Shown here one piece after another: positions 1 to 64,000 of a stretch of DNA of 64,000 nucleotides. The notes under the pieces were generated by a model. That model was not told where the DNA came from. It did not search any database and saw nothing but the letters and a program-made list of their open reading frames with translations. Position numbers and translations under genes: made by a program. The stretch lies in assembly GCA_016212525.1 (NCBI GenBank), contig JACRGD010000005.1, positions 90,304 through 154,303 on the forward strand, read 5' to 3'. This stretch comes from Candidatus Micrarchaeota archaeon (GTDB lineage Archaea > Micrarchaeota > Micrarchaeia > Anstonellales > Bilamarchaeaceae). Positions within the stretch are counted from its first letter, which is position 1; the number at the start of each line of letters is the position of its first letter.

Positions 1-2
1 TT

Positions 3-641
3 CCTGATAAGAATAGACTAAAAAGTCCTGACCTATTAGTAAAAGACCCGCGAGGAGTATATTTAGCTGTGGAGGTCAAACAGAAAACAAAACTTAACAA
101 TCGGATCAAGAAGATCAAAAACTTTGGTTTAAATTCATTTGACGAATTCTCAAAGCTTGGTTATGATATGGATCTTAGATTGACCGAAGCATTTCACCTA
201 CAAAAAGATCTCGACAATCTCTTTCCAACGCTAATAAATTTTGTTAAACAAAAACTATCCGAAGGCCAATTAAGTGGCTCGGACCAGTCTAATCTTATCA
301 TTTGGGTTGCAAAGAAGAGAATTCCCACAACTGAAGGTCATCACACCTTGAGAACTATCAATTATCCTTATATAAAATATTGGTCTCGAGATAAACCAAT
401 TCTTGAAGAAGCACATGCACAAATAGCAAGTATGATGAAAACAAATCCTCGAGTTAAGCTTGGGGTGATCGTATTGGATCTATGTCATCTAGATTTTGAT
501 GTTAATGATGCAATTGATACTATAAATAATTGGAGAAAAACAAAAAAGAATTTGATGATCTTGATTCTACTTCATTCTGGTTTTCAGTACAAAAACCGCA
601 CTAGTTTTAGCGATGATTTTTTTACTGTGACTGGTCGTTAA
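3..641 (+). CDS. hypothetical protein with its 5' end outside the window; possible PD-(D/E)XK nuclease-like motif
   Basis: The frame is open from base 3 (PDKNRLKSPDLLVKDPRGVYLAVEVKQK...), so the GTG at 69 in the ORF track is probably internal. The PD...E-V-K spacing resembles a restriction-endonuclease-like core. I recognise nothing else. Confidence 0.4.
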   Translation, partial: PDKNRLKSPDLLVKDPRGVYLAVEVKQKTKLNNRIKKIKNFGLNSFDEFSKLGYDMDLRLTEAFHLQKDLDNLFPTLINFVKQKLSEGQLSGSDQSNLIIWVAKKRIPTTEGHHTLRTINYPYIKYWSRDKPILEEAHAQIASMMKTNPRVKLGVIVLDLCHLDFDVNDAIDTINNWRKTKKNLMILILLHSGFQYKNRTSFSDDFFTVTGR

Positions 642-661
642 TATTCATTTTTCTAACCCCT

Positions 662-988
662 CTACCAGATCCTCAATCCACTGCTTGTCAGAACTATTAT
701 GAGTAAATAAAGTGGAGCACAGCAAATTATTCCTATGAAGTCTTGTAGTTGTAGTCCGGCCTTACAGATTCCCCCTACATAGCCGGTTGCGGTTCCAGCC
801 TGACAACTAAAGTGAATTATCGCTAAAATGATTCCTATGCAAATTAGGCTTGTTACTGCCCAGCCAATCCCGCCTTTCTCCTTTTCGATTATAATCGGAC
901 GCTGCGGAGCGGACTTTTCAGATTTGTCATCATCCATCTCGTACTCGCCCTCTCCGTTCTTTTTCATCCGCTTTGTCTTTACTTCCAT
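662..988 (-). CDS. small membrane protein (hypothetical)
   Basis: 108-aa ORF with two or three hydrophobic helices after a charged N-terminus. It overlaps the stop of the upstream gene by 10 nt, which suggests an operon. Confidence 0.4.
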   Translation of the reverse strand: MEVKTKRMKKNGEGEYEMDDDKSEKSAPQRPIIIEKEKGGIGWAVTSLICIGIILAIIHFSCQAGTATGYVGGICKAGLQLQDFIGIICCAPLYLLIIVLTSSGLRIW

Positions 989-1671
989 GTCTGATCTCCT
1001 GCACTAATCCTTAAATTCTCTTGCTGTTTTCCAAACTGCTCGACTATTTGCTTTGCATTTGGGTGAAATATTCTTGCTGCTCTTGATAAAAATGTGTCGA
1101 TTTCAAAGTAATCCCCGATGTTCTTATCCGTAGCATATCGTATGTTGTATATCTTTTCCAAGTTTGGCTGTTTTCCAGCTGTTGCTTCGATTTCATCTGG
1201 CTCTTTGGCATATTGTTCTAAAGTATATTTTCCAAATATGCTTTTGTAATTTGAAATTATACAAATTCTCTTGTTGGTCGTTGCTACTGAGTAATTCTCA
1301 GGATTTCTTTTTCCTCCTTCGATGTAGCATTTTCGAAGTTCGCTAACGATAACTTCGCCAGATGCCAGTTTGACCTCGCTCATCATTTCTATTTTGGTAT
1401 TTTCATCTATTGTGCTATTGTTGTCGAGTTCGGTCTTTTCTTTTATTCGTTGTTCTTTGCTACCCCAACTTCCGCCTACTACGTATATTATTATTGCTAC
1501 AAACAAAAGTCCTATTGAGATCATTTGAAGTGTGCCTACGTTTATCCCCGTCATGTTCGAAATCGGTTCGGCTATCAAAGATGGGCTTCCGTGCTTGCCT
1601 GGTAGCATTAGGGCCAATGGTAGGACTGCTAGTAATAGGAAAGCCAAGTCGATTATTGTTCTAATCTTCAT
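979..1671 (-). CDS. membrane-anchored hypothetical protein
   Basis: 230-aa ORF with an N-terminal signal/TM segment, a second TM segment and then a soluble domain. No motif recognised. Confidence 0.5.
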   Translation of the reverse strand: MKIRTIIDLAFLLLAVLPLALMLPGKHGSPSLIAEPISNMTGINVGTLQMISIGLLFVAIIIYVVGGSWGSKEQRIKEKTELDNNSTIDENTKIEMMSEVKLASGEVIVSELRKCYIEGGKRNPENYSVATTNKRICIISNYKSIFGKYTLEQYAKEPDEIEATAGKQPNLEKIYNIRYATDKNIGDYFEIDTFLSRAARIFHPNAKQIVEQFGKQQENLRISAGDQTWK

Positions 1672-3010
1672 GATTTCATGTAGTTCGATTGCTCTTTAAT
1701 ATCTGTCGAAAATCATATTCTTTGTCAACTACCGACCATTGAAATGGTCGGCTTGTAACTGTTCTCCTTGCAGATGCAATTCATGGGACGTTAGATCGAT
1801 AAATCCTTCACTTCTTGTCTCTGGTTGGTTGACAACCAACCTGTCAAACTCAGTTTTACCAAGCTTGGCGATGTTTCTAGCAGCATTTAAGTCTGCATTC
1901 AGTTCAAACTTGCACTTTTTGCATTTGAATCTACTTAGTAATCTATTGGTCTTTTCACAGTGACCGCAGTTTGAACAGGTTTGACTCGTGTATTTTGGAT
2001 TCACACACAAAACTGTCTTTCCAAGAGCCACACTTTTATATCTCAAAAAATTCTCAAACTGCTTAAAAGACCAATTTCCAAGTTTTCGATTGAATGTCTT
2101 GCCTTTATTCTGTTTCATCTTTTTCAGATCTTCAAGCGCAAATACTTTGTAACTAGACTCTGCAAGTGCCTTGCTGAGTCTATGATTAATATCAGAGACA
2201 AACCGTTTTTCCCTACCACTAAGACCTTTCAATTTTTGTCTAGCACTTGGGGTGCCTTTGCTCTGCAACACCTGCCTCAGGTGCTGGTATCTGCCTTTTA
2301 CATCTTTTAGATGATTGGAATTGAAGAACTGATTATTTGAACAAACGACGATGTTGTTAATGCCCCTATCAATTCCCAGAACGTCATTCTCTTGGATTTG
2401 TTGTATTGTAGGTGCATCTTTCTCAACTACTAAATTCAGGTATAGTTTATTTTCTCGGTAGCACAAAGTGCCTGCAACTGGAGACCAGTCTAAGTATTTT
2501 TCTATCTGGGGATTTTTCGAAAACTTAAGCTTGAGCCTGCCTGCAATAGATGAAATCGAAATTGATCCATGCAGTAAATTTACTCGCAAATTCCTTTTAT
2601 CCAACCTTAGAAAAGACCTCTTCTTTGCTTTAATTCCTTTTTTTAGTTTTGTTGCCTTCAATGCTTCGGATGCAACATCCCTAACAGTCTGCAAAAGTGC
2701 AGAAGGGAAAGTTGGATATTTCTTGCGGAGTTTTTTGTAGGTGAGCTTGTGCAATTCATTTTTGTTATATGTTTTCTTTGAGTAGCCAATTTTCAAGATT
2801 TCACGATAGATTTCGTTAGCAATATCTATGGTTTGCAGGAGAAAATTATTAGTGTGAAGTTTGATCCTAATTGTTCTTTGCATGAATCTTAGAATCCGGG
2901 CTAGTTTAAATATTTAGACAGACGTCATTTCCGCGGAACTAACTACGAAAGGATGCAAATTCATCTCACAAGACTTCGCGATCTGAAGATCGCTCTTCGA
3001 ATTGATGAGT
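1672..3010 (-). mobile_element. TnpB-only IS200/IS605-family (IS1341-like) element; boundaries approximate
   Basis: tnpB has no adjacent Y1 transposase. There are subterminal hairpins at both ends with the same TGAA loop on the + strand: CCGACCAT-TGAA-ATGGTCGG (1732-1751, overlapping the tnpB 3' end) and GCGATC-TGAA-GATCGC (2978-2993). Only 57 nt separate the tnpB stop from the next gene. Confidence 0.55.
1729..2883 (-). CDS. tnpB: TnpB-like RNA-guided endonuclease (IS200/IS605 family OrfB)
   Basis: 384 aa. The RuvC-like triad contexts are present: GIDRGINN (D), FALEDLK (E) and NADLNAARNI (D). A zinc finger CSNCGH...CKKCKF lies between the second and third. Confidence 0.85.
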   Translation of the reverse strand: MQRTIRIKLHTNNFLLQTIDIANEIYREILKIGYSKKTYNKNELHKLTYKKLRKKYPTFPSALLQTVRDVASEALKATKLKKGIKAKKRSFLRLDKRNLRVNLLHGSISISSIAGRLKLKFSKNPQIEKYLDWSPVAGTLCYRENKLYLNLVVEKDAPTIQQIQENDVLGIDRGINNIVVCSNNQFFNSNHLKDVKGRYQHLRQVLQSKGTPSARQKLKGLSGREKRFVSDINHRLSKALAESSYKVFALEDLKKMKQNKGKTFNRKLGNWSFKQFENFLRYKSVALGKTVLCVNPKYTSQTCSNCGHCEKTNRLLSRFKCKKCKFELNADLNAARNIAKLGKTEFDRLVVNQPETRSEGFIDLTSHELHLQGEQLQADHFNGR

Positions 3011-3129
3011 TTTCTTTGCCGAAAACAATTATAAATCTGTTCTTCCATTGTTAGTGTGCTGAGAGAAACAAACTTACTATTTTCTCAATAATACTTAATC
3101 GAGAAATCCTCGAGAGATGAGGTAATCAA

Positions 3130-3771
3130 ATGGATAAAAAGATAATTTTACCCGGAGCTAAAATCTCCGATGGAAGATTGAATATCCCAAACACTTATTC
3201 CGATGGTACTGCAACCTATGCAGCAGTTATCGGAACTATGGATGGCGCTGGCCACTACCTGCCACTTGAAACCCGATACCGGGCTTATGTGGGTGATGTA
3301 GTTATCGGCGTAGTTGTCGATTCAATCCATGCGGGATATCGTGTGGCGCTTAATCTGCCCCAAAGTGGTTTCATACCCACAAGGAACATAAAAATCGACC
3401 TTCAATTGGGCGATTTCGTTCTCTGCAAGATCCGCTCTGTAAGTGAGGTCGGTGATGTGGATTTGGGTGAAGTCAGACGACTTCCAAGAGGAAAATTAAT
3501 CAAATTCCCCTCTGCCAAAGTCCCTCGATTGATCGGACGAAAGAGCAGCATGCTTATGCTCCTTAAGACCTATGCCGGTGGCGACTTAATGGTCGGCAAC
3601 AACGGCTATGTATGGCTTAGCGACAAAAGCAACATTCCGCTCCTGTTAAAGGCAATTTCTCACATCGAAAGAAAGGCTCACAAATCGGGTCTTACTGATG
3701 AGATTGCAAATTTGTTAAAAGAAGAAACCGGACTCGATTTACCGGTTCCTCAAGGTGAAACATATGAGTAG
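3130..3771 (+). CDS. rrp4: exosome complex RNA-binding subunit Rrp4 (S1/KH)
   Basis: 213 aa with an S1-like core (GDVVIGVV...GYRVAL) and a KH-like C-terminus. It is the first gene of the canonical archaeal rrp4-rrp41-rrp42 operon. A GAGGT Shine-Dalgarno-like element lies 6 nt upstream of the ATG. Confidence 0.85.
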   Translation: MDKKIILPGAKISDGRLNIPNTYSDGTATYAAVIGTMDGAGHYLPLETRYRAYVGDVVIGVVVDSIHAGYRVALNLPQSGFIPTRNIKIDLQLGDFVLCKIRSVSEVGDVDLGEVRRLPRGKLIKFPSAKVPRLIGRKSSMLMLLKTYAGGDLMVGNNGYVWLSDKSNIPLLLKAISHIERKAHKSGLTDEIANLLKEETGLDLPVPQGETYE

Positions 3772-4510
3772 CAGTATTAGTGACGTTCAATTAATTGTGG
3801 ATGGAAAGCGACTTGACGGTCGAACTGAAAACGAACTCCGGCCAATTAGAATGGAAGTCGGTGTTATTCCCGAGGCTGACGGTTCCGCCTTTATCGAATG
3901 GGGAGGCAATAAAATTATCTGCGGTGTCTACGGTCCACGTGAATGTGTTCCAAAGCACGATGCAAGTCCCTATCATGCGGTAGTCAAATGCCGATACATG
4001 ATGTCTCCTTTTGCCTCTCTTGATGAGCACAGCAAAAGCGGTCCATCAAGGCGAAGCGTTGAGCTCTCCAAAGTCATCCGGGAAGTTTTCGAAAACCTCA
4101 TCAAAACCGAGGCATTCCCAAATACGCAGATCGATATCTTCATCGATGTCCTTCAGGCCGAGGGAGGAACCCGTACTGCTTCAATTACTGTTGCGGCATT
4201 GGCCCTTGCAAATGCAGGAATCCCAATGAAAGATATGGTTTCCTCAGTTGCAGTCGGAAAAGGAGGAAATGTCCTTTTGGTCGACTTGGGAAAAGCAGAA
4301 GACAATTTCGGTCAGTCCGATATGCCTCTTGCGATCTCGAACCGGGACAAATCAATAATGTTACTCCAGATGGACGGTCTGCTAACTAAAGAAGAAATTG
4401 TCCAGATTCTGGAAATGGCAACTGGCGCGTGCGATGTTTTGCACGAGAAACAGTCTGCAGCTCTTTTGAAATTCTATGAAGAGGGCGAGCAGGACGATTT
4501 AAACTTGTAA
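3764..4510 (+). CDS. rrp41: exosome complex exonuclease Rrp41 (RNase PH fold)
   Basis: RNase PH-like sequence (RLDGRTENELRPI, GSAFIEWGGNKI, GGTRTASITVAALALANAGIPM). I prefer the ATG at 3764 to the GTG at 3755. It overlaps the rrp4 stop by 8 nt. Confidence 0.9.
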   Translation: MSSSISDVQLIVDGKRLDGRTENELRPIRMEVGVIPEADGSAFIEWGGNKIICGVYGPRECVPKHDASPYHAVVKCRYMMSPFASLDEHSKSGPSRRSVELSKVIREVFENLIKTEAFPNTQIDIFIDVLQAEGGTRTASITVAALALANAGIPMKDMVSSVAVGKGGNVLLVDLGKAEDNFGQSDMPLAISNRDKSIMLLQMDGLLTKEEIVQILEMATGACDVLHEKQSAALLKFYEEGEQDDLNL

Positions 4511-4523
4511 AGAGGTCTTGATT

Positions 4524-5321
4524 ATGGGAGAAGAAACAAGAGACATTATACTTTCTAATATTCGAAGAGATATTTTGGTCGATACTTTGGCCAAAGGCAG
4601 CCGATTTGACGGCCGGGCATTTGATCAATATCGGCCAGTCAAGGTCCGAAAAGGCGTTCTTGATACTGCAGAGGGTTCTGCACTGGCCGAAGTTGGTCAG
4701 ACTCGCGTGCTTGCTGCAGTTAAGTTCGACGTGGTAAAGCCATTTTCCGATCGTCCTACTGAAGGTGTGTTCGTTACAAATGCAGAATTGCTTCCGTTGG
4801 CATCGCCAACTTTCGAGCCAGGTCCGCCAGATGAAAACTGCATCGAGCTTGCCCGTGTTGTCGATCGTACTATTCGCAGCACTGAGTGTGTAAATGTCAA
4901 AGAATTCTACTTGGAGCCAGAGAAGGTATTGGGTCTTTATGTCGATTTATATGTCCTTAACCACTCTGGAAACTACACTGACGCTTCTACTCTTGCGGCA
5001 ACTGCTGCTCTTATGAATGCAAAAATTCCAAAATACGAAGATGGAAAATTAATTCGTGGTGAATATTCTGGTCCTCTTAATCTTCGTGGTGGTCTTCCGG
5101 TAACTTGTCATATGATAAAGGTCGGAAACTACTGGCTTGTCGATCCATCTAGGGATGAGGAATTGGTTGCTGAAACTGTTCTTTCTATTGGAAACACCGA
5201 TACTCATGTCTGCACTTTGCAGAAGGGTAAAGGTTCTTTGTCTAAGGATGAACTCTTAAGCAACATAGACATAGCATTTAAAAGGGGAAATGATCTAAGA
5301 TATATCTTGCAAAAAGACTAA
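4524..5321 (+). CDS. rrp42: exosome complex subunit Rrp42 (RNase PH-like, non-catalytic)
   Basis: RNase PH-like second subunit (RFDGRAFDQYRPV...) in the conserved gene order. The ATG at 4524 is preceded by AGAGGT. Confidence 0.88.
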   Translation: MGEETRDIILSNIRRDILVDTLAKGSRFDGRAFDQYRPVKVRKGVLDTAEGSALAEVGQTRVLAAVKFDVVKPFSDRPTEGVFVTNAELLPLASPTFEPGPPDENCIELARVVDRTIRSTECVNVKEFYLEPEKVLGLYVDLYVLNHSGNYTDASTLAATAALMNAKIPKYEDGKLIRGEYSGPLNLRGGLPVTCHMIKVGNYWLVDPSRDEELVAETVLSIGNTDTHVCTLQKGKGSLSKDELLSNIDIAFKRGNDLRYILQKD

Positions 5322-5346
5322 AAAATTAAAAAAAGGTTAGATTTTA

Positions 5347-5580
5347 ATGAGATCTGCAAAATTTGGTGCTTCAATACGAAAACTTTTCAGCGCAGCTGTA
5401 AAGTCACAAAATACTAAGTATGAGTGTCCTCACTGCCACAAAATCAAGATAAATCGCGTGAGTACTTCTGTCTGGAAATGCAAATCCTGCGACGCTATGT
5501 TTGCCGGTGGCGCATATTCCTTTACAACCGAGGCTGGTGAAATTTCAGCCCGTTTGGTTTCTGAATACGCAAGGAGTTAA
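5347..5580 (+). CDS. rpl37ae: 50S ribosomal protein L37Ae
   Basis: 77 aa with the zinc ribbon CPHC...CKSC and typical L37Ae flanks (FGASIRK, AGGAY). Conserved superoperon position. Confidence 0.9.
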   Translation: MRSAKFGASIRKLFSAAVKSQNTKYECPHCHKIKINRVSTSVWKCKSCDAMFAGGAYSFTTEAGEISARLVSEYARS

Positions 5581-5585
5581 TTTCA

Positions 5586-5720
5586 ATGGCACAATACATT
5601 GATCTTAAGACTGGTACTGTTCTGACTGTCGAGGGAGAAAAATTCTCTTTCCCAACTACTGGTGCAAACATCCTTCTTAAGCCAAGACCTCCAATTGCAA
5701 AGGAAGTCCGAGCAGATTAG
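5586..5720 (+). CDS. rpoP: RNA polymerase subunit P (RpoP/Rpb12-like) lacking all four zinc-ligand cysteines
   Basis: A 44-aa ORF that is not in the track: MAQYIDLKTGTVLTVEGEKFSFPTTGANILLKPRPPIAKEVRAD. It sits in the RpoP slot between rpl37ae and Brix. It aligns by eye with archaeal RpoP (MAxYxCxxCG...CPYCGxxIxxKxRxP..K.V.A), but the Cys positions read D, T, F and T. Confidence 0.55.
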   Translation: MAQYIDLKTGTVLTVEGEKFSFPTTGANILLKPRPPIAKEVRAD

Positions 5721-5757
5721 TTTTTTCTTATTTTTATCTCTATTTTTGGGCTTAGAA

Positions 5758-6006
5758 ATGTATACTACAAGCAGATATTCCTCTTCTTCTGCAAGGTCTT
5801 TTGCTAAAAAAACTGCACTTGAAAATGGCGAACTTTATGTCGCCCGGGGCAAGAAGACTATCTTTAGGCTTGTTTTCCTTGCCCGCAAGATGGGTGAAGA
5901 GTTTATTGCGGTTGTGGAAGATGGATCCAATGAATCTTTTAATATCTCTTTGATAAAAGTTAATCCGGACGGGGGTTGGAACTGGTGCGATACAAAAGTC
6001 AAATGA
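5758..6006 (+). CDS. Brix/Imp4-like ribosome-biogenesis protein, about half normal length
   Basis: 82 aa starting MYTTSRYSSSSARSFAKK...YVARGKKTIFRLV. This matches the N-terminal Brix signature (TTSR..S.R.RSF...Y.NRGK). The upstream part of track ORF 5662-6006 overlaps rpoP and is rejected. Confidence 0.55.
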   Translation: MYTTSRYSSSSARSFAKKTALENGELYVARGKKTIFRLVFLARKMGEEFIAVVEDGSNESFNISLIKVNPDGGWNWCDTKVK

Positions 6007-6242
6007 CTGTCTCTTTTGAAAGCGAGTCTTCTGCCAAAGCTGCGCTTACTGCCATTAGCCACGAGGGCGAGATTGAGGGTAATGTTCGATCTAAGCTTAA
6101 ATTCTCACAAAAGGGTGTTGATTTGCATATTTCTGCCGATGCTACTGATTCCGTGTCGCTACGTGCCGCTCTTAACTCGGTCCTTAGGATTCTGAGCTCT
6201 ATCGAACAAATCGAAAAAGATATTAATAGTGGTCATGAATAA
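6003..6242 (+). CDS. pcc1: KEOPS complex subunit Pcc1
   Basis: MTVSFESESSAKAALTAISHE...RSKLKFSQKGVDLHISADATDSVSLRAALNSVLRIL aligns by eye with archaeal Pcc1, including the ATD..ALRA..NS.LRW signature. Its ATG overlaps the Brix stop (ATGA). Confidence 0.75.
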   Translation: MTVSFESESSAKAALTAISHEGEIEGNVRSKLKFSQKGVDLHISADATDSVSLRAALNSVLRILSSIEQIEKDINSGHE

Positions 6243-6272
6243 TACTATTACTCATTTTGAGGTGCTATTTAA

Positions 6273-6623
6273 ATGGTAAAAAGAGATGAAGATCTGAATC
6301 GAAGCTTAATGGAATACGAAAACATGGAAAAACAGCTCGAAGTCCTGTTGATCCAGAAACACCAGCTCGAGATTCAGCGAAGCGAAATCCGACATGCTGT
6401 CGATGCTCTTAAGGGCGCAACTGGCGATGTATATCGATCCGTTGGAACTGTTCTGATTCACACTACTAAAGATACTGCAGAAAAAGACCTTAAAGAAAAG
6501 GAAGAACTTTTGGAAGTCAAAGTCAACGCTCTTGCGAAACAGGAAGAACGACTTAGGTCTACTGTAATGGATCAGCAGAAGAAACTACAGGAACGACTTA
6601 AGGACTATAGTAAACCTAGCTAA
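6273..6623 (+). CDS. pfdB: prefoldin beta subunit
   Basis: 116-aa coiled-coil / beta-hairpin / coiled-coil protein (LEVLLIQKHQLEIQRSEI...VYRSVGTVLI...). Conserved superoperon position. Confidence 0.85.
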   Translation: MVKRDEDLNRSLMEYENMEKQLEVLLIQKHQLEIQRSEIRHAVDALKGATGDVYRSVGTVLIHTTKDTAEKDLKEKEELLEVKVNALAKQEERLRSTVMDQQKKLQERLKDYSKPS

Positions 6624-6779
6624 CTAGCTAAACGCAACGCTTGTGTTTAACTATCCTTTTCTCTCTTTTCTATTATATTTTCTACTCTTCTGATTTCGAT
6701 TTATTCTTTTCGAACTTAGTTTTATGTCAATTTCAATCGAAACACAAACCTTGTTAATGTTAGTTCATATTAACTTTTT

Positions 6780-7739
6780 ATGACTCTCGACTCCAACATT
6801 ACGATTTTCAAAAATTTCCTCAAAAAATATGGCAATAAGCGAATCGCAGTAGTTACTCACAACAAAGCCGATGTCGATGCCCTCTCATCCGCATTCGCCC
6901 TTAGTTCTGTTCTGCCAAACAGTATCATCTGCACTGACGAGGACATGAAAAACGGTGCCGATGCTCTGTGCGAGCGCCTTAAGATCAAGGTTCACTCTCT
7001 TCCTGATTTCGAGCAGTTCAAAGATGAATTTGCCGGAATTATCGTTACTGATACTGGCGCATATACTATGTGTCCGGCAACCCGAGACTGGAAAATCCTA
7101 TGCATCGTAGATCATCATCAGGCATCGGGTCGGGACATGAAAGCTGAGTTCGAGATCTTCGATGACAAATCCCCATCCGCGGCAGAAATAGTTGCAAATC
7201 TTATCGATCCAAAACAGAAAGATGTTTGCTTCGCCTTAAGTGTCGGAATCATTGCCGATGGTGCCCGGTTCAAGAGTGCCCGGCAGCAGACCTTTGAAAC
7301 TTTGGGCCGATTAATGAAAATTGCCGATGCTCCTTATGGTGAATTGCTTTCGTACGCTGAGCCAGAGCCCAAGCCCGAAGCCAAGGCTGCGATCCTTAGT
7401 TGTCTAAGTAAATCTAAGTCGGTCTATGTAAATGATTATTTTGTGGCTACTAGCGAAACTATCAGCAACGAGAGCGATGCTGCATCTGCCCTTACTGAAG
7501 CTGCTGATGTTGCCTTTGTTGCCAAATGGAATGATGAATTTCAGGAGACCCGGGTTGGTGCCCGGGCAAGAAGAATGGTTAGCGTTCCTATGAACGAAGT
7601 TATGTCTCTTGCAGCTAAATCTACTGGCGGCTCTGGTGGCGGGCACCCCAAAGCAGCCGGCGGAGCGTTTAAATGCCATACTCAGGAAGCATTGGAAAAA
7701 TGCATTGAGACTTTTGAAAAACTAAGCAGAACTACCTAA
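6780..7739 (+). CDS. DHH/DHHA1-family phosphoesterase (NrnA/RecJ-like)
   Basis: Motifs HNKADVDALSS, IVTDTG, VDHHQ (DHH) and GGGHPKAAG (DHHA1). Confidence 0.8.
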   Translation: MTLDSNITIFKNFLKKYGNKRIAVVTHNKADVDALSSAFALSSVLPNSIICTDEDMKNGADALCERLKIKVHSLPDFEQFKDEFAGIIVTDTGAYTMCPATRDWKILCIVDHHQASGRDMKAEFEIFDDKSPSAAEIVANLIDPKQKDVCFALSVGIIADGARFKSARQQTFETLGRLMKIADAPYGELLSYAEPEPKPEAKAAILSCLSKSKSVYVNDYFVATSETISNESDAASALTEAADVAFVAKWNDEFQETRVGARARRMVSVPMNEVMSLAAKSTGGSGGGHPKAAGGAFKCHTQEALEKCIETFEKLSRTT

Positions 7740-7754
7740 GCTCGAGGTTTTATC

Positions 7755-8039
7755 ATGTCTTTGAGTTTAATCCTTCGGTCTTTTTTCTTGTTGATCTTGA
7801 TAGTTCTATCTTTTGGTTGCGTGGAAGTGCGACCTGTTGGTTCCTATGAAAAAGCCTGCTATTTGGGAGGTGGAACCTGGAATATGTTTCCCCCTAACTG
7901 TGGTGGTGATGTTTGTGTTGATCCGAATTTAACTGGAAAAGGATTTGGTATTTGTAACCTAATGGTTACTCCTAGTTGCGATTGTGGGCCTACTATGTGC
8001 TGGTCTGAAACTCAGGATAAGTGTATTCCTAATCCTTAG
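7755..8039 (+). CDS. small secreted cysteine-rich lipoprotein (hypothetical)
   Basis: Signal peptide ending in the lipobox-like LSFGC. The mature part of about 70 aa contains 10 Cys. Confidence 0.5.
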   Translation: MSLSLILRSFFLLILIVLSFGCVEVRPVGSYEKACYLGGGTWNMFPPNCGGDVCVDPNLTGKGFGICNLMVTPSCDCGPTMCWSETQDKCIPNP

Positions 8040-8047
8040 GTTTTAAT

Positions 8048-8425
8048 ATGAACTTCAACTCAACGGAACTATCTCGTTCGATGTGGATCATTGTTGCATC
8101 TTTGTTGTTACTTGTTGCAATCTCTATTTTCGCTCCTTCAAACTATGTTTATTGCGGTTCATGCACTCAAAATGCTAAGAACTGTGAATGCACTCTATTT
8201 CACGTTTATTTTATTTTTGTCTATCTTTCCTTCCCCTTCCTATTTGGTCTGATTTACTATTATCTCAAGGCTAAGCCTTCATTGGTGTCAATGCTGATTG
8301 TCTGCATCATTTTATTTCTATTCTCAATACTTGCCCTCTTCCTCACCTTCTTTTTCCTAAATCTGGTTCAATCTGCACTCGGTTCTGGTCTTTGGTTTTA
8401 TAAAAAAGATGTTTTGATTATCTAA
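8048..8425 (+). CDS. integral membrane protein (hypothetical)
   Basis: 125 aa with four predicted hydrophobic helices. No motif recognised. Confidence 0.45.
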   Translation: MNFNSTELSRSMWIIVASLLLLVAISIFAPSNYVYCGSCTQNAKNCECTLFHVYFIFVYLSFPFLFGLIYYYLKAKPSLVSMLIVCIILFLFSILALFLTFFFLNLVQSALGSGLWFYKKDVLII

Positions 8426-8434
8426 TTCTTACTC

Positions 8435-8860
8435 TTAACTGCCTGCTCCATAGTACCAATACAATGCTTCCTGAATGCCGCTTCCATAAAGTAGAATCCA
8501 TATTCCCAATATTCCCAAGATGCTACTGACTATGAGTGCGATGTTGAATACCGCTAAATTTTGTAAATTGATTTTCTTTCCTCTGAAATAATGCCAATTT
8601 GCTACTAGAAATGCAGCGCTTATCCAGATTAGTGGATTATACTGTGTTGATCGTTTTATGTATGTTCTGGTTACCATACACGTAAGTCCAGGAGCAGATC
8701 CTAAAGGTCCCTCGCTTTCGGGATAAAAATCCGGATTCATGACTTCGCATCCAGTATATGTGATAGTTTTGATTGGAAATATGACGTATGAAATAACTAT
8801 TGTGCAGGCTGCCAAAATGACGCTTAATGCGAATCGAGGCCAATCGATATCGATATTCAT
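8435..8860 (-). CDS. integral membrane protein (hypothetical)
   Basis: 141 aa with three or four hydrophobic helices. No motif recognised. Confidence 0.45.
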   Translation of the reverse strand: MNIDIDWPRFALSVILAACTIVISYVIFPIKTITYTGCEVMNPDFYPESEGPLGSAPGLTCMVTRTYIKRSTQYNPLIWISAAFLVANWHYFRGKKINLQNLAVFNIALIVSSILGILGIWILLYGSGIQEALYWYYGAGS

Positions 8861-8957
8861 GTATATTCAGTTCCTGTTTGCTGTATTAACCTTTTCGGAT
8901 TGGTTTTTATCCTTTCTTTTCCTAATCTCTCTATCTGATTATCTTAGGTGTGGCTTC

Positions 8958-9944
8958 ATGAAAACTATCATTGTCGGCGGTCAATATGGAGACGAGGGTA
9001 AGGGAAAGATCATTTCTTATATGTCGATTACCGATGATCCTGATGTAATCGCCCGTGGCGGAGTCGGTCCAAATGCCGGACATGAAGTCAATTACAAGGG
9101 CAAGCGCTACCCCATGCGAATGCTTTCATGCGGCTTTGTAAATGAAAAAGCAAGACTCCTTATTGGTGCGGGTGTAGTTGTCAATCCAGACGTTTTCCTC
9201 AAAGAAGTCGATAGCATTAACGCTCATAAACGTTGCGGAGTCGATCTTCGCTGCGCAGTCATAACCCCCGAGCACATTGCCCGGGACGGAGCATCCGAAA
9301 CATCCCAGAAAATCGGATCTACCAAAACTGGCTGCGGGCCGGCAGTCGCAGATCGGGTAAACCGGGTCGGCACACTCGCCAAGGATTCTCCAGCGCTCAA
9401 GCCCTATCTTACTGATGTTGTTAAAGAAGTCCATTCTGCCAAGCGGGTTTTGATCGAAGGTACTCAAGGTTTCATGCTCTCCAATCTCTATGGCACTTAT
9501 CCATTTGTAACTTCAAAAGATGTTTCTGCATCAACTATTGCAGCGGATGTCGGTCTTGGTCCAACCCAGATCGATGATGTTGTCATGGTCATCAAATCAT
9601 ATACTACTCGAGTTGGCGCAGGCCCGCTAAAAGATGAACTCTCTGTCGAAGCAGCAAAAGCCAAGAACATGCAGGAATACGGAACCGTTACTGGTCGTCC
9701 AAGAAGAACGTCAGTTGATCTCCACTATGACGATCTGAGATTAGCAGCCCAAATAAATGGCACTACGCAGATTGCCATTACAAAAATAGACGTTCGATTC
9801 CCAGGCAATGCTGGAAAGAAAAAATTCGCAGATCTAACTCTCGAGGCGCAGTCCTTCATTAAACATGTTGAAAAAGAAGTTGGAGTTCCGGTTACTCTCA
9901 TTGGTACCGGGCCTGATGCGGAAGAAACGATCGATAGAAGATGA
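8958..9944 (+). CDS. purA: adenylosuccinate synthetase (short archaeal type)
   Basis: MKTIIVGGQYGDEGKGKI P-loop, GPNAGH, STKTGCGPA and GTVTGRPRR motifs. The upstream part of track ORF 8739-9944 overlaps the opposite-strand gene and is rejected. Confidence 0.9.
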   Translation: MKTIIVGGQYGDEGKGKIISYMSITDDPDVIARGGVGPNAGHEVNYKGKRYPMRMLSCGFVNEKARLLIGAGVVVNPDVFLKEVDSINAHKRCGVDLRCAVITPEHIARDGASETSQKIGSTKTGCGPAVADRVNRVGTLAKDSPALKPYLTDVVKEVHSAKRVLIEGTQGFMLSNLYGTYPFVTSKDVSASTIAADVGLGPTQIDDVVMVIKSYTTRVGAGPLKDELSVEAAKAKNMQEYGTVTGRPRRTSVDLHYDDLRLAAQINGTTQIAITKIDVRFPGNAGKKKFADLTLEAQSFIKHVEKEVGVPVTLIGTGPDAEETIDRR

Positions 9945-9992
9945 TTTTCCTTTATTTCTTTTATTTCATTACTTCCCGTGCTTAATCTATTT

Positions 9993-10832
9993 CTATTCTG
10001 TCGAGTCTGTTCTGGTGCAATTGCCCTCAACGCTAACTAACAGTTGTGCCTGCATCAGCTGAGTTTCATATCCCTGCATCTGCACGCAGACTTGGTTTTG
10101 CAAGAACCTTCTGCACTGTCTTCGTGCATATTGGCTATCAAGTCCTGATAGGTAGAAATGCATGTCCCATCTATCGGTTGGATCATCTGTATTTCGAACT
10201 ATGAGTTCCAATTCCGGTCCGTGGTTGATCCGACCTTCGCCATATATGCACCAGCCCCGACAGTAATTTATGTCTCTGTTGTATTGACCAAGTTCGACTT
10301 GATAGCTGTTTGTTTGGTTTAAATCCCAAACTACTAATGGTTGTGTTGCAGTTGCAAAAGCTCCCGTAGTTCGAGTATCTGTGCAACTCGTCTCACAGAC
10401 TTGTTCTATCTGCATCGCTACGTGCATCGCGTCTACTCGGTATCGAAATAAAATTGTAAATGGAGTGCTATTTCCCATATCGATAAATGGAGCGTATTGT
10501 ACTCCTCCTCCTTCGCCTACTCCGTGCCAGCCCTGACCGTAATTTAATGAAAGATCCGTCGTTGTCGGTCCGATGCCGTGTATCTCTATATCATCATTTC
10601 CTCTGACTATTATGTTTATGAGATCTGATCTAAGGACTGATGCAGGATCGTTCTCGATCAGAATCCCTCTAACCGGTTCGGTTTGACAGCTTAATCTTGG
10701 AAAACGAGGATCCCGAAAGTGATCTAGTGGAATGGGAACTGGCTGGTTCTGCATTGGTTGATCTGGTAGTGGAGCGCATGAGATCGTGGCTGCAATTATG
10801 CCTGAGCCAAGTGTCAATCTGAGTTTTTTCAC
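9993..10832 (-). CDS. secreted lipoprotein (hypothetical), divergent from the membrane-protein cluster
   Basis: GTG start. Signal peptide with the lipobox-like ATISC. Cys-containing soluble domain with no recognised motif. Confidence 0.5.
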   Translation of the reverse strand: MKKLRLTLGSGIIAATISCAPLPDQPMQNQPVPIPLDHFRDPRFPRLSCQTEPVRGILIENDPASVLRSDLINIIVRGNDDIEIHGIGPTTTDLSLNYGQGWHGVGEGGGVQYAPFIDMGNSTPFTILFRYRVDAMHVAMQIEQVCETSCTDTRTTGAFATATQPLVVWDLNQTNSYQVELGQYNRDINYCRGWCIYGEGRINHGPELELIVRNTDDPTDRWDMHFYLSGLDSQYARRQCRRFLQNQVCVQMQGYETQLMQAQLLVSVEGNCTRTDSTE

Positions 10833-10934
10833 AAATTTTTTGTGTTGGGATGGGTTAATAACTGTGTTTATTTTTTGTTTGGTTTGTTCGCCTCTAACCC
10901 GACACTAATATAATAAGCGTCAATCGCGATCGGA

Positions 10935-10942
10935 TTTATAAA
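10935..10942 (+). promoter_or_regulatory. putative TATA box (TTTATAAA) for a leaderless cluster transcript
   Basis: TTTATAAAC ends about 22 nt upstream of the GTG at 10964. The same TTTATAAAC core recurs at 28204, upstream of the last cluster gene. Confidence 0.4.
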
Positions 10943-10963
10943 CCTCAACGTAAAATAGAACTC

Positions 10964-12202
10964 GTGTCGATTCGCTCTCTGCTGTTACTGTTTTTCGTTC
11001 TGGCGTTATCGTCACTATCTAGTGCATCTGCAGTAGATCTTGTAAACAATTCTCACCTCATTCTTGGAACTGTAATTGTTCTAATCATAATTACTCTGGC
11101 CCTAATGTTCATGATCTGTGAGCCCCTCAATATGCCCAGCCTAAAAGTCTGGGTAAAATCAGAACTCCGTGAAGTAATCGTTGCTGGAATAATTTGCGCG
11201 GTCTGTATTTCTTTTTTCTACGGTTCCACGTCCGTTACTGCAGTCCTCACGGGAGTTAGCGATTATCATCAAAGTGCGCTCTCATTTCTAGGTAATCTTT
11301 CCGAGCGCTCTTATGCTGGCTATTTCAACGCCATCAAAGTTAACCAATATGTAACTATGCGAAGCGGATTTTCAAGTTCGTTTTCGGCAGGCCACATGTA
11401 TGCTGCGCTTTCTTTAGTCCAGGCTCCTTATTCTGGCTACTCCGCACTAAACATAATTCTTAATAATATCTCCAATACTCTGGCAATCAACATCGTAACT
11501 CTCGAAGCACTCTCGGTTTTTCTCGATTTTATTATTCATAGTTCAGATAAACTTCTCTATCTGGCCTTTGCACTTAGATTTATTCCATTTACGCGCTCGG
11601 TTGGAAGTACCCTCATAGCCATAATTTTGGGAGTCTATGTTCTTTTTCCATTTGCACTCGTATTTCTATCGCTTACACATAGCTTCGGTGCTCCGACTTC
11701 AAATCCTCCAAACCAGGTTTTAGTTCCCACTGCAGTTGTTCCTTCGTCCGTCTTTAATGATCTAAGTTTCACTTTGCCTCCGGGTTCAAGTTTCATCTGC
11801 TCTGAGCCCTGGATGAGATTACTCGTGGCGAACCTGGGCGAACTTGGATTCTCGATTCCTCCCTGTCTGCTTATTGCGCTTGCCGGTCTTCCCTTTGGTT
11901 ATGGTGCACTTTTTGCCCAATGCTTCCAGGTCATGACCCAGTTTGTATATCCTCTTCTGACAAATGTAGTTCTGCCCATTTTGTGGAGTGCCGTTATTAT
12001 TCCAGCCTCTCTAATGCCAGCAAATGTGGCAGCTGTTTTCAATAGTCTTACTTCATTTAATGCCGCAGTTGTGGGTCTGGTCGTTCTGACTTATGTCGAT
12101 CTCATTTTGGTTCTCATGATAACCATGGTCGGTATAAGAAGCATTTCCCTCGCACTAGGAGGCGAGTATATGATTCCCGGAGTTCAGAGGTTGGTTTCAT
12201 GA
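10964..12202 (+). CDS. polytopic membrane protein, paralog 1 of 6 (unknown family)
   Basis: 412 aa. It carries the family motifs NMPSLKVWVKSELREV, LRFIPFTRSVGSTLIAIILGVYVLFPF and the C-terminal tail LGGEYMIPGVQRLVS. Its stop overlaps the next start (ATGA). Confidence 0.8.
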   Translation: MSIRSLLLLFFVLALSSLSSASAVDLVNNSHLILGTVIVLIIITLALMFMICEPLNMPSLKVWVKSELREVIVAGIICAVCISFFYGSTSVTAVLTGVSDYHQSALSFLGNLSERSYAGYFNAIKVNQYVTMRSGFSSSFSAGHMYAALSLVQAPYSGYSALNIILNNISNTLAINIVTLEALSVFLDFIIHSSDKLLYLAFALRFIPFTRSVGSTLIAIILGVYVLFPFALVFLSLTHSFGAPTSNPPNQVLVPTAVVPSSVFNDLSFTLPPGSSFICSEPWMRLLVANLGELGFSIPPCLLIALAGLPFGYGALFAQCFQVMTQFVYPLLTNVVLPILWSAVIIPASLMPANVAAVFNSLTSFNAAVVGLVVLTYVDLILVLMITMVGIRSISLALGGEYMIPGVQRLVS

Positions 12203-13218
12203 AGGTGAATATTCTATTCTTCCTACTTTCACTCATTCTTTTTTCTCCGGTAGTTTTCTCGCTCTCATGTTCCACCTCTACCTTTAATGATATCCTGGGC
12301 GGTGATTCGGGAAGAATACTGGGGGTTGCATTATTTTTAACTGTCCTAATCATTGCTCTTGCTTATGCATTTGGATCTATAATGAACAATCAGCATGCAA
12401 CCGTCTTTGCCAAAGAAGAACTTTTTCCCCTTTTTATGTCTGCTATTTTGGTAGTTGGCATCGGTTCTGTAGTTTTCTTTTCATGTTCCCTCTTCTCAAG
12501 TTTTCTTGATTATTCATTTTCTCCATTGGCTATCGGGGTGGGTTCTGGCACTTCTCTCGATTCCTGCTATGTAGGTTCAGATAGTCTCCAACGCCTTTCT
12601 TTCTGCTATCTGAGCCGGACCAAAGCTGCCGCTCAACAGTATGTGAGCGCTGCCATGGATAAAAGTCTTCATAGTGAAATGGATTCTACAAACGTGATTG
12701 GTGCATCAAATCCCATCAGTGGTAGTGTCTCTCTACCAACGACTGCCTGGAAGCGTGCATACGCTGCTCAGTTCGAATCCATGGCAATGTCCTTTGCATT
12801 GCCCTCGCTCATTAGTCTTACTATCCAAGTCCTTTTTCTATCGCTAAATGTCGAGTTGATAAAGTGGCTTTTGCCCGCGGCACTTTTACTTCGCATCCTA
12901 CCTCCCACTCGTCATCTGGGCAATGTTCTTATTGCTATTGTAATAGTACTCTATGTGATAGTCCCCTTCTTCTATGCCCTAAATGGTGCAATGGACAACA
13001 AACTTACAACCTCTGCATCCTGTATCGATTCTTACACGTCCATTGTTAGTGATCCGACTTTAGACTATGATACTACTGGCTCCTCGTGCGATTCACCAAC
13101 TGGTTATTGGGCACTCGCCCGTTTGATTCCTCACGCGTTTTTCCTGCCTAACCTGGTACTTGCCATTTCCATCACCTTTATCGTTTCACTTTCCAAGGCT
13201 TTGGAGGTTATCCAATGA
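12199..13218 (+). CDS. polytopic membrane protein, paralog 2 of 6
   Basis: 339 aa. Motifs ALAYAFG...VFAKEELFPL and LRILPPTRHLGNVLIAIVIVLYVIVPF. The C-terminal tail is degenerate (SKALEVIQ). ATGA overlaps at both ends. Confidence 0.8.
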   Translation: MKVNILFFLLSLILFSPVVFSLSCSTSTFNDILGGDSGRILGVALFLTVLIIALAYAFGSIMNNQHATVFAKEELFPLFMSAILVVGIGSVVFFSCSLFSSFLDYSFSPLAIGVGSGTSLDSCYVGSDSLQRLSFCYLSRTKAAAQQYVSAAMDKSLHSEMDSTNVIGASNPISGSVSLPTTAWKRAYAAQFESMAMSFALPSLISLTIQVLFLSLNVELIKWLLPAALLLRILPPTRHLGNVLIAIVIVLYVIVPFFYALNGAMDNKLTTSASCIDSYTSIVSDPTLDYDTTGSSCDSPTGYWALARLIPHAFFLPNLVLAISITFIVSLSKALEVIQ

Positions 13219-15098
13219 AACTCCTCTCGCATCCATCCATTTCACGTCTTTTACTTACGTGTGTTTTCCTACTATTCATATTTAGTTCTTCATTTTCTAC
13301 TGATGTTGCATCTGGTTCGCCCATCGCTCTTATTAGCGACTGGCGTGCTATGTCTCTTTCGCTCTCGATCCTTTCGGTCATAATAATTTCAATTGTCGTT
13401 ATGCTTGCGACTGCATTTGACATTTCCGAACTTAAGGCCTGGGCCAGCAGCGAATTAACTCAGGTTTTCTCTACTGCACTGATAGTTCTTCTCTTATCTG
13501 GCAGCCTTACCTTCATGGATATGATTGTTGGCCAGATTGTAAATGGCTCGAACCTTGGATTCACCTGCTCTGGTACTTCTATCTGCGCGGTTGCTGTTGC
13601 AAACAATTATCTCGATGGCCTTATTCAAATCGGAGTTGGTACCTCAAGTACTGCTCTAAATGATTATGCACTTGCATCAAAAATCAGCTCTATCCGTCCG
13701 ACTGTCTTTAGCCAGATCTTCATCTACCCGGTTCCCCTACTCCAGCCTCAGATCTCGTTTCTTCCGGGTGCAGGTTATCTTCTGGATCTGGATCGAACAA
13801 TTCAGGTCGTAGAAACACTCTCGAACATTCTTTCCTCACTCTATGCCCAGAAATTCTTTGTCTCTGAGATCTCATTCAAACTTGCTCCTATTCTTCTGGG
13901 TTTGGGTGTCGTAGCCCGTTCGTTTTTCTTCACGCGCAGAATCGGCGGACTCCTTATTGCGGTCGGTATTGGAGTCATGTATGTGTTCCCGCTAATGTAT
14001 GTCTTTGACTGGCTCAGTCTAAATGTGGCCCTCTCGGGTGGGTCTTCTTTAGGTATTGATGCTACGACCTGCCCCGTCCAGTGTATGGCACAGTTGCCTC
14101 ATTTCTACATTGAGGAAAATAATCTTTCCTTCTCTTCTCGTGCCGCTCTCTATTCATATCTGGATTCGTCTCGTGCCATCTCCAGCGGAGCAAACATAAC
14201 TATCTTCCATCTGGATCGGGGCGATCAGGAAACTGCAACTTTCGGGAGCTTTACAGTTCATAGCTGTAATGTTAATCCATGTCCGACCGAGTGTCGCGAA
14301 CTTCCATTTCCGCAATCGCCTAGTTGTTTTGCAAATGCCTCTTTCTGTGCCAATCTCCCTGTTCAGTGCAAACTTACGCGTTATGCTGATACTTCCGAAA
14401 CTGCCGCTGCAGATCTGGTTAGTTGTCCTTTGACCTGCAGGTCGGTTCCTCCTCTTAAGAGTAATTGCAGTGTTTCTACTTCTCTTTCAACTCACAGTGT
14501 ATTTTGCAGTGAAGCCGCTTCTAATCCTGCTGTAGCTGCACTTTGCCCAGTGATCTGTGCAAGTTCTCCATCCGACCCAATTTGTTCGTCTTCCACTGCA
14601 ATGGTTCCTGACGATCCACTCAATTGTCTGGACGCAAAGGACTACTGCCGATTTGCCCGATCTGACTCTTTGTCTGTTCGTCCGTCCAATTGTCGATCTG
14701 ATAGTCCCGCTTCATATTCCTGCCCTGCAAGTTTAGACGCCAATCAATCGTGTGTTTGGGTTCTTCCTCCGCAATCCCTCCTGGATTCACATCGCTGCGA
14801 TGGTTGTCTTTTTGTCAAGAAAGAATCGACCCTAAATCCTCCGATAATTGGTTCCTGTGCTGATCTGTGCGGTGCTTCAGGAGTTGTTGGACCAAGAAAA
14901 GTCTCGCCTTCTGAATTTGCAAGGCGCTCTTCAGAGGGTATGGTGGGTAAAGAGGATCTCAAATCAATCGCCACGCTCTATCTCCCGGGCTTCCTTCTTC
15001 CTCTTCTTAATATCGTAATTACTTTGATGTTCATTCGTTCGTTCTCGCAATTCTTGGGCGGGGATGTCGATATTCCGGGGCTGGTGAGAATAATATGA
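13215..15098 (+). CDS. polytopic membrane protein, paralog 3 of 6, with a ~270-aa cysteine-rich insertion
   Basis: 627 aa. Motifs ISELKAWASSELTQV, ARSFFFTRRIGGLLIAVGIGVMYVFPL and tail LGGDVDIPGLVRII. The insertion between the FTR helix and the last TM segment holds 24 Cys, including four CPxxC. Confidence 0.8.
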   Translation: MKLLSHPSISRLLLTCVFLLFIFSSSFSTDVASGSPIALISDWRAMSLSLSILSVIIISIVVMLATAFDISELKAWASSELTQVFSTALIVLLLSGSLTFMDMIVGQIVNGSNLGFTCSGTSICAVAVANNYLDGLIQIGVGTSSTALNDYALASKISSIRPTVFSQIFIYPVPLLQPQISFLPGAGYLLDLDRTIQVVETLSNILSSLYAQKFFVSEISFKLAPILLGLGVVARSFFFTRRIGGLLIAVGIGVMYVFPLMYVFDWLSLNVALSGGSSLGIDATTCPVQCMAQLPHFYIEENNLSFSSRAALYSYLDSSRAISSGANITIFHLDRGDQETATFGSFTVHSCNVNPCPTECRELPFPQSPSCFANASFCANLPVQCKLTRYADTSETAAADLVSCPLTCRSVPPLKSNCSVSTSLSTHSVFCSEAASNPAVAALCPVICASSPSDPICSSSTAMVPDDPLNCLDAKDYCRFARSDSLSVRPSNCRSDSPASYSCPASLDANQSCVWVLPPQSLLDSHRCDGCLFVKKESTLNPPIIGSCADLCGASGVVGPRKVSPSEFARRSSEGMVGKEDLKSIATLYLPGFLLPLLNIVITLMFIRSFSQFLGGDVDIPGLVRII

Positions 15099-16174
15099 TT
15101 GCCAAACTACGTCCTAAATTCAGCATGCTGCTTGGCATTTTATTCCTTGTCTGCTGTTCATTTGCAGCTCCCTTGGACTGGCTACCTTTCGCGGCAGGTG
15201 CCCTGACCCTTTCGGCAATAATTGTTGCAGTTCTCTATATGCTTGGAATTGGTCTGAATCTTAATGATCTAAAATTCCTCGCATCCGAGGAGCTTTACCA
15301 GCTCATTGCCACCGCAATCATTATTGGAGTTTTATTCACAGCAGACACAACCATCAATTCGGTTTTCGCTTCCTTTGGAATTACTCCGACTCTCCAGAAT
15401 GCAAGCATCGCTACTGTCAACGGCTATATTTCCAATCAGGCCTCTTCATTTAATACGCTCAAAACATTCGCTCACACTCTGGGCCTTGAGTCTTCCAAAA
15501 ACATGTACTGTTCTTTCTCAGCCATGGGCTTTAGCGTCGCTCCATGTGGTGGATTCGCTTCCATTACTCCTGCAGTTACCTTCGGAATACAGATGATTGC
15601 AATTTCCGTTACTGAATCCAATTCTCTTCTTACTCTTCTTAAGTTTGGATCCACCTATGGCCTCTCACTTATTTTGCCCTTGGGGATCCTGATGCGAACG
15701 TTCAAATTCACCCGTGGTGCAGGTGGCCTTATTATCGGATTTGGAGTTGGTATTTATCTCTTCCTTCCTCTGGCAGTAATTTTCATGGATGGTATAACTT
15801 CTCCGCTTGCACCAACTACCGCAGTTTCGCTTCCTGAATTTAGTTGTGACATTCATTCATTTAGTGATGGTGTCTATACTATTGCTGATATAAATGATCA
15901 TAGTCTCTTTGGTACTGAGGCTTTTAGTGGCTCTGTAAGTTTAAGTTCCTTTAGCGGTTCAAACAGTTTCGATTTCGGATACAAAAACGCCGCAATCGCA
16001 GGCGGACTTCTCATGGCACTCAAAGGTGTTTTGCCTTCTCTGATCTATTTCTTTTTGATCCAATCTACATTGACTCTCATAATCGCTCTTTCGGCATTTT
16101 TCATGTCCATGCGATCGATTTCAAGGCTCGCAGGCGCAGAGGTTGAAATTTCATCATTAATGAGGATTTCGTGA
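15095..16174 (+). CDS. polytopic membrane protein, paralog 4 of 6
   Basis: 359 aa. Motifs VLYMLG...LNDLKFLASEELYQL, MRTFKFTRGAGGLIIGFGVGIYLFLPL and tail LAGAEVEISSLMRIS. Confidence 0.8.
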   Translation: MIAKLRPKFSMLLGILFLVCCSFAAPLDWLPFAAGALTLSAIIVAVLYMLGIGLNLNDLKFLASEELYQLIATAIIIGVLFTADTTINSVFASFGITPTLQNASIATVNGYISNQASSFNTLKTFAHTLGLESSKNMYCSFSAMGFSVAPCGGFASITPAVTFGIQMIAISVTESNSLLTLLKFGSTYGLSLILPLGILMRTFKFTRGAGGLIIGFGVGIYLFLPLAVIFMDGITSPLAPTTAVSLPEFSCDIHSFSDGVYTIADINDHSLFGTEAFSGSVSLSSFSGSNSFDFGYKNAAIAGGLLMALKGVLPSLIYFFLIQSTLTLIIALSAFFMSMRSISRLAGAEVEISSLMRIS

Positions 16175-16178
16175 TTAT

Positions 16179-17303
16179 ATGGTTGTTGGCGGAATTTGTT
16201 CTAGTGCATCGTTGGGATTCCTTTCCTCCAGTCTCTACCCTCTTTTAGCTATTGCCGGAACCGTAACTGCAATAATTATTGCACTTGCTTATGCCATAGG
16301 AGAAGTTACTTCAAATCCCAAAATGTCTCTCTGGTCAAAAACCGAAATCTTCCAGCTTATTGCCTCTATGGTCTGCTGTGTTATTTTACTCCAGATTATA
16401 ACTGTCTTTTGTCTGCTTGATGTCCGTTCGATCTATTCTTTATTTACTAACACTGTCCCTGCTACTTCCCTTACAATCTATGATGCTGCTGATCACTATT
16501 TCATTGACGCGGGTACCTGGACCAGTGGCCTGCTTCGATCCGCCCGCTATCATCTAGGTTCATTTTTTGTCTTACAAAATTTCGGCCGGTCCACCTGCGA
16601 AGATATGCCTGCCGAGATTCGCTGGCTTTTCTGTATTTTTGGTACTGTTGCGACCAGTAGTGCCAGTGGTGGCATTAGTGTCAGTGTGAACACCATTCCC
16701 GATTCCGGATACGGTCTTCTCTCAAGTGGTCTTTTTGTTTCGTTCAACTCTATTCTATTCGCCCTTCTTTCGCTCCTTAATTACACTTTCATTCTTCGCT
16801 ATCTTTATGGAGGTTTCATACTTCTGTTCCTGCCTTTGGGCATGATGCTTAGGTCTATGCCGTTTATGAGGCAAATCGGTTCTCTGCTTATTGCCGTTGC
16901 AATTTCATTTGCAATAATCTACCCGCTTGTCCTCTCCGTCTTCTATATCGATTTCCTTCAACCTGCGCCTGTACGAATCCTGACACCCTGCTCATCCGCA
17001 TTCCTCTATTCAAATGAAGATTTGGATTCAAAGGTCGATTTGAGTGATGCATTTGATCTTGATGGCACTCTATATGATGATCTCTTTTCAACTTCAAACG
17101 ATCAGACAATCTGCGGTACAGCGTATGCCTCAGGTGAACATGGAGATCAGACTTTCGAAATTATAAAACTTACAGCCAATGCCTTCCTAATCGGAGTTTT
17201 CATTCCCTCATTATCTCTTTTGGCTTCTGCTGCTGCAGTCTCTTATGCAAACCGCTTCCTGGGACAGGAAATAGATTTAAGTAGAATAGTTCAGATGGTG
17301 TGA
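16179..17303 (+). CDS. polytopic membrane protein, paralog 5 of 6
   Basis: 374 aa. Motifs ALAYAIG...MSLWSKTEIFQL, LRSMPFMRQIGSLLIAVAISFAIIYPL and tail LGQEIDLSRIVQMV. Confidence 0.8.
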   Translation: MVVGGICSSASLGFLSSSLYPLLAIAGTVTAIIIALAYAIGEVTSNPKMSLWSKTEIFQLIASMVCCVILLQIITVFCLLDVRSIYSLFTNTVPATSLTIYDAADHYFIDAGTWTSGLLRSARYHLGSFFVLQNFGRSTCEDMPAEIRWLFCIFGTVATSSASGGISVSVNTIPDSGYGLLSSGLFVSFNSILFALLSLLNYTFILRYLYGGFILLFLPLGMMLRSMPFMRQIGSLLIAVAISFAIIYPLVLSVFYIDFLQPAPVRILTPCSSAFLYSNEDLDSKVDLSDAFDLDGTLYDDLFSTSNDQTICGTAYASGEHGDQTFEIIKLTANAFLIGVFIPSLSLLASAAAVSYANRFLGQEIDLSRIVQMV

Positions 17304-17306
17304 TTG

Positions 17307-18365
17307 ATGACTGACGCGACAATGATAACCGGATATTTGAGGGGCTTTGATGTAGGCGCCCTATCTACTATAGATCCGGCATTTCAATGGCTTCCTCTTT
17401 GTCTTGGTGCAGCAGTTCTTACAATTACTGTTTATGCCCTTATTTACGGTCTTTCAAAATCCTTCAATCTTTCAGAATTAGAACGCCATTCTAAATCCGA
17501 GCTTCTTAATGCCGGAGCGACTGCGCTGATTGTCATTTTCATCGTTTTTCTAGTTACTCAGATGGAAACATTTGTGATCGGTTCTGTTCTATGCAATGGT
17601 GCGACCTGTGCTACTTTGCCCTGTGGCGGAGTAAGTTATGAAATCCGTCAGCTCTCAACTGTTTTTGATGTTATTCAATGTCGAATGTCCGAGCGGGCAC
17701 ATTCGTTTGCAGATTTACAGGAACAGGTTACTTCTGCCGCTATTCTTCCAACTTCTCTGTTGAACCTTAATCTTGGTTTAGTTGGGACTCAGGTATTTTC
17801 CGGTTATATGGTCGGTTCCTGGTACAAGGAGGTCGAAACATATCGATTACTTAATCATGCACTCTCAACCTTTCTTATTTCAACTAATGCAATGATCGTT
17901 GTGGCACAATACATAAAGCAAAATTTACTCTCGTTTTTCCTGCCTATCGGGTTGCTTTTGCGTTCGCTCTATTTCACCCGCGGAATCGGTGCTTTCCTGA
18001 TTTCTTTTGCTCTTTGTTTCTATTTCATTTTCCCAATTGTCTATACTCTTACTGATTCGAACTATATTCCGCCTTCCTATTCAGCTCCGCCAACCCCGCC
18101 TGAAATTAAATCCCAGTTCTGCTATCCCACATTTACTGGCGTAGTCTATAGTATCTATTCTTCAACCTCATCCGCTTCACCCTCAGCCGGTTCAAACTCT
18201 ATTTCACTTGATGAACTTAGGTCTTCTCTTTCTTCAGTCTATATTTCTCTATTAGTCCAGCCATTCGCCTGCTTTGCCATAACTCTGGTTTTCGTTCGCT
18301 ATATGACCTACATATTTGGAGGAGAAGCCCAGGATGTGCTTCGAGGAGTCGCAAAAGTAGTTTAG
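17307..18365 (+). CDS. polytopic membrane protein, paralog 6 of 6
   Basis: About 352 aa. I prefer the ATG at 17307 to the TTG at 17304. Motifs YALIYG...LSELERHSKSELLN, LRSLYFTRGIGAFLISFALCFYFIFPI and tail FGGEAQDVLRGVAKVV. Confidence 0.8.
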   Translation: MTDATMITGYLRGFDVGALSTIDPAFQWLPLCLGAAVLTITVYALIYGLSKSFNLSELERHSKSELLNAGATALIVIFIVFLVTQMETFVIGSVLCNGATCATLPCGGVSYEIRQLSTVFDVIQCRMSERAHSFADLQEQVTSAAILPTSLLNLNLGLVGTQVFSGYMVGSWYKEVETYRLLNHALSTFLISTNAMIVVAQYIKQNLLSFFLPIGLLLRSLYFTRGIGAFLISFALCFYFIFPIVYTLTDSNYIPPSYSAPPTPPEIKSQFCYPTFTGVVYSIYSSTSSASPSAGSNSISLDELRSSLSSVYISLLVQPFACFAITLVFVRYMTYIFGGEAQDVLRGVAKVV

Positions 18366-18374
18366 GTGCTCGAT

Positions 18375-21300
18375 ATGAAAAACCGAAATCTGATCCTGAT
18401 TTTATTCCTTTTACTCGTATTCTCCGGTTGTACTCTTAGAAAGCCTGTTAGCTATGGCTGCTGTGTTGTTGATGAATCAGCAGCTACTCCTTCGTGCACT
18501 AGACTTCGTGATTCTTCACCTAGTTTGGTTTCTTTAGTTTCGACAAATCTTTGTCAAATGGACAATGGCCTATGCAACGTTACTCTTAGGCTTACCTTCT
18601 CAGACGATCCCTCTGCTGCAAGAACCGAAACTGCGATCATTCCAATCTGCACAAATACGACTTCAAAATGCGTTTCTGGCGACTGTACTGCGATGGTCTG
18701 CGGTCCATTTAAGTATGATCCAAGTCCGACTCCAAGTTTTTCAGATACTTCCCGTGCTACTTCCTCCAGTGCCTCTTTAGCTTCAGATTCCTCTTATTCG
18801 CTTGGTCTTTACAACAAAACCTGCAGATTAGTTGATGCCGGATCAACATTGGACAACTTCTTTACTAATACAAAAGGCAGTTTTGTCAATACGTTTAGAT
18901 TCGGTTTTGGATCTTCCTTTTCCGAGTTCGACGCTTATCGATATCTGTTTCCAACAAGCGACTTTTTCTGCAGTGTAAATCCCGATGATAATGCAAAAGA
19001 TCGATATATGAACTATATGATGTCTCCTCTGGATTTCCAGGATTATATGCGAAGCGCTCTTGCGATCAAGCCACAGGACCGTGCATCAGCTGGAAACTTC
19101 TGTCCAGTAAACAGCGTCTCGCCTTTCTTCTCGACGACCTATTTCAATTCCCCATTTCCAAACTATATGCGAAATTTTGTAAGTCGCCAGAGGTATATTT
19201 ACAATACTACGATTACTACGCTTCCGCCTTCTGGAGGTTCAGGGTCTTCTAGCTTTGAACAAAACTATTCCTTTACCAAAATCGAGTCGTATAACTTTAC
19301 ACAGCTCGATAAAAAATTCTATGGAGGAACATTGCCGCTTATCTATTCTACTGCTTTAGAGGGCTTTGATTCTATCAATCGCGCGGCTCCATTTGAGTGC
19401 GAATCTCCAACCCAGTGTATGTCTGGTTTATGCAACTATGAGGACTATCGAAGATCGATCTGTAAAATTGGCTCTACCTGGGTCGAGTGCGGTTGCGATA
19501 AAAATGCCCGAAAATGCGTTTCCCAAACTTCTATTTATAATCGAACTATTGCAGGAGCAATTCCAAACACTGCCGCTGCTCTCCAAACCTATGTCGATGC
19601 ATATCAGGATCGTGGCGCTCTTTACAAAACTCAGGTGATTTACAACGCAACTGTTCATTACGCACGAATTGATCCTGATTGTAGCAGTGGTGTCGTAAGA
19701 AAAATCGATCCTCAGAATTGTGGGGATCGTGGTGAGACCTGTTTTGATATGGGTTCTTCACAAGTGCCCGATTCGCCAATTTTTCCCTCAAGTGTCCAAT
19801 TCTTTGGTGAGGTCCGGGAGGGTTATATTGGATATAGCTTTTTGAGCAGGGATGACTTTGAAAAGACTGATCTTGTACGTAATTGTCATCTGGAACCGGG
19901 TAGAGATTATATTGTATCTGGTTCGAGTGGCCCTCCGGCTGTTGATCCCACTGAACTGACTTCAGAAGAAGTCACTGCTGTTACTGCTACTGGTGCGATT
20001 TTTAGACCGCCTTCTCCAATTCCAGAGCGAATTGGTTATCAACTCGGGCGTAGGCCTCATTGCGCTACTCTCGATGAGGGTCCAGATGATCTTGGTCTTT
20101 ATACTTACGTAAGTGAAGCGATTTTAGTTCGATCTGCTGGTGATTGTGAATTGGATGGCAATACGCACATGCCAATAACAAAGACGTTTGGCTGGTGTGA
20201 AGGTTGTACTTTCTCCAATATTGCAAAACAGGTTCTCCTTAGCAACGATACCAAGCCCTATGTCCCGCTTGTCGATATTAAGTCTCCTCGGGAAGGTGCG
20301 GCATTGAATTTAACTGCGCCTGTTTGTAATTTCGCTAAAAATCCAGTTGCAATTTCAGATCTTCTTAGTTATCCCTATAATACTACGATAACCGGTGGTG
20401 GCAGTTCGCCATTTGATCCATATCTAAGTCCGGTTATTCCCTCTGATATTACCTGTCCTGGCTATGAAACTACAATCAACACACGTCAAAGTAACTTCAC
20501 TTTAACTTCAGTCGATTCTGTTTACTTAGGTCAAAAGGAAGCAGAATTCTTTAGAGAAGGAACTCTCCCTGTTCTTGATTTATCAGATTCTTCCAATTGG
20601 GATTCTCAAAATAATCTTACCATTACTCAGAGTCTGATCGATCGGGGACCGGCAGTCATTATAGTTTCCAAGATCGCTACCTATCCCTCTTCCGGATACT
20701 TAGATACCTTGGGAGATCGGCTTTCGAATATTCGCGCAGTCTGTAAGAACTGTCTTACTTCAGTTGAACTTTCCTTGCCATTTACTTCTGAGAGCACTGC
20801 AAGTGGCAGATATTTTGGTGATTTCTTTATTCTCGATGCTCTTAACCGCTCTGCAGTTTTCGATAATATTGATGTAATTTCCTATGATTACTATCCAACT
20901 GAACTGATTAGAGATCATACTACTTTCTGCACTGGTTCTTCATTGATTCGAAACCAGTTATTAGTCGATTCAATTGCCAACTTTTCCAGTACAATGCTTC
21001 GAAGATATGCTCCTAAGTATAAGCTGAGTTTAATTCCTACGTTTTACTTTAGTTCCAGCTGTCTTAATGATGGGAATGTTTCTCTGGTCTTTAACTATCT
21101 TTTGAAGAATCAGAAGACTCTAAGTCGCAGTGGCTTAATTGGAATAATCTATACTGGTGATGCATCTACTTATTATGATTCTGGAGGGCATTCCACCGAT
21201 GCATTCTGTTCTATCGATAAAGGTGCAAAGAATATGCTTTCTTCCGAACCGCTTACTGTGTATTCCAAGCTACAGACTACTCCTGCCGGAAATCTAACCT

Positions 21301-21827
21301 GCCAGGTTTGTAGTGATGCAGATCTGGCTCTGGGACGTTGTAATCCGATTTGTGATAATGGGGTTAGATGTACTAATCCTGATAGTGGTTTTCTTACGGA
21401 TGAAGCATTTCGCCTCCATCTATCTAGGGGTTCGGATGTCCCTCTTAAATGCCCCTCCAATTCCATCCCAGAACCCTGCACGCCCTGCTCAGCCAGGACT
21501 GAAAGAATGTCCTGTGATTTCTTTTTGGCCGATGGTAGTTCCTATTCTCAGACCTACAACCTTAGAGATCTTTCAGCAGCTACACCTGATATTATTTCCA
21601 GTATTCCATCTCCCTACAAATGTTGTGTTAGTGATCCAGGACGCCCAACAAACTATACTTTCAACAAGCAGACTACTGTAGATCACACTGTTGCTCCTAT
21701 TATTTTCTCAAGAGCAGGTGATCCAAGGCAGGACTGCGGAGTTTCTGATCTTTCTCTCTTAACTCCTCAGATGTGCGGTGCTGATGCTCCATTTAAGAAT
21801 TATCGATTGAGATGCAGGATCATTTAA
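18375..21827 (+). CDS. giant secreted cysteine-rich lipoprotein, probably N-glycosylated (unknown function)
   Basis: About 1150 aa. The ATG at 18375 is preceded by GGTG. Signal peptide ends in the lipobox-like VFSGC. I count roughly four dozen Cys by hand and many N-x-S/T sequons. No C-terminal TM segment and no recognised domain. Confidence 0.8.
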   Translation: MKNRNLILILFLLLVFSGCTLRKPVSYGCCVVDESAATPSCTRLRDSSPSLVSLVSTNLCQMDNGLCNVTLRLTFSDDPSAARTETAIIPICTNTTSKCVSGDCTAMVCGPFKYDPSPTPSFSDTSRATSSSASLASDSSYSLGLYNKTCRLVDAGSTLDNFFTNTKGSFVNTFRFGFGSSFSEFDAYRYLFPTSDFFCSVNPDDNAKDRYMNYMMSPLDFQDYMRSALAIKPQDRASAGNFCPVNSVSPFFSTTYFNSPFPNYMRNFVSRQRYIYNTTITTLPPSGGSGSSSFEQNYSFTKIESYNFTQLDKKFYGGTLPLIYSTALEGFDSINRAAPFECESPTQCMSGLCNYEDYRRSICKIGSTWVECGCDKNARKCVSQTSIYNRTIAGAIPNTAAALQTYVDAYQDRGALYKTQVIYNATVHYARIDPDCSSGVVRKIDPQNCGDRGETCFDMGSSQVPDSPIFPSSVQFFGEVREGYIGYSFLSRDDFEKTDLVRNCHLEPGRDYIVSGSSGPPAVDPTELTSEEVTAVTATGAIFRPPSPIPERIGYQLGRRPHCATLDEGPDDLGLYTYVSEAILVRSAGDCELDGNTHMPITKTFGWCEGCTFSNIAKQVLLSNDTKPYVPLVDIKSPREGAALNLTAPVCNFAKNPVAISDLLSYPYNTTITGGGSSPFDPYLSPVIPSDITCPGYETTINTRQSNFTLTSVDSVYLGQKEAEFFREGTLPVLDLSDSSNWDSQNNLTITQSLIDRGPAVIIVSKIATYPSSGYLDTLGDRLSNIRAVCKNCLTSVELSLPFTSESTASGRYFGDFFILDALNRSAVFDNIDVISYDYYPTELIRDHTTFCTGSSLIRNQLLVDSIANFSSTMLRRYAPKYKLSLIPTFYFSSSCLNDGNVSLVFNYLLKNQKTLSRSGLIGIIYTGDASTYYDSGGHSTDAFCSIDKGAKNMLSSEPLTVYSKLQTTPAGNLTCQVCSDADLALGRCNPICDNGVRCTNPDSGFLTDEAFRLHLSRGSDVPLKCPSNSIPEPCTPCSARTERMSCDFFLADGSSYSQTYNLRDLSAATPDIISSIPSPYKCCVSDPGRPTNYTFNKQTTVDHTVAPIIFSRAGDPRQDCGVSDLSLLTPQMCGADAPFKNYRLRCRII

Positions 21828-21833
21828 TCTTGC

Positions 21834-21866
21834 TGTTTTTTCCTTATTTTTCTATTATTTTATGAT
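21834..21866 (+). terminator. possible oligo-T archaeal termination region
   Basis: T-runs (TGTTTTTTCCTTATTTTTCTATTATTTT) directly after the 21827 stop. A TTTATAAAA box follows at about 21887, before the next gene. Confidence 0.3.
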
Positions 21867-21932
21867 ATTTTCCTCAAAAACCAGTGTTTATAAAACCTAT
21901 TAAATCCTATTTATCTTGTTGGATGGGTTGCT

Positions 21933-22322
21933 ATGCAATTTTTGAAAGATGTGAATTTGAAGGAAGTTTGTATATCTATTCTTATCTCAATAGTTTTATT
22001 CCTACTTCTTAAACCATTTTACGTATACAATGTATCTCTTGTTTGTGGAGGTTCAAAAGAAGTATTTCTATACTCTACCGGTTCAGATCTTTTTAGGATT
22101 CGAGGTTGTCTTTATACTTCCATCAATCAGCCATTTCAAAACTTAGTCTGGGATCTTCTAATTTATACTTTGCCTTGGATTCTGGCTTTCTGCTACTATT
22201 ACTACAAAACACCAAATGTTAAATTTGATTTCAAAATTTTGCCTTTTGGTTTAATCCTGTGTGGTTATCTGCTTTTTCAAGTGCTCTATATATTATATAT
22301 TTATCCAGGTAATCTCCTATGA
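21933..22322 (+). CDS. small integral membrane protein (hypothetical)
   Basis: 129 aa with three or four hydrophobic helices. Its stop overlaps the subtilase start (ATGA). Confidence 0.5.
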   Translation: MQFLKDVNLKEVCISILISIVLFLLLKPFYVYNVSLVCGGSKEVFLYSTGSDLFRIRGCLYTSINQPFQNLVWDLLIYTLPWILAFCYYYYKTPNVKFDFKILPFGLILCGYLLFQVLYILYIYPGNLL

Positions 22323-24925
22323 GACTTGCAACTGGGGCTATCTCTAACCATCATCGATCTATTGAATTGAAAAAAGAAAAAAGACTAGCTCTTTTTTCTA
22401 CAATTGCGCTTGCAGGTTTAGCCTCCTGTGTTGTTGATTCTCCACCTGACCAAAATCGATTTGGATTCTTAAATGAAATTCATTTAACAAGTCCGACTAG
22501 ATTTGTTCCATTTAGGAGGTCTGGTTTTAGTTCCGATCTTTTAGTTGGAGAGAATCAATTTTTGCTCTATTATGAGCCAGACATAAGTCCAGATCAAAAA
22601 AACAGAATTGAAGATTGGCTTTTAGGACAAAATGCACGCAAGGTTGGTCAGAACCCCTTTTCATCAATGACTCAATATGAAGTTTTTTCTTCAGTTCAGC
22701 TAAATTCGATCTTAGATTACCTTAATGCGCAGCCCGGAGTCGTTACTGCTATCCCTAATCTGGTCCTTAGACCAACTCTAAATCCCGATCCTGATTTGTC
22801 AACCTCTTTCGATTCGGGTAACTGGTGGTTAACTTCCCTTAATCTTAGAGATGCCTGGTCTATAACTACTGGCTCTAGAGCGATTCCAATTGCAATAGTT
22901 GATTCAGGAATAGATTCTGGAGTTGGTGGTTTTGGAAGTAAGCCTATCACTCATTTTGTAAGATGTACTAGACCTATAGGTGGTAGAACAGAGGTTTATT
23001 TTTCTCTTTTGGCAGGTTCTAATCCGTACCATTGTTCTCAATATATTTCTGGTGTTCATGGAACGCAAGTTGCATCGATTGCAGCGGCACCTGGAGATGA
23101 CCATTTGGGCGGTGCTGGTGTTGCGTGGCAAAATCCATTGATCTCAATTGATGCTTATGGTTACTCTGGCGTCGGATCAGTAACTCTTGCTGAGACTGAT
23201 GCTGCAATCCAAACTGCAATTAGGGCAGGAGCACGTGTGATAAATGTCTCACTTGGATATGGGGGTTGTATTGCTCCTCTTTTTTGTATTTCTAACAATC
23301 AAGAGGCTCGTCATATTTTCCGGTCTGGTTTTATCAATTCCGCTCGTGTCGCTAATCGAAACAATGCCTTAGTTGTCTTTGCCGCAGGCAATGACGGTTT
23401 TTCAGGTGATGATAGTTGGCTATCGCCAGCTGATAGACAATACGAAAGATATTTCATAACTAATGTTCTTTTTGTGGGGTCGGTTGACTATCTCAATGAT
23501 CCGACCTGTAATGCTTGTAATTTTTCATCTGCTCTCCAAACTATTTGCAGGGATAATGGAACTTCTGACTTAAGCAGGTTGAATCGATGCAATTGCTTTT
23601 GGTGTAGTAGTTCAACTTTAAGTGGTCGATTAACTGCCAGCGGCAGAGTAGTAGAATTGTATACTCCTGGCTGTCACATTGCGGTTCCTATGAGTAGCAC
23701 CTTGGTCCAAGGTAGTTCGATATCTTCCCCAATGGTCTCCGGAGCAGCCGCTCTAGTCTGGTCAGTAAATCCAAACCTTACAGCCCCGCAAGTAAAACAG
23801 ATTTTGTTGGATACGGCTCGTTCTGCATCTAGTCTAGGTGGTTGTATGGACGTAGGTAGAGGTATCCCCGATGTTGCAGCCGCAGTCCGGGCAGCAAGAG
23901 CAACTTTGCAGGATGCTTCTGTTCCGACTGATGCTTCAGTTGATGCAACTTCCGATGTATCAAGAACAACGACATTCTATTCTCAAGCACGTTTACTCAG
24001 AAACAATGATGTCCTTCTTCGTGGAAATGAGGTTTTACCTGGTACTCATTATTCTGCCCTTCTAACGAGACTTAGTTCAAGTGGTCGACCTCTTTGGACA
24101 TTTCAACCCTCTAGATCTGAATCGCAAATTGGTGCTTTATATGAAGATGAGCGGGGTCTTTGGATCTCTGGGAGATGGCAATCTGGTGGATCAACTTCTA
24201 GAGCTGCACTTGCCCAACTAGATAGTTCAGGAGCTCTAGTTTCAGAGCGTTTACTTCCAGACTCAGATCTAATAAGAAGTCTTTTTGTAAACCCAGACGG
24301 CTCTCTGGTTGGTGATACTGGTTATCAATTATTTGAATATGATAGTTCTGGTCGCCCAGTCTGGGTAACTCGTGCCCGTCCTGCTACTCCTTTTGATGTT
24401 GTAAGAACTTCTGCTGGTTATGCCTTTTTCCGTTATAATGGATTATATGGTGTAAACCGTACTGGTAATATTGTTCTGGATTCTGGGTATGTTATAGGTC
24501 ACGATAATTCCTTTGCATATTCTCCAAATGCTGGTTCTGGTTGGTATATTCTAAGTGATTCTCCGTTCTCTGATCAATCCTTATCTCATCTAGATTACGA
24601 AGGACACTCAAGATTCTTAGGCCAATTATCCATTCCCAATTTACGTGCTTTTGATTCTCCAAATTCCTTGGCAATGACTAGGGCAAGTCGGTCCTTTGTT
24701 CTTTTTGCCCGTTACCATACTACTGATGGTGCCGGTCAAACAAAACTTTTTGGAGTTTCTGATTCTGCCACGATTCTTTGGTCAAGATCTCTTGATTTTA
24801 GGGCTCGAAATGTTGATGGTTTAATGACTACTTCTGACGGTCGCATCCTTCTTGTCTCAACTGACAATACAAATCCCTCGCAAGTTAGGCTTGATTATTT
24901 TGATGAATCTGGCAACCCTCTCTAG
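22319..24925 (+). CDS. S8 subtilisin-like serine protease with a C-terminal repeat (beta-propeller-like) region
   Basis: Catalytic contexts AIVDSGID (Asp), HGTQVASIAAA (His) and GSSISSPMVSGAAALV (Ser). Lipobox-like LASC near the N-terminus. The C-terminal ~330 aa carry repeated SGRP(L/V)W-type strands. Confidence 0.85.
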   Translation: MRLATGAISNHHRSIELKKEKRLALFSTIALAGLASCVVDSPPDQNRFGFLNEIHLTSPTRFVPFRRSGFSSDLLVGENQFLLYYEPDISPDQKNRIEDWLLGQNARKVGQNPFSSMTQYEVFSSVQLNSILDYLNAQPGVVTAIPNLVLRPTLNPDPDLSTSFDSGNWWLTSLNLRDAWSITTGSRAIPIAIVDSGIDSGVGGFGSKPITHFVRCTRPIGGRTEVYFSLLAGSNPYHCSQYISGVHGTQVASIAAAPGDDHLGGAGVAWQNPLISIDAYGYSGVGSVTLAETDAAIQTAIRAGARVINVSLGYGGCIAPLFCISNNQEARHIFRSGFINSARVANRNNALVVFAAGNDGFSGDDSWLSPADRQYERYFITNVLFVGSVDYLNDPTCNACNFSSALQTICRDNGTSDLSRLNRCNCFWCSSSTLSGRLTASGRVVELYTPGCHIAVPMSSTLVQGSSISSPMVSGAAALVWSVNPNLTAPQVKQILLDTARSASSLGGCMDVGRGIPDVAAAVRAARATLQDASVPTDASVDATSDVSRTTTFYSQARLLRNNDVLLRGNEVLPGTHYSALLTRLSSSGRPLWTFQPSRSESQIGALYEDERGLWISGRWQSGGSTSRAALAQLDSSGALVSERLLPDSDLIRSLFVNPDGSLVGDTGYQLFEYDSSGRPVWVTRARPATPFDVVRTSAGYAFFRYNGLYGVNRTGNIVLDSGYVIGHDNSFAYSPNAGSGWYILSDSPFSDQSLSHLDYEGHSRFLGQLSIPNLRAFDSPNSLAMTRASRSFVLFARYHTTDGAGQTKLFGVSDSATILWSRSLDFRARNVDGLMTTSDGRILLVSTDNTNPSQVRLDYFDESGNPL

Positions 24926-25160
24926 CTCCAATTTCCATTTAGTTGTTATTTTTTAATACTCAAATTCTATGACGTTATTTTTTCTATTTCTCTTAGTTCT
25001 AAAGATTCTCTCCCGTTATATTTTTCTATTCATATTTTATCTATTTACCACTCTTGGTGTGTTATTTTACACCAAAATCTCAAAACAGTGTGCCTTCCTA
25101 GGTCCTTTTATACCTTTTGATGTACTGGTATTATGTGATTATGTTAAAAAGGTGAAATAC

Positions 25161-26102
25161 ATGAGCGTTCCAAGGATGAAAACAATCGGGAGTAGAGTTG
25201 GATCGTTGGTAGTAGTAGCCGCTTTGACTGCGCGTTGCGGTACGGCTGCACCTCCGAATATGGGAGAACCCATGACAGATGTTCCTACTATTAAGAATGA
25301 TGCTGGCGTTGTAAATCCTCGGGATGGGCCCGTTGTCCCTCCACGTGATGTTGTAATTCCTAGTGATTCTGGTAGTTCAAGATGTACTGTTGCTCCGAAC
25401 TCCGTTCCAGCAGCTAATCAAAGACCAAGGGTAGATCATGTTCGTAATGGTGAAATAATCTCTATTGCAACTGCTTCTGGAAACAATCTGGTTAAGGTTG
25501 GAGTATATGACTATAATGATACTTTGGCACCTACCGGACAGGCAAGTGCACCTCGTTTACCTCCAAATCTAAGACATGTAGTAACTCTTAGTCCAGTTCG
25601 TGATCCTTCATCCTGCGCTCGTGGAACTCCCCCTTGCGAATGTACTGAGGAGCCCTTTAGTGGAAGATCTATGCGATTTTATGAGGGTAATTTTCCTTCC
25701 ATTCTTTTCCCTGAATTTCGAGCTGATGATGTCAAGGTTCAACTAGCTTTCGTTTCTTCAACCGGGGTTGCTGACTTGTTATTATTTCGACCTCCTTCTA
25801 TAGATCGATATACTCAAGTCGGTGCTGTTCATATTCCTACAACTGAAGGCACCACTGTCTCCATGGCAACCATAACCTTCACTTCACAAGGCACTCCTGA
25901 TTTCAGGTTTCTTGGTGATCCAGCACGTGCCTTGCTTGCTGAAGGTTCTATATCAGGAACTGTTGTTCCTATGACTATTTTGGAATCCAGAGATCCCGTT
26001 TCTAGTTACTGTATGCTCGGATCGACTCTCTACCGATTCCAGAGTCGTCTTCCTACTGGTGGCTCTGATGCATCAGTAAATGTGAGTTCAGTAACCTTCT
26101 AA
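25161..26102 (+). CDS. secreted lipoprotein (hypothetical)
   Basis: I prefer the ATG at 25161, which is preceded by GGTGA. Signal MSVPRMKTIGSRVGSLVVVAALTARCG. The upstream part of track ORF 24969-26102 is a low-complexity hydrophobic run and is rejected. Confidence 0.55.
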   Translation: MSVPRMKTIGSRVGSLVVVAALTARCGTAAPPNMGEPMTDVPTIKNDAGVVNPRDGPVVPPRDVVIPSDSGSSRCTVAPNSVPAANQRPRVDHVRNGEIISIATASGNNLVKVGVYDYNDTLAPTGQASAPRLPPNLRHVVTLSPVRDPSSCARGTPPCECTEEPFSGRSMRFYEGNFPSILFPEFRADDVKVQLAFVSSTGVADLLLFRPPSIDRYTQVGAVHIPTTEGTTVSMATITFTSQGTPDFRFLGDPARALLAEGSISGTVVPMTILESRDPVSSYCMLGSTLYRFQSRLPTGGSDASVNVSSVTF

Positions 26103-26131
26103 TCTTTTAATTTTTCTTTCCTTCTTTTCAT

Positions 26132-27103
26132 ATGCTAAAATTTCTTTTTATTGTTGTTTTTTCTATTGGATTAGTTAGTTCTGTTTCTTATATCTCTAAT
26201 TGTACGGTGATAACTAAACCCGGAACTTATCTTCTTGATCGTGACATCCTGGTTTCACCAGCAGAACTTGGTAAATGTATTTTGATTGATTCGGATAATG
26301 TTGTTCTGGATTGCCAGAATCATACTTTGAAAAATGACCCGGCCGCTCCTTTGATGTCTGGTATTCAAGCTTTTTATCAGAACAATCTTACTGTTCAAAA
26401 TTGTATTTTGGATGGTTTTGGATCTGGTATTTCAATCCACAAAATTAATAATTCCATCTTTCATGATAATCTGTTCACTCATAATTCTGATGGTTTTATT
26501 ATGAGTTTTTCTCGAAATGTCATGTTATATTCCAACCAATTCTTTAGAAATGAAAACGGTCTTACTGTCAGTTCTCTCATAAATCTATCTTTTTATGATA
26601 ATGCGGCGATCAACAACTCCCATTATGGTTTTGATATTATTGCCAATTTATCAGATATTAACTCAAACTCTGCTTCTGAAAATCAGGTTGGTTTCAGTGT
26701 TTCCCTTTATGATGGTAATTTTACTAATAATTCAGCAACTCGAAATAAGGATGGTTCTGGTATTTCCGGTTCCAATGTTAATGTGAACAAAAATTTTTTC
26801 TCAAACAATTCTGAAGATGGTCTCTCCCTAAGTTTGGAAAACTCAAATATCTCAGGTAATTTCATTTGCGGCAATGGTTTCTCGGATAGCTATCACTATT
26901 ACGATCTCTATGGAAATTATCCTCAGTACAATAACTCCCTCCAAAACAACACTTGCCAGACTTCAAATCCTCCGGGGAATTGCAATTCCCCGTGTTCTCT
27001 TTCTTCCTCCCTGCAGATTTCATCAAAACCAGGTTCTTGTTTTGGGCTTGCTATTCTCTTTACTGTGATTTCTTTATCTCTACTTTGGAAGGGCTTCCAA
27101 TGA
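26132..27103 (+). CDS. right-handed parallel beta-helix (PbH1/NosD-like) repeat surface protein with a C-terminal TM anchor
   Basis: Signal peptide, then about 9 degenerate ~22-aa repeats rich in N/G/S (NxxxxNxxxGI/F...) that are typical of PbH1 coils. C-terminal hydrophobic anchor CFGLAILFTVISLSLLW. Confidence 0.65.
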   Translation: MLKFLFIVVFSIGLVSSVSYISNCTVITKPGTYLLDRDILVSPAELGKCILIDSDNVVLDCQNHTLKNDPAAPLMSGIQAFYQNNLTVQNCILDGFGSGISIHKINNSIFHDNLFTHNSDGFIMSFSRNVMLYSNQFFRNENGLTVSSLINLSFYDNAAINNSHYGFDIIANLSDINSNSASENQVGFSVSLYDGNFTNNSATRNKDGSGISGSNVNVNKNFFSNNSEDGLSLSLENSNISGNFICGNGFSDSYHYYDLYGNYPQYNNSLQNNTCQTSNPPGNCNSPCSLSSSLQISSKPGSCFGLAILFTVISLSLLWKGFQ

Positions 27104-27729
27104 AGGGCTATTTCACCTGGTTTCTGGTTCTTGTTTGCGTGCTAGTTATCCTTTCTGGTTATGCTCTCTATGCCAAAAGCATGCAAAATGTTCAATCAAA
27201 GCAAATTTTTCTTTTACGTTCCGAGCATTTGGCCCAAAATGTTGTTGAAGCTAGCGGAGAGCTAATGAGACAAGAAATTAAGCGAAATTTTACTGCATAC
27301 GATGAATCTCGGTTTCTTGTAAACTGTCTTGCGTGTCCTAGTCATTATTGTCTTCCCTACGTTCCTGCTTATGCCCCTGACGAATTAAAGGCAAAAAGGT
27401 GTGATGAAAGGAAGTGCGATCTCTGTTTCGAACCTTCCGTCGCCTCCTCCGAAGCAGAAAAAGCAGGAATTCAAAACTTCCACCAGACAGACAATTACGA
27501 CTGGGATTCAGATTACAATATCTCAATAGAAGAACCCAAAATCAAAGTCTTTCTAAAAATAGATCCATTAGCTAAAAACGGGTATTCTCTAGACTATTAT
27601 GAAGTTACACAAGATTCTCTAATTCGCATGAGTTCAGAAAAATTCCATTTTGAAGCAAATTACACTCTTCCAAAAGGTTTCGCATTAACCTACGAGCAAG
27701 ATGCTCCGATTATCTTCAAGATCCGATAG
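27100..27729 (+). CDS. N-terminally anchored Cys-containing protein (hypothetical)
   Basis: ATG at 27100 overlaps the previous stop (ATGA). One TM segment (FTWFLVLVCVLVILSGYALY). Cys cluster CLACPSHYC...CDERKCDLC. Confidence 0.55.
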   Translation: MKGYFTWFLVLVCVLVILSGYALYAKSMQNVQSKQIFLLRSEHLAQNVVEASGELMRQEIKRNFTAYDESRFLVNCLACPSHYCLPYVPAYAPDELKAKRCDERKCDLCFEPSVASSEAEKAGIQNFHQTDNYDWDSDYNISIEEPKIKVFLKIDPLAKNGYSLDYYEVTQDSLIRMSSEKFHFEANYTLPKGFALTYEQDAPIIFKIR

Positions 27730-27758
27730 CTTTAATTCATTCTCCGAGTTGATTCTTT

Positions 27759-28184
27759 ATGGATGGTTTTAGGTTTTCTGTGCTTCTGACAATTTTCTTT
27801 AGTGCGGCTAGCCTCCTTTTCTTGATCGTCTACGTTTTGCTTCCTCCTATTTTCTCTGTTATCATAGGCGAATCTAATGTCCCTTCTTGCGAACCTCTAA
27901 CTCCACCTCCTCCTTGTCGATCGGGTGGAGTTTGCCTTTATGAGCCTCCCCTTCAACCTATCTGTCCCAGTGCCCGAGGTCTTCTGGGAATTGTGGGTTT
28001 GTTTTTTATGGTTCTAGCGTTCCTCTCCAACCTCATCGCCAATATCATCGCAACCAAGAAAATCCTTGCATCCAAATCTTTCGTTCGATTTGATAAGCGA
28101 ATCTGGATCGCTCTAATCTGGCTTATTGGAACAATTGGTGTTTCTCTGTACTACTTTAAGGAATATAAAAATAACAAATCTTAA
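27759..28184 (+). CDS. small membrane protein with a Pro/Cys-rich loop (hypothetical)
   Basis: 141 aa with three TM segments. Loop sequence SCEPLTPPPPCRSGGVCLYEPPLQPICPS. Confidence 0.5.
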   Translation: MDGFRFSVLLTIFFSAASLLFLIVYVLLPPIFSVIIGESNVPSCEPLTPPPPCRSGGVCLYEPPLQPICPSARGLLGIVGLFFMVLAFLSNLIANIIATKKILASKSFVRFDKRIWIALIWLIGTIGVSLYYFKEYKNNKS

Positions 28185-28203
28185 TTCAGCTCTAACGAGC
28201 GTC

Positions 28204-28211
28204 TTTATAAA
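28204..28211 (+). promoter_or_regulatory. putative TATA box (TTTATAAA) for a leaderless transcript of the 1253-aa gene
   Basis: TTTATAAAC ends 24 nt before the ATG at 28235. It is identical to the core at 10935. Confidence 0.4.
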
Positions 28212-28234
28212 CTCCGCGTGCGTAGTTTTTACTG

Positions 28235-31200
28235 ATGAAACGGGTATTCCTCCTAACCCTCCTGTCTCTGTTAGTATTGTCATTCTCAATTGGTCCTGGT
28301 TCTACCGAGCCAGTGCCCACTACTGACAGTATCGACATCAGTGGAATTCTTGGTTCTGGAACTGTAACCGAACTCGTCGCTTCGGGTCTAATTAGTCCGG
28401 AGTGCAGCCTTTGCGAAGATCTTTCAGCATATTCTCAATCTTTTCTCAATATTATAAATGACGATACAACCTCACATCTTCAAATCGCCCTTACTAATTC
28501 TTCACGAGCCCCTGTACAGCGCGCTCCGATAATTCTTCGAATAAATGGTAGCGGTTCTGACACCTATCGCGTTGTCTACACCAACAACCGGGGAATTGCA
28601 TCTTTCGATTACGGTCCATACAATACGAGCTGTCAGAAATTCACAGCATTCTACTGCTATGGCTACAATTCCTGCTCTTTCCTTAAGTGTCTCCATGCCC
28701 TGGGTTTTGAAGAAGGCAGCGAGCCATACTCTGATTTTAGTTCAGTGCCATTATCTCCAAGAACCATTCGTCCAACTCTTCGCCAGAGCCCTGCTCTTGT
28801 CAAATCGTCTTCGGCTACTTTCAACTACTGTCCAACTCCGACTACTACCGTTTCAACAACTCCGGCATTCTGCCTTCCTTTAGTTCTAATCGCAGTCCTG
28901 CTTCTTGGCGCTCTATATGTCTCAGGTCGAAATCCCTTTATGGCGTTCGATCTTTCCAATCCTCATGTAGGCAAACACATCCGCTATACTGCACGACAAA
29001 GAAACATTTATCATATGGATACTGTCGGTGCCGCAACTGCCATTACTAAAGTAGTCGGTGCTGTTGCAAATCCAACCCAGACCCGCTCTACTGAGAGTCA
29101 ACAACTCAGATCTGGTTCGGGAATGGTGGGTTTAGCAGGCGGTCTTACTGGTGGAATCCGTGGTGCGGTGCAGGGAGCTAGAGGTCTTGGTACTGCTGTC
29201 CGATCTGCTGGCGCTAATGCCCGAAACCCTACTGCTACTGGTCCTAGGCCAAGTACTGCCCGGACAATTGGCAATGCTTTTACACAATCCCTGGGTGGTT
29301 CTTCTCTTGGTCGTATGATTGGCGGAATTGTAGCTGCCGGCCGAGGTGGCGATCCATCTACTACTCTCTTAAGTCGAATTGGTAACATTGCACTAGCAGT
29401 TCTTACGAACAGTAGCTTCGGATATCTTGTTTCTGAACTTGGCGCTACGGTTCGATCACTCCGACTCGATGCAAATCTTGAGCGGGCATTACAAAATTAC
29501 ACCAACTTCCAGCATCATGTCGATCGAAGAGAAACTACTACTGTTGATGGTGAACAGGTTACCGTTACTATGCGCTACACGCTCACCGCAAGAAACGGCA
29601 GAATGGAAATGACTGTTGCCCAGGTTCGTGAAAATGGCGATGTTATTCCAAATTCCAGCCGGCCTGTTTTGCAATCTGCTCTTCCTGAAGAAGTTTCAAG
29701 ATCTTTCGGGACTCAAATTCACGACCGTGCACTAACTTACTATCGGACTTCTGCAGTTGAAAACGGTCGCTCGGCAAATGACGAGACGATTCGTCTTGGT
29801 CAATTGGCATCCGCTGCTGCTTCAGGTCGAAGTCTTTCTGACTTAGCTCCGGATAGTCCACTTCGCGCAGCTCTCGCAGCAAATGGTCTGGTCTTTGGCA
29901 CATCTGATGAGCGATTACAACTGGGTCGCGCTGTTGCTGCAGCACTTACTGATCCTTCTGTTCAAAGTAGTCCTGCGTTCTGGGAAGCACTTTCCTCTGC
30001 AGTAGGTGAGCGCAATGCCCGTGAAATGTTCGTATCTGCAAACCGGATAGTTGCTTACAATGCCGAAGCAGCATATTCCGAGCGTCGGGCGGCTTTATTG
30101 GAAACAATGCCTGGTAATGTTATCATGTCCAATCAAATGTTCATGGCATATCAGTCGCTCATGGCCCATGCCAATGGATCAGCTGCACAGAACCTCGCTG
30201 CGACTGCTTTGGCTAATGTTGCAAGTTCTACTTCAGAATCCTTTTCCTTTAATGCCGGAGGCGAACAAGGTGGTTCATTAATTGGCCGGTTCAGAACTGC
30301 AGCTGATCTAGCTGCTGCTTCTTCAGAGCAGGATCTTGCAATTTTAGGTATCGCCCGGGCCACTGCACTTAATCCCCAATTAAACATTCCAAATGTGGGT
30401 AATATGCTCGAGCGATTTAGTGCAGATCCTATTGCTAATGATGCTGCCGGTCTCCTTGGTGCAAATGCTGAACAATTTAATCGAGCTACTGTAGCTGATG
30501 GTACTAGAGTTTATTCAGAATCCGCAGCTGAAGTTCGGGATTACTGGCGTGGTATCGGTCAACTTACTGGTGTTTATGCCGCTTCCGAGGGCGATTCCAT
30601 GGCAGCCGCCCGACTTAATCTCCCAACGATTGCACAAATTACTACTAATTTCACTTCTGACGATAGTCATGTTGATGCCACTCGTTATGTCCGTGCGCTT
30701 GTGCATGCTCAGATGAATGGAGATAGTGTTCAGTTAGATCGCATTTTGGCTTCTTTGGATCGCTATGGTCATGCATCCGATCCAGAATCCCGGGCTGCCG
30801 AATCAGTTCGATTAAGTACACTCGAATCGGTTTCAACTGCCCAAGCAAACGTTCGTGCACAGGGCCTTGAAGTCATAGATCGTCAGAGAACATTCGAGTT
30901 TGCAAGGCGCGATCTTCAACAGCAGATCGATGCTTTGCCTTCGGACGATCCAAGGCGTTCAATATTAGAGCAGCGAATCGAATCTCTTGCAGCTGCATAT
31001 GTTCAATATACTGAGGCCTCATCTGCCCGCAGTGCAGCACCTGGTGTTGAAACTTCCCAGGTGGGAGTTACTACCGATCGACTGTTCCTTCAGGCAGATG
31101 CAAACTTCCGCACTCTTGTTGCGACTTCCCTTGGCGGTCGAATCGATGGCTATATAGAGACTAATCTATCTGCTCCTGCAAGAACCCAATTCGTTGAGGA

Positions 31201-31996
31201 TCGTACTGCAATTGCAAATACTGACGCGGCCGTTTCCGGATCAAGAATCCCTGATATAATTCGTACTATTCCAAATTATGAAAATTTGGATCGCTCACAA
31301 TTGGCTTCTGCTGTTACTCAAAGAAGTGCGTTTCCTTATGAGCAGGCAAGAGTTGCTGCAATTTCTGACGTTTCCGAATCCGATCTTCATGATTTTGTCG
31401 GATCGTTAAGGCAGCGGGAACTGGATGCTTTGCATCGTCGTCATGAGTCTTCTGTTTCTGATCTTCGTGCCGGTAGCTATGCTCAGGAAGAGAGGGCAAT
31501 AAATGAACGTTATGATCGGGTTGAGCAAGCCTATGAACATATGAATACTGCCCGTTCCGAATCTGTTACCGAATCAAGGCGCATAGATCGCGAAGAGTTC
31601 AGTGATGGTACTTCAGAATCTCCGCGTGCTGGTACTACCTCCTATAGAAGTTCTGCTTCTTACGCGGGCCGAAGAGCGGCTTCAGATACTAATCGGAATA
31701 CTGCCGAATCTGACTTCCGTGAATCTGTACGAGACACGTTTGGTGGTGCTTCTGCCGGTTCAGGTTCAATGCAGACCCACATTGATCGATTCCTTGATAA
31801 TCATGCCTCTAATCAATCTGCCGCTACACTTAGGGGTGCACGTGAACGACTTCTTGCTGTTCCCGGGTCTTCTAATACGGATGTATTGAGCGATCATCTT
31901 CCTACCTATATGCCTACTGGTGCACCAACTGACTTTAGTGGTCGGTCCACTCAATTCGTCTTTGATCCGGTTACTCGAACCATGGTTGCAAGATAA
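28235..31996 (+). CDS. 1253-aa bipartite membrane protein: a Cys-containing ectodomain, one TM segment, then a ~980-aa Lys-free, Cys-free Ala/Ser/Arg-rich region
   Basis: Signal peptide, then a ~190-aa N-terminal domain with 9 Cys. TM segment AFCLPLVLIAVLLLGALYV. After residue 272 I find no K and no C by reading the translation. A Gly-rich stretch (GLAGGLTGGIRGAVQGARGLG) follows the TM segment. The many spurious antisense ORFs indicate locally raised GC. Confidence 0.8.
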   Translation: MKRVFLLTLLSLLVLSFSIGPGSTEPVPTTDSIDISGILGSGTVTELVASGLISPECSLCEDLSAYSQSFLNIINDDTTSHLQIALTNSSRAPVQRAPIILRINGSGSDTYRVVYTNNRGIASFDYGPYNTSCQKFTAFYCYGYNSCSFLKCLHALGFEEGSEPYSDFSSVPLSPRTIRPTLRQSPALVKSSSATFNYCPTPTTTVSTTPAFCLPLVLIAVLLLGALYVSGRNPFMAFDLSNPHVGKHIRYTARQRNIYHMDTVGAATAITKVVGAVANPTQTRSTESQQLRSGSGMVGLAGGLTGGIRGAVQGARGLGTAVRSAGANARNPTATGPRPSTARTIGNAFTQSLGGSSLGRMIGGIVAAGRGGDPSTTLLSRIGNIALAVLTNSSFGYLVSELGATVRSLRLDANLERALQNYTNFQHHVDRRETTTVDGEQVTVTMRYTLTARNGRMEMTVAQVRENGDVIPNSSRPVLQSALPEEVSRSFGTQIHDRALTYYRTSAVENGRSANDETIRLGQLASAAASGRSLSDLAPDSPLRAALAANGLVFGTSDERLQLGRAVAAALTDPSVQSSPAFWEALSSAVGERNAREMFVSANRIVAYNAEAAYSERRAALLETMPGNVIMSNQMFMAYQSLMAHANGSAAQNLAATALANVASSTSESFSFNAGGEQGGSLIGRFRTAADLAAASSEQDLAILGIARATALNPQLNIPNVGNMLERFSADPIANDAAGLLGANAEQFNRATVADGTRVYSESAAEVRDYWRGIGQLTGVYAASEGDSMAAARLNLPTIAQITTNFTSDDSHVDATRYVRALVHAQMNGDSVQLDRILASLDRYGHASDPESRAAESVRLSTLESVSTAQANVRAQGLEVIDRQRTFEFARRDLQQQIDALPSDDPRRSILEQRIESLAAAYVQYTEASSARSAAPGVETSQVGVTTDRLFLQADANFRTLVATSLGGRIDGYIETNLSAPARTQFVEDRTAIANTDAAVSGSRIPDIIRTIPNYENLDRSQLASAVTQRSAFPYEQARVAAISDVSESDLHDFVGSLRQRELDALHRRHESSVSDLRAGSYAQEERAINERYDRVEQAYEHMNTARSESVTESRRIDREEFSDGTSESPRAGTTSYRSSASYAGRRAASDTNRNTAESDFRESVRDTFGGASAGSGSMQTHIDRFLDNHASNQSAATLRGARERLLAVPGSSNTDVLSDHLPTYMPTGAPTDFSGRSTQFVFDPVTRTMVAR

Positions 31997-32324
31997 TTTC
32001 TATTTCTCTTGAGAATCTGAATCATTGTTTGTTCTACTGACTTACAAATACTATCATTTTGATAAATTGATTTAATGAAATGATATGCCTTTTGATAAAA
32101 AATTTTGGTAAAATGTACTAATTTTCTATTAGAAGTGCCTGATTATTGTCAATTGGACGAAAAAATTAGTAATCGCCGACACCACGCGAAACGGCCTAAG
32201 CGAAGCGAAGGACGTGCAGCTAAGGACGCAAGCAGAGGAAGCCCAGCGCGAACGCGAAGTTCCTCAGGGCTTTGACCAACTCCTTTACTTTGCCATAAGT
32301 TATGCTCAAGTCAAAGTAATGGGT

Positions 32325-32338
32325 CGCCGACGCCAGGA
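32325..32338. repeat. 14-nt exact copy of the tRNA-Ser 3' end (CGCCGACGCCAGGA on +)
   Basis: Identical to 32392-32405, which is the T-stem plus acceptor 3' strand of tRNA-Ser. It lies 67 nt beyond the tRNA 3' end. A further degenerate copy, CGCCGACACCACG, is at 32174-32186. Confidence 0.6.
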
Positions 32339-32391
32339 CGCGACCCGATTGCAAAGGAGGGGAAGCATCCTGGATAGGCGGAACAAATTGA

Positions 32392-32526
32392 CGCCGACGC
32401 CAGGATTTGAACCTGGAATCCACGAGGGATCAGTTTGCTTGAATATTTTTAGTCAATTTTTTGGTCAAGCTTTTTGCCAAAAAGGTTGTTCAAGACTGAC
32501 GCACTACCGGGTTATGCGACGTCGGC
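32392..32526 (-). tRNA. tRNA-Ser(UGA) with a 53-nt canonical (37/38) intron
   Basis: Minus-strand sequence, with the intron in brackets: GCCGACG-TC-GCAT-AACCCGGTA-GTGC-G-TCAGT-CTTGAA[53-nt intron]A-ACTGA-TCCCTCGTGGATT-CCAGG-TTCAAAT-CCTGG-CGTCGGC-G. The long variable arm fits Ser. Exon TTGAA pairs with intron TTCAA, as in a bulge-helix-bulge motif. Confidence 0.8.
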
Positions 32527-32581
32527 ATAATTAGCTATTATTTATGTGTTTGATTCCTTTTTAATTCTTTTTCCTTTGTGC

Positions 32582-33157
32582 TTATTCCATTTCATGCTCC
32601 CCTTCTTCGCCTTTTATCTGAGGCTGCTCTGATGGAGCGGGTTCCTGGGTTGATGATTCTGACTCCTGATTCAGGGTGGTCTGCGAATTGTCTGGAACAA
32701 CCGGCACATTCTGTATCACAAAATACTTTCTGAATTTGTCTGTAAGCACTAGTTTAGTTGTTCTGCCTGCACGCGGTGTTTTTACAAATCCCGCTTCAAC
32801 CAGTTCTTTTACGTCTATATAAACCTGGCTTCCAATTCTCTTTACTAGGTCTGATTTAAGCATTCCGTCATGTTTGGAAATGTACGCCAGCGTTCTAAGT
32901 GCGCTTTTGCTTAGTTCAGTTTCCTGGGCATATTGTTTTACCTTCTCGACATATTCTGGTCTGATACGCATCTCATATCTGCCATCGTTCTCGCTTATCT
33001 CGATTGCCCGATCGACATATTCTTTTTTTAGTTCCTCTATTGTGCTTTGCAAGAATCCAAGTGCTCCTATTCCTGTGAGTGTGCGAAATTCTTCGAGCGC
33101 CATGGGTCTTGCACTCATGAACAGTGCAGCTTCAATTAGTTTTTTCTCTTCTTTCAT
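32582..33157 (-). CDS. scpB: segregation and condensation protein B
   Basis: LIEAALFMSARPMALEEF...ELKKEY and a tandem winged-helix pattern (TLAYISKHDGMLKSDLVKRIG). I prefer the start at MKEEKK. Confidence 0.7.
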   Translation of the reverse strand: MKEEKKLIEAALFMSARPMALEEFRTLTGIGALGFLQSTIEELKKEYVDRAIEISENDGRYEMRIRPEYVEKVKQYAQETELSKSALRTLAYISKHDGMLKSDLVKRIGSQVYIDVKELVEAGFVKTPRAGRTTKLVLTDKFRKYFVIQNVPVVPDNSQTTLNQESESSTQEPAPSEQPQIKGEEGEHEME

Positions 33158-33683
33158 TGTAATCCCGCAAAAGGTCAAGTGTTTGTTTGACGTCGTATCT
33201 TATTCGATCAATCTTTTTCCGTTTGGCCTTTATTGCGAAAACTATACTCGCTAAACTTTCTTTAATGCTTCTGCTGCTCGTTTCAATCTGCAATACTCGT
33301 TTCTGTCGTTTCTCGGCGTTTATCAGACAATAGTCGAGCGCCTCGGCAAGTAGGTTTTCCTCTACTTTCCATCTGGGATATTTTCTTCTTATTAGTCTTT
33401 TTAGTAGTGTTTTGGGCTCTGTTCGAAGTACTATGGCAACGTCTGTTTTAACTTCGATTTCGCAGGCCAAATGTCCCTCTATTATATAGTTGCTGCAATT
33501 TTTGGTAACCTCATTTACTATCTTCTGAAGCTTTCTCGTATCTACCTGATCGTTCTTCTCGATGAGTTTGTTCTCCCTGGCTACTTCACTTAGGTCTATT
33601 AGAGGTATCTCCAGTTTCTTTGAAAGCGCCCTGGCAATTGTGCTCTTTCCTACTCCGGGTGTGCCAGTTATCATAATTTTCAT
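33132..33683 (-). CDS. fap7: Fap7/AK6-type nucleoside-triphosphatase (adenylate kinase-like)
   Basis: MKIMITGTPGVGKSTIARALSKKL P-loop. About 180 aa, with the typical archaeal Fap7 layout. Confidence 0.75.
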   Translation of the reverse strand: MKIMITGTPGVGKSTIARALSKKLEIPLIDLSEVARENKLIEKNDQVDTRKLQKIVNEVTKNCSNYIIEGHLACEIEVKTDVAIVLRTEPKTLLKRLIRRKYPRWKVEENLLAEALDYCLINAEKRQKRVLQIETSSRSIKESLASIVFAIKAKRKKIDRIRYDVKQTLDLLRDYNERREKTN

Positions 33684-33702
33684 GTTTTCGCCTTTTAATG
33701 GT

Positions 33703-34023
33703 CTATAACTTTCCCGAGAGCTCCTTTAGATATTCCCGTGCGAGCTTTAGTGCTTCCCTTCCCTTCTCGCTCATCTGATAATATTTTCGTCTTTCCCTGT
33801 ATTTTGAACTAATAAGTCCTTCGGATTCGAGTTTATAGAGCACTACGTATATTAGTATTTTATTGGGTTTAAATCCATGTTTTTCCTCTATTTCTCCGTC
33901 GAGTCTATATGCATATGTCTCGTTCTTTTCCAGGATCGATAATATATAGAGCCAGAGGTTTTCCGTCGTTAGCAGACTCTTAAGTCTCTTTATCGGCTTT
34001 GGTTGTTCCTTTTCGCTCATCAA
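33703..34023 (-). CDS. PadR-family transcriptional regulator
   Basis: LWLYILSILEKNETYAYRL...IYVVLYKLESEGLISS winged-helix signature. Confidence 0.75.
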   Translation of the reverse strand: MMSEKEQPKPIKRLKSLLTTENLWLYILSILEKNETYAYRLDGEIEEKHGFKPNKILIYVVLYKLESEGLISSKYRERRKYYQMSEKGREALKLAREYLKELSGKL

Positions 34024-34071
34024 TTTAGACTCGTCTGCTTTGTTTTTTAATATTGTCTGTCATTTAGTTTT

Positions 34072-34413
34072 ATGGGATTATCTGATGTCTTTAAGGGCAT
34101 GTTTTCCAAGAAATCCGAAATGCCCGAGGGCAAAGGTACAAATGAACTTAAATGCCCCAATTGCGCGACTCCCATTAGTCTTTCAATGGAGCGATGTCCC
34201 AGCTGTGGCGTGCGTATAAAAAGTATGTTTCGGATGCGCTGTCCAAAATGCAATGCGCTCAATGAACTGGGTTCGAAAAAGTGTTCCAAGTGCTTTTACG
34301 ACTTTTCAGTGCCTTCCGAAAAGCCTAAAAAAAGTTATGTATGTCCAATATGTGGGTATGAAATGGATACATTCCTTACTTCGTGTCCGGCGTGCTCAAC
34401 CTCTTTCGTGTGA
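34072..34413 (+). CDS. multi-zinc-ribbon protein
   Basis: Six CxxC pairs, forming about three zinc ribbons (CPNC...CPSC, CPKC...CSKC, CPIC...CPAC). Confidence 0.6.
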   Translation: MGLSDVFKGMFSKKSEMPEGKGTNELKCPNCATPISLSMERCPSCGVRIKSMFRMRCPKCNALNELGSKKCSKCFYDFSVPSEKPKKSYVCPICGYEMDTFLTSCPACSTSFV

Positions 34414-34429
34414 GGCGGTGTAACTATTC

Positions 34430-34996
34430 ATGGAAACATTCAAGACTGAAAAATCCGAGAAAAAAGAGGAGCCTGTTCAAAAGAAAAAATTTCTCAACCT
34501 TTTAGACGAGGACGAGGTCGAAATAAAACGTCTTGATTCTGAGGATATCGAGGAAAGTGTTGCTGTAATGCGCAAATGCTCATTTGATGTTACTGACAAG
34601 GAAGTAGGATCTATCGTTGCCTATGAGAAGAGCTTTGGAGCGACTGTCAACCGGATGATTATCGGCGTAGGCCTTGCATGGCCTGCTTATTTTGATCCAA
34701 AAACCAAGACTTTAACCTCGGCAACTCCAAATTGCCTGTATCTGGAAGACCCGGCAGTTCTTCTTGCCTATGAGGGAAGAGGAGTTCGAAGAATTCTGGT
34801 CAAGGAACGTGAGAATGAAGCACGCAACCTTGGATACAAATATGCAGTTGCCTATCTTTCCGAGGATTTGCCAAAGGGCGAAGTTACTGACTATATTCGG
34901 GAGGGCGGATCTGCCTTAGAGCGGCTCTATCTTACTGAAAATTACGAATTCGCGAAAACTGAACGAGGTATTCTGGCTTTTAAGAAACTTGATTAA
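34430..34996 (+). CDS. hypothetical protein, possibly GNAT-fold
   Basis: LLAYEGRGVRRILVKERENEARNLGY resembles GNAT motif A (R/QxxGxG/A). The call is weak. Confidence 0.4.
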   Translation: METFKTEKSEKKEEPVQKKKFLNLLDEDEVEIKRLDSEDIEESVAVMRKCSFDVTDKEVGSIVAYEKSFGATVNRMIIGVGLAWPAYFDPKTKTLTSATPNCLYLEDPAVLLAYEGRGVRRILVKERENEARNLGYKYAVAYLSEDLPKGEVTDYIREGGSALERLYLTENYEFAKTERGILAFKKLD

Positions 34997-35024
34997 GACT
35001 AATTAATTCAAATCTCAAGTGCCT

Positions 35025-35576
35025 CTATTTTCCTGATTTCTTCTCCTTTGTCTGCTTTTTAGCCGCGCCTTTCTTCTGCTCTGCATTGCCTTTACTTGTA
35101 TTCATCTTTAGTACGTCTCTCTTTCTCATGCCCTCTAAATGATATGGCATGATTATTTTCTTTTCTTTGGCAGAAACAAAGCTCATCTTCTCTTCCAGTT
35201 CATCGTCAACATGGCCTGCGCTCACTACGTTTTTGAAGCCAAGTTCGCGTGAAACCTGCTTTAGTTGCGAGAACATTTTTCCTTCGCAGGTTACCCCATC
35301 CTCATTTTTCACGACCCGATGTTCTATTCCGATCTGTTTTGCTACTCTTCTGATGTCTTCCAATTCTTCTTTTGGATAATTAAATGGTAAAACTGTTACT
35401 GCGATTGCCTTATCACCTAGCTCTTCTCTGCATACTCGTGCGAGTATTGTGCTATCTAGACTTCCTGAGAATGCAACAAGTGTTGTTTCGAGGTTTCTTA
35501 TTCTTTTGCGTATCCGATCCTCGCTTCCGGCTAATGTTTTATCTACGCTTTTTTTCGTTACTTTTTTCTTTTGCAT
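35025..35576 (-). CDS. PP-loop ATP-pyrophosphatase-family protein (COG1606/LarE-like, short)
   Basis: VAFSGSLDSTILARV is a variant of the SGGxDS PP-loop. The C-terminal tail is lysine-rich. Confidence 0.5.
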   Translation of the reverse strand: MQKKKVTKKSVDKTLAGSEDRIRKRIRNLETTLVAFSGSLDSTILARVCREELGDKAIAVTVLPFNYPKEELEDIRRVAKQIGIEHRVVKNEDGVTCEGKMFSQLKQVSRELGFKNVVSAGHVDDELEEKMSFVSAKEKKIIMPYHLEGMRKRDVLKMNTSKGNAEQKKGAAKKQTKEKKSGK

Positions 35577-35628
35577 ACTTATAATCTCTGTTGCTTTGTA
35601 TTTTAAATTTTGGGGACGTACTTATCCC

Positions 35629-37413
35629 ATGTCCAAGCGATTATTTTTTCTATTATCTTTAGTTCTGGTTCTTTCTCTTTCCTACTCAGAATCGTGCATT
35701 GGTACGTTCCATCATTATCTCCCGGCCGTTGTCGGCTCGAACGGTGGACTCGTCAACATGACTATGCGTCTTTTGCCGGGTAATGGGACTATATACGTCT
35801 CCATCTCCCCCAGAATCGGTACTACGACTCAGGATTCGATTTCCCAGGCCATTCAATATGCATATCTATATTCTTCCAAATCTCGCGAGTGCGACATAAT
35901 CGTTTCATTTGACACTTCATTCCCGACTGAATCGATCGATGGGCCTAGCGCCGGAGCATCGGTTTCGGCAATGACGTTTGCCGCAATAAACAATCTGCCC
36001 TTTAGGTCCGATACGATAATAACTGGTACGATCGAGCCGGATGGGAGTATTGGTCTTGTTGGTGGCATGTACGAGAAAGCCCTCGCCTCGGCACAAATGG
36101 GTGCGAAATATTTTATTGCTCCAAAAGATTCGTTTTTGGAACTTTTGCTCCTTAAGCGAATAGAATCCAAATATCCGATCAAAATACTTACTGCAAAAAA
36201 GATTTCAGAAGTCTTTGGGTTTATGAGTTTAAATCGGACTATTGCAGATGTTCCTGATGATGTGTCAAATCGTCCCATCCCCCAACTCTCCCAATATACT
36301 ACCTACAATCTTAGCTCATTTACTCCAGTTGCCCGGTCTATGATTAATTCCCATTCACAGATCCTCAATAACTTTCCCAATGGCCCCGAAATCACTTCTA
36401 TTCACTCGTTTTACGAAAATGAACTTGATCGGGAGCAGGCAGTTCTAAATAAAGGCTATGTATTTACTGCTGCTAACGACGCATTCCTCAATTACATCGA
36501 TATGACTACTATTTCAGCATTATATGATTCTGAAGTTAGTATCTCTTCTACTAAACGAGAAATCTCTTCGTGCCTAAGCTCAAGCGTCAGGCCGGCTTTC
36601 TCAGATTCGAATTTCGAATGGGTTATTGGTTCTGACTTAAGGAGATCCTGGGCCGGACAAAGACTTGCAAAACTTAATGTTACTGATGAAAATCGCAAAT
36701 TAACTGATGAATTGCTTTCAGATTATCGCTATCTTATTTATGGCAAAGCCTGGTGTAACATTTCCCAATCTATGCTACAAAATGCTCCTGCTCCCTCTTC
36801 TATGCTTAATGAATCATTGCTTAGAGATTTGGCTTACGAAAAGCTTGCTTTGGCAAAGTCTTTTGACCTTACCAATGAGGATCTAAAATCCAGAATTGAT
36901 TCTTCCTCCTCTTTGTTCGCTTTGGGTCGATATGGTGCATCACTCTATGATTCGCAGTATGTTATTTCAATGACTCACGCAACGTCTATTTTATCCAATT
37001 CCTCAAATGTCTCTAATATTTTTGATCCGCTACTTTCAAAAAGAAATTACACTTCTCTTTGGGCTCAGATTTACTCTTCACAGGCAGCATTTCTCTTGGC
37101 ACAGAAAGATCTTGGCTCGGCATATCGAATCGTGCTTTACGCGGATGATCTGGAGTCTCTCAACGGACAGATGTTATCGATTCTAAAACCTGCTTCCTTA
37201 TCCAATTCAACCTCTGCCCTTACACCTGCTTCTGTTTCAGAAACTCCGGATTCTGGATCTGATTTTATCTTCAATTTCCAGCTTCTTTGCTTCATTGGTG
37301 CTATCATAATACTTTTATTGTTTGTCGCTATAACCTTTTATGTCGGGAAAAAATATGGAAATAAAACTAACTCAAGTCGTAAGGTTTATCGAACTCCGAA
37401 AGAAAAAGTCTGA
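35629..37413 (+). CDS. secreted, C-terminally anchored Lon-type (S16) protease-domain protein
   Basis: Signal peptide from the ATG at 35629. S16 core IDGPSAGASVSAMTFAAINN...ITGTIEPDGSIGLVGGMYEKALASAQMGAKYFIAPK. C-terminal TM segment LLCFIGAIIILLLFVAITFYV. The upstream extension of the track ORF is rejected. Confidence 0.7.
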   Translation: MSKRLFFLLSLVLVLSLSYSESCIGTFHHYLPAVVGSNGGLVNMTMRLLPGNGTIYVSISPRIGTTTQDSISQAIQYAYLYSSKSRECDIIVSFDTSFPTESIDGPSAGASVSAMTFAAINNLPFRSDTIITGTIEPDGSIGLVGGMYEKALASAQMGAKYFIAPKDSFLELLLLKRIESKYPIKILTAKKISEVFGFMSLNRTIADVPDDVSNRPIPQLSQYTTYNLSSFTPVARSMINSHSQILNNFPNGPEITSIHSFYENELDREQAVLNKGYVFTAANDAFLNYIDMTTISALYDSEVSISSTKREISSCLSSSVRPAFSDSNFEWVIGSDLRRSWAGQRLAKLNVTDENRKLTDELLSDYRYLIYGKAWCNISQSMLQNAPAPSSMLNESLLRDLAYEKLALAKSFDLTNEDLKSRIDSSSSLFALGRYGASLYDSQYVISMTHATSILSNSSNVSNIFDPLLSKRNYTSLWAQIYSSQAAFLLAQKDLGSAYRIVLYADDLESLNGQMLSILKPASLSNSTSALTPASVSETPDSGSDFIFNFQLLCFIGAIIILLLFVAITFYVGKKYGNKTNSSRKVYRTPKEKV

Positions 37414-38266
37414 ACTCGAATTCGTTCGGGACTATTACAATTCGGATGTATCTGCAGAGCTTACTTCCGTAACTGCTCAACTTTTGGAGCTTTCCACTCT
37501 ATTCTCTAAATCCAGTTTTGAACTCTATTTCCCTTCCGGAGTTCATATTGAAGCCTTTAGCAAAGAGCTCGCTTCCTATTCAAAGGAGGACCTTAAATCT
37601 GCTCTTTCTTTGAAATCCGGGCCTATTTATGATTTATTTAGAAAACGCGGTGAATTGGTCAAGCGTAATTTCGAAAATCGCTATGAAGTTGCAAAGCTGA
37701 ATTTGTTTATTCATAAACTTTCTTCTCCAACAAAAGCAGCTATTTTTGAAGCAATTGCATTTGGTAAAATTGAAAAAGAATTGATTTTAGAAACTTCAGT
37801 TCCTCCTATTTCTTCACCTGAGATTGTCCTGGATATTTCGCCTGCTATTCCAGTCGATGCACCTGAAGTTCAATCCCTTCCTCTCTCAGCTGCATCCTCA
37901 TCTTCAGTACTTGCTCCAAACTACTCATTACTCAGTCGTCTTCTTTCCCGATGCGGTATTTTCTGTACTTTTGATGGGTTAAGTCTAAGGCCCTCTTCGT
38001 CATCCTGTTCTGAGGTTTCGTTTGTCCATAACACTCGTTTAGTTTGGCTTCCAATAGAGCGAAAGCAGGTTTTCGATGACATTCAAAAGAAAATAACTGC
38101 CCAGATGCCTACCCTTCATTTGAAAAATGCCCAAAAACAGATTGAAAAGTTCACTGATGTTCAGGAGAAAGAATTTGAAGATATTCAGGCTAACTATCTT
38201 CGATTGATAAATGAAAAAGAAGCGATTGTCGAATCTTATTTATCTGAAGATGTTTTTGTATTGTGA
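37340..38266 (+). CDS. hypothetical protein
   Basis: 308-aa ORF with no recognised motif. An alternative start at 37355 is possible. Confidence 0.45.
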   Translation: MSGKNMEIKLTQVVRFIELRKKKSELEFVRDYYNSDVSAELTSVTAQLLELSTLFSKSSFELYFPSGVHIEAFSKELASYSKEDLKSALSLKSGPIYDLFRKRGELVKRNFENRYEVAKLNLFIHKLSSPTKAAIFEAIAFGKIEKELILETSVPPISSPEIVLDISPAIPVDAPEVQSLPLSAASSSSVLAPNYSLLSRLLSRCGIFCTFDGLSLRPSSSSCSEVSFVHNTRLVWLPIERKQVFDDIQKKITAQMPTLHLKNAQKQIEKFTDVQEKEFEDIQANYLRLINEKEAIVESYLSEDVFVL

Positions 38267-38291
38267 TTATTCTTATTCTAAGCCTTGATTT

Positions 38292-39860
38292 CTAGAGTTT
38301 GCGTGCCATATATGGCCCGAGTCGCTCGTATCCCTGCTTTCTATAATACTCCCGAACTCCAACTCCACTTATGATAATCATTTTAGTCTCTCCAAATTCT
38401 TCCTTAGCGATCCGTTCTGCTTCATTGAGTAATTTGGTTCCGAATCCGACGTGTTGCGATGCATCCGAACCCCGCTCGCTAACTGGAACTTCAGACCCAT
38501 AGATGTGAAGTTCGCGTATGAGTGCACTGCTTGAATCTATCTCCGATCGTACGCTTTTGGTTTTCCCTGGAATTCTCAATCGTATGAATCCTGCTATCAA
38601 TCCACTCTCATTCTCGAATGAAAGGAAGATCTCTTTCCCGCCGCTCGCATCATAATCAAATCGTTTCATTTCAAAATCGCTGTTTTTGAATTTGAGTTTT
38701 GAAAGCCCAACTTCTCTATAACGTATTTCCTGCGGTTCTATTTTCTTCTCCCGTATTTTATCTTCTACCAATTCTCGCAGGTTGCTTTTTTTGACTCCCT
38801 CTTCAATCTTTTGAGCAGGAATGTCTCTTTGAATTCTCATCACTCGAACGTATCTGGGTATGTATCTATAGAATTCTGAAATTACTTCTGCGGCTTCCTC
38901 AGCCGAATATGGTTGATATTTACCTTCTTTCTGCCATTTTGAAAGTACTGTTCCGCCGACAACTAATGTCGGGTATATTTTGAGCATGTCCGGTCTAAAG
39001 TCTGGGTTTTCAAATACCTTCCTTAGCATTGCAATGTCCTTTTGGGGACTCGATCCAGGTAGTCCGGGCATCAGATGATATACTATCTTGAAAGCTGCGT
39101 TCTTAAGCGCCAGTGTCGAGTCAATTACGTCCTTTACTTTGTGCCCCCGGTTCGTTTTTGCATAAACTTCGTCATCCGGGTTCTGGACTCCCATCTCTAC
39201 TCTTGTTGCGCCGTAGCTAAGCATCTCATCTATGTATGGAATACAGACGTCCGGTCTGGTCTCAATTGTTAGTCCAATGACCCGATGTTTTGCTTTTTCG
39301 TTTAGTTCACGTGATTCTTCGAGCGTCTTAGCTTCATCCTTTGCATTTCCGTTTAGTGCATCGTATATTCCTTTTATGAATTCGGTTTTGTACTGCTGGG
39401 ATGTTTCGAGAAAAGTTCCTCCCATGACAATCACTTCGCATTTGTCCGTCGGATGGCCTCCTCCTTCGAATTGTTTTACTCGTCCAGATGCCTGTAAATA
39501 TGAATCGTAATTAAACTGCCTGCTTCTAAGTGCTGCTGGTTCAAATCCCGTGTAACTCTTTGCTGCAAGGCCGGTAAATGGACAATAAACACAGCCCCAT
39601 TTGCACGAGTCCTGTGGTCTTATCATTACTGCTATTGGTGTAACTCCCGAAAGTGTTTTTGTGGGTTTTTTGATAATTAATTTCTTTATCTGGGGTGTAA
39701 GTTTATCTTTTGGAAATCTGGCCAATATTTCTGGGTTTTTGATTATTGATCCAAGATCATATTTTCGTGAGAGCTCCCGCTTTATCTTGTCTATATCCGT
39801 TCGACCATTTAGGATCTGTTCTATCATTAACTCTATTACTTTCTCTCTCGATTCCATCAC
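38292..39860 (-). CDS. elp3: Elp3-type tRNA uridine(34) modification enzyme (radical SAM + GNAT)
   Basis: Radical-SAM cluster CKWGCVYCP, an Elp3-typical core (IGLTIETRPD, VEMGVQ) and a C-terminal GNAT domain (HVGFGTKLLNEAERIA). Confidence 0.9.
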   Translation of the reverse strand: MMESREKVIELMIEQILNGRTDIDKIKRELSRKYDLGSIIKNPEILARFPKDKLTPQIKKLIIKKPTKTLSGVTPIAVMIRPQDSCKWGCVYCPFTGLAAKSYTGFEPAALRSRQFNYDSYLQASGRVKQFEGGGHPTDKCEVIVMGGTFLETSQQYKTEFIKGIYDALNGNAKDEAKTLEESRELNEKAKHRVIGLTIETRPDVCIPYIDEMLSYGATRVEMGVQNPDDEVYAKTNRGHKVKDVIDSTLALKNAAFKIVYHLMPGLPGSSPQKDIAMLRKVFENPDFRPDMLKIYPTLVVGGTVLSKWQKEGKYQPYSAEEAAEVISEFYRYIPRYVRVMRIQRDIPAQKIEEGVKKSNLRELVEDKIREKKIEPQEIRYREVGLSKLKFKNSDFEMKRFDYDASGGKEIFLSFENESGLIAGFIRLRIPGKTKSVRSEIDSSSALIRELHIYGSEVPVSERGSDASQHVGFGTKLLNEAERIAKEEFGETKMIIISGVGVREYYRKQGYERLGPYMARKL

Positions 39861-39909
39861 TAGTTTGTTTGTCTAAATGGCTTTTAAAGATATATTGATG
39901 GCTCTGATC

Positions 39910-40722
39910 CTAGAAAAAGTTGGATATGAGTCCGGCAAAGCCATAAATCGCGCTCTCAAAGATCGGGAAAATAAGAGTTCCCTGATTTGTTGCCTTCCAG
40001 TCTCCGATGAGGTTTGAACGTATTTCCATCGTTATGTTTTTTTCATCGTGAATTATGTTGCTTGCCAGAGACGTTACCTTCACTGTCGTCTGAAATGTTT
40101 CTTCTTCGTTGCCCACTATTTCGTAATTGAGTGTCTTTGTGCTTTTTGCAGGTACGTATATCTGTTTCTTGAATGTCCATCTTCGAGGTCCTTGAGTGCT
40201 TATCTCAAAAACATCTCCTGTGGATGCCTTGTTGGTTATATCTATTGCAAATCTTGCCGGTTGGCCTGGTCCGATCAATGCTTTTGTCGGGCTAACCTGA
40301 AAATCCATGACATCATATGTGACTCGTACTCTGGCCTTTATTGTCTGTCTGCCTAATTCTTCACCGTTGTTCTCATCTATTATGTTTACTGTAAAATTGT
40401 ACTGTCCTTCTTTTGCTAGTGGATCTGCAGAAACTGTTACTTGCAGTGGGTCTGCATAAAGTTTGCTTTCTCGGGTAGTCCATCCTGGCGGAAGCGAGCC
40501 TACCGTTGCCAAATCATATCTTCCACCTTCGCTATGAAGTCCGCCTGTTTTTACTGTCGGATCAATTAGTATTGAGACTGTCTGACCTGGTCCGATTGTT
40601 CCAAGGTCCAAAACTGCGCCGTTTTCTATTTCGCCTACTGGTGGCGAAACAACTATTATTGCAAAGCTTGAACTGATAAGTAATAACATCAAAACAAAGA
40701 CTGATCTGTAATTGGCAAACAT
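39910..40722 (-). CDS. secreted surface protein with a C-terminal anchor (hypothetical, Ig-like repeats?)
   Basis: Signal peptide, a beta-rich sequence and a C-terminal hydrophobic segment. No firm family call. Confidence 0.45.
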   Translation of the reverse strand: MFANYRSVFVLMLLLISSSFAIIVVSPPVGEIENGAVLDLGTIGPGQTVSILIDPTVKTGGLHSEGGRYDLATVGSLPPGWTTRESKLYADPLQVTVSADPLAKEGQYNFTVNIIDENNGEELGRQTIKARVRVTYDVMDFQVSPTKALIGPGQPARFAIDITNKASTGDVFEISTQGPRRWTFKKQIYVPAKSTKTLNYEIVGNEEETFQTTVKVTSLASNIIHDEKNITMEIRSNLIGDWKATNQGTLIFPIFESAIYGFAGLISNFF

Positions 40723-40769
40723 GAGCTGTATTCTTAGTTAAAAGTTATAAATCTGTTTCTTGCTTCGGT

Positions 40770-42143
40770 TTATCTAAGGAGCGCTTCAAATGCCTTTTCT
40801 ATCTTTTCTTCAATCTGTTTTATTTCCAGTTCTTTTTTTGAATCCAGTTCTATTTTTCTTTCCAATCGTTTCCTCTCTAATTCTATTGCTCCGTCCCACT
40901 CTTTTTGAGTTAGTTCTTTTGGCGGTTTAATCTGGCTTAGCTGCTTTCCTGCACTCTTGGCCTCAAAGACTAGTTTTCCAACTATTCCGTGCGCATCTCT
41001 AAACGAGATCCCTTTTCGTGCGAGCGTATCTGCGATTTCGGTGGCCTGTGCATATCCGTTTTCGAGCTCTAGGGTTATTTTTTCCTCCTCGAACTCTATA
41101 TCTTCCAGAATTTTCGAAATTATTTCTGTGCTTGATATCGCTGTTTTTAGACTTTCCATCATGCAGCCTTTGGTTTCCTGCAAATCCGAATGATAGCCTG
41201 AAATAAGTCCTTTTTTGATCGAGAGTACCTGATTGAGGCTCCCATTTACTTTCGCTGCTCGCGCTCTTATGAGTTCAAGGACATCCGGGTTTTTCTTATT
41301 TGGCATAATGCTGCTGCCTGTACAATACTTGTCTGGTATTTTGATCAGCTCTTTCTGTGAAAGCCAAATCAATTCCTCAGAAATCCCAGAGAGTCGGGTC
41401 ATGTGCATGGACAAAATCCAAAGCAGTTCGGCTTCTAGCTCCCCTCTGGAGTTTATTGCATCCATTTCATTTTCTTCAATTCCATCAAAACCCAGAAGTT
41501 CTGCAGTGTATTTGCGATCTATTGGCCAACTAGTTCCTGATATCGCGCATGCACCAAGCGGATTTTTGTTCACTCTTTTTAGAAATTCAATTGTTCGATC
41601 TATGTCCCGTTCAAGTCCACTTGCTATCGATTGCGCCCAAAAGCTTATTGTTATTGGTTGAGCTACCCGCGTGTGCGTATATGCAACCATCAGACCCTTT
41701 TTCGCTGCCTGGTTTTTGAGGCTCTCCTGAATCTTGAGTACCCCTTTTGCAAATTCTATAGCTCCGTCGCGCATGTAGAGTCTAAGATCCAGAAGTACCT
41801 GATCATTTCGAGAGCGCGCGGTATGCATCTTTTTACCGGCATTTGTTTTCTTGCTTACAATTGCCTCTATATTAGAGTGGACATCCTCTAGTGCAGGATC
41901 AAGTTTTATCCTGTTCTCCATTCCTAGATTATATACCTCCTTCAGGACTCGAGATATTTCATCACTCTCCTGCTTGGTGAGAATGCTCGCTTTTGCGAGC
42001 ATTTTGACGTGGGCTAAGTTACCTAAGATGTCATAGATTATCAGTTTCTCATCTAAGACTATGTTCTCGCCCGAATTGAAGGAGATTATTTCTCCCTCAG
42101 CGCCACTAAATGCTCCCTGCCAGAGTTTTTCTGATTTCTTCAT
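40770..42143 (-). CDS. argH: argininosuccinate lyase
   Basis: Fumarate-lyase signature GSSIMPNKKNP and HTARSRNDQV. 457 aa. Confidence 0.9.
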   Translation of the reverse strand: MKKSEKLWQGAFSGAEGEIISFNSGENIVLDEKLIIYDILGNLAHVKMLAKASILTKQESDEISRVLKEVYNLGMENRIKLDPALEDVHSNIEAIVSKKTNAGKKMHTARSRNDQVLLDLRLYMRDGAIEFAKGVLKIQESLKNQAAKKGLMVAYTHTRVAQPITISFWAQSIASGLERDIDRTIEFLKRVNKNPLGACAISGTSWPIDRKYTAELLGFDGIEENEMDAINSRGELEAELLWILSMHMTRLSGISEELIWLSQKELIKIPDKYCTGSSIMPNKKNPDVLELIRARAAKVNGSLNQVLSIKKGLISGYHSDLQETKGCMMESLKTAISSTEIISKILEDIEFEEEKITLELENGYAQATEIADTLARKGISFRDAHGIVGKLVFEAKSAGKQLSQIKPPKELTQKEWDGAIELERKRLERKIELDSKKELEIKQIEEKIEKAFEALLR

Positions 42144-42147
42144 TTTC

Positions 42148-43389
42148 TCACTGCTTTCCTTTCTTCTTTCGGTTTATTATGGCATTGTGCGCCATAAGTC
42201 GTACTGCATTTATTTTTATGAATCCTCTGGAATCTTTTTGATCGAACCCACCTGCAATGTTCATGCTAGAAAGATCTTGGTTATATAGTGAGCTTGGCGA
42301 TTGCCGACCTGTTATCGTTATATTGCCCTTATAGAGGCTCATCATAACGACTCCGTCTATTATTTCCTGGCTCTTGTTTATTGCGGCCATCAAAAAGTCC
42401 ATTTCCGGGCTAAACCAGAATCCATTGTATACCAGCTCGGCAAACTTTGGCGCCAACATATCTCGTAATCGCATGACTTCACGATCCATGGCTATCGATT
42501 CGATGTCCATATGTGCCGCCCGCAAAATTGTTGCTCCTGGCGTTTCGTAAACTCCCCGCGACTTAATGCCTACAAACCGATTCTCGACAATGTCTATTCT
42601 TCCAATCGCATTCTGAGCTCCCAGTTCATTTAGGTACATAAAGACCTCAAGCGGATCCGTTTTCTCAACGCCTGTTTTTTTGTTGACGACCTTGACTGGC
42701 ACGCCATCTTTGAAATGTATCTCAATGTGTGTTTCCTCATCTGGCGCATCTTTTGCAGATTTGGTCCATTCGAACATATCTGAAGTTGGAGCAATCATCG
42801 GATCTTCCAATATTCCCGATTCGTAACTGATGTGCATCAGATTTGCGTCTGTGCTGTAAGGTTTTGCGTGTGTTGCCTTTATCGGAATTCCCTTCTCCTT
42901 TGCATAGTTAATTAGGTCAGTTCTTCCCTTGAACTTTGCCAAAAATTCCTCGTCTTTCCACGGTGCGATGACCTTTATCTGAGGGTCCAGCGCATAGTAT
43001 GTGAGTTCGAATCGGACCTGATCGTTTCCTTTGCCCGTGGCTCCATGTGAAACATATTGCGCGCCTTCTTTTTTGGCAATTTCCATCTGTTTCTTTGCAA
43101 TGACTGGGCGTGCGAGAGACGTTCCAAGCAGATATCTTCCCTCATATATGGCATTCACCTTGATTGCCGGGAAAATATAATCGGTTACGAATTCTTTTTT
43201 GAGATCCTCAACATAGACTTTACTCGCGCCGCATTTGAGTGCCTTTTCTTTTGCTGCCAATAAATCCTCGTTCTGTCCGACATCTGCAATGTATGCTACA
43301 ACTTCATAGCCTTTTTCTACTAGCCAGACTAAAATGCATGAAGTATCCAATCCACCCGAATAAGCCAAAACAACTTTTTCTTTTGTCAT
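42148..43389 (-). CDS. argG: argininosuccinate synthase
   Basis: [11 protein letters not shown]-loop, [12 protein letters not shown] and [15 protein letters not shown] motifs. Confidence 0.95.
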
Positions 43390-43429
43390 AGTTTTTCACC
43401 TTTTTTATTGATGTTAATATTTCTTTTTT

Positions 43430-44407
43430 CTACTCTCGAACTAATGGAAGCGTAGAGCATCGGGCATATCCTTCGCCTAGAACTACTTCGTCCATTGGCA
43501 GATGTATGACCTCCGTTCCCAGATTATTAAGTATTTCTATTACTTTCTCGCATCGCGGATTTACAAACACTGTCTCCGGGTTAATCCAGAATCCGTTTGT
43601 TCCAAGAAGCTTTGCTTCAGTCTGTGAAATTCCATGGAGTTTTCCATATACTTTCTTTAGGAGTGTCACTGATGCTGGATCTGCAAATGCAGATTCATAA
43701 ACCAACGCGCCTCCGGGATGTCCGTTTGGTTTTGCAATCGGTCCAAATGCACAATCCAAGTGTAGGATTCCTGGTTTTAGTGGCACGTTTATAACTTCAA
43801 ATTCCGTGCCTACTACTTCCTGTAGCCATTTGACTGCCGCCAAATTTGTTCGATCACCCGTACCCAAAAACAACAAATCTCCCTCGAGTACTACGTTTCC
43901 TCCTTCTATCATGACCTCGCGGGGTGGTATGATTCCTCCGATTAGTTGCTCTTGCTCGGGCTTTCGAACATCTGCTCCCATATTGCAATGGATTAATTTT
44001 TTCCCTGCCACAAAACCAATGTCTCGGGTATAAACCCCCTCTGGTATGTTTTCTTTTGGAGGAAGCAGTTGCACCTCTATTCCATGTGAAACCAATGCCA
44101 TTATGAATCCAAAATGCTCGATTACTGCCTTTGACCGGTTTGGTCGATTGTCCATATTTGCAGCTTCTGCTTGATTTATTGGTGTTCCCCAGTCAAGATA
44201 TGCTGGAAGAGAAACAACTACTGTCCTGACTTTACCTCGTTCGTCTTTAGCGTTTACTCCACAAATTCCAGCTGATACGCTGTCTACTAACTGTATGTGT
44301 TCAAGCTGTCCTCCTTTTCCCATAAATCCATGTGCAAGTGAGACTGCAATTTTATCAATTGGTCGAAAACCATTTTTTGCAGCTGTTGCTGTAGATGTTG
44401 TAGTCAT
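43430..44407 (-). CDS. amidinotransferase-superfamily enzyme (arginine deiminase / DDAH-like)
   Basis: HLDCAFGPI and the C-terminal GEGYARCSTLPL catalytic-Cys context are typical of guanidino-group-modifying enzymes. Confidence 0.55.
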   Translation of the reverse strand: MTTTSTATAAKNGFRPIDKIAVSLAHGFMGKGGQLEHIQLVDSVSAGICGVNAKDERGKVRTVVVSLPAYLDWGTPINQAEAANMDNRPNRSKAVIEHFGFIMALVSHGIEVQLLPPKENIPEGVYTRDIGFVAGKKLIHCNMGADVRKPEQEQLIGGIIPPREVMIEGGNVVLEGDLLFLGTGDRTNLAAVKWLQEVVGTEFEVINVPLKPGILHLDCAFGPIAKPNGHPGGALVYESAFADPASVTLLKKVYGKLHGISQTEAKLLGTNGFWINPETVFVNPRCEKVIEILNNLGTEVIHLPMDEVVLGEGYARCSTLPLVRE

Positions 44408-44474
44408 GGTTTCTTTAGCTCAAAATTTCATATTTAAACATTTCGTAACTATTGTTACATTTTAATGATTCATT

Positions 44475-44489
44475 GTTACAAATGGAACA
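44475..44489 (-). promoter_or_regulatory. candidate operator TGTTCCATTTGTAAC (read on the minus strand) upstream of the amidinotransferase gene
   Basis: Exact 15-mer shared with 45148-45162, in the same orientation relative to the downstream gene. A neighbouring ATTGTTACA half-site repeat is at 44451. Confidence 0.35.
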
Positions 44490-44493
44490 ATTA

Positions 44494-45081
44494 TTAATTC
44501 GCAATCGTAATCATGGTCGGCTCAAGTACCTCGATTTTCTCTATCACATTTCCTGATTGAACCTGAGTTATTCCATGACCAAATATGACCCACTTTTCGC
44601 TTTTGTGCTGCCAATCACTTTGCAATACATACCATCCGTTTATCGGGTTGGTGTGCGTGGCTCGCCATATCAGTGCTTGTCCATATTCTGAACTTTTTAT
44701 CTCTTTCATAAGTGCTTTTGCAATCCCCTTTCCCTGATTCTCTGCTGGCACTGCGATCTTATCTAGATAGGCAACATCGCCTATTTTTTTCACTATTGCT
44801 GCTCCTTCATAGTTGCCTGCTATCAAAATCTCCAGCACTGCTGGTTCTTTCATTTCAAAATAATCGTCTTTGAGTTTTTTGCCAAAGCTTCGCTCAAGAA
44901 GTTCTTTCAATCGAGTTTTATCAACTTCATCAAAACTTGCATATTTTCTTATCTCGACCAGTTGTCTTGGCTTTTCACTTATGGATTTTGAACCAAATCC
45001 TGCTTGTGCGGATGGTGTGGTCCTCCCAACTCCTGATTGTGATTTCTCATCCCTATCAAATATTTTTCTTAATTCGTGCAT
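44494..45081 (-). CDS. GNAT acetyltransferase (N-acetylglutamate-synthase-like)
   Basis: YLDKIAVPAENQGKGIAKALMKEI resembles the NAGS-type GNAT core. It lies in an arginine-gene neighbourhood. Confidence 0.5.
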   Translation of the reverse strand: MHELRKIFDRDEKSQSGVGRTTPSAQAGFGSKSISEKPRQLVEIRKYASFDEVDKTRLKELLERSFGKKLKDDYFEMKEPAVLEILIAGNYEGAAIVKKIGDVAYLDKIAVPAENQGKGIAKALMKEIKSSEYGQALIWRATHTNPINGWYVLQSDWQHKSEKWVIFGHGITQVQSGNVIEKIEVLEPTMITIAN

Positions 45082-45147
45082 TGCTTTTTTTGTTATTTTT
45101 CTTTATTATAACTCTGACGTGACATTTGTATCATTTTATATATTTTC

Positions 45148-45162
45148 TGTTCCATTTGTAAC
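45148..45162 (+). promoter_or_regulatory. candidate operator TGTTCCATTTGTAAC between the TATA-like box and the ACT-protein start
   Basis: It follows TTTTATATA (45134-45142) and ends 3 nt before the ATG at 45166. A partial copy, CATTTGTA, is at 45123. Confidence 0.35.
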
Positions 45163-45165
45163 TTC

Positions 45166-45768
45166 ATGAAAGAAAACGTAAGCGAGCTCGTATGGCTCTA
45201 TGTCAAAAAAAGACCCCTCATAAAATCTGCCCTAAAAGATGGTATTGTTAATTATTCTGCACTCGCTCGTAGGATTTCTCATGATCTGTTTTCCGGATCT
45301 AAAAAAACTAATGCAGTGAAAATGGCACTCGTGCGTCTCTACTCCAAACTTTCAAAGAATTCAGACGAATTAGAGTCAAAAATCCTCGATGTTCTTCAAA
45401 AGAGTTCACTTAGTATCAAGACAAAAATTTCGGTTATTATTACCCGAGGCGAAATCGAAAGGCTCAAATATCTTTCTTACGTCGAGAGTCGGGGTATCGT
45501 GACTTACGTGGTTGATGATCTGGAACTGGAGAAAGTCAAGCATTCAAAACTCCTGATTCAGATTGAAAAAAATCTCAATCTGATAATCATTCACAGTCCT
45601 CCATCTATTGAAGAAACGCCTGGTGTAATCTCACACATCATCGATTCCTTATCTGCAGAGGGCATAAACATAGTCGAATTTATCTCTTGTTACACTGATA
45701 CTATCTTAGTCATTAAACAAGCCGACACAACCCGTACACACCAGATCATTGCGGATATGATGTCCTGA
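45166..45768 (+). CDS. ACT-domain protein with an N-terminal HTH-like region (COG2150-type putative amino-acid regulator)
   Basis: N-terminal VNYSALARRIS helix. C-terminal ACT-like PGVISHIIDSLSAEGINIVEFISCYTDTILVI. Confidence 0.5.
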   Translation: MKENVSELVWLYVKKRPLIKSALKDGIVNYSALARRISHDLFSGSKKTNAVKMALVRLYSKLSKNSDELESKILDVLQKSSLSIKTKISVIITRGEIERLKYLSYVESRGIVTYVVDDLELEKVKHSKLLIQIEKNLNLIIIHSPPSIEETPGVISHIIDSLSAEGINIVEFISCYTDTILVIKQADTTRTHQIIADMMS

Positions 45769-45776
45769 CCTAGCAA

Positions 45777-47285
45777 TCAGACGAACGCATCAACGCCCTT
45801 CTCTTTCTTCTCCTTTTTTTCTTCAAATTCGATTGCCTGGAGGTGCAACGCTTTCCCACGTTCGCGCTTTTCTGATTTTCGCTCTCGTACTCTGATAAAT
45901 ATCGGATAGTTGACCGCTTCACCAATTATGATGGCCTCTCCGACTTTGAGCGAAGTTATACTTCCCGCCACTCTGGCATCGATTCCCTCTGCGCTTTTTT
46001 GTATGTGATCAATGTCGTTGGGATTTGTAACTCGAAGAATTATGTGTGTGTTGCACTGCGAGAGTGCAGTCGTGCTTAGATTCACTGGTCTCTGACTTAT
46101 CAGGCCCAGCGATGCGCCAAACTTTCGACCCTCTCTTGCAATGGTCTCTATTACATTTCGTGAAACTGCTTCACGCTCTTCTGCTTTTTCCTTTGCAAAA
46201 TTGTGTGCTTCTTCAATTAACAGAAGAAATGGTGGAATCTTGCCTTTTTTACGCAGGTTGAATAGTCTGCGTGCAAGCATTGTAACTAGAATCTGTTTCT
46301 TTCGCTGCGAATCTATTGTGCTAAAATCAAGTATCGTGAGTTTGCCCGGGGCGATATCGCTAATGAGTTTGGGATACTCCTTCTTTTTCGATAAGAATCG
46401 ATACCTCTTTATCTCCATCAGGCTTCTCTTTAGTGCCCGTTTGGTTTTATCGTCCTGGTCATGTATTTCTATCCGGGCCATCAATTCGGTAAATTTGAAG
46501 CCCTCTCCGTCCTTGTTTTTCTCTTTCAGTTCGTGAATTGAATTTCTTAGCAAATCCCGTTGCGCAGGGCTCAAATCCGGTAGCCATTCCATTATGGTTT
46601 CCGGACTTATTTTCTTCATCGGAACCGTTATCTCATTTCCGTCTATTATCTGGGTCTGTTTGCCAAATATTGGGTCAAATCCGAATCCAACATACTCGCC
46701 ATGTATGTCTATTACTATTATCGCTACTCGGCCCTGCTCTTTCTTGCGCGAAAGTAGTTCCTCTAAAATCACGCTTGAGAGGTGTGATTTTCCGGCTCCG
46801 CTCATGGCCAATATGGCAAAATGTTTTTGTAAAAGTCGTGTTAATGAGACTTTGGCTTCCACTGGATGATGCTCTATATTTCCTAAATGAAGTCCTTCCT
46901 GCTCGAAACCCAGGAATTTCACCAATTTTTCTGCATCTGCTTCTACTACTTCAAGGCCCGGTGATGGAGGGACAAAAAGTCGCTCGAATTTTCCGCCTCT
47001 AAATGTTCCGAGCACCTTTACTCTTCCGCTAAGATACTCCCACCCGTCTGATGGAAAATGTTCTCTCACCGAGCTGGTTAGTTCGAATTCTGCTACGCTT
47101 TCGGCCTTCTCAAAATATCGATTGGCCTTGAATATCTCACTTACGAACCCGAAGATGAGTCCCTCCTTATCCTTTACCTGAACATACTGGCCTTTTTTGG
47201 CTTCCTGATTTTTTATTACGAAAAAGAATTCGAATGTGGATGGTGAATCTTCTCTGCTAATTATTGTGCCTAATCGTTTATCCAT
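45777..47285 (-). CDS. herA: HerA-like (DUF87/FtsK-HerA superfamily) ATPase
   Basis: N-terminal barrel-like region, Walker A MSGAGKSH, Walker B VAIIVIDIHGEY and LLLIEEAHNF. No adjacent NurA. Confidence 0.75.
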   Translation of the reverse strand: MDKRLGTIISREDSPSTFEFFFVIKNQEAKKGQYVQVKDKEGLIFGFVSEIFKANRYFEKAESVAEFELTSSVREHFPSDGWEYLSGRVKVLGTFRGGKFERLFVPPSPGLEVVEADAEKLVKFLGFEQEGLHLGNIEHHPVEAKVSLTRLLQKHFAILAMSGAGKSHLSSVILEELLSRKKEQGRVAIIVIDIHGEYVGFGFDPIFGKQTQIIDGNEITVPMKKISPETIMEWLPDLSPAQRDLLRNSIHELKEKNKDGEGFKFTELMARIEIHDQDDKTKRALKRSLMEIKRYRFLSKKKEYPKLISDIAPGKLTILDFSTIDSQRKKQILVTMLARRLFNLRKKGKIPPFLLLIEEAHNFAKEKAEEREAVSRNVIETIAREGRKFGASLGLISQRPVNLSTTALSQCNTHIILRVTNPNDIDHIQKSAEGIDARVAGSITSLKVGEAIIIGEAVNYPIFIRVRERKSEKRERGKALHLQAIEFEEKKEKKEKGVDAFV

Positions 47286-47333
47286 ATCTGGTTTTGGTAT
47301 AGAAAATTAATATTCCTGCTCTTCCTTTTTGAG

Positions 47334-47831
47334 TTATTCAAACTTTCCTTTGGACAAATTGACAAACTGTGGCGCTGCGCCTTCCTTTGTCCGATCTATT
47401 ATTGCAAGTAAAAGGTCCTTTCTCATTTTTCCCGCTATGCTTAGAAGTTCGAACATTTCATTTGGTGAAATCGAGCTGTTTCGATCAATTACTTTTACGA
47501 TGTGGCTTGTCTTGTCTTCTCCAGGCCTCATTCCTTTGCGGTGTAACCTTAGAAGTCCAGTTCCATCCAGACTCGGTCGTACAATGTAGCCCATGTCTCT
47601 AAAATATTTGACAATCACGTATTTGTTTTCGAATTCCGGATCGATCTTCTTTCCTTCATCCATTATCTTTTCAAAAGGCAGTTCGATGACCTTTTTCTGG
47701 GCAAAATAAGCTCCTTCGAGAAGGCTGATTTGGGTTTTTGAGCTTTCTTCTACTCCTGCACCAAGGCTTCGTAGTTTGAGTATTGTGGTCTTGTCGCTGA
47801 TTACTATGTTTCCTTCTTTTAGTTCTGCCAT
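47334..47831 (-). CDS. endA: tRNA-splicing endonuclease subunit (EndA-like), with catalytic Tyr replaced by His
   Basis: Aligns by eye along its whole length with the 179-aa M. jannaschii EndA. ISLLEGAYF matches LSLVEALYL. YVIVKYFRDMGYIVRPSLDGTGLLRLHRKG matches YLVYKDLRTRGYIVKTGLKYGADFRLYERG. SHIVKV and MRKDLLLAIID retain the His and Lys. Confidence 0.65.
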   Translation of the reverse strand: MAELKEGNIVISDKTTILKLRSLGAGVEESSKTQISLLEGAYFAQKKVIELPFEKIMDEGKKIDPEFENKYVIVKYFRDMGYIVRPSLDGTGLLRLHRKGMRPGEDKTSHIVKVIDRNSSISPNEMFELLSIAGKMRKDLLLAIIDRTKEGAAPQFVNLSKGKFE

Positions 47832-47847
47832 TTTATTCGCCTTTTTC

Positions 47848-48291
47848 CTATTGCTTTCTTATGTTTTTGTTGTTTATGAGCGTTATCAGTTCTTGGGCAT
47901 CTGCCTTTGATACTTCTGTAATGTCTATTGGATTGTCACTTCCACCTGGAGTATCGATAACAAGTCTTCCCGATCCAAATATCCTTTGAACTATGTTTTG
48001 ACTATATCTGGTTTCTGTTATTTTGTTATATGGGAGGAAATATTCTTTCTGTGTTAGTAGTCCCCTTTTATACCGCAGTCCTCCTTCTTCGAGTATGACA
48101 CTTTCAAACTTCTTCTTTATCTGAAGCACTAACAAATATGCTATCAAAACTGCTGCTGAGCCTACGGCCAGTCCGATTGTCATGTTCTTTAAAAAGTCCC
48201 GGAATGCGATTAATAATATTATTATCAGCGCTTCAATTATGATTGCCTTTACTGATTTTATGATCGGGTTTGGGTGTATTACTTTTTGCAT
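47848..48291 (-). CDS. membrane protein with a bacterial-type PH (DUF304/YdbT-like) domain
   Basis: Two N-terminal TM segments followed by YKRGLLTQKEYFLPYNKITETRYSQNIVQRIFGSGRLVIDT. Confidence 0.55.
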   Translation of the reverse strand: MQKVIHPNPIIKSVKAIIIEALIIILLIAFRDFLKNMTIGLAVGSAAVLIAYLLVLQIKKKFESVILEEGGLRYKRGLLTQKEYFLPYNKITETRYSQNIVQRIFGSGRLVIDTPGGSDNPIDITEVSKADAQELITLINNKNIRKQ

Positions 48292-48342
48292 GGTCGAACT
48301 ATTACAAAAAGATTATAAAAATCCCCCTCTATTGATGTAGTG

Positions 48343-48744
48343 ATGGCAGTTTTGACTATTTTTACTGATGGCGCATGCATCGGAAATCCAGGTCCAATGG
48401 GTATTGGCCTGGTTATCTATCGTGAAAGTCTTAAGGTTGAAGAGCTAAGCGAGCCCATTGGCAAAGGTACGAATAACATCGCTGAATACACTGCAGTTAT
48501 TCGGGCTTTGGAAACTGCACATGTGATGGGAGAGATGGCCGTTCACATCAAGAGCGACAGCGAACTCATCGTCCGACAGCTCAATAACGAATATAAGGTG
48601 AAAGATCCTGCCCTTAAGGCACTTAAGGAGCGCGTCGTTTCCCTTTCAAAACCAATGTCTGTTACATTTGAGCACATTCCCCGCGAAAGAAATTCCCAGG
48701 CGGATAAACTTTCAAAGTTGGCTGCAGAGCGTGTCCTAAGATGA
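48343..48744 (+). CDS. rnhA: ribonuclease HI
   Basis: FTDGACIGNPGP, NNIAEYTAVIRALE, SDSELIV and NSQADKLSK supply the DEDD catalytic contexts. Confidence 0.85.
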   Translation: MAVLTIFTDGACIGNPGPMGIGLVIYRESLKVEELSEPIGKGTNNIAEYTAVIRALETAHVMGEMAVHIKSDSELIVRQLNNEYKVKDPALKALKERVVSLSKPMSVTFEHIPRERNSQADKLSKLAAERVLR

Positions 48745-49886
48745 ATATCTCAAATCGATTTAATCTTGGGCCGTTTATGACCTTTGAGCACAGCAAGACT
48801 CGTCCCATTTACGACTGGTTTTGGTATAAAGAAGGTTATGCATCTGAACTTGTCGATTTTGCGCTTGATAATGAAAAGCTTTCGCCCAATCCGATCGTTC
48901 TCGATCCTTTTTGTGGAGTTGGAACTACTTTGCTTCGTGCAAAGGAGCGTGGTATCTTCTCTTTGGGAGTTGATGCATCTTCTCTCGCCACATTTGTATC
49001 TAAGACAAAAACTTCCGATTATTCCGAATCTGATCTAAACGAGGCGCTCGAATTTCTTTCCCGTCCGCTAGATGAAGGCCGAACTTCAGAATGGGAATTC
49101 GAACTATTTCCCGCACGTGCTGCATTTCCAAAGCGTAATTATTCAGAAATCCTTTCACTTCGCTCTGCTATCGATTTAGTCGAAAACGACTCGGTTTCCA
49201 ACCTTCTTCTTCTGGCCCTAATTTCCATCCTTCCACAGGCCAGCATAATCCTCAAGGATGGGGGTGTTCTAAAAATAGATAAGAAAAAAAGAGCACTTCC
49301 CGCAAAAGAAATTTTCCGACGCCGGGTTAAAAAGTTCGTTAATGATCTAAAGACTGCCAAAACGGGTTTCTGTCCCCAGGTTCTGCTTGGCGATGCCAGA
49401 AATCTCGACATCGAATCGAACTCAATAGATTTGGTTGTTACCTCTCCTCCATATCTAAATAATATTGACTACTCCAAGATCTACGGTCTTGAATTAAGCC
49501 TTCTTGAAATGAGTAAGGCTGCCGCGGCACAGATGCGTATGCGTGCACTGCGCTCTTACATTGGAAAAAATATGGATGTCCAGGATATGCCTCCCGAAGT
49601 TGGCGAAATAGGTGCCCGAATTCCGATAATCGGTACTTATTTCCGGGATATGGATCTTGTTATCTCGCAAATGTTCCGGGTGCTTAAAGACGATGGCGTT
49701 GCGCATGTCAACGTTTCCAATTCGGTTATTCACGAAACTCATGTTTTGGTCGATGAAGTGTTCGCTGAGATGGCCGAGCGTATTGGTTTTTCCCAAGTTG
49801 AAATTGTAGTTGGAGCAGAGCGGATTGCCGATGTTCGACCTGCCAAGGTCAAAACACGGGAAAGCATCGTCATAATGAGAAAATAA
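48741..49886 (+). CDS. DNA methyltransferase (N6-A/N4-C type), with no restriction enzyme seen
   Basis: SAM motif VLDPFCGVGTT near the N-terminus and catalytic motif VVTSPPY further downstream. Overlaps the rnhA stop (ATGA). Confidence 0.7.
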   Translation: MNISNRFNLGPFMTFEHSKTRPIYDWFWYKEGYASELVDFALDNEKLSPNPIVLDPFCGVGTTLLRAKERGIFSLGVDASSLATFVSKTKTSDYSESDLNEALEFLSRPLDEGRTSEWEFELFPARAAFPKRNYSEILSLRSAIDLVENDSVSNLLLLALISILPQASIILKDGGVLKIDKKKRALPAKEIFRRRVKKFVNDLKTAKTGFCPQVLLGDARNLDIESNSIDLVVTSPPYLNNIDYSKIYGLELSLLEMSKAAAAQMRMRALRSYIGKNMDVQDMPPEVGEIGARIPIIGTYFRDMDLVISQMFRVLKDDGVAHVNVSNSVIHETHVLVDEVFAEMAERIGFSQVEIVVGAERIADVRPAKVKTRESIVIMRK

Positions 49887-49930
49887 CTTGTACGTATCTG
49901 TTTTAATGTCTCTATTCTCATAATCGAGTT

Positions 49931-50563
49931 ATGCGTATTCAAGATGCCGTATCTAGACTAAAAGAACTCTACCGTACTCCTACTGCAGGTCCAAATACTT
50001 CGATAACTCCTGAAGTTCCCCTTCCAAAAATCATTGCCCTCTCAAAATATATTGGTTCAGATCATGAACTTGCTCTCCAGCTTTGGACCCAAGATTTTCC
50101 CGGTACAAAACAACTAGCGATTCTTATTGACGTTCCTAAAAAAGTTACTTCTGATCAGATGGATCATTGGATAAGTCAAACACACTCTCGCGATGTCTGC
50201 GATCTCTTATGCACTACTCTTTTTGATAAAACTGATTTTTCCAAACAAAAAATTCTTGACTGGGTTAAGAGCGAGCAGGAATTTGTGCGTCGGGCTGCCT
50301 TTGTATTAATTGCATCTACTGCTGCCAGCAAGAACAAAGTGCCTGATTCCATTTATCTGAACTATCTGTTGCTAATAGAAAAATACTCGACCGATGAGCG
50401 AAACTTTGTCAAAAAGGCAGTTAGCTGGGCACTAAAACGCATCGGCAAGCGAAGTACTACTCTGTACTCTCCCGCCCTGAAGCTCGCTGAAAAATTATCG
50501 TTATCGACTAATGATACTGCGAAATGGATCGGTATTGATGCACTTAGGGAACTCCGATCTTAA
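49931..50563 (+). CDS. DNA alkylation repair (AlkD-like HEAT-repeat) protein
   Basis: About 210 aa. EFVRRAAFVLIA and NFVKKAVSWALKRIGKRS resemble the alkylation-repair HEAT family. Confidence 0.55.
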   Translation: MRIQDAVSRLKELYRTPTAGPNTSITPEVPLPKIIALSKYIGSDHELALQLWTQDFPGTKQLAILIDVPKKVTSDQMDHWISQTHSRDVCDLLCTTLFDKTDFSKQKILDWVKSEQEFVRRAAFVLIASTAASKNKVPDSIYLNYLLLIEKYSTDERNFVKKAVSWALKRIGKRSTTLYSPALKLAEKLSLSTNDTAKWIGIDALRELRS

Positions 50564-50581
50564 TGATAATTGCGTGATCTG

Positions 50582-51106
50582 ATGATCTACGAATTTAATG
50601 GTAAAAAACCCGGATTTGCCGCTACCTGTTTTGTTGCAAAAAGTGCTGATGTTATCGGCGACGTTTCGATTGCCGATCAATCTAGTATCTGGTTCAACGT
50701 TACGATTCGGGCTGATCTCAACTCGATCCGGGTTGGCAAACGCGTGAGCATTCAGGATAATTCAGTTCTCCATACTGATGCAGGGCATTCGATCTATATT
50801 GCCGACGATGTTGTAATTGGCCACCGGGCAATCGTTCATGGTGCATCAATTGGGAGTAATACTATCGTCGGCATGGGTGCAATTCTTCTTAGCGGTTCAG
50901 TGATCGGAAAAAATTGCATTATTGGAGCCGGATCTGTCATAACTGAAGGTACAACAATTCCCGATAACTCAATTGTTCTTGGAATGCCTGGAAAAGTCGT
51001 AAAATTCGTTTCAGAAGACCAGCTTGAGCGAATAAGAAAAAATGTTCTCGAATATGTTAAGCTTAACGATCTTTACTTGAAGATCCAAATGAATTCAAAT
51101 CGGTGA
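50582..51106 (+). CDS. gamma-carbonic-anhydrase-like / hexapeptide-repeat (LbH) protein
   Basis: FVAKSADVIGDVSIADQSSIWFNVTIRAD...IGKRVSIQDNSVLH and the following hexapeptide repeats. Confidence 0.75.
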   Translation: MIYEFNGKKPGFAATCFVAKSADVIGDVSIADQSSIWFNVTIRADLNSIRVGKRVSIQDNSVLHTDAGHSIYIADDVVIGHRAIVHGASIGSNTIVGMGAILLSGSVIGKNCIIGAGSVITEGTTIPDNSIVLGMPGKVVKFVSEDQLERIRKNVLEYVKLNDLYLKIQMNSNR

Positions 51107-51981
51107 ATTCTCTGTTATTGGATAAAAAAACTCTTGGCGTTCTGTGTGTCCTGTTTGCGAGTGTGGCCTGGGCATTTGAACCTATCCTCGCGAAACTGGC
51201 TTATCTGAGTTCTGATGCATTATCAACTACTTTTTTTAGGTCTCTAATGATCTTTTTCTCCGGGCTACTCTACTTGATGCTTACTAATAATGGTAATATA
51301 AAAATAACTCAATCTGATCTCTCTGTATTGGTCTATCTGGCTTTCGCAGGTACTCTTTTTGCAGATTTTATTTATCTTTGCGCTCTAAGTCAAACTTCAG
51401 TTATAAATGCAATTTTGATTGGCCACCTACAACCTATTTTCATAGTTCTTTTTGGTTATCATCTCCTAAAAGATCACCTTACTCAGTATGATTATTTAGG
51501 TTTGTTAGTTATGATTGTTGCCGGCCTTCTTGTTACTGCAAAGACTGTTGATAATCTTCTTTCATTTCAATTTGGTACTTTGGGTGATTTATTTGCCCTA
51601 TTGGCGACAATCGGATGGGCAACTACCACCATCGCCATGAGTAAATTCCTTAAACATCTAAATTCCGGAGTAATTGCCTTCTATCGATTCGGTATCGCTG
51701 CTTCTCTGATTTTTATCTATCTTTTCATAACTGCCGCTCTCACCATTCCAAATATTTATCAAATTCTCCTGGGGCTAATTATGGGCATTGGAATTATTCT
51801 TTATTATGAGGGGCTAAAGAGAATTAAGTCTGCTCAGGTTGGTGCTCTCGAATTGTCCAGTCCTGTGTTTGCGGCTTTCCTGGCTTTTTTTATATTGGGC
51901 GAAACAACAACTCTTTTGCAATTTTTTGGATTTATTTTGTTGATCTTTGGCGTACTTACGCTCTCAAGAAAGGAGACTTAA
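51103..51981 (+). CDS. EamA/DMT-superfamily transporter
   Basis: GTG start overlapping the previous stop. About 10 TM helices in two EamA-like halves. Confidence 0.7.
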   Translation: MNSLLLDKKTLGVLCVLFASVAWAFEPILAKLAYLSSDALSTTFFRSLMIFFSGLLYLMLTNNGNIKITQSDLSVLVYLAFAGTLFADFIYLCALSQTSVINAILIGHLQPIFIVLFGYHLLKDHLTQYDYLGLLVMIVAGLLVTAKTVDNLLSFQFGTLGDLFALLATIGWATTTIAMSKFLKHLNSGVIAFYRFGIAASLIFIYLFITAALTIPNIYQILLGLIMGIGIILYYEGLKRIKSAQVGALELSSPVFAAFLAFFILGETTTLLQFFGFILLIFGVLTLSRKET

Positions 51982-52289
51982 CTAAAACATTAATTCTGGC
52001 CTGATTTCTAGTTTTATTTTATTACTTGTTGCTAACAATGTTTTAGCCATGCTTATCGGTATAGTTGGTAAACCAAATAGGAAAACAGATAAACCTGATC
52101 GTTGCATTTAGTTAATGGAAGACGTGAATATTTGGGAATTCAATACTCGCATCAGTATTCGTACCTCTGAGGTTTTCCTCACTAGGTTGGTTCGAAAAAT
52201 ATATCGAATTTACAAAACTCGAGATAATGCCCATGCAAATCTGGCCGGTATGAAAAAAAGCGTTTTCAATAATATGTTAAAATTAAGCT

Positions 52290-53276
52290 ATGCATAGGCG
52301 ATTTTTCATTCCCTTGGAAATTTGGAATCGTTTATGCGTTCTTGTTGATATCTCTCTTGAAGATCTGCAAAGAAATATTGTTGCATATAAAACTGCCGGC
52401 GGACCAAATTATGTCTCTAGTCCTATTCTGCCCGTAAAAATTACTCCCATTTTCGATATGATAATTGCCCACAATATAGCTGACGGTGGCGTGATTGACC
52501 CAAAACGGGGTAGACTTCCTTATTTTGGATACCGTCAATTCGATCCCTTATTTAGAATCTTGTATATTCAGAAAATTGAAAGCGTATTCGGTACTCTTAA
52601 TTTTCCACGATCATACTATCTAACCTCTACGCGACCCTATTGTCCCCCTGTTCTAGCAAGTCTTTTCTTTAAAATCTACAATTTAAACACGCGAAGTTTT
52701 CTTTCTCGAACTGCGAGAATTCCTCCTAGGATATTGAATAAAGATAAGCCTCATTTACTTGCAACTCTGATTGCCTTTATTATAGATGAAGGGCATGTGG
52801 ACTCAACTTTAATTTACATCAAACTAAAAAATCCTCTCTTGGCAACTGATTTGCTGAAAATTTGCGAGAAACTTGGATATTCTGCTACTCTTACAATCAA
52901 AGAAGAATATGGTGCAATATCTATCCTTCGAAGCGGAATGAAGAAATTTTTTGAAGATTATAAACTAGCTGTTCACAAATGTCCTCAACTGAATCTGGGA
53001 AAGATCGAAACGAAAATAAAAAATAGTTTCAAAATATACAATCGACCAATTTATAAGACAAAAGGCAATAAAGAACATATACTTCAGCTCATAAAGAATG
53101 AAGATCTAACCGTTAATCAAATTGCGCTTAGGATAAATATGACTCGGCAAGGAGTACGATTTCATATAAATAATCTGGAAAAAGAGCATTTGATATTTAG
53201 ATCTGGTGAAACAGGAGAGAAAAATATTGTTTATCGATACGGAGATGTATTGCATGTTAATCGGATTGGTAGGTAA
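52290..53276 (+). CDS. LAGLIDADG-like double-motif protein with a C-terminal winged HTH
   Basis: Two LAGLIDADG-like helices (MIIAHNIADGGV and LIAFIIDEGHV) about 110 aa apart. C-terminal LTVNQIALRINMTRQGVRFHINNLEKEHLI. Confidence 0.4.
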   Translation: MHRRFFIPLEIWNRLCVLVDISLEDLQRNIVAYKTAGGPNYVSSPILPVKITPIFDMIIAHNIADGGVIDPKRGRLPYFGYRQFDPLFRILYIQKIESVFGTLNFPRSYYLTSTRPYCPPVLASLFFKIYNLNTRSFLSRTARIPPRILNKDKPHLLATLIAFIIDEGHVDSTLIYIKLKNPLLATDLLKICEKLGYSATLTIKEEYGAISILRSGMKKFFEDYKLAVHKCPQLNLGKIETKIKNSFKIYNRPIYKTKGNKEHILQLIKNEDLTVNQIALRINMTRQGVRFHINNLEKEHLIFRSGETGEKNIVYRYGDVLHVNRIGR

Positions 53277-54444
53277 GCCTAGTAGCGGAAAATCAACTTG
53301 TTTTCAAGCACTTACGAGCGTGCCTGTAGAGCGCTCATCGCGACCATTCACAACAATCAAACCAAATCGTGCAGTTGCTTATGTGGAAGTCGAATGCGTT
53401 GATAAAGAATTCGGAAAGCAATGCAACCCCCGAAGCGGTTATTGTGTAAATCATAGGCGCTTCGTATCTGTCGAACTTCTCGATGTTGCTGGTCTTGTTC
53501 CAGGCGCACATGAAGGCAAAGGTTTGGGTAATAAATTCCTGGATGATCTAAGACAAGCAGACATCCTCATCAATGTCGTCGATGCGAGTGGTTCAACCAA
53601 TGAAGTTGGCGAAAAAGTTCCAACTGGCAGCTATGATCCATGCAACGATGTCCGATTCTTAGAGCAGGAGCTCGATTTCTGGATTAGCGGCATTTTGGAT
53701 AACAACTGGGCCAAACTCGTCCGGGAAGGAAACCTAAAAAAGAAAAAAAATGAAGAGATCATCGCAGAACAATTTAGTGGCCTTGGGATGGGTCGAGACG
53801 TGGTTTCACGCGTTCTAAGAGAACTTAAATTAGAAGAAAAAGTACTTTCCGAATGGACTCCTGAAGAAAAACTTTCACTTGGAAGAACTCTTCGGCGAAT
53901 TGGTAAACCCATAATCATCGCAGCGAACAAGTGCGATCTTTCAACTGGTTGGGACAACTATCAAAAACTAAAGAAAACCTTTCCTGATTATCTGGTTATC
54001 CCATGTTCTGCCGAGGCAGAAATAGCCCTTAAGGGCGCAGCAAAGGCAGGCTTCCTTGATTACATTCCCGGAGATAAGACCTTTACTATGAAGGGCGACT
54101 TGAACGAACAGCAAAAACAAGCCCTCACAATACTCAAAGCGGTCTGCGAGAAATATTCCGGAACCGGAATTCAAGGATGTCTTAATGCCGCTGTATTTGA
54201 TTTCCTAAAATACATTGCAATTTTCCCCGGCGGTGGAGATCTAGTTGATAGTCAGGGACGTACTTTGCCCGACTGTTTCCTGCTTCCCGGAAAAACTACT
54301 GCACTGGATTTTGCATTCAAGTTGCATAGCGATATAGGAAACGGTTTTATCGGTGCAGTTGATTATAAGACCCGCCAGAAGGTAGGTCGCGACCATCAGC
54401 TCAAACACCGGGACGTAATCGAGATTCTTTTCAAGAAACCCTGA
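53254..54444 (+). CDS. Obg-like GTPase/ATPase, YchF/Ygr210 subfamily, with a C-terminal TGS-like domain
   Basis: G1 GLVGKPSSGKST, G3 LLDVAGLV and G4 AANKCD. I prefer the start at MLIGLVG. It overlaps the previous gene by 23 nt. Confidence 0.8.
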   Translation: MLIGLVGKPSSGKSTCFQALTSVPVERSSRPFTTIKPNRAVAYVEVECVDKEFGKQCNPRSGYCVNHRRFVSVELLDVAGLVPGAHEGKGLGNKFLDDLRQADILINVVDASGSTNEVGEKVPTGSYDPCNDVRFLEQELDFWISGILDNNWAKLVREGNLKKKKNEEIIAEQFSGLGMGRDVVSRVLRELKLEEKVLSEWTPEEKLSLGRTLRRIGKPIIIAANKCDLSTGWDNYQKLKKTFPDYLVIPCSAEAEIALKGAAKAGFLDYIPGDKTFTMKGDLNEQQKQALTILKAVCEKYSGTGIQGCLNAAVFDFLKYIAIFPGGGDLVDSQGRTLPDCFLLPGKTTALDFAFKLHSDIGNGFIGAVDYKTRQKVGRDHQLKHRDVIEILFKKP

Positions 54445-54448
54445 TCTA

Positions 54449-55183
54449 ATGTCATCCAATTCGCGGCTCGCAACCCTTAGGAAATTTGAACTGGCATTGT
54501 CCTCGCATACCTATCTTGCATCGCTTTTTGATCTTGATGCGCGAGACTGGTCAACTGCCCTTTCAAGTCGCAATGCTTCCTTTCTGGCATTTAGGCGTCA
54601 GATTCCTCTTACTGAGTCTGCTGCTTTAGTTGTGATTGGAGCAATGGTTGATCCATTTAAGTTCAAACCTACTGTGATCTCTGCCCTTGGGCGTCTTTAT
54701 GCAGCTTCAACTGAAACTGATCCTTCTGTTCGTTTATCTGCTATCCTAAACTTTGCTGATTTTGAAGCCGGAAAAATCAGTGCCTCTATCAAATTTTCCG
54801 CACTGCCCGATGATTTTGATGTATTGTGTTCTGCAGTATTTCCAAACCACAATATGCTTAATCAATTCAATCCTGATCTTCCCATTTTGCCCTTGGGAGA
54901 CTTGTCTTCTCTTATCGATCGTGCGAACTTGGCTTTGGAAAGTCTTAAGGTTTTGCTTTCTGATGCCTCCTTTGCATCTCTTGTTGTTGCATATCGTCGT
55001 CTAGCACAGACTCGTAGTTTCAAAGCGGATCCTCACGATACTCTGATCTCTACTTCGGACGGGGCTACTTTTGATAATAGTCCTGGTGGTTTTGTTAGTG
55101 CATCTGCCCATTCTCTTGACCTAATTGGTGCATTGCCCGAGTATGTAACTCTCGCCTCAATAATCCCTCAAAAAGATTCGTGA
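54449..55183 (+). CDS. hypothetical protein
   Basis: 244-aa ORF rich in Ala, Ser and Leu. No motif recognised. Confidence 0.4.
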   Translation: MSSNSRLATLRKFELALSSHTYLASLFDLDARDWSTALSSRNASFLAFRRQIPLTESAALVVIGAMVDPFKFKPTVISALGRLYAASTETDPSVRLSAILNFADFEAGKISASIKFSALPDDFDVLCSAVFPNHNMLNQFNPDLPILPLGDLSSLIDRANLALESLKVLLSDASFASLVVAYRRLAQTRSFKADPHDTLISTSDGATFDNSPGGFVSASAHSLDLIGALPEYVTLASIIPQKDS

Positions 55184-55225
55184 TCTGCGTATCTGTCTTA
55201 AATTCATTTGTTCATCTTCTTTCTT

Positions 55226-55636
55226 ATGATTCTTGTATTATCTGCATATCCTGATCTAAAGTCTGCCGAATCTATGGCGCTAAAGTTAGTTCAAAAAGAG
55301 CTTGCGGCCTGCGTCAACATTGTCAAGTCTGAAAATTCAGTCTATCGCTGGAAGGGTAAAATCGAGATGCATTCTGAATACCTTTTATTTATCAAAACCC
55401 TCCCAAAGGCGTATCCACAATTAGAACTTATGATAAAAGAAGGGCATCCCTATTCTACGCCAGAGATAATCGTTCTCGAGGTAAAAGGCGGAAACACCGA
55501 TTATGTCTCGTGGATCGATTCCACCGTGCTCTCTAGGCTTTTGAGTGTACCGCTGGATTTTAGGGCGATTAAGCGCGAGGGAGTTCCAGAAAGGGAATCA
55601 ACAAGTGCCAAAAAGCCCAATACCTTATCTAGGTAA
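55226..55636 (+). CDS. cutA: divalent-cation tolerance protein CutA, with a ~35-aa C-terminal read-on
   Basis: LAACVNIV...SVYRWKGKIE...EYLLFIKT...HPYSTPEIIVLEV...YVSWI is the CutA1 signature. The tail beyond WIDSTV overlaps the pop5 3' end. Confidence 0.75.
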   Translation: MILVLSAYPDLKSAESMALKLVQKELAACVNIVKSENSVYRWKGKIEMHSEYLLFIKTLPKAYPQLELMIKEGHPYSTPEIIVLEVKGGNTDYVSWIDSTVLSRLLSVPLDFRAIKREGVPERESTSAKKPNTLSR

Positions 55637-55836
55637 TCCCGTTTGCACCTAAGTATTCCTGTTTTTCCTTTTTCTTCGTATTCAACTAATTTTAGTGCAG
55701 CTTCAGATAATCCATATTCGCCAAAGAAGCGCAATGCTTCGCTATATATCGCTCTTTTTACTGATTCCTTATCTGCATCTGGGCCTTGAAGAAGAAATTT
55801 AATGTACCTTTTTTTTAGCGCGCCTGCTTTGACCAT
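55501..55836 (-). CDS. pop5: RNase P protein component Pop5 (Rnp2)
   Basis: KKRYIKFLL...AIYSEALRFFGEYGLSEAALKLVEYEEKGKTGILRCKRDY...SGTLKSL matches the Pop5/Rpp14 pattern. Confidence 0.75.
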   Translation of the reverse strand: MVKAGALKKRYIKFLLQGPDADKESVKRAIYSEALRFFGEYGLSEAALKLVEYEEKGKTGILRCKRDYLDKVLGFLALVDSLSGTPSRLIALKSSGTLKSLESTVESIHET

Positions 55837-55888
55837 GACTAAGCTTTAAATCAAGGGTTTTTAATTACTTGACCGTACAACCTCTTTT

Positions 55889-56473
55889 ATGATAAGTAAA
55901 GATGATTTTCACTTGCCTCCATTTGCACGCAAACTCAAACGCGGTGGGCCAGCAACTACGCATCCTAAAGATGCCGGTCTTGTTCTGGGATATACTGGCA
56001 TAACTAAGGAATCGCGGGTTTTGGAACTGGGTTGTGGCTCAGGCTACATGACTGTTCAATTCGCATCTATTGCAAAAGAAGTTGTTTCCTATGAAAAAAG
56101 GGAAGAATTTCTAGTTCTTGCCAAAGAGAATGTTCAGAAAAATCACCTGGATAATGTGACTTTTAATCATAAGGATGTTCATGAAGGCATATCCGAAACT
56201 CCCGACTCGTTCGATTTGGTTTTTGTCGATATTGCCGATGCCGAGCGGATCGTTCCGGTTGCACATTCGCTTCTTAAGAAAGGTGGCTATTTAGTTGGCC
56301 ATTGCCTCCAGATGGACCAGGCTAGAAAATTACAGTTAGAACTTCAAAAACAGTTTTCAGAATCCTTCTCCTTAGAGTCCTCAATTCGGGAATTTGAAGC
56401 CCGTGAGTTCGGCTTTAGACCCCAGCATTTTGGGCTTACATATACTGCAATTATGGTATTTGGACGAAAATGA
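55889..56473 (+). CDS. SAM-dependent methyltransferase, TrmI/Gcd14-like (tRNA m1A)
   Basis: THPKDAGLVLGYTGI...VLELGCGSGYMT...VFVDI pattern. Confidence 0.55.
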   Translation: MISKDDFHLPPFARKLKRGGPATTHPKDAGLVLGYTGITKESRVLELGCGSGYMTVQFASIAKEVVSYEKREEFLVLAKENVQKNHLDNVTFNHKDVHEGISETPDSFDLVFVDIADAERIVPVAHSLLKKGGYLVGHCLQMDQARKLQLELQKQFSESFSLESSIREFEAREFGFRPQHFGLTYTAIMVFGRK

Positions 56474-56521
56474 CAATCCTCTTTATTATTAAGTTTTTCT
56501 GCAGATAGCTTAGTGATATTT

Positions 56522-56794
56522 ATGGCACAAGTAGAAGTAAAAAACGATGGCGCAACTGTTGAAATCGCAGATGGTTCTCTTTTGGCAGATCTAGATGGCA
56601 AATGTTCGATTCTCTTTGCATGTAAAACTGGAAGCTGTGCTTCATGTAAAGTTCGGGTTACTGAGGGCATGGAAAATCTTGAAGCTCCAAATGAATTAGA
56701 GCAATCTGGTCTTGCTACCTTTGCAACCGATCCATCCGAAAGATTGATGTGCGTTTGTAAGATCAAGAAAGGCAAGATAAAAGTCGAGTATTAG
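56522..56794 (+). CDS. 2Fe-2S ferredoxin-like protein
   Basis: CKTGSCASC...C cluster spacing (C-x4-C-x2-C...C) in a ~90-aa beta-grasp-sized protein. Confidence 0.55.
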   Translation: MAQVEVKNDGATVEIADGSLLADLDGKCSILFACKTGSCASCKVRVTEGMENLEAPNELEQSGLATFATDPSERLMCVCKIKKGKIKVEY

Positions 56795-56900
56795 TTTTTT
56801 CTTTTTTCCGTTAGCTTTTTAATCCGAAGTCTGAATGTATACTATTGGTTTTGATTAAACTTGCGTCACGTCCTAAATTTCGTGTCGCTTTAAGTACAAA

Positions 56901-56936
56901 TAGCGAAGCGGTCAAACGCCCTTGCTTTTGGCTCAG
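56901..56936 (+). pseudogene. tRNA-Leu-like fragment (D-arm plus start of the variable arm, no anticodon arm)
   Basis: TAGCGAAGCGGTCAAACG (56901-56918) is identical to 57040-57057. TGGCTCAG (56929-56936) is identical to 57186-57193. I found no acceptor stem or T-arm. Confidence 0.3.
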
Positions 56937-57032
56937 TTTTCTTATGTCAAAAGTAAAGAGTTGGTCAAAACCCTAGGATTTTATTAGTTCCGCAAGCGGA
57001 ATCGGAAAGACCATTGGTCTTTCTTAATATGT

Positions 57033-57308
57033 GCAGGAGTAGCGAAGCGGTCAAACGTGACAGACTCAAGAGGCTTTTTGTCTTCAGCCATCCCAAGGCC
57101 AAAAACCCTGGAAAAAGGCTTGAGATATTAGCCAAATAAATAGTTGCGTAATATTCCTATATCAATTGCGATTTGGGAAATCTGTTGGCTCAGCGCCTTC
57201 GAAGGTTCAAAGAGCCCTTTTGGCTTCTGAAAACTTATGGCAAAAGGTCTTCACCCCAAAACCATGAGTCGTAAAATCCAAAAGAGCTGGAAAATCCTTC
57301 CTCCTGCA
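57033..57308 (+). tRNA. tRNA-Leu(CAA) with two introns: 109 nt at 37/38 and 83 nt in the T-loop (59/60)
   Basis: Exons, with introns marked by their coordinates: GCAGGAG-TA-GCG-AAGCGGTCAAA-CGT-G-ACAGA-CTCAAG [57071-57179] A-TCTGT-TGGCTCAGCGCCTTC-GAAGG-TTCAAA [57212-57294] T-CCTTC-CTCCTGC-A. All four stems pair. The D-loop and long variable arm are Leu-like. Intron 3' TTGGG pairs with exon CTCAA. Confidence 0.6.
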
Positions 57309-57619
57309 CTAGGCGAGCCCCAAACGGGGCTTGCCGCATACTTATCTGATCTGAGGTCTTACTTCCGTAGGACTTCCTATTTTATCTAAAGACTTCTAAA
57401 AGAGCTGCCTTCTGGGTTTTCCTTCTGCATTTTATGTTGGTTTGAGTTCACTATGGTGAACAGCAACACAATTGCGATTCGCTAAGATAACAAACCACAG
57501 ACAAATCGAACGGTTTGCTATGACTTATCGGCATATTTTTGCCGATATCAACACAGTGTCTAATCTCACAAGCTGGGTTGGGCATTTTGGTCTCCGAGTC
57601 TGTTGCTTTAATCTATTTT

Positions 57620-58261
57620 TCATCGATCCCGATCGCAGAGTGTTCCTCCTACATACAGTACAACTCCTCCATCTGTTACTCCTGTTATTCGCACTTCAAC
57701 TGTGCCTATGGGAGCAGAACTCACTCTTCTTATCGAGTCACCCTCTACCGTCAGTCTAAGGGGAGAATCAGGTTCTCTTACGCAAGATAAGTCTGTCGTA
57801 TTTATTATAACTAATTCTCCCTCTACGTTTACTAGCGTGTATCGGGTTCTATTTACTGCAAAGGGTGCAAAAAATTGAATCGGTCTTTCAAGACTCGAAG
57901 GCGCGGTATCACAAGTTCTTACTAATACTGGAATTGCTGGACATGATTCTGTTGCATCTGGTGGTATGATGACTGGTATGTCGACTGCTGCCAAAGCGTC
58001 TCTTTGGGTTGATCTATCCTCAGCTGCATCTCCTCTCATCGCGTTTGGGTTATTTCTCGCGTCTGGGGTGGTTATCTGGACATCGCGATCGAAAGGCCCA
58101 GGGGTTTTGCTTGCGCATCCCATCATCAAGGCTGCTGTAAAAACATGAATTGCGAATCGTGATCGTGCTGAGCGCGACTCTGTTATCGACTCTGGTTCTG
58201 AGCTGATTTTTGAATTCGTTGTGTTCTGGCTCCTTTTTTCCTCTATTTTTTTTAGTTTCAT
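57620..58261 (-). CDS. secreted lipoprotein-like hypothetical protein
   Basis: 213 aa. Hydrophobic segment FAIHVFTAALMMGCAS (lipobox-like) after a charged N-terminus. No family call. Confidence 0.45.
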   Translation of the reverse strand: MKLKKIEEKRSQNTTNSKISSEPESITESRSARSRFAIHVFTAALMMGCASKTPGPFDRDVQITTPDARNNPNAMRGDAAEDRSTQRDALAAVDIPVIIPPDATESCPAIPVLVRTCDTAPSSLERPIQFFAPFAVNRTRYTLVNVEGELVIINTTDLSCVREPDSPLRLTVEGDSIRRVSSAPIGTVEVRITGVTDGGVVLYVGGTLCDRDR

Positions 58262-58608
58262 AAAGTATATTGATCTGTATGTGTTTATATCTGTTATAGT
58301 TAATGGTTTAAATCTTTGATTTTGATTTGTTTCAACTCTTTTGTGTTTTGCGTTTCTTCCCTTTATTCCGAACCGCGGAGGGGGAGCGCCCCTTCCTCAG
58401 TTTGAGGTTCCTTCTGATCCTCCCTACTTACAAAGATCACTCGAAGCGGTTCATGGGTGACTACCCCGCTGCTTGGAGCGGTTGGGATCTTTATTGTCGT
58501 ACGATTTTAGTACTATTTTGCCGGTCGATGGCCCAAGACCTTGAAAAATAACTTCTGCCGTCGTTGATCGAACTAAACAAATTGAATAACTGATTTAACT
58601 AAGGTTGA

Positions 58609-58923
58609 GACTGCTCCGAAATTATCCATCCAGATCAGGGCCTTTTTAGGCGAGTAAATGAACAAGATCTTGCACTGAGGTTTCCTGATGGTGATGGAAC
58701 TATCTATCTTGGAGGTCAGGAGTGCAATCAGCGTGGACTGGGACCTCACGTTGATGTTAGGGGTGAAATACACCTATGTGTTGGTGAAACAAAATCATAT
58801 GGTAATGTTCGTGAGGTCTCGTTAGATACGGCGTGGACACGAATGCGACAGGAAAACTCAGTGTATCTCAAAACAGGCCGGTTGAATTGTCCCCCCAGGA
58901 ATGCGGCAAGAACTAGGCTATAG
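58609..58923 (+). pseudogene. remnant of a radical-SAM/SPASM-type enzyme C-terminus (no start codon)
   Basis: A 104-codon open frame with no usable start: ...FPDGDGTIYLGGQECNQ...HLCVGETKSYGNVREVSLDTAWTR... This resembles the SPASM/twitch tail (P.G.vy.C...GNv.e.sl.eiW). The track ORFs on the opposite strand here look spurious. Confidence 0.35.
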
Positions 58924-59075
58924 AGAATACTCTTCATGATAAATGCTCAGAAAAATCGAAAAGAATGGTGAAGACATCTCTAGATGCACGAACTTGAGAT
59001 AAAAAACTAACTGAGGTACATTACTAGGAATCGTTGAAACTGTGGGTATATAAGGCACAATGATAAATCGAAGTA

Positions 59076-59264
59076 ATGGCAAAAAACATTAACTGTGATT
59101 TGTGTCAGAGAGAAGTCAAGGGAAAACCCCATTCAATTTTAATTGAAAACGAAGGAAATCCACAAAAAATAGTTGAGGATTTGGATTCCGTTTGTAATGA
59201 TTGTAGCGAGAAAATACTGTTTTTCATTGAAAACTTAAGGAAGACTGATAAGAAGACTAAATAG
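59076..59264 (+). CDS. small CxxC...CxxC zinc-binding protein (hypothetical)
   Basis: 62 aa with CDLC and CNDC pairs. Confidence 0.35.
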   Translation: MAKNINCDLCQREVKGKPHSILIENEGNPQKIVEDLDSVCNDCSEKILFFIENLRKTDKKTK

Positions 59265-59594
59265 CTAGAGACGGATGTAGAAATAATCGATTATTTGGGA
59301 ATCCGCCATTTGTTTTCTCTTGAGAAAAATAAAACAAAAATACCAAAAAGCATGCCAATGATGACAAAACCTAGTTTCTGATATGGAACAAATTTATCTA
59401 GGAAAAATGTTAACTCCCAAATAATCAAAACAACTTACAAATAACCTAGAATAACGAATTACCGAACACCCAAGAAATTTTTTATATATGACTAGTTTTG
59501 AAAAGAGCTGCTTAAATGGAGTTTTTATTTTTTAGCGGAAACTAATTAAACTTAACAAGACAATTTACTTCATTTCTATTTAGGTGTAGTAGTT

Positions 59595-62123
59595 ATGACA
59601 AAAAACGACCATTATACGATAGCAGCAGATGCAATTCCGTCTCATTATGAGTTGTATTTTGAACCTAATTTGAAAACTTTTGAGTTTCGTGGTATTGCAA
59701 TAATAACCTTTCAAATCAAAAAGGAAACCAATTCCATCCTTCTTAATGCCAAGGACCTGAAAATACACTCTGCAAAGATAATCTCTTCTGGTTCAGAACA
59801 GGAGTGCTCTTTCAAGCTAATCGACAATAATGAGGTCATTTTTTCTTTTTTAAACCCTGTTAATGGCGAAATAAAGTTGACTATCGAATATGGTGGTGTT
59901 CATAATGATAAATTATATGGATTTTATCGAAGCAGGTACTCTAAAGATGGAAAAGAAGGGTACATTCTAAGTACTCAATTTGAAGCACCAAATGCACGAG
60001 CTGCTTTTCCCTGTTTGGATGAGCCTTCATTCAAGGCAATCTTTGATGTTACTATTGCTACCGATGTTGATTTGGAAGCTATTTCAAACATGCCGATCAA
60101 AGAAACCCGTATTGATGGTGGTAAAAAAGTCTATGTCTTCGAGTCTAGTCCGAAAATGTCCACTTATCTTCTATATTTGGGTGTGGGCAAGTTCGAGCGC
60201 GTAAGTGGTGATGCTGGGAATGTAAAAATGAATGTTTATTCTGTTCCTGGCAAGTCACAATATCAGCAAATGCCTCTCGAATACGGTAAAAAACTCTTCT
60301 TGGACCTCCAAACCTATTTCCAGATCGACTATCCGCTTCCGAAAATGGATTTAATAGCAGTTCCTGATTTTGCAGCAGGAGCAATGGAAAACTGGGGCGC
60401 CATTACTTTCCGGGAAACTGCTCTATTGGGAAATGAGTCTGAGACGAGTGTTGGTGGAAAGCAGCGAATTGCTGAAGTGATAGCGCACGAAATAGCTCAT
60501 ATGTGGTTTGGAGATTTAGTAACTATGGTCTGGTGGGATGATATGTGGCTCAACGAAAGCTTTGCCACATATATGGAATACAAATCCGTGGATCGTGTGT
60601 TTCCTCAATGGAAGGCAATGCAAAAGTATTATCTGGATTCCGTAGGTTCTGCATTTGTTGCAGATGGATTGAAAAATACTCATCCTATTAGCGTTCAGGT
60701 TAATACTGCCGGTGAAATCTCAGAACTCTTTGATGCCATTGGATACAATAAGGGGGGTAGTGTCCTGCTAATGCTTGAAGATTTTGTCGGGCCCCAAATT
60801 TTCCGAAACGGCCTTATCAACTATCTAAAGACTCATGCTTATTCAAACGCCACCAAGAAGGATCTCTGGCATGCGATCGAGCTTGAAAGTCGTTCTGTCG
60901 GTAAGGATTATCCGGTAGTTGAAATCATGGAAGACTGGATTACTCGAGAGGGTTATCCAATCGTAAGCGTGAAAAAAATTACTAATGGTGTTTTTGAAAT
61001 AGAACAGGAACGCTTTACTATCTCTGGAAATGTCAAGGGCGGAATCTGGAAAATTCCAATAACCTATCTTTGCGAAAAAGGAGAGAGAAAATTAATTCTA
61101 CGAGAAAAGAAAACTCGAATTACAAATGCCGGAAGTTGGATCAAACTCAATTACAAACAGGCCGGATTTTACCGGGTTCGATATGAGATCGAAAATCTGA
61201 CTATTCTTGGCGAGTTTATAAGAAATAAAAAACTTGAATCACTAGATGCCTGGGGAATAGAAAACGATCTGTTTGCTCTTCTTCGATCAGGAGAAATTCA
61301 TTTACCTATCTATCTGGATTTTGTTAAAAATTACTGTGTTGATTTACAATATCCTGCAAATGTCAATCTATCTGGCCATTTAAGCTGGCTCACGTCTATC
61401 CTCTTCAATCAGCCCCTTTCGTCTATTGTTAAAGCCGTAAATGTTGGCTATCATGTAAAACTACTCGATTCTCTTGGTTTTGATGTTAAACCAAACGAAA
61501 GCAGTATTGACACTAAACTCAGATCAATGGCACTTTCTGAATTGGGGCTTTGTGGGTATGGTCGTGTGGTCGATTGGTCCAAAAAGCATTTTCAGGAACT
61601 TTTGACTGGAAAATCCTCTATCAATCCCAATCTCAAGCGGCCTATATATTTCACTACTGCGTTCAATAGTCCTGATCTTGAAAAGTTTGATCAGTTCCTT
61701 AAGGTATATGGTGGATCAGGATCTCCGGAGGATAAGATCATTGCTCTTGTTGCTCTTGGGAATCTGGGAGATTCAAATCTCCTCGAATCTGCTCTGAATT
61801 TGGCTCTTTCAAAAGAGGTTCGGCTTCAGGATTCTGTAATTTTGCTGGGTTCTGTTGCATCGAATCCATCGGGTCGTCTACTATATATGAATTGGGCACT
61901 TACAAACTGGAAACGGTTTATGGAACTTTACGATCCATCATCTCATATGCTCAAGAACTGTGTTTCCGGCTTTGGAATGCTCGCGGATGAGGTTTCCTAT
62001 GTTCAACTAAAAACTTTCTTTAGTGACAAGTCCAATTTGAGAGATGACATTAAACTTGAAGTGCTTCAAACCTTTGAGCGAATCGAGGCAAACATCAAAC
62101 TCATTAAGAAAAATGTGCTTTAG
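59595..62123 (+). CDS. M1-family aminopeptidase (aminopeptidase N / tricorn-interacting factor F3-like)
   Basis: GAMENWG exopeptidase motif and HEIAHMWFGDLVTMVWWDDMWLNESFA zincin motif. ERAP1-like C-terminal domain. Confidence 0.9.
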   Translation: MTKNDHYTIAADAIPSHYELYFEPNLKTFEFRGIAIITFQIKKETNSILLNAKDLKIHSAKIISSGSEQECSFKLIDNNEVIFSFLNPVNGEIKLTIEYGGVHNDKLYGFYRSRYSKDGKEGYILSTQFEAPNARAAFPCLDEPSFKAIFDVTIATDVDLEAISNMPIKETRIDGGKKVYVFESSPKMSTYLLYLGVGKFERVSGDAGNVKMNVYSVPGKSQYQQMPLEYGKKLFLDLQTYFQIDYPLPKMDLIAVPDFAAGAMENWGAITFRETALLGNESETSVGGKQRIAEVIAHEIAHMWFGDLVTMVWWDDMWLNESFATYMEYKSVDRVFPQWKAMQKYYLDSVGSAFVADGLKNTHPISVQVNTAGEISELFDAIGYNKGGSVLLMLEDFVGPQIFRNGLINYLKTHAYSNATKKDLWHAIELESRSVGKDYPVVEIMEDWITREGYPIVSVKKITNGVFEIEQERFTISGNVKGGIWKIPITYLCEKGERKLILREKKTRITNAGSWIKLNYKQAGFYRVRYEIENLTILGEFIRNKKLESLDAWGIENDLFALLRSGEIHLPIYLDFVKNYCVDLQYPANVNLSGHLSWLTSILFNQPLSSIVKAVNVGYHVKLLDSLGFDVKPNESSIDTKLRSMALSELGLCGYGRVVDWSKKHFQELLTGKSSINPNLKRPIYFTTAFNSPDLEKFDQFLKVYGGSGSPEDKIIALVALGNLGDSNLLESALNLALSKEVRLQDSVILLGSVASNPSGRLLYMNWALTNWKRFMELYDPSSHMLKNCVSGFGMLADEVSYVQLKTFFSDKSNLRDDIKLEVLQTFERIEANIKLIKKNVL

Positions 62124-62168
62124 TGACTTCTCTGGGCTCGCATTTTTGTGCGGTTCAGTTCACTAAAT

Positions 62169-63047
62169 CTAATCAAAAAACTCGACTTCAAATCCCTTAC
62201 TCTTATACATCTTATTGTTGCTGGATATTATGAGTGTCTCTATAGGTAATTTATTCGACAATTCAATGCCTTCTTCGAATCCTGCAGTGAATACTGCCTT
62301 TGCATAGACGTCTGCTTCCATTCCTGTTTTTGCCAAAACGAATATGGCCTTTACGCCTGTTGCGGGTTTTCCGATTTTCATATTTATCAGGTGATGTGCA
62401 TTGCCCCATCTCCTGCGATTCGCTGAGGATGCGGCGATTGATCTGCCGTCTAATTCTATCTTTCCTATTGCCCTTTGTGCATCGTCTGGGTGTTCAAGGA
62501 GTACTGGCCACGCTTCCAACTCCTCTCCTTTTTTGGCATATATGTCCCCGCCCCCATTGATGTAGTAATGAAAAACTCCTTTTGATTCGAGTATTCTTGC
62601 GATCCGATCTAGTGCAAACCCCTTACCAATTCCGCCAAAGTCTATTTCCTTCCTTATTAAAACTCGCCTCTGTTTTTCTTCAAATTCTATATCGTTCTCA
62701 TTTCTTATCCATGTCTTTATCTGTCCTTTGGATCTAAATGAATATTGCTGGTCATATCCTAGATCATCCAAAATGGCCTTTACGGTTATGTCAAAATTTC
62801 CGTCTGTCTTTCGTCTAAACTCTTCTCCTCTTCTTATGAGCATGTAAAATTCATCAGAAACAAAGGTCCATTCTCCTAATCGTTTGTTTAGCTTTGATAA
62901 TTCGGAATTGTCTATAAATCTTGAATATGCGGCTTCAATTCTTTTTATTTCATCAAAACATAAAGAAAAAAGATGTGAGTGCTGCTTGGCTAATTTTATC
63001 TCGATGCTAGTACCAAGCAACTCCTCTTTTTGTGCTACTATTTCCAT
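62169..63047 (-). CDS. apbE: FAD:protein FMN transferase ApbE
   Basis: DFGGIGKGFALDRIARIL and YYINGGGDIY motifs. Confidence 0.85.
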   Translation of the reverse strand: MEIVAQKEELLGTSIEIKLAKQHSHLFSLCFDEIKRIEAAYSRFIDNSELSKLNKRLGEWTFVSDEFYMLIRRGEEFRRKTDGNFDITVKAILDDLGYDQQYSFRSKGQIKTWIRNENDIEFEEKQRRVLIRKEIDFGGIGKGFALDRIARILESKGVFHYYINGGGDIYAKKGEELEAWPVLLEHPDDAQRAIGKIELDGRSIAASSANRRRWGNAHHLINMKIGKPATGVKAIFVLAKTGMEADVYAKAVFTAGFEEGIELSNKLPIETLIISSNNKMYKSKGFEVEFFD

Positions 63048-63053
63048 CTCTTT

Positions 63054-63566
63054 TTAGTTCTCCTGGACTATCTTCTCTACATACTGTTTGAATGCTGCGG
63101 TGGTCAGGGAACTTCCAGCTACGTTCTTGGGTATGTTGAGTTCGGTTATTTTCTTTCCTACTACTAACTCCGGCAGTGCATTATTGAAGTTGTTTATTAT
63201 TTTTGTGGAGATCTGGTTTGTTTGTCCTACTGTTACTGTTGCTGCCTTTATAGTGTCGTTCTCGACCGTTACTGAGATATTCACTGTCTCTGATCCGCTG
63301 TGATAGGCATATGTTACATTTGAAGAATATGTTCCGTCTGCTATTGCCTGATTTATTGTTTCTTGCATTTTCTGTTGGCCTGTTTTATTATCTGAAGCTA
63401 CAACTGTTTTATTATCTTTATTTATCCCTGGTGTTTGAATCTGAGAATTTGCACCTGTTCCTGTGGGAGTTTTGTTGCCTATATCATTTTGTCCTGTACA
63501 TCCAAACAGTAGCATTACTGCCACTAATATAACTACTATAGTCAATGCGTATTTCATAATCATCAC
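63054..63566 (-). CDS. lipoprotein with a possible FMN-binding (flavinylation-target) domain
   Basis: Lipobox LLFGCTG. The C-terminal VAGSSLTTAAF resembles the (S/T)GA(T/S) flavinylation motif. It sits immediately upstream of apbE on the same strand. Confidence 0.45.
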   Translation of the reverse strand: MMIMKYALTIVVILVAVMLLFGCTGQNDIGNKTPTGTGANSQIQTPGINKDNKTVVASDNKTGQQKMQETINQAIADGTYSSNVTYAYHSGSETVNISVTVENDTIKAATVTVGQTNQISTKIINNFNNALPELVVGKKITELNIPKNVAGSSLTTAAFKQYVEKIVQEN

Positions 63567-63651
63567 TGTCTCTTTATTTTATTCCACATTTTCCGAACTC
63601 TGTTTATAATCATTTCCTGTTCTTGTAGTTAGTCCCTATCCTTGATTATAG

Positions 63652-64000
63652 TCATCTTATTGTTCTGATTTTGTTGTTGGCAGCTCTTTTAAGCCGATCC
63701 ATTATTGCTGTTCCGATCCCCTGTTCTTCTATCGCTTCACAAAAAACAATGTCTGTTTTTTTATGGTCAAAATTTCTCAAAATTCTAAATATGTTCTGCC
63801 CTCTTTCCTTATTCCCAGTTCCTGCAAACTCAACTATCTGGGCACAATGTGAATGCTTTTCAAAACATATTATACCTACTGTCCTGCCTTGTTTTTCCTC
63901 CCTTTTTGTCCTCCGTTCTATGTCCTGGAAGACTTTATTTTTTGGGCCTTTTATTATTACCATCTGGCATTTTGGTGCATAGTGTTTGTATCTAGTTCCT
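63652..64000 (-). CDS. sua5: threonylcarbamoyl-AMP synthase Sua5/TsaC2, C-terminal part (N-terminus outside the window)
   Basis: The frame stays open to the window edge. The upstream residues read GTRYKHYAPK, the Sua5 linker motif. The C-terminal domain ends GIGTAIMDRLKRAA. Confidence 0.7.
   Translation of the reverse strand, partial: GTRYKHYAPKCQMVIIKGPKNKVFQDIERRTKREEKQGRTVGIICFEKHSHCAQIVEFAGTGNKERGQNIFRILRNFDHKKTDIVFCEAIEEQGIGTAIMDRLKRAANNKIRTIR

Follow-up and report, generated by a model that had tools for sequence, protein, structure and literature searches.

RpoP/Rpb12 is among the few RNA polymerase subunits common to all archaea and the three eukaryotic nuclear polymerases, and its four Cys residues are treated as a hallmark. 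Eukaryotic Rpb12 (RPABC4), which is found in Pol I, II and III, is a homologous adaptor composed of a zinc ribbon plus a basic tail between Rpb2 and Rpb3; it has a longer N terminus and keeps the four Cys residues in nature. Rpb12 and archaeal P are interchangeable (PMC2680338). A peptide of 17-18 residues representing residues 32-49 of Pyrococcus furiosus P, with K37 and R39 as conserved residues, restored most activities of the delta-P polymerase in vitro; the C27S/C30S mutant of P was loosely bound and strongly impaired (PMC2680338), which indicates that simple loss of the ligands is harmful. For yeast Rpb12, it has been stated at second hand (Rubbi 1999, as cited) that three of the four Cys residues can be mutated with tolerance by the cell and that the charge of the tail matters.

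Zinc-ribbon ribosomal proteins, according to a study cited in a later paper (Makarova, Ponomarev & Koonin 2001, 'Two C or not two C', cited in PMC10450194), have recurrently lost their Cys ligands while being retained in the complex. In the LID of adenylate kinase, the same small knuckle-type module is held either by tetra-Cys zinc or, at the four equivalent positions, by a conserved polar, hydrogen-bonded His/Ser/Asp/Tyr(Thr) tetrad (PMC4227292). No report of a Cys-free RpoP turned up in our searches of the literature on RpoP/Rpo12 in Micrarchaeota, in DPANN or with cysteine loss. The window analyzed here, a 64-kb stretch of DNA from a Candidatus Micrarchaeota archaeon, encodes such a protein.

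A Cys-free ORF in the position of rpoP

It had been proposed from the sequence that a 44-codon ORF in the window occupies the slot of RpoP between L37Ae and Brix. The coordinates of the ORF and the identities of the flanking genes agree with this proposal (Table 1). The ORF starts 5 nt past the stop codon of the L37Ae gene, immediately following rpl37ae in the exosome superoperon of archaea, and its 44-aa product contains zero Cys and zero His. Downstream, the Brix-like gene matched PRK03972 of NCBIfam at E 1.6e-5, covering profile positions 4-75 of 208, and the start of pcc1 overlaps the Brix stop codon as ATGA in the sequence. The order L37Ae - ORF - Brix-like - Pcc1 - PfdB - DHH is shared by the window and every relative with context examined (L001, L002, L003, L009 and L010), all of which have the Cys-free ORF in the same gene slot. 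The order of prefoldin beta and DHH is the same in L009, L131 and L133.

Table 1. Features of the rpoP locus (positions in the 64-kb window).
Feature	Position	Strand	Remarks
rrp4, rrp41, rrp42 (exosome)	3130..5321	+	Define the superoperon context; Pfam KH_6/RRP4_S1, RNase_PH/RNase_PH_C
Rrp4	3130-3771
Rrp41	3755-4510
Rrp42	4518-5321
rpl37ae (eL43), upstream neighbour	5347..5580	+	Pfam PF01780, E 3e-21; zinc ribbon intact, CPHC...CKSC
GGAG, Shine-Dalgarno-like	5573..5576	+	9 nt 5' of ATG, within the end of the L37Ae gene; putative role
rpoP/rpo12 ortholog without zinc ligands	5586..5720	+	44 codons + stop; MAQYIDLKTGTVLTVEGEKFSFPTTGANILLKPRPPIAKEVRAD
N-terminal half, aa 1-26, zinc-ribbon remnant	5586..5663	+	Knuckles DLKTG and FPTTG vs CxxCG and CPxCG
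Codon 6, Asp replacing zinc ligand Cys 1	5601..5603	+	hhalign; D in 117/120
Codon 9, Thr replacing zinc ligand Cys 2	5610..5612	+	hhalign; T in 104/120, S in 14/120
Codon 22, Phe replacing zinc ligand Cys 3	5649..5651	+	HMMER, hhalign; F in 120/120
Codon 25, Thr replacing zinc ligand Cys 4	5658..5660	+	HMMER, hhalign; T in 88/120, S in 32/120
C-terminal tail, aa 27-44	5664..5717	+	ANILLKPRPPIAKEVRAD; counterpart of Pyrococcus P peptide 32-49
Brix/rRNA-maturation protein, half-size, downstream neighbour	5758..6006	+	82 aa, N-terminal half only
pcc1 (KEOPS subunit)	6003..6242	+	Pfam PF09341, E 1e-12
Prefoldin beta + DHH/DHHA1 phosphoesterase	6273..7739	+	Pfam; synteny extension common to the Cys4 sister clade
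Prefoldin beta	6273-6623

The protein belongs to a family of at least 120 Cys-free relatives of 43-60 aa (nearly all 44-45), labelled Ca. Micrarchaeota or Bilamarchaeaceae, with E < 1.5e-18 for the 120 homologues listed. Named NCBI records of the family read 'hypothetical protein', and the name RpoP appears in some JGI records only. A profile search of 1.84 billion representatives matched 9 clusters, all of them Cys-free, and reached no canonical RpoP at E 0.001; that search alone is therefore no proof of homology. Sequencing runs containing the sequence were from groundwater DNA only, and the search of sequencing runs returned no RNA run.

Searching with HMMs for RpoP, as the original prediction had advised, gave results that depended on the model. 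The Pfam model PF03604, which is dominated by Cys columns, matched neither the window ORF (E up to 10) nor the 120 relatives. Together with the naming of the records, this may make rpoP seem 'missing' in surveys of gene content in Micrarchaeota. In NCBIfam, the window ORF matched RpoP equivalog models only (E 0.0016-0.087), at 12.7-18.2 bits against cut-offs of 63-89, and 108 of the 120 family members matched the RpoP models with a best E of 1.1e-6, all below the curated cut-offs. Using an HMM built from 78 canonical RpoPs, we found the window ORF to be the best among all six-frame ORFs of the window (E 8.9e-6), and the first 11 ranks among 3538 six-frame ORFs were taken by Cys-free ORFs. With the family profile as query, the two best matches in PDB were the RpoPs of T. 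kodakarensis (4qiw_P) and P. furiosus (8cro_P); hhalign aligned the family with the solved RpoPs at 84% probability and E 7e-6. The alignment with a family of RpoPs that have the four Cys residues (Cys4) and an acidic tail, described below, was end to end over 44 columns (97.6% probability, E 3e-12), and BLASTP against one such protein, P0128, gave E 7e-9. Clearly, the window ORF is homologous to bona fide RpoP and stands in the orthologous position, in support of the original prediction.

That the small ORF between L37Ae and Brix arose by chance or lacks homology to RpoP has practically no probability left. Pfam is empty for it, all profile scores are below threshold and a third of the members show weak matches to PcrA_UvrD_tudor, yet more than 120 relatives are conserved with a dN/dS of 0.04-0.07 (synonymous sites being saturated), which rules out a chance ORF; RpoP is also the exclusive match in NCBIfam and the best in PDB, and the hhalign match to bona fide RpoP runs end to end. 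The PcrA_UvrD_tudor matches (PF21196) occurred in 40 of the 120 members, with a best E of 0.005 and 13-15 bits in two examples, below the gathering threshold of 23.9 bits. The window protein itself had no such match, and the resemblance to the PcrA/UvrD Tudor domain is probably chance similarity.

Ligand positions and C-terminal tail

The Cys-free RpoP resembles the archaeal RpoPs of S. solfataricus (2PMZ_P), T. kodakarensis (4QIW_P) and P. furiosus (8CRO_P) in size (44-49 aa), in the N-terminal MxxY motif, in the placement of the knuckle Pro and Gly, in the location of its gene after L37Ae and in the C-terminal peptide hhxKxRPxhxxxV with conserved Lys and Arg. It differs from them in having D, T, F and T instead of the four Cys residues, in the loss of the Arg before Cys3 and in the charge and the end of the tail. 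Its likeness to eukaryotic Rpb12 is visible only via archaeal RpoP and weak Foldseek matches.

We aligned the N-terminal half column by column with the ribbons of 2pmz_P and of the Cys4 acid-tail family. In the profile-profile alignment, D6, T9, F22 and T25 fall on C6, C9, C26 and C29 of the Sulfolobus RpoP 2pmz_P, reproducing the by-eye assignment made earlier, and hhalign placed the same four residues on the four Cys residues of the closest Cys4 relatives. At 10 further N-terminal positions, as at the replacement residues, conservation is 87% or higher, with M1, E3, Y4, D6, K8, G10, K19, F20, F22, P23 and G26 each conserved in at least 90% of 120 sequences. The knuckle Pro and Gly are retained. 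The Arg otherwise conserved before the third Cys is lost, position 21 being occupied by A, T, S, V or N.

The loss of Cys is lineage-wide: no Cys is present at any ligand position in any of 127 relatives (0/127). The N-terminal C4 zinc ribbon (CxxC ... CxxC) that marks RpoP (Pfam PF03604, COG1996, NCBIfam PRK00398) is thus absent, and no profile match reached a curated threshold. By descent the window protein is a zinc-free derivative of RpoP, and by motif it is not a canonical member. The original prediction had held that Cys is not lost generally, and in all Cys-free loci L37Ae indeed has its two CxxC pairs. These intact pairs, and a Cys content of 1.2% in the window proteins, rule out organism-wide depletion of cysteine.

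Could a metal still be bound, via Asp6 and hydroxyl or backbone ligands? D6 is nearly invariant, and Asp replaces one Cys of a zinc site in the CCCD variants of bL33 (PMC10450194) and in the Cys3Asp lid of B. subtilis adenylate kinase (PMC4227292). Against these precedents, the Cys-free RpoP has one plausible ligand left, its invariant Phe at 22 is incapable of metal coordination and among the 5372 residues of the whole family there are 7 Cys and 8 His, all of them outside the ligand positions. We consider retention of a metal very improbable and presume that the Cys-free RpoP folds independently of metal.

The tail aligned to KILYKPRPRVARRVK of 4qiw_P, with K32 and R34 opposite K37 and R39 of P. 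furiosus P, so the conserved C-terminal peptide with its Lys and Arg is present. Conservation was 117/120 for K32, 118/120 for R34 and 120/120 for both P35 and D44. The end of the tail is acidic, with the invariant Asp at 44: the Cys-free form ends in an invariant Thr-Asp, whereas archaeal RpoP ends in KAI or KAR. The net charge of the tail is +2.2 (about +2) compared to +5 to +7 in characterised RpoPs. Both halves of the Cys-free RpoP are under strong purifying selection.

A Cys4 sister family with the same acidic tail

By scanning metagenomes, we found Cys4 RpoPs with the same unusual acidic tail (L070, L091 and P0128-P0131). They share with the Cys-free form the pattern ...K-x-RPP[IV]AKEV-x-[TS]-D, the length, the slot and the superoperon including the DHH gene; unlike the Cys-free form, they have both CxxC...CPxCG and the Arg before Cys3. 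For P0128-P0131 a PF03604 match had been precomputed, and the copy in L132 matched the RpoP equivalogs at E 6e-15. A protein search with the Cys4 RpoP of L070 returned 4 proteins, too few to size the clade.

In a neighbor-joining tree of Rrp41+Rrp42, the Cys-free loci were monophyletic, with the Cys4 acid-tail clade as their sister and the loci with basic-tail RpoP as the outgroup. This tree of neighboring genes points to one loss of the zinc ligands in the Cys-free clade. The three forms thus compose an ordered and tractable series, from basic tail with Cys4 to acidic tail with Cys4 to acidic tail with Cys0. The Brix neighbor differs between the sister clades as well: it is 150 aa, full length, in the Cys4 clade and 68-95 aa in the Cys-free loci, and in an alignment the Brix-like protein of the window covers residues 4-79 of the 150-aa protein.

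The ORF would be an RpoP-derived paralog or relic if a canonical Cys4 RpoP elsewhere in the genome served the polymerase. The DNA inspected for a canonical rpoP comprised 64 kb of the window genome and ten related loci (about 95 kb), which leaves some room for such a copy; none was found in these 159 kb. A single rpoP is normal for archaeal genomes. Moreover, the Cys4 RpoP of the sister clade lies in exactly the same slot, which makes the Cys-free gene its positional ortholog, and the strong purifying selection also argues against a relic. We therefore regard a paralog or relic as quite improbable, and the Cys-free copy is presumably the sole rpoP of the genome. In this respect it differs from the C- isoforms of ribosomal proteins, which are mostly bacterial and often come as C+/C- pairs of paralogs that zinc supply switches: the Cys-free RpoP would be a subunit of RNA polymerase, with no paired C+ copy in evidence in the inspected DNA.

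A probable zinc-free ribbon-like module

Most probably, the window ORF is the rpoP of a groundwater lineage of Micrarchaeota (DPANN), inherited in place after an ancestral replacement of the four Cys residues, and its product most likely consists of a polymerase-binding tail and a zinc-free ribbon-like module. All four zinc-ligand Cys residues would have been replaced in the ancestor of the clade, and the replacements Asp6, Thr/Ser9, Phe22 and Thr/Ser25 would then have been fixed with the turn-forming Pro and Gly kept. Binding to the groove of Rpo2/Rpo3 most likely persists through the conserved C-terminal stretch LLKxRPPIAKE, which contains K32 and R34, and we infer that the Cys-free RpoP is incorporated into RNA polymerase as a bridge from Rpo2 to Rpo3. 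We also think it most likely that the N-terminal hairpins have remained a small ribbon-like module, which would be held without zinc by hydrogen bonds of Asp/Thr and by the Phe in the former metal site. That D/T/F/T compensate for zinc is our conjecture. Adenylate kinase is unrelated and its tetrad differs from that of the Cys-free RpoP, one member of which is hydrophobic; any hydrogen-bonding role of the latter tetrad is putative.

Alternatively, only the C-terminal peptide may be functional, the N-terminal half being not folded as a ribbon and serving as a flexible leader or in a new role. This is unlikely, if less so than the other alternatives. It would agree with the sufficiency of the Pyrococcus P peptide for most functions in vitro, with the loss of the Arg before the third Cys and with an AlphaFold pLDDT of about 60 throughout. 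On the other hand, conservation of the N-terminal half almost equals that of the tail (position 9 is T or S in 118/120), the knuckle Pro/Gly persist, hardly any member departs from a length of 43-45 aa, strands are predicted at the places of the ribbon strands and structural comparison matches RpoP chains best. A tail combined with a zinc-free ribbon-like module remains our preferred reading.

Apparently, the universal zinc-ribbon subunit RpoP is able to exist without its metal site. The Cys-free clade is a natural experiment on the purpose of the zinc ribbon; it agrees with the finding in vitro that the core function resides in the C-terminal peptide (PMC2680338), and the family displays putative compensating residues selected by evolution where plain Cys-to-Ser mutants fail. 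A wider reading, to which we give even chances, is that this is possibly the first natural zinc-free Rpb12/RpoP: a clade-wide polymerase platform without the metal site of Rpo12, in which D/T/F/T would stand in structurally for zinc, established after remodelling of the acidic tail (...KEVxTD) and coincident with the halving of Brix. If true, this would mean that conserved machinery for information processing has been re-engineered in a lineage-specific way in these reduced symbionts.

AlphaFold2 models were generated from the Cys-free alignment and from the same alignment with Cys4 bridge sequences added; the pLDDT was 60-61 in either case, a low confidence. Both models had strands located where the ribbon strands lie. 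In Foldseek comparisons with PDB, an RpoP/Rpb12 chain was the top match of both models, and such chains accounted for 5-6 of the top 13, with TM-scores of 0.45-0.59 and no match significant (E >= 0.33). The structural likeness of the models to RpoP is thus suggestive only. Zinc-free lids of adenylate kinase were also seen among the weak Foldseek matches.

The cysteine-free gene, its operon and its lineage

The gene under study starts 5 nt past the preceding gene's stop codon, with GGAG located 9 nt upstream of its ATG, and encodes a protein containing neither cysteine nor histidine. Its neighbors, assigned by profile scans, constitute an archaeal exosome superoperon. This slot of the superoperon is the normal seat of rpoP, and canonical Cys4 loci recovered from metagenomes confirmed the placement. 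The gene occupies the usual rpoP place; the original observation of an ORF in the rpoP slot with no cysteine in its product was correct as written. Overlaps at rrp4/rrp41 and at the Brix-like gene/pcc1 suggest translational coupling in the operon.

Coordinates of features in the window and of related loci (L009, a Cys-free locus; L070 and L132, loci of the Cys4 acid-tail clade)
Feature	Location	Coordinates	Strand	Remarks
TnpB/Cas12f1-like (OrfB_IS605) gene	window	1729-2883	-	CxxC...CxxC zinc finger intact; just upstream of exosome operon
Rrp4	window	3130-3771		profile scan
Rrp41	window	3755-4510		profile scan; GTG start
rrp4/rrp41 overlap	window	3755-3771		GTG of rrp41 17 nt inside rrp4
Rrp42	window	4518-5321		profile scan
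Ribosomal protein L37Ae	window	5347-5580		profile scan; CPHC...CKSC intact
Cys-free ORF	window	5586..5720	+	ATG start, 44 codons, product MAQYIDLKTGTVLTVEGEKFSFPTTGANILLKPRPPIAKEVRAD
Acidic C-terminal region	window	5664-5717		...KEVx[TS]D
Acid-tail Cys4 RpoP	L070	2298-2435		...KEVx[TS]D
Brix/rRNA-maturation-like protein	window	5758-6006	+	profile scan; 82 aa
Brix-like gene	L009	10135-10383		
Brix-like gene	L132	6884-7336		
Brix/pcc1 overlap	window	6003-6006		pcc1 ATG overlaps Brix stop as ATGA
Pcc1	window	6003-6242		profile scan
Prefoldin beta	window	6273-6623		profile scan
DHH/DHHA1 phosphoesterase	window	6780-7739	+	profile scan
Run of ~14 ORFs	window	10964-31996	+	tightly packed; includes proteins of 1153 and 1253 aa
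Subtilase S8	window	22319-24925		Pfam match
Beta-helix/NosD-like protein	window	26132-27103		Pfam match
Triple zinc-ribbon protein	window	34072-34413	+	113 aa; three consecutive CxxC...CxxC ribbons (DZR/Zn_ribbon_3)
Arginine-metabolism cluster	window	40770-45081	-	argininosuccinate lyase, argininosuccinate synthase, amidinotransferase/arginine-deiminase-like protein, N-acetylglutamate-synthase-type acetyltransferase

A first protein search returned four relatives of 44-45 aa (67-75% identity), and nine clusters were matched when a profile was run against 1.84 billion cluster representatives. Searching with a 17-sequence alignment retrieved 235 proteins, the best 120 of which had E < 1.5e-18. 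With one exception (Aenigmatarchaeota), the records that bear an organism name read 'Candidatus Micrarchaeota archaeon' or 'Candidatus Bilamarchaeaceae archaeon', and all five GTDB species representatives carrying the gene are labelled Micrarchaeota; in NCBI taxonomy, Bilamarchaeaceae belong to the Anstonellales, an order of the class Micrarchaeia. The window DNA itself was found in groundwater metagenome runs by a sequencing-run search. The slot of the gene and its flanking genes are unchanged in five related loci (L001, L002, L003, L009 and L010). Pairwise dN/dS between the window gene and three relatives was 0.04-0.07, with synonymous sites saturated. The ORF is a genuine gene, under constraint and belonging to a defined lineage.

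We searched for a second, canonical rpoP. Apart from spurious frames, a six-frame pattern scan of the window for CxxC...CxxC revealed only TnpB, L37Ae, the triple zinc-ribbon protein and an ORF of 65 aa that does not resemble RpoP. An HMM built from 78 canonical basic-tail RpoPs was run against 3538 six-frame ORFs (at least 25 aa) from the window and ten related loci (L001-L010; 159 kb). Its eleven best matches were the eleven Cys-free ORFs (window ORF, E 8.9e-6, 22.9 bits). L37Ae proteins came next, matched weakly through their zinc ribbons; no ORF among the 3538 scored like a canonical RpoP.

Homology to RpoP and a bridging Cys4 family

Pfam PF03604 matched neither the window ORF nor any of 120 relatives. 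Among NCBIfam models, the window protein matched RpoP equivalogs only (E 0.0016, 0.031 and 0.087), and 108 of the 120 relatives matched an RpoP model (best E 1.1e-6), with all scores far under the curated cut-offs. When a five-sequence profile was compared with all PDB chain sequences, the top two matches were 4qiw_P (T. kodakarensis RpoP, E 0.009) and 8cro_P (P. furiosus Rpo12, E 0.18), with FPtTGArvLLKPRPPIAKEv of the Cys-free profile aligned to CPYCGSKILYKPRPRVARRVK. Using four archaeal RpoP sequences and one eukaryotic Rpb12 fragment, taken verbatim from PDB and aligned, hhalign matched the family to the solved RpoPs over 42 columns (84% probability, E 7e-6). The zinc ligands had been proposed by eye to be replaced by D6, T9, F22 and T25, and hhalign indeed paired all four cysteines with these residues.

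In 40 of 120 members of the family alignment, residues 3-39 weakly matched PF21196, the PcrA/UvrD Tudor domain, which binds RNA polymerase in bacteria (best E 0.005; 13-15 bits, cut-off 23.9). The window protein gave no match to PF21196, and the similarity is probably due to chance.

We scanned metagenomes for CPxCGxx[hydrophobic]LxKxRPP, encoded as a degenerate DNA pattern. All 120 matches were canonical Cys4 RpoPs, four of which (for example, that of L070) carry the unusual acidic end of the Cys-free family. Four more acid-tail Cys4 RpoPs (P0128-P0131), all with a precomputed PF03604 match, were added by protein search; one of these matches RpoP equivalogs at E 6e-15. Their genes occupy the same slot as the Cys-free gene, in the order proteasome alpha - SBDS - Rrp4 - Rrp41 - Rrp42 - L37Ae - RpoP - Brix-like - Pcc1 - PfdB - DHH. 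By hhalign, the Cys-free family aligned end to end with these proteins (97.6% probability, E 3e-12, 44 columns), their four cysteines again falling on D6, T9, F22 and T25; in BLASTP, the window protein matched P0128 in the tail region (E 7e-9). We regard this bridging family as the decisive evidence for homology, and it renders the transition from Cys4 to Cys-free experimentally tractable.

The Cys-free and the Cys4 acid-tail clades (the window, L070 and P0128-P0131) both have an acidic C-terminus, ...KEVx[TS]D, whose last Asp is invariant; the other RpoPs recovered end basic, with ...VKRVKAR. In both clades a DHH/DHHA1 gene directly follows prefoldin beta, an arrangement not seen in the other matched canonical loci.

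Cysteine loss: order, fold and function

Cysteine is absent from 120 of 127 fetched family sequences, and in each of the other seven the only Cys lies outside the ligand positions (in total, 7 Cys and 8 His among 5372 residues). Over 120 family sequences, the ligand-equivalent positions are occupied by D (117) at position 6, T (104) or S (14) at position 9, F (120) at position 22 and T (88) or S (32) at position 25. The turn residues of the knuckles are kept (G10, 117; P23 and G26, 120 each), M1, E3, Y4, K8, K19 and F20 are each conserved in at least 94%, and conservation of the N-terminal half nearly equals that of the tail. The loss is clade-wide and complete (4/4 ligands), with a fixed set of alternative residues in place. 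General cysteine avoidance, another possible cause, was rejected: as initially noted for the window, L37Ae keeps its own CxxC pairs, both being present in every Cys-free locus, and Cys makes up 1.2% of 14 annotated window proteins. Further products of the window are the Cys-rich TnpB zinc finger and the triple zinc-ribbon protein, the latter indicating that this genome has otherwise kept its zinc ribbons.

After the Cys-free loci, the closest relatives of the window's neighbor proteins are in the Cys4 acid-tail loci. Identity of window Rrp41 is 58% to L070 Rrp41 and 48% to those of the remaining canonical loci; Rrp42 gives 50-52% and 41-43%, respectively. In a neighbor-joining tree of Rrp41+Rrp42 (490 columns, 100 bootstraps), a simple distance method applied to two proteins, all nine Cys-free loci formed one clade, sister to the Cys4 acid-tail clade, with three basic-tail loci as outgroup; an unrooted three-protein tree agreed. 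The parsimonious reading is a two-step order, in which the tail would have changed from basic (...VKRVKAR) to acidic (...AKEVxTD), followed by a single loss of all four cysteines and of the conserved Arg preceding Cys3. The Brix-like gene encodes 150 aa in the Cys4 sister clade versus 68-95 aa, the N-terminal half only, in the Cys-free clade; family profiles align with the window protein just over their N-terminal third to half (positions 4-75 of 208). The shrinkage and the cysteine loss fall on one and the same branch.

In P. furiosus, polymerase lacking subunit P forms no stable open complexes; a synthetic P peptide, 32-49, whose conserved residues are K37 and R39, restores open-complex formation and ~80% of single-round activity, and the C27S/C30S mutant binds loosely and is strongly impaired (Reich et al. 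2009, PMC2680338). For yeast Rpb12, only one of the four cysteines is cited there as essential (Rubbi 1999, cited in PMC2680338). The Cys-free protein keeps just this peptide, its K32 and R34 corresponding in the alignment to K37 and R39. From retention of this functional peptide, we infer that it still bridges Rpo2/Rpo3 in RNA polymerase. Because its tail charge is much lower, about +2 (+2.2) versus +5 to +7, and its C-terminal Asp is invariant, a co-adapted binding groove is suggested.

The strong constraint on the N-terminal half and the retained knuckle Pro/Gly point to a ribbon-like double hairpin, which would be held by hydrogen bonds among Asp6, Thr9 and Thr25, with Phe22 filling the former metal site. 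Structural models lent this fold weak support. Two AlphaFold runs (pLDDT 60-61) placed strands at residues 3-6, 12-14 and 30-31. In each of two Foldseek searches the top match was an RpoP/Rpb12 chain, and such chains accounted for 5-6 of the 13 leading matches (TM-scores 0.45-0.59); no match was significant.

C+/C- ribosomal proteins (Makarova et al. 2001, as cited in PMC10450194) and the adenylate kinase LID, with tetra-Cys or a hydrogen-bonded polar tetrad (PMC4227292), offer precedents for one small module existing both with and without zinc. By analogy with C- ribosomal proteins, and given the mutational data, ligand loss is plausible. The window protein agrees with canonical RpoP by descent and position but differs in the defining motif and curated thresholds; the most fitting description is a zinc-free derivative of RpoP rather than a canonical member. 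Full-text literature searches turned up no account of an RpoP/Rpo12 lacking cysteines, an absence that is no proof of novelty. Named NCBI records of the family read 'hypothetical'; 'RPC12/RpoP' is already the name on seven JGI records among the matches listed, and predates this analysis.

Other features of the window

The long same-strand ORF run has nearly no Pfam matches, the exceptions being the subtilase and the beta-helix/NosD-like protein; it may represent a cell-surface or secretion cluster. The arginine-metabolism genes constitute a notable biosynthetic capacity for a DPANN genome.

Follow-up and report, generated by a model that had tools for sequence, protein, structure and literature searches.

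A conserved gene module of Micrarchaeota encoding six paralogous membrane proteins with recurrent sub-threshold similarity to CedA and CedE

What kind of system is encoded by a long run of same-strand genes whose products all seem to belong to the cell envelope, and is it related to any machinery already characterised? The question is raised by positions 10964 to 31996 of a 64,000-nt stretch of DNA (the window) from a Candidatus Micrarchaeota MAG, a DPANN organism in keeping with the reduced archaeal host that the original prediction had assumed.

Gene content and organization of the block

According to our analysis, the block contains 14 same-strand ORFs and not the 15 genes first counted, while NCBI locus-tag arithmetic (g4 = HY990_00845, g7 = HY990_00860, g14 = HY990_00890) implies 13 annotated genes. 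Hydropathy analysis predicts a signal peptide, a lipobox or a TM segment in all 14 products, in agreement with the earlier view that each is membrane-embedded, lipid-anchored or secreted.

10964-12202, + strand: g1, paralog 1, 412 aa; signal peptide and polytopic, CedA/CedE-like family
12199-13218, + strand: g2, paralog 2, 339 aa; ATGA overlap with g1
13215-15098, + strand: g3, paralog 3, 627 aa; Cys-rich extracellular insertion
15095-16174, + strand: g4, paralog 4, 359 aa; NCBI HY990_00845
16179-17303, + strand: g5, paralog 5, 374 aa; HY990_00850; N-terminal signal peptide absent
17304-18365, + strand: g6, paralog 6, 353 aa; signal peptide absent
18366-21827, + strand: g7, surface lipoprotein (HY990_00860), 1153 aa; lipobox (LVFSGC) and GCC motif
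21933-22322, + strand: g8, 129 aa, two TM; lineage-specific, 31% GC
22319-24925, + strand: g9, subtilase (S8), 868 aa; Pfam Peptidase_S8 1.3e-30, 107 bits
24969-26102, + strand: g10, 377 aa; hydrophobic N terminus; lineage-specific
26132-27103, + strand: g11, right-handed beta-helix, 323 aa, secreted; Pfam Beta_helix 2.2e-12, NosD 1.5e-10
27100-27729, + strand: g12, 209 aa; ATGA overlap with g11; lineage-specific
27759-28184, + strand: g13, 141 aa; three hydrophobic segments; lineage-specific
28235-31996, + strand: g14, bitopic protein (HY990_00890), 1253 aa; signal peptide, ectodomain, one TM, tail

The ~1150-aa Cys-rich lipoprotein, the S8 subtilase, the beta-helix protein and the 1253-aa bipartite membrane protein of the original prediction were all recovered (g7, g9, g11 and g14, respectively). 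The lipoprotein g7 contains 49 Cys, about 37 of which are invariant across 6 orthologs. Its AF2 model is poor overall (pLDDT 52); nearly all of the top 50 Foldseek matches of this model are clan GH-A barrels (best E = 9e-4), and residues ~720 to 990 may form a glycosidase-like TIM-barrel domain, although the model is of low confidence and this region has no invariant Glu. In g14, a Cys-containing ectodomain of ~180 aa is followed by a YCPPPP motif, the single TM segment, the conserved juxtamembrane motif GRNPF...GKHIRYxARGRG and a Cys-free, Ala/Ser/Arg-rich tail of ~1000 aa (2 Lys in 1023 residues). Ectodomain, TM segment and juxtamembrane motif are conserved; the tail, which is disordered in appearance and has no Walker A motif, is poorly conserved. 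As to the accessory products, g9 has a lipobox-like N terminus (LAGLASC) and a repeat region at its C-terminal end, g11 (35% GC) is anchored by a TM segment at its C terminus and has 13 N-glycosylation sequons, and g12 starts with MKG and a hydrophobic stretch of 20 aa. Glycosylation sequons are abundant in the surface proteins g7, g9 and g11.

The packing is tight, as had been described: 4-nt ATGA overlaps join g1/g2, g2/g3, g3/g4, g8/g9 and g11/g12, gaps of 0 to 4 nt separate g4/g5, g5/g6 and g6/g7, and the other intergenic gaps measure 29 to 50 nt, except for 105 nt upstream of g8. Two identical promoter cores, at 10935 and 28204, had been proposed to frame the cluster. TTTATAAAC is indeed present at both positions, but the second copy precedes g14 instead of framing the cluster, and the motif is not enriched (3 observed versus 1.26 expected; at least 3 in 15 of 100 shuffles). 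The palindromic core TTTATAAA has just 4 copies in 64 kb, and 3 of them sit upstream of g1, g8 and g14, in the three widest intergenic gaps of the cluster, which suggests three transcription units. These three copies are putative promoters.

10935..10942, + strand: TATA-box-like TTTATAAA, 21 nt 5' of the g1 start codon; putative promoter of unit g1-g7
21887..21894, + strand: TATA-box-like TTTATAAA in the 105-nt gap before g8; putative internal promoter
28204..28211, + strand: TATA-box-like TTTATAAA, 23 nt 5' of the g14 ATG; putative g14 promoter

An eight-gene module conserved across Micrarchaeota

The six polytopic proteins had been predicted to be paralogous, which is upheld by their mutual BLASTP similarity (E 1e-4 to 1e-13) and by alignments of their ortholog groups, all pairs of which match in hhalign (probability 98.3 to 99.8%, E 1e-14 to 1e-29). 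The g3 group, which carries an insertion between TM4 and TM5 (~270 aa with 27 Cys in g3; 22 to 38 Cys in its orthologs), matches the other groups with a probability of 99.4 to 99.8%. In 17 other Micrarchaeota loci, Anstonellales among them, the order g1→g6 is kept without exception, and the best match of each gene is its positional ortholog; these loci range from 36 to 59% GC. The fixed order and the positional best matches imply that the six copies are older than the divergence of these lineages and that none of them is dispensable. A single membrane protein is represented here by six ancient paralogs, g1 to g6, that are not interchangeable.

Positional orthologs of g1 open the array in L001, L003, L005, L006, L008-L010, L013, L015, L021 and L022, g7 comes after g6 in 8 other loci, and g14 orthologs adjoin the array in L001, L006, L010, L013, L015 and L021. 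S8 homologs adjoin it in L004 and L007 only, and no g8 homolog was found in related loci. The genes, first taken for a single 15-gene unit, do co-occur in related genomes, but as a core of 8 of the 14: g1 to g7 and g14, with g7 and g14 usually adjacent to the array, are a module conserved phylum-wide in Micrarchaeota, and the remaining six, which encode the subtilase, the beta-helix protein and the small proteins, are accessory and lineage-specific.

The family to which g1 to g6 belong comprises 3135 representative clusters at E ≤ 1e-3 (730 at E ≤ 1e-30), and its named members are Micrarchaeota without exception; Pfam, PDB and Foldseek gave no match. Each paralog is predicted to have its N terminus outside, five TM helices and its C terminus inside, with a cleavable signal peptide in g1 to g4 and long helices that would reach past the membrane and bear a beta-hairpin at the tip. 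The AF2 model of g4 (pLDDT 78, pTM 0.69) has a five-TM helical architecture with helices of 35 to 49 residues, and Foldseek found no significant PDB match for it (best, TTYH2; E = 0.07, TM 0.19). Residues E66, R201, R207, G210 and P225 are invariant in all six paralogs, and the invariant core consists of TM3, a cytoplasmic loop R-x5-R-x2-G and TM4 with the invariant Pro.

Resemblance to CedA/CedE and to type IV secretion components

When the family was scanned against 18,950 NCBIfam families, only CedA and CedE were matched by many members. Among 93 members, Ced_CedA was matched by 19 (best 8.5e-8), CedE by 11 (best 1e-5) and any other family by at most one; among 51 further members of other paralog classes, CedA and CedE were matched by 2 each and one putative-transporter family, more weakly, also by 2. 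Of 138 family members, ~21 match CedA and ~12 CedE, all below threshold, with ~15 to 35 bits versus curated cut-offs of 330 to 400; these ~15% are mostly g4-type paralogs, and g6 itself matches CedE (E = 0.005, residues 191 to 249). The matches invariably pair positions ~99 to 200 of the CedA model (132 to 197 of CedE) with g4 residues ~143 to 241, the TM3-loop-TM4 core that holds the invariant R201, R207, G210 and P225. CedE is a five-TM protein of VirB6-like structure (bioRxiv 10.1101/2024.09.27.615246). Since the matches recur across the family, the likeness of g1 to g6 to VirB6-type proteins probably reflects distant homology. The original prediction, which saw no known system here and a VirB6 analogy for which it claimed no homology, stands insofar as all scores lie far below the cut-offs, no profile match to characterised machinery is confident and Pfam TrbL/VirB6 is matched by 0 of 93 members; the recurrence of CedA and CedE speaks against the rest of it. 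Group consensus sequences barely match either family (best, CedE E = 0.19), the hhalign probability with R388 TrwI/VirB6 is 0.1%, and the top 50 Foldseek matches of the g4 model do not include VirB6.

The cluster was said to lack an ATPase and a pilin. Both statements hold: Pfam and NCBIfam searches gave no ATPase inside it, and we could detect no VirB4/CedB-type ATPase, coupling protein or VirB2/CedA1 pilin either in the cluster itself or, in any related locus, within 10 kb. The sole HerA-clade ATPase in the window lies 14 kb off, resembles an ordinary HerA and is not conserved in its linkage.

Tandem virB6 genes are known from Rickettsiales (rvhB6a-e in Rickettsia, virB6-1 to -4 in Anaplasmataceae), where divergent same-strand paralogs, some with large hydrophilic extensions, match TrbL/VirB6 profiles and lie next to virB3/virB4. 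The Micrarchaeota array is likewise a same-strand tandem of divergent, probably VirB6-type paralogs, some of them extended by large hydrophilic parts, in a reduced and probably host-associated organism, but it has no linked ATPase and matches neither Pfam TrbL nor R388 TrwI. The stalk of the R388 conjugative T4SS (PDB 7O3J/7O3V) is a VirB6 homopentamer in the membrane with extracellular VirB5 on top. Here, by analogy only, g1 to g6 would take the VirB6 role, as a hetero-oligomer instead of a homopentamer, and g7, a 1150-aa lipoprotein unrelated to VirB5, would form the top; sequence or Foldseek similarity between the R388 stalk and the Micrarchaeota proteins was not detected.

The closest systems are Ced of Sulfolobales and Ted of Thermoproteales, whose CedA/CedE and TedA serve archaeal DNA transfer as VirB6-like channel proteins. 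Like g1 to g6, these are archaeal polytopic proteins with 5 to 7 TM helices, and CedA and CedE, whose sub-threshold matches to the family fall on the same core of ~100 residues, are paralogs of each other thought to be hetero-oligomeric (bioRxiv 10.1101/2024.09.27.615246). However, these Thermoproteota systems have one or two channel genes versus six obligatory tandem paralogs in this DPANN phylum, where no CedB/TedB (VirB4-like) ATPase or CedA1/TedC pilin adjoins the array, which is instead accompanied by a giant Cys-rich lipoprotein and a bitopic protein that Ced and Ted lack. In other symbionts, giant SPEARE proteins of nanohaloarchaea have been reinterpreted as an adhesin, a TM segment and a cytoplasmic VirB4/TraG-like ATPase, with a proposed relation to T4SS and a proposed part in the interaction with the host (PMC10266531). 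They resemble g14 as DPANN surface proteins with an ectodomain, a single TM segment and a large cytoplasmic part, a likeness of architecture, but the g14 tail lacks a Walker A motif. Patescibacteria (CPR), also ultra-small episymbionts, retain a reduced, divergent T4SS with VirB6, and virB6 is reported to be essential in Ca. Southlakia epibionticum (PMC12102498); unlike g1 to g6, their VirB6 is found by standard profiles, and this bacterial system has linked VirB4, VirB3 and VirB2-like genes.

Possible function and alternative readings

The module is an envelope system, and the variation of its extracellular parts by lineage (the g3 Cys-rich domain, CARDB adhesion domains inserted in Anstonella g4/g5 orthologs, N-terminal extensions) fits a surface or contact role. 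That far the original prediction of an apparatus for contact, adhesion or partner transfer is borne out; its transfer part stays conjectural. We tentatively favour a T4SS/Ced-derived hetero-oligomeric channel or stalk that acts with surface partners in cell contact and transfer. One copy each of g1 to g6 would assemble into a pore or stalk, the counterpart of the T4SS VirB6 platform, and display lineage-variable adhesive ectodomains. Outside, the disulfide-knotted g7 would be a cap, an adhesin or an envelope-remodelling partner, and g14, by way of its conserved basic motif next to the membrane and its long flexible tail, would connect the complex with the cytoplasm; in this lineage the set would be extended by the S8 protease, itself a lipoprotein, the beta-helix protein and the small membrane proteins. 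Contact with another cell would allow such an apparatus to carry out transfer, most likely the import of DNA or another macromolecule as in Ced, and it would either draw energy from an ATPase encoded elsewhere or be ATP-independent. Transporters are few in Micrarchaeota, which rely on cell contact (PMC8975820), and components of T4SS have been implicated in ultra-small symbionts of other lineages (PMC10266531; PMC12102498). We found no description of the module in the literature searched, and it is a strong candidate for a surface apparatus of tiny, probably partner-dependent archaea.

A surface-display or envelope scaffold that translocates nothing is a somewhat less probable reading. The paralogs would anchor variable adhesive ectodomains, g7 and g14 between membrane and S-layer, in the service of adhesion, S-layer attachment or envelope integrity, and the CedA likeness would be a chance similarity of helical hairpins or very old ancestry without common function. 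The sub-threshold scores, the absence of an ATPase or pilin from all 18 loci (0/18), the confinement of variable parts to the outside and the sequon-rich g7, g9 and g11 are consistent with it. The metabolically richer Anstonellales are predicted to be less host-dependent (PMC12892359), and since they also carry the module, a general envelope role is possible. However, the five invariant residues lie at the cytoplasmic face or inside TM helices and not in ectodomains, which indicates a conserved function in the membrane or the cytoplasm; simple anchoring would need less than six obligatory paralogs in fixed order, CedA and CedE are the main recurrent matches, and neither g7 nor g14 matches PF05123 in Pfam, the family borne by the known Micrarchaeota S-layer protein (bioRxiv 10.1101/2021.04.28.441871).

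Rather unlikely is a transporter built from several subunits, a permease or a lipid-handling machine whose cargo would be small solutes, lipids or glycans (e.g., in host-lipid uptake or the export of envelope components), with g7 as a substrate-binding or glycan-processing lipoprotein. Conserved charged residues at the membrane boundary of polytopic proteins, the possible glycosidase-like barrel of g7 and the scarcity of recognisable transporters in Micrarchaeota (PMC8975820) would suit such a machine; but no transporter family recurs in Pfam or NCBIfam beyond the one with 2 weak matches, ABC ATPases and MFS/RND/MMPL signatures are absent, as the original prediction had it for transporter signatures, and the g4 model, for which Foldseek found no transporter fold, shows very long helices that project from the membrane instead of the inverted repeat typical of secondary carriers.

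A mobile element (integrated conjugative element, plasmid or provirus) with its own membrane apparatus is highly improbable: a TnpB/IS605 gene lies 8 kb upstream, g8 and g11 are low in GC and conjugative elements typically bear VirB6-like genes, but integrase, relaxase and replication genes are all absent, 2.9 million viral contigs yielded 0 relatives as far as the search patterns reach, conservation of the module across the phylum is vertical, the GC of the core (42 to 48%) equals that of the window (41.7%), and synteny with L001 extends to the ScpB/AAA_18 and Lon_C genes on the flanks.

Composition and conservation of the gene cluster

According to our analysis, positions 10964-31996 hold 14 ORFs (g1 to g14), all on one strand. 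The original prediction described a tight run of 15 genes; the spacing stands, with junctions that are mostly ATGA overlaps or gaps of 0 to 50 nt, while the count comes down to 14 and one outlying gap, ahead of g8, measures 105 nt. Signal peptides, lipoboxes or TM segments are predicted in all 14 products from hydropathy and N-terminal sequences, which bears out the description of the cluster as a same-strand set of membrane-bound, lipid-anchored or secreted proteins. Pfam assigns two of the 14 products alone, the S8 subtilase g9 (Peptidase_S8, residues 191-503, 107.2 bits versus a cut-off of 21.8, E = 1.3e-30) and the beta-helix protein g11 (Beta_helix, 47.3 bits versus 25.9, E = 2e-12; NosD, 41.3 versus 23.6), both of which had been predicted and both of which exceed the gathering scores. 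Neither Pfam nor NCBIfam detected an ATPase domain in g1 to g14, as had also been proposed. The products of g4, g5, g7, and g14 are identical to HY990_00845, HY990_00850, HY990_00860, and HY990_00890, respectively, of a Candidatus Micrarchaeota MAG, in which the contig measures 316 kb.

The genes g1 to g6 encode the six paralogous polytopic proteins of the original prediction. Their mutual similarity is weak by BLASTP; comparison of the ortholog groups by hhalign returned probabilities of 98.3 to 99.8% for all 15 pairs, with E values of 1e-14 to 1e-29, and at this profile level the six proteins are clearly homologous to one another. The full set of paralogs and orthologs has just five invariant residues, namely, E66, R201, R207, G210, and P225 in g4 numbering. 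An AlphaFold2 model of g4 computed on an alignment of 20 sequences is of reasonable confidence (pLDDT 78, pTM 0.69) and places, past the signal peptide, helices at residues 29-54, 57-93, and 100-133, a beta-hairpin at 137-148, helices at 158-202 and 207-238, a disordered variable loop at 240-296, and a last helix at 297-345; in g3, the variable loop contains a 27-Cys insertion. The model, together with hydropathy and the positive-inside rule, predicts five TM helices with the N terminus outside and the C terminus inside, so that the helical bundle and the hairpin would project outside the cell, and the invariant Glu and the two invariant Arg residues are placed by the model on the cytoplasmic face.

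An exhaustive search with the HMM of the paralog family retrieved 3135 representative clusters at E <= 1e-3 (730 at E <= 1e-30), none of which carries a Pfam domain, and all named members belong to the Micrarchaeota, Anstonellales among them. Pfam likewise matched none of the 93 family members scanned. A sequence-profile search of the PDB with the family gave nothing meaningful, and Foldseek found no significant match for the g4 model in the PDB (best TTYH2, E = 0.07) or in the viral BFVD (best a phage protein, E = 0.3).

Genomes were scanned for related loci by using g4 orthologs, and 17 other loci with a GC content of 36 to 59% were drawn from species-representative genomes, other assemblies, and JGI metagenomes. 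The predicted co-occurrence in related genomes was found, since g1 to g6 are collinear without exception in these loci and the best match of each gene is its positional ortholog. Because six distinct copies are kept in a fixed order across this divergence, their conservation argues that the paralogs are non-redundant subunits of one assembly. An ortholog of the Cys-rich lipoprotein g7 (1243 to 1471 aa) follows g6 in 8 of the 17 loci, and 6 loci have an ortholog of the 1253-aa bitopic protein g14, placed either immediately behind g7 or ahead of g1 in divergent orientation. No homologs of g8, of g10 to g13 or of the lipoprotein gene upstream of g1 were detected in any related locus, and an S8 protease adjoins the array in the closest lineage only (L004 and L007). 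From the recurrence of g7 and g14 and the absence of these accessories, the conserved module therefore consists of g1 to g7 plus g14.

The array of Ca. Anstonella stagnisolia (L015:6624-15432) encodes g3, g4, and g5 orthologs of 1126, 933, and 876 aa with extra extracellular segments of about 500 to 600 aa, which in g4 and g5 are N-terminal and contain CARDB domains; thus, the exterior of the complex varies and looks adhesive. A g14-like gene downstream of this array encodes 1991 aa. The MAG PMV_4.13 (GCA_022627495.1) holds two complete modules, on contig 16 (L001) and contig 3 (L010), each with a divergent g14-like gene followed by g1 to g7. They share 37 to 54% identity at a GC content of 58 to 59%, and they represent either a duplication of the whole module or two related organisms binned together. 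A metagenome contig carries a lone seventh member of the family (L019:11739-12764, minus strand), which has 341 aa and 25% identity to g4; it is encoded on the strand opposite to the array, some 1.8 kb past the g7 ortholog in the downstream direction.

Similarity of the paralogs to CedA and CedE

CedA and CedE belong to the DNA exchange system of crenarchaea as its VirB6-like membrane components. CedE has five TM helices and is paralogous to CedA, with which it presumably forms a hetero-oligomer (bioRxiv 10.1101/2024.09.27.615246; PMC9905601). The paralogs described here are likewise predicted to have five TM helices, within the 5 to 7 of Ced/Ted-type proteins. When the NCBIfam profiles of the CedA-CedE-TedA family (NF041796 and NF053657) were used, g6 matched CedE with 16.6 bits (E = 0.005), and g1 to g5 gave no match at E <= 0.1-1. 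Among 93 family members, CedA was matched by 19 (best E = 8.5e-8) and CedE by 11 (best E = 1e-5), while every other one of the 18,950 NCBIfam families was matched by one member at most. A second set of 51 members from other paralog classes yielded two matches each to CedA and CedE and two weaker ones to a putative-transporter family, CedA and CedE being otherwise the sole recurrent families. The matches are co-linear, with CedA positions 99-200 and CedE positions 132-197 aligned to g4 residues 143-241, a stretch that runs from the end of the hairpin through TM3 and the loop with the invariant R-x5-R-x2-G to TM4 with the invariant Pro.

This signal is consistent but weak, and the caveats are serious, as all scores lie far under the curated cut-offs of 330 to 400 bits, which no family member reaches. 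When each of the six ortholog groups was reduced to its consensus and compared with NCBIfam, CedE was barely matched (E = 0.19), and the CedA signal therefore comes from a subset of real sequences; among g5-type and g6-type members scanned separately, 1 of 10 matched CedE. Judged from these profile matches, the paralog family is nevertheless probably a true homolog of CedA and CedE. The original prediction had drawn a likeness to VirB6 arrays as an analogy without homology, which the recurrent sub-threshold matches raise to probable distant homology. TrbL/VirB6 (PF04610) had no Pfam match at E <= 1 among the 93 members, hhalign of the paralog-family alignment against R388 TrwI/VirB6 gave a probability of 0.1%, and VirB6 is absent from the top 50 PDB matches of Foldseek for the g4 model. 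The claim that the cluster matches no known system is partly borne out: there is no confident profile match to a characterised machinery such as TrbL/VirB6 or an S-layer. Literature on DPANN or Micrarchaeota together with VirB6, CedA or VirB4 yielded no account of the module or of a link between Micrarchaeota and VirB6/CedA.

The remaining parts of a DNA-transfer system were not found next to the array. No VirB4-type ATPase, recognisable pilin or coupling protein is linked to it in any locus examined, and no ATPase was detected within 10 kb on either side, by precomputed Pfam annotation in L001 to L004 and L015 or by a Walker-A motif scan in L001 to L013, L019, and L021. Pfam matched T2SSE and T2SSF, the ATPase and platform of type IV pili and archaella, in no product. 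As for a VirB2-like pilin, g8 and g13 have no NCBIfam match and are absent from related loci; divergent pilins may evade sequence searches. The N terminus of g12 (27100-27180) reads MKG-YFTWFLVLVCVLVILSGY, a very short charged leader and a Gly followed by a hydrophobic stretch, which loosely resembles a class III (type IV pilin-like) signal with an atypical Tyr at +1.

The sole candidate motor in the window is a HerA-clade ATPase (45777-47285, minus strand) with DUF87 and a HAS barrel, which matches NCBIfam HerA at 2e-50 and CedD at 1e-25. We did not retain it as the missing motor, since it has the appearance of an ordinary HerA, lies 14 kb off, and its linkage to the array is not conserved. 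One of its neighbours is a tRNA-splicing endonuclease, and an adjacent NurA was not identified.

Features of g7 and g14 and candidate functions of the module

The g7 orthologs, which are 27 to 37% identical, all have a lipobox with a GCC motif shortly behind it, and 37 of their cysteines are invariant, features that mark g7 as an extracellular, disulfide-rich protein. Neither Pfam (E <= 1) nor PDB sequence searches returned relatives of g7, and g14 matched no Pfam family at E <= 1 and nothing meaningful in a PDB profile search. Family searches retrieved 12 relatives of g7 and 6 of g14, none with a Pfam domain. An S-layer role for either protein was rejected because both lack PF05123 (S_layer_N), the family carried by the Micrarchaeum S-layer protein SLP_Mh (bioRxiv 10.1101/2021.04.28.441871), or any other Pfam family at that threshold. 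The AlphaFold2 model of g7 is poor (overall pLDDT 52), with the exception of a beta-sandwich at the N terminus and of residues ~730-930, a beta/alpha region where alone pLDDT reaches 70 to 85. The top 50 Foldseek matches of this low-confidence model are nearly all clan GH-A barrels (GH53, GH2, GH10, GH5, and GH51; best E = 9e-4, TM score 0.35 to 0.43 on the target). Membership in GH-A is defined by a (beta/alpha)8 fold and two catalytic glutamates; between residues ~720 and 990 no Glu is invariant among six orthologs, and D738 and D836 are. We tentatively regard this region as a glycosidase-like or glycan-binding barrel.

In g14, only the first ~260 residues are conserved, comprising a signal peptide, a Cys-containing ectodomain, YCPPPP, a TM segment, and GRNPF...GKHIRYxARGRG, followed by a tail of ~1000 aa that lacks Cys, abounds in Ala, Ser, Gly, and Arg, is essentially unalignable, and has no Walker A motif. 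The layout resembles that of nanohaloarchaeal giant proteins, in which an ectodomain and a TM segment are joined to a cytoplasmic VirB4-like domain (PMC10266531), except that g14 has no ATPase. The cytoplasmic g14 tail (28955-31996, ~1020 aa) contains 2 Lys versus ~99 Arg (0.2% and 9.7%) and is encoded at 48% GC, above its neighbours. The L001 ortholog (L001:1443-5642) is likewise poor in Lys (1.1%), those of L006 and L013 contain 8 to 9% Lys, and all g14-type tails are essentially Cys-free (0 to 1 Cys).

To our knowledge, no symbiont-side genes for attaching to partner cells and obtaining material from them have been assigned in Micrarchaeota, which encode few transporters. At DPANN contact sites, cryo-ET has revealed filaments, nanotubes, and surface remodelling (PMC11329633, PMC8975820). 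The module offers a concrete, testable set of eight core genes, entirely envelope-located and conserved in the sampled Micrarchaeota lineages, without database annotation despite ~3000 representative clusters in its paralog family, and with a faint but traceable connection to the VirB6-like channel by which archaeal systems transfer DNA. The best-supported model, which we put forward tentatively, is an apparatus for contact-dependent exchange in which g1 to g6 would form a Ced/T4SS-derived hetero-oligomeric channel or stalk, with g7 located outside the complex, g14 connecting it to the cytoplasm, and lineage-specific surface enzymes and adhesins decorating it. The earlier reading of the cluster as a surface apparatus for contact, adhesion or transfer is partly supported. 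If confirmed, the model would make Micrarchaeota the third lineage of archaea with T4SS-derived machinery, here in a highly unusual form with six paralogs and no motor. It would also parallel the T4SS dependence of CPR episymbionts and would give antibody, proteomic, and subtomogram-averaging work on existing co-cultures its targets.

The main rival, which we hold to be somewhat less likely, is a complex for adhesion or envelope scaffolding that translocates nothing. The absent motor and the presence of the module in metabolically richer Anstonellales (PMC12892359) favour it; the invariant residues on the predicted cytoplasmic face and the CedA signal speak against it. A more novel reading, with a slightly lower probability again, is a previously unseen, envelope-spanning machine specific to Micrarchaeota. 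It would consist of a pseudo-hexameric ring of six different VirB6/CedA-derived subunits, capped by the Cys-knotted lipoprotein g7 and tethered by g14, and would serve, with no dedicated VirB4-type motor, as the docking port or conduit on the symbiont side for exchanging DNA, lipids or cytoplasmic contents between the two partners. If true, such an apparatus would represent a novel class of transfer between cells, descended from T4SS yet no longer equivalent to it. On balance, we class the module as T4SS/Ced-derived, with a real chance of its being a distinct machine; should the CedA link fail, it is still a large, conserved, uncharacterised membrane-complex family. A novel transporter seems improbable. 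A mobile element is highly improbable, since the flanks are ordinary archaeal housekeeping genes (purA, ScpB, an AAA_18 kinase, ELP3, argG/argH, and a tRNA that probably contains an intron), the GC content of the core genes matches that of the window, the ScpB/AAA_18 and Lon_C neighbours again adjoin the orthologous module in another MAG (L001), and 2.9 million viral contigs yielded no relative as far as the search patterns reach.

Transcription units and neighbouring genes

The promoter core TTTATAAAC, said in the original prediction to frame the cluster, is indeed present at 10935 and 28204, but no enrichment of this 9-mer was found in the window. The palindromic TATA-like core TTTATAAA has only four copies in the 64 kb, and three of them occupy the three largest gaps of the cluster, 21 to 38 nt 5' of the starts of g1, g8, and g14; this placement suggests three transcription units, g1 to g7, g8 to g13, and g14. 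The core genes have a GC content of 42 to 48% versus 31% for g8 (21933-22322) and 35% for g11 (26132-27103), and the low values of these two accessories fit recent acquisition or a fast turnover of accessory parts. Four neighbouring features were noted:

1729-2883, minus strand: TnpB/IS605 OrfB-type gene about 8 kb upstream of the cluster (Cas12f1-like TNB domain, 7.6e-23; OrfB_IS605, 2e-11)
9993-10832, minus strand: gene divergent from g1, encoding a 279-aa Cys-containing protein with the lipobox-like N terminus IAATISC
32392-32526, minus strand: 135-nt tRNA directly 3' of g14 (Rfam, 44 bits; missed by ARAGORN)
35449-37413, plus strand: gene for a 654-aa protein whose sole Pfam match is the Lon_C proteolytic domain

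The product of 9993-10832, which has no Pfam or NCBIfam match and no homolog in related loci, is one more surface protein particular to this lineage, encoded where the module begins to give way to its flank. The length of the tRNA suggests an intron-containing archaeal tRNA. Pfam detected no AAA module in the Lon_C protein; a gene of this type also flanks the module in L001, and local synteny is therefore conserved.

Follow-up and report, generated by a model that had tools for sequence, protein, structure and literature searches.

Results and Discussion

A seven-gene operon in a Micrarchaeota contig

The window analysed here, a stretch of 64 kb from a contig of Candidatus Micrarchaeota, contains between positions 10964 and 18365 six consecutive ORFs on the + strand, coding for proteins of 412, 339, 627, 359, 374 and 353 aa. 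Paralog 1 (10964..12202; HY990_00830 at NCBI, a hypothetical protein) has a signal-like N-terminus and five core transmembrane (TM) helices, with additional hydrophobic segments within its predicted extracellular loop 2. It is overlapped by paralog 2 (12199..13218), and this in turn by paralog 3 (13215..15098), in which extracellular loop 2 is enlarged to ca. 330 aa and holds 23 of the 27 cysteines; in metagenomes the members of the paralog 3 orthogroup range from 357 to 1635 aa. Paralog 4 (15095..16174) is the member used for the AlphaFold2 model described below, paralog 5 (16179..17303) is without a cleavable-looking signal peptide, and paralog 6 (17304..18365) has its core at residues 191-249, the source of a sub-threshold match to CedE. 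The junctions are ATGA overlaps at 12199, 13215 and 15095, a 4-nt gap at 16174/16179 and a 0-nt gap at 17303/17304, where paralog 6 starts with a TTG and an ATG is found 3 nt further on. Coordinates, lengths and junctions all agree with a previous sequence-only reading of this DNA. That reading did not include a seventh, conserved gene, c1 (18366..21827, + strand, 1153 aa; the NCBI model starts at 18375), that abuts paralog 6 at 18365/18366, so that all seven genes are linked by start/stop overlaps or by gaps of 0-4 nt.

A TATA-box-like octamer, TTTATAAA (10935..10942, + strand), is located 22 nt upstream of the GTG of gene 1 and is likely the promoter of a leaderless operon mRNA. There are four copies of it in the 64-kb window, a number reached by 33 of 100 shuffles and hence not above chance, so the promoter argument rests on position: three copies (10935, 21887 and 28204) lie 22-39 nt upstream of the starts of transcription units in this region of surface-protein genes. 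At the other end, the stop codon of c1 is followed by a T-rich tract, tcttgctgttttttccttatttttctattatttt (21828..21862, + strand), which from its sequence is likely an archaeal terminator at the end of the operon. The TATA box before gene 1 together with the T-rich tract after gene 7 suggests a single seven-gene operon.

Six ancient paralogs

The six ORFs are genuine, ancient paralogs. Identity in the six-way alignment is 19-28%, 14 of the 15 possible pairs are detected by BLASTP at E <= 0.003, and four pairs align co-linearly over 207-245 residues (E <= 3e-10). The proteins are Leu/Ser-rich with few charged residues, and word-indexed homologue searches returned just 4 and 15 matches, swamped by hydrophobic words, which is what one would see if the shared motifs were low-complexity hydrophobic similarity or the ORFs not real genes. 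This explanation is refuted, and we give it practically no credence. The HMM of each orthogroup scored the other five groups at a median of 18-69 bits, against 8.7 bits at most, or nothing, for reversed sequences, and this control together with BLASTP rules out noise. The exhaustive HMM search that was necessary here recovered 2,790 homologous clusters at 50% identity (1,947 at E <= 1e-10), and the invariant charged and Gly/Pro positions, a confident structure model and the conserved synteny speak equally against it.

Six residues are invariant across the six proteins (E67, R205, R211, G214, I218 and P229 in paralog 1 numbering), and they match the L-R-x5-R-x2-G...P core that had been recognized from the sequence. 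Its companion, a G-G-E/D tail, is kept in all except paralog 2, where the degeneration already noted turned out to be a conserved trait of the orthogroup (10 of 10 genomes); this sole member without the GGE tail has a conserved one of its own, LPNL.LA..ITF....KALKV.G. An A-x-x-Y-x-x-G motif, also put forward as common to all, is partly conserved and does not extend throughout. Each orthogroup has its own core and tail signature, such as AF.FRFIPFTRQ.GSTLIA and ALGGEYM.PG.QRLV in paralog 1 or LR..P..R..GSL and Y.NRFLGEEIDLSRIVQ in paralog 5. A duplication within the proteins (TM1-TM2 against the TM3-TM4 hairpin) was not detectable. As anticipated from the sequence, the family is unannotated: scans of the six proteins and 178 family members against Pfam, NCBIfam and PHROGs gave no match above threshold, and a PDB sequence search with the family profiles produced just AcrZ-type single-helix noise.

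Fold, topology and conservation

The AlphaFold2 model of paralog 4, built on an alignment of 86 sequences, is all-helical and confident (pLDDT 85.6, pTM 0.78), with five TM helices at residues 30-54, 57-93, 158-202, 207-238 and 297-345 and an extracellular helix at 100-133. The paralogs are predicted to have the N-terminus outside and the C-terminus inside; in this topology TM2 is followed by an extracellular loop of ca. 100 aa and TM4 by a hypervariable one. In paralog 4, Lys and Arg concentrate in residues 55-66, 200-210 and 340-359, whereas cysteines and sequons are found in the other loops. According to the model and the positive-inside rule, the two conserved arginines lie on either side of the short turn that joins TM3 to TM4 in the cytoplasm, and the earlier description of them as buried has to be abandoned. 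The proposal of a shared core with diversified outer faces fared better, as the predicted cytoplasmic segments reach 2.2-2.85 bits per column vs 0.7-1.3 in the extracellular loops, with maxima in the core (TM3, turn and TM4), in the remaining cytoplasmic loop and in the C-tail.

In a Foldseek search of the paralog 4 model against the PDB nothing was found at E <= 0.001, and no VirB6 appeared among the top 50. The eukaryotic Tweety homologues (TTYH1-3), which also have five TM helices, took 9 of the 15 top ranks with near full-length alignments, the best being TTYH2 (E = 0.1, TM 0.19). These are no real structural matches (E = 0.1-1.3, TM ca. 0.19, rmsd 17-26 A), and sequence similarity and common context are absent.

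Fixed number, order and orthology

All nine of the distinct complete related loci contain exactly six members in identical order and in strict one-to-one orthology; one of the nine is labelled Iainarchaeum. The operon is present in every related locus examined, while the flanking genes vary from one to another. Each position of the array is a separate orthogroup, the best match being to the same position at 125-648 bits vs 33-71 bits for the second best, and 162 of 165 metagenomic representatives could be assigned cleanly to one of the six groups. A tblastn search with paralog 6 against 72,556 plasmids gave no match.

One could think of independent paralogs (transporters, receptors or adhesin anchors) with differing specificities, joined by co-regulation without forming any assembly, and the extracellular loops are indeed highly different in sequence and length, as would be expected for diversified ligand specificity. 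We find this improbable. Such families normally vary in copy number and order, and here both are fixed despite an identity of just 27-57% among the orthologues across these lineages; translational coupling argues for equal dosage; no transporter family was matched; and the permanent lack in paralog 2 of the tail kept by the five others suggests a specialised position in an assembly. Fixed number, fixed order, one-to-one orthology and coupled expression, the hallmarks of an obligate paralogous hetero-oligomer, are all found here, and six fixed groups combined with this contrast between core and loops are what one would expect if the proteins were obligate, non-redundant parts of a single assembly.

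The six proteins thus probably build a mixed-subunit membrane platform. They would come together at a constant ratio as a single hetero-oligomer. Its common core, made up of the TM3-RxxxxxR-TM4 hairpin, the first cytoplasmic loop with its Glu and the C-terminal tail, would serve either for packing of the subunits or as a docking site for a partner in the cytoplasm. On the outside the six proteins differ from one another, and these faces would form, together with the lipoprotein encoded by c1, an asymmetric structure at the cell surface.

The giant lipoprotein c1

The product of c1 is a giant secreted protein whose N-terminus is lipobox-like (LLVFSGC) and which has 49 cysteines and 18 N-x-S/T sequons. 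Downstream of the paralogs, 8 other distinct loci have a homologue (truncated by the contig end in 4), either directly or with one ORF in between (L009, L010, L011), and among the 12 homologues all those with a source name are Micrarchaeota. Its AlphaFold model is poor overall (pLDDT 51), with blocks in 730-930 that reach 63-89. Residues ca. 730-1000 form a (beta/alpha)8-barrel-like domain, for which Foldseek retrieved glycosidase barrels of clan GH-A (E = 7e-5 to 1e-3, TM of just 0.35-0.46). We have not adopted a catalytic GH-A assignment, since the model is weak and no invariant Glu is found in 730-1000. We also discarded c1 as the Micrarchaeota S-layer protein, as it has no S_layer_N or other Pfam domain and the published S-layer protein has PF05123.

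Relationship to VirB6, TrbL and CedA

VirB6, TrbL and CedA are polytopic platform or channel proteins of type-IV-secretion-like machines that transfer DNA and proteins. Jakubowski et al. reportedly established in 2004 a VirB6 topology with a periplasmic N-terminus, five TM helices, a cytoplasmic C-terminus and a large loop after TM2. The topology predicted for our family from hydropathy and AlphaFold (N-terminus out, about five TM, C-terminus in, large loop after TM2) agrees with this classical model.

We scanned 178 members, in non-overlapping sets of 86 and 92, with the models Pfam TrbL PF04610, NCBIfam CedA NF041796 and CedE NF053657 at curated thresholds. TrbL was not matched by any of the members scanned. 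CedA was matched by six (3 + 3 in the two sets, best E = 1.4e-4) and CedE by eight (2 + 6, best E = 5.8e-4), which places both among the most frequently matched NCBIfam families in either set; in the second, MAG1210_fam (4 members) stands between the two. NCBIfam models of the conjugative pilin-like kind were matched too. All these matches are sub-threshold (14-19 bits vs a CedE cut-off of 400) and, the members being related, not independent. Also below threshold, three members matched Pfam T4SS_pilin and one matched TrbC/VirB2, with the lowest E-value of the second set in Pfam. CedA and CedE are the only recurrent sequence-model matches of the family; they always fall on the TM3-loop-TM4 core, with the register kept, as in two position-6 orthologues that align with CedE at protein residues 182-249 vs model positions 125-192 of 260. 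In the viral structure library BFVD the best match, over 360 columns, was a TrbL (VirB6-family) protein, not significant on its own (E = 0.17, probability 0.69, TM 0.25).

The comparison with bacterial VirB6/TrbL was less favourable, with no Pfam TrbL match and no profile similarity above the reversed control. With hhalign, the A3, A6 and six-orthogroup profiles reached a probability of <= 1% and scores of 10-24 against nine MPF_T VirB6 proteins taken from plasmids, the registers were inconsistent and the reversed VirB6 scored no lower (14-24), in this case with a shallow VirB6 profile (Neff 3.7); R388 TrwI and TrwL as single sequences gave no signal. An alignment of the core to the 'GP...T...W' segment of VirB6 was likewise dropped as evidence, because the reversed control scored as well. 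The family has no invariant Trp, a residue that is both invariant and essential in VirB6, and its most conserved TM-cytoplasmic turn-TM element has R, R, G and P as invariant positions.

Among described systems, the nearest are CedA/CedE of the Ced DNA import system of Sulfolobales and TedA of Thermoproteales, archaeal proteins with about five TM helices like ours. CedA and CedE are VirB6-like, CedE with five TM helices, and these mutual paralogs have been proposed to form a hetero-oligomeric channel (PMC11868833). The N-terminus of CedA is homologous to a VirB2-like pilin, and the N-terminal signal plus helical hairpin of our family resembles VirB2-type pilins in the same way (PMC9905601). 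Unlike Ced/Ted, with one or two such proteins in Thermoproteota, the operon described here belongs to DPANN archaea and has six fixed paralogs, far larger Cys-rich extracellular loops and a co-transcribed giant lipoprotein, without an adjacent CedB/TedB ATPase or a separate pilin gene. We looked for a VirB4/CedB/VirD4-like ATPase and for a separate pilin in the operon itself, up to 10 kb from it in ten loci and in the rest of the 64-kb window, and found none, with the single exception of an ordinary HerA-type protein with a HAS barrel 27 kb away (45777-47285), which scores best vs HerA models; nor, unlike at bacterial VirB6/TrbL loci, were other type IV secretion system (T4SS) genes found nearby. 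A second parallel comes from Rickettsia, where five VirB6 paralogs, mutually ca. 80% divergent, are each conserved across genomes, mainly in a TM-cytoplasmic segment (PMC2653234). Our paralogs resemble these tandemly arrayed Rickettsiales rvhB6a-e in all three respects (ca. 80% divergence, one conserved TM-cytoplasmic segment, each kept across genomes), and both Rickettsiales and Micrarchaeota are host-dependent with reduced genomes (PMC2653234).

Kinship with VirB6/CedA, to which the sequence-only reading had not pointed, is plausible, and this unannotated family may belong, as a very distant branch, to the VirB6/TrbL/CedA class. The explanation that we prefer, tentatively and giving it slightly less than an even chance, is that of a seven-gene operon whose six non-interchangeable five-TM paralogs and Cys-rich lipoprotein co-assemble into a platform derived from VirB6/TrbL/CedA. 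If the family is of the VirB6 class, the assembly could form the part, seated in the membrane, on which a conduit or attachment device of these host-dependent archaea is built, with a putative role in transport.

A hetero-oligomeric membrane complex unrelated to type IV secretion, i.e., a lineage-specific envelope machine, is possible though somewhat doubtful. It might be an anchor or stalk for the giant lipoprotein and surface proteins or an organiser of the pseudo-periplasm beneath the S-layer, and the CedA/CedE/TrbL hints would reflect convergent similarity of helical hairpins. The conservation of number, order, orthology and signatures fits it identically, fold and profile searches gave nothing significant, no ATPase is nearby and many of the neighbouring genes code for secreted or surface proteins (c1, a subtilase, a beta-helix protein and c16). 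Besides, a stalk partner in the membrane has been suggested to anchor the S-layer protein of Micrarchaeum (bioRxiv 10.1101/2021.04.28.441871). On the other hand, the strongest conservation is cytoplasmic and not outside, which one would hardly expect of a pure anchor, S-layer domains are absent from c1, and the repeated pull toward T4SS-type proteins in three independent libraries would have to be a coincidence. A bolder version, in which the six paralogs and the lipoprotein are an unrecognised envelope machine found throughout Micrarchaeota and Iainarchaeota, with a new membrane fold, derived neither from T4SS nor from any other described system and serving as a gate for exchange with the host or as an attachment base, seems to us possible but less likely than not.

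DPANN archaea, Micrarchaeota among them, have reduced genomes and presumably depend on host cells, and to our knowledge their surface devices have hardly been described at the molecular level. The operon provides a concrete candidate for such a device in Micrarchaeota, with six fixed paralogs and a giant lipoprotein annotated just as hypothetical proteins and a confident five-TM model that matches nothing solved. If the VirB6/CedA link is true, T4SS-derived machinery would extend to DPANN archaea, the unexplained multiplication of VirB6 in Rickettsiales would have an archaeal counterpart, and why obligate symbionts multiply a VirB6-type subunit would become testable in two domains. If it fails, both the fold of the membrane protein and the type of hetero-oligomeric envelope complex would be new.

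Neighbouring genes

We also considered a connection with DPANN nanotubes and rejected it, as in the published co-culture the tubes come from the host (PMC11329633). Two further units are loosely associated with the operon. The first, at 21933..24925 (+ strand) and preceded by its own TTTATAAA at 21887, codes for a small membrane protein of 129 aa and a subtilase (Peptidase_S8) of 868 aa, and a homologous subtilase is located immediately upstream of the six genes in three loci (L001, L002, L005). The other, c16 (28235..31996, + strand, 1253 aa), with a copy of TTTATAAA 24 nt upstream, has a signal peptide, an ectodomain of ca. 200 aa, one TM and ca. 1000 aa rich in Ala, Ser and Arg, and its homologue in L006 follows directly after c1.

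Results and Discussion

A probable seven-gene operon

ORF calling recovered the six tandem membrane-protein genes (10964-18365, +) at exactly the positions of the sequence-only reading, and the tight coupling reported there holds as well: ATGA overlaps join genes 1-4, a 4-nt gap precedes gene 5, and gene 6 abuts gene 5 with 0 nt between them. Next comes c1 (18366-21827, +), a seventh gene whose start likewise adjoins the gene 6 stop codon. All are annotated as "hypothetical protein" (locus tags HY990_00830 onward). A TATA-like octamer, TTTATAAA, is located at 10935, 22 nt ahead of the GTG start of gene 1; this spacing is consistent with a leaderless transcript. The gene 7 stop is followed by a T-rich tract and by a next gene with its own copy of the octamer. 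From these signals, 10964-21827 can be read as a single seven-gene operon with a putative promoter and terminator. The 64-kb window contains only four copies of TTTATAAA (8397, 10935, 21887, and 28204), a count that by itself is not above chance, and three of them precede, by 22-39 nt, the starts of the six-paralog operon, of a 129-aa/subtilase unit and of c16, a 1253-aa protein. This placement suggests a promoter type common to surface-protein units, or co-regulation.

For each downstream gene, Shine-Dalgarno-like motifs (GGAGG, GAGGT, GGTGA) sit within the stretch that encodes the conserved C-terminal tail (12175-12198, 13190-13214, 15072-15094, 16150-16178, and 18340-18365), e.g., in Q-R-L-V, encoded as CAG AGG TTG GTT. 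Part of the conservation of the tail, including its Arg, could thus come from a constraint at the RNA level.

Six true paralogs, fixed in number and order

The six proteins share 19-28% identity and, in an alignment of the six, the invariant residues E67, R205, R211, G214, I218, and P229. BLASTP gave E ≤ 0.003 in 14 of the 15 pairs, four of which were co-linear across 207-245 residues (E ≤ 3e-10). HMMs of each orthogroup scored the other five groups at a median of 18-69 bits, against 8.7 bits at most, or nothing, for reversed sequences. Hydrophobic composition is therefore no explanation for the similarity, and the paralogy claimed from the sequence is genuine.

A search for the family and its copy number, as the sequence-only reading had suggested, was carried out exhaustively by profile against 1.84 billion representative proteins. 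It returned 2,790 clusters at E ≤ 1e-3 (1,947 at E ≤ 1e-10), the best 150 matches ranging from 239 to 1635 aa, and every match with a source name came from Micrarchaeota. We retrieved 13 related loci, 12 of them distinct, since L004 and L010 share one contig. Ten are GTDB species representatives that carry the label Micrarchaeota, Bilamarchaeaceae or "ainarchaeum," the last taken here as Iainarchaeum (phylum Iainarchaeota). Every locus not cut by a contig end carried exactly six tandem members, and position i was always orthologous to paralog i of the window (best score 125-648 bits, second-best 33-71). Similarly, 162 of 165 metagenomic proteins could be assigned unambiguously to one of the six orthogroups. 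The fixed number and the one-to-one positional orthology indicate that the sixfold duplication is older than the split of these lineages. Core and tail are conserved in a form particular to each orthogroup; in orthogroup 2 the GGE tail is replaced in all 10 genomes, and a hypervariable Cys-rich loop gives orthogroup 3 proteins lengths of 357-1635 aa. None of the six copies was absent from any complete locus among those examined. We consider it unlikely that the array is an artefact, or that it consists of paralogs acting independently of each other. The module is real and deeply conserved; it is also uncharacterised, and our literature search found no paper describing the family or the operon.

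A conserved, probably cytoplasmic side and variable outer loops

The AlphaFold2 model of paralog 4, built from an 86-sequence alignment, was confident (pLDDT 85.6, pTM 0.78) and all-helical, with five long membrane helices (30-54, 57-93, 158-202, 207-238, and 297-345); one more helix (100-133) lies within the first large loop. Lys/Arg clusters are found at 55-66, 200-210, and 340-359, whereas Cys residues and N-x-S/T sequons occupy the remaining loops, so that the N-terminus is likely outside and the C-terminus inside. The three segments predicted to be cytoplasmic have the highest information content (2.19, 2.85, and 2.21 bits per column) and the two extracellular loops the lowest (1.26 and 0.73 bits), which fits the earlier proposal of a conserved core with diversified outer faces. 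The same reading had described the conserved Arg residues as buried; in the model the pair is not buried and instead flanks the cytoplasmic turn between TM3 and TM4. Foldseek against the PDB found nothing at E ≤ 0.001 (best hit TTYH2, E = 0.1, TM 0.19).

The lipoprotein c1

The seventh gene codes for a giant protein whose N-terminus (LLVFSGC) resembles a lipobox and which contains 49 Cys and 18 sequons. Of the 12 homologues detected, all that have a source name are from Micrarchaeota. Eight further distinct loci, four of them cut by a contig end, have a match to c1 directly downstream of the six genes or past one ORF. Three loci have an extra, non-conserved ORF of 204-379 aa between paralog 6 and the c1 homologue (L009, 17406-18020; L010, 16263-17402; L011, 17945-18823), perhaps a lineage-specific accessory, perhaps the N-terminus of c1 split off by mistake. 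The AlphaFold model of c1 was poor overall (pLDDT 51) and better for residues ca. 730-1000, which resemble the (beta/alpha)8 barrels of clan GH-A glycosidases (GH5, GH10, GH26, and GH53; Foldseek E = 7e-5 to 1e-3, modest TM). This region shows no invariant catalytic Glu, so we treat the putative GH-A-like fold only as a lead. Type IV secretion systems (T4SSs) of monoderms include a cell-wall hydrolase, and one may speculate that the c1 barrel is a parallel to it.

Possible affinity to VirB6 and CedA

The sequence-only reading considered the family to be unknown, and sequence searches against Pfam, NCBIfam, PHROGs, and PDB indeed gave no significant match; however, several weak signals point towards VirB6/CedA. 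Two non-overlapping member sets (86 and 92 proteins) were scanned against NCBIfam. Among the families most often matched were the archaeal DNA-import proteins CedA (three members in each set, best E = 1.4e-4) and CedE (two and six members, best E = 5.8e-4), with MAG1210_fam (four members) between them in the second set, trailed by a conjugative pilin-like family, TcpD and a generic T4SS protein model. In Pfam, T4SS_pilin matched three members; TrbC/VirB2 matched a single member, at the lowest E-value that the second set gave. Two position-6 orthologues matched CedE across the same core (protein 182-249 to model 125-192 of 260), and the top match in a viral structure library was TrbL, of the VirB6 family (360 columns, E = 0.17, probability 0.69). 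Both CedA and CedE resemble VirB6; CedE has five TM helices, and CedA shares N-terminal homology with the VirB2-like pilin (PMC11868833, PMC9905601), which makes the joint matches to CedA/CedE and pilin models coherent. Every one of these scores falls far short of the cut-offs, and the CedA, CedE, and pilin matches are not independent because the members are phylogenetically related.

The main rival explanation is that the operon encodes an unrelated, lineage-specific envelope complex. Further results speak against kinship with VirB6/CedA. Alignment with hhalign to nine bacterial VirB6 proteins from plasmids was no better than to their reversed alignment, and the invariant Trp that VirB6 carries is absent from the six-paralog family. 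Neither a VirB4/CedB/VirD4-type ATPase nor a separate pilin gene was found in the operon, the flanks of ten loci or the rest of the window. Weighing these points against the weak matches, we see true kinship with VirB6/CedA as an evenly balanced question and refrain from placing the family in that group.

The only ATPase of the VirB4/CedB/VirD4 superfamily in the window is an ordinary HerA-type protein (45777-47285, -; HAS barrel plus DUF87), encoded in isolation, without NurA, Mre11, or Rad50 beside it. It scored 90 bits with the model of CedD, a HerA-clade DNA-translocating ATPase; because it lies 27 kb away, we claim no link to the operon.

The best-supported reading is that the six subunits co-assemble. 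One mRNA would provide them in near-equal amounts for a single hetero-oligomeric platform, in which the cytoplasm-facing core (E66, R201, R207, and G210 in paralog 4 numbering) and the tail would serve as a common packing or docking surface, while the six differing outer loops and the lipoprotein c1 would together build an asymmetric structure at the surface. As a functional analogue, the VirB6/CedA platform of machines that transfer DNA and protein comes closest, above all the set of five diverged VirB6 paralogs in Rickettsia (PMC2653234). A role in host exchange or attachment is a plausible inference. On present evidence the operon would be a novel form of the VirB6/CedA-type platform theme, with a substantial minority chance of its being something categorically new.

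Genomic neighborhood

The window is archaeal; its content includes genes of the exosome (Rrp4/Rrp41/Rrp42), Elp3, a tRNA-splicing endonuclease and a tRNA with a presumed intron. Looser companions of the array are a subtilase and c16 (28235-31996, +), which has a signal peptide, an ectodomain of ca. 200 aa, one TM helix and ca. 1000 Ala/Ser/Arg/Gly-rich residues, probably cytoplasmic, and no family match. At one related locus (L006) a c16 homologue comes directly after c1; the other flanking genes differ from one genome to the next. In five distinct loci (L009, L010, L011, L013, and L014), the array has ScpB, a small kinase and PadR immediately upstream, on the opposite strand. In the window they are at 32582-34023 (-), ca. 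10 kb past c1, and an extra block of surface proteins (subtilase, a beta-helix protein and c16) lies in between, which indicates a local rearrangement or insertion.

A 135-nt tRNA, presumed to contain an intron, was found by Rfam at 32392-32526 (-, 44 bits), ARAGORN detecting no tRNA in the whole window. A gene for a TnpB/Cas12f-like OrfB_IS605 transposon-associated nuclease (1729-2883, -) adjoins the exosome operon. Lastly, the adenylosuccinate synthetase ORF (8739-9944, +, 401 aa) has an N-terminal extension of ca. 70 aa that looks spurious; the conserved start is near MKTIIVGGQYGDEGKGK, and the orthologue in L004 has 330 aa.
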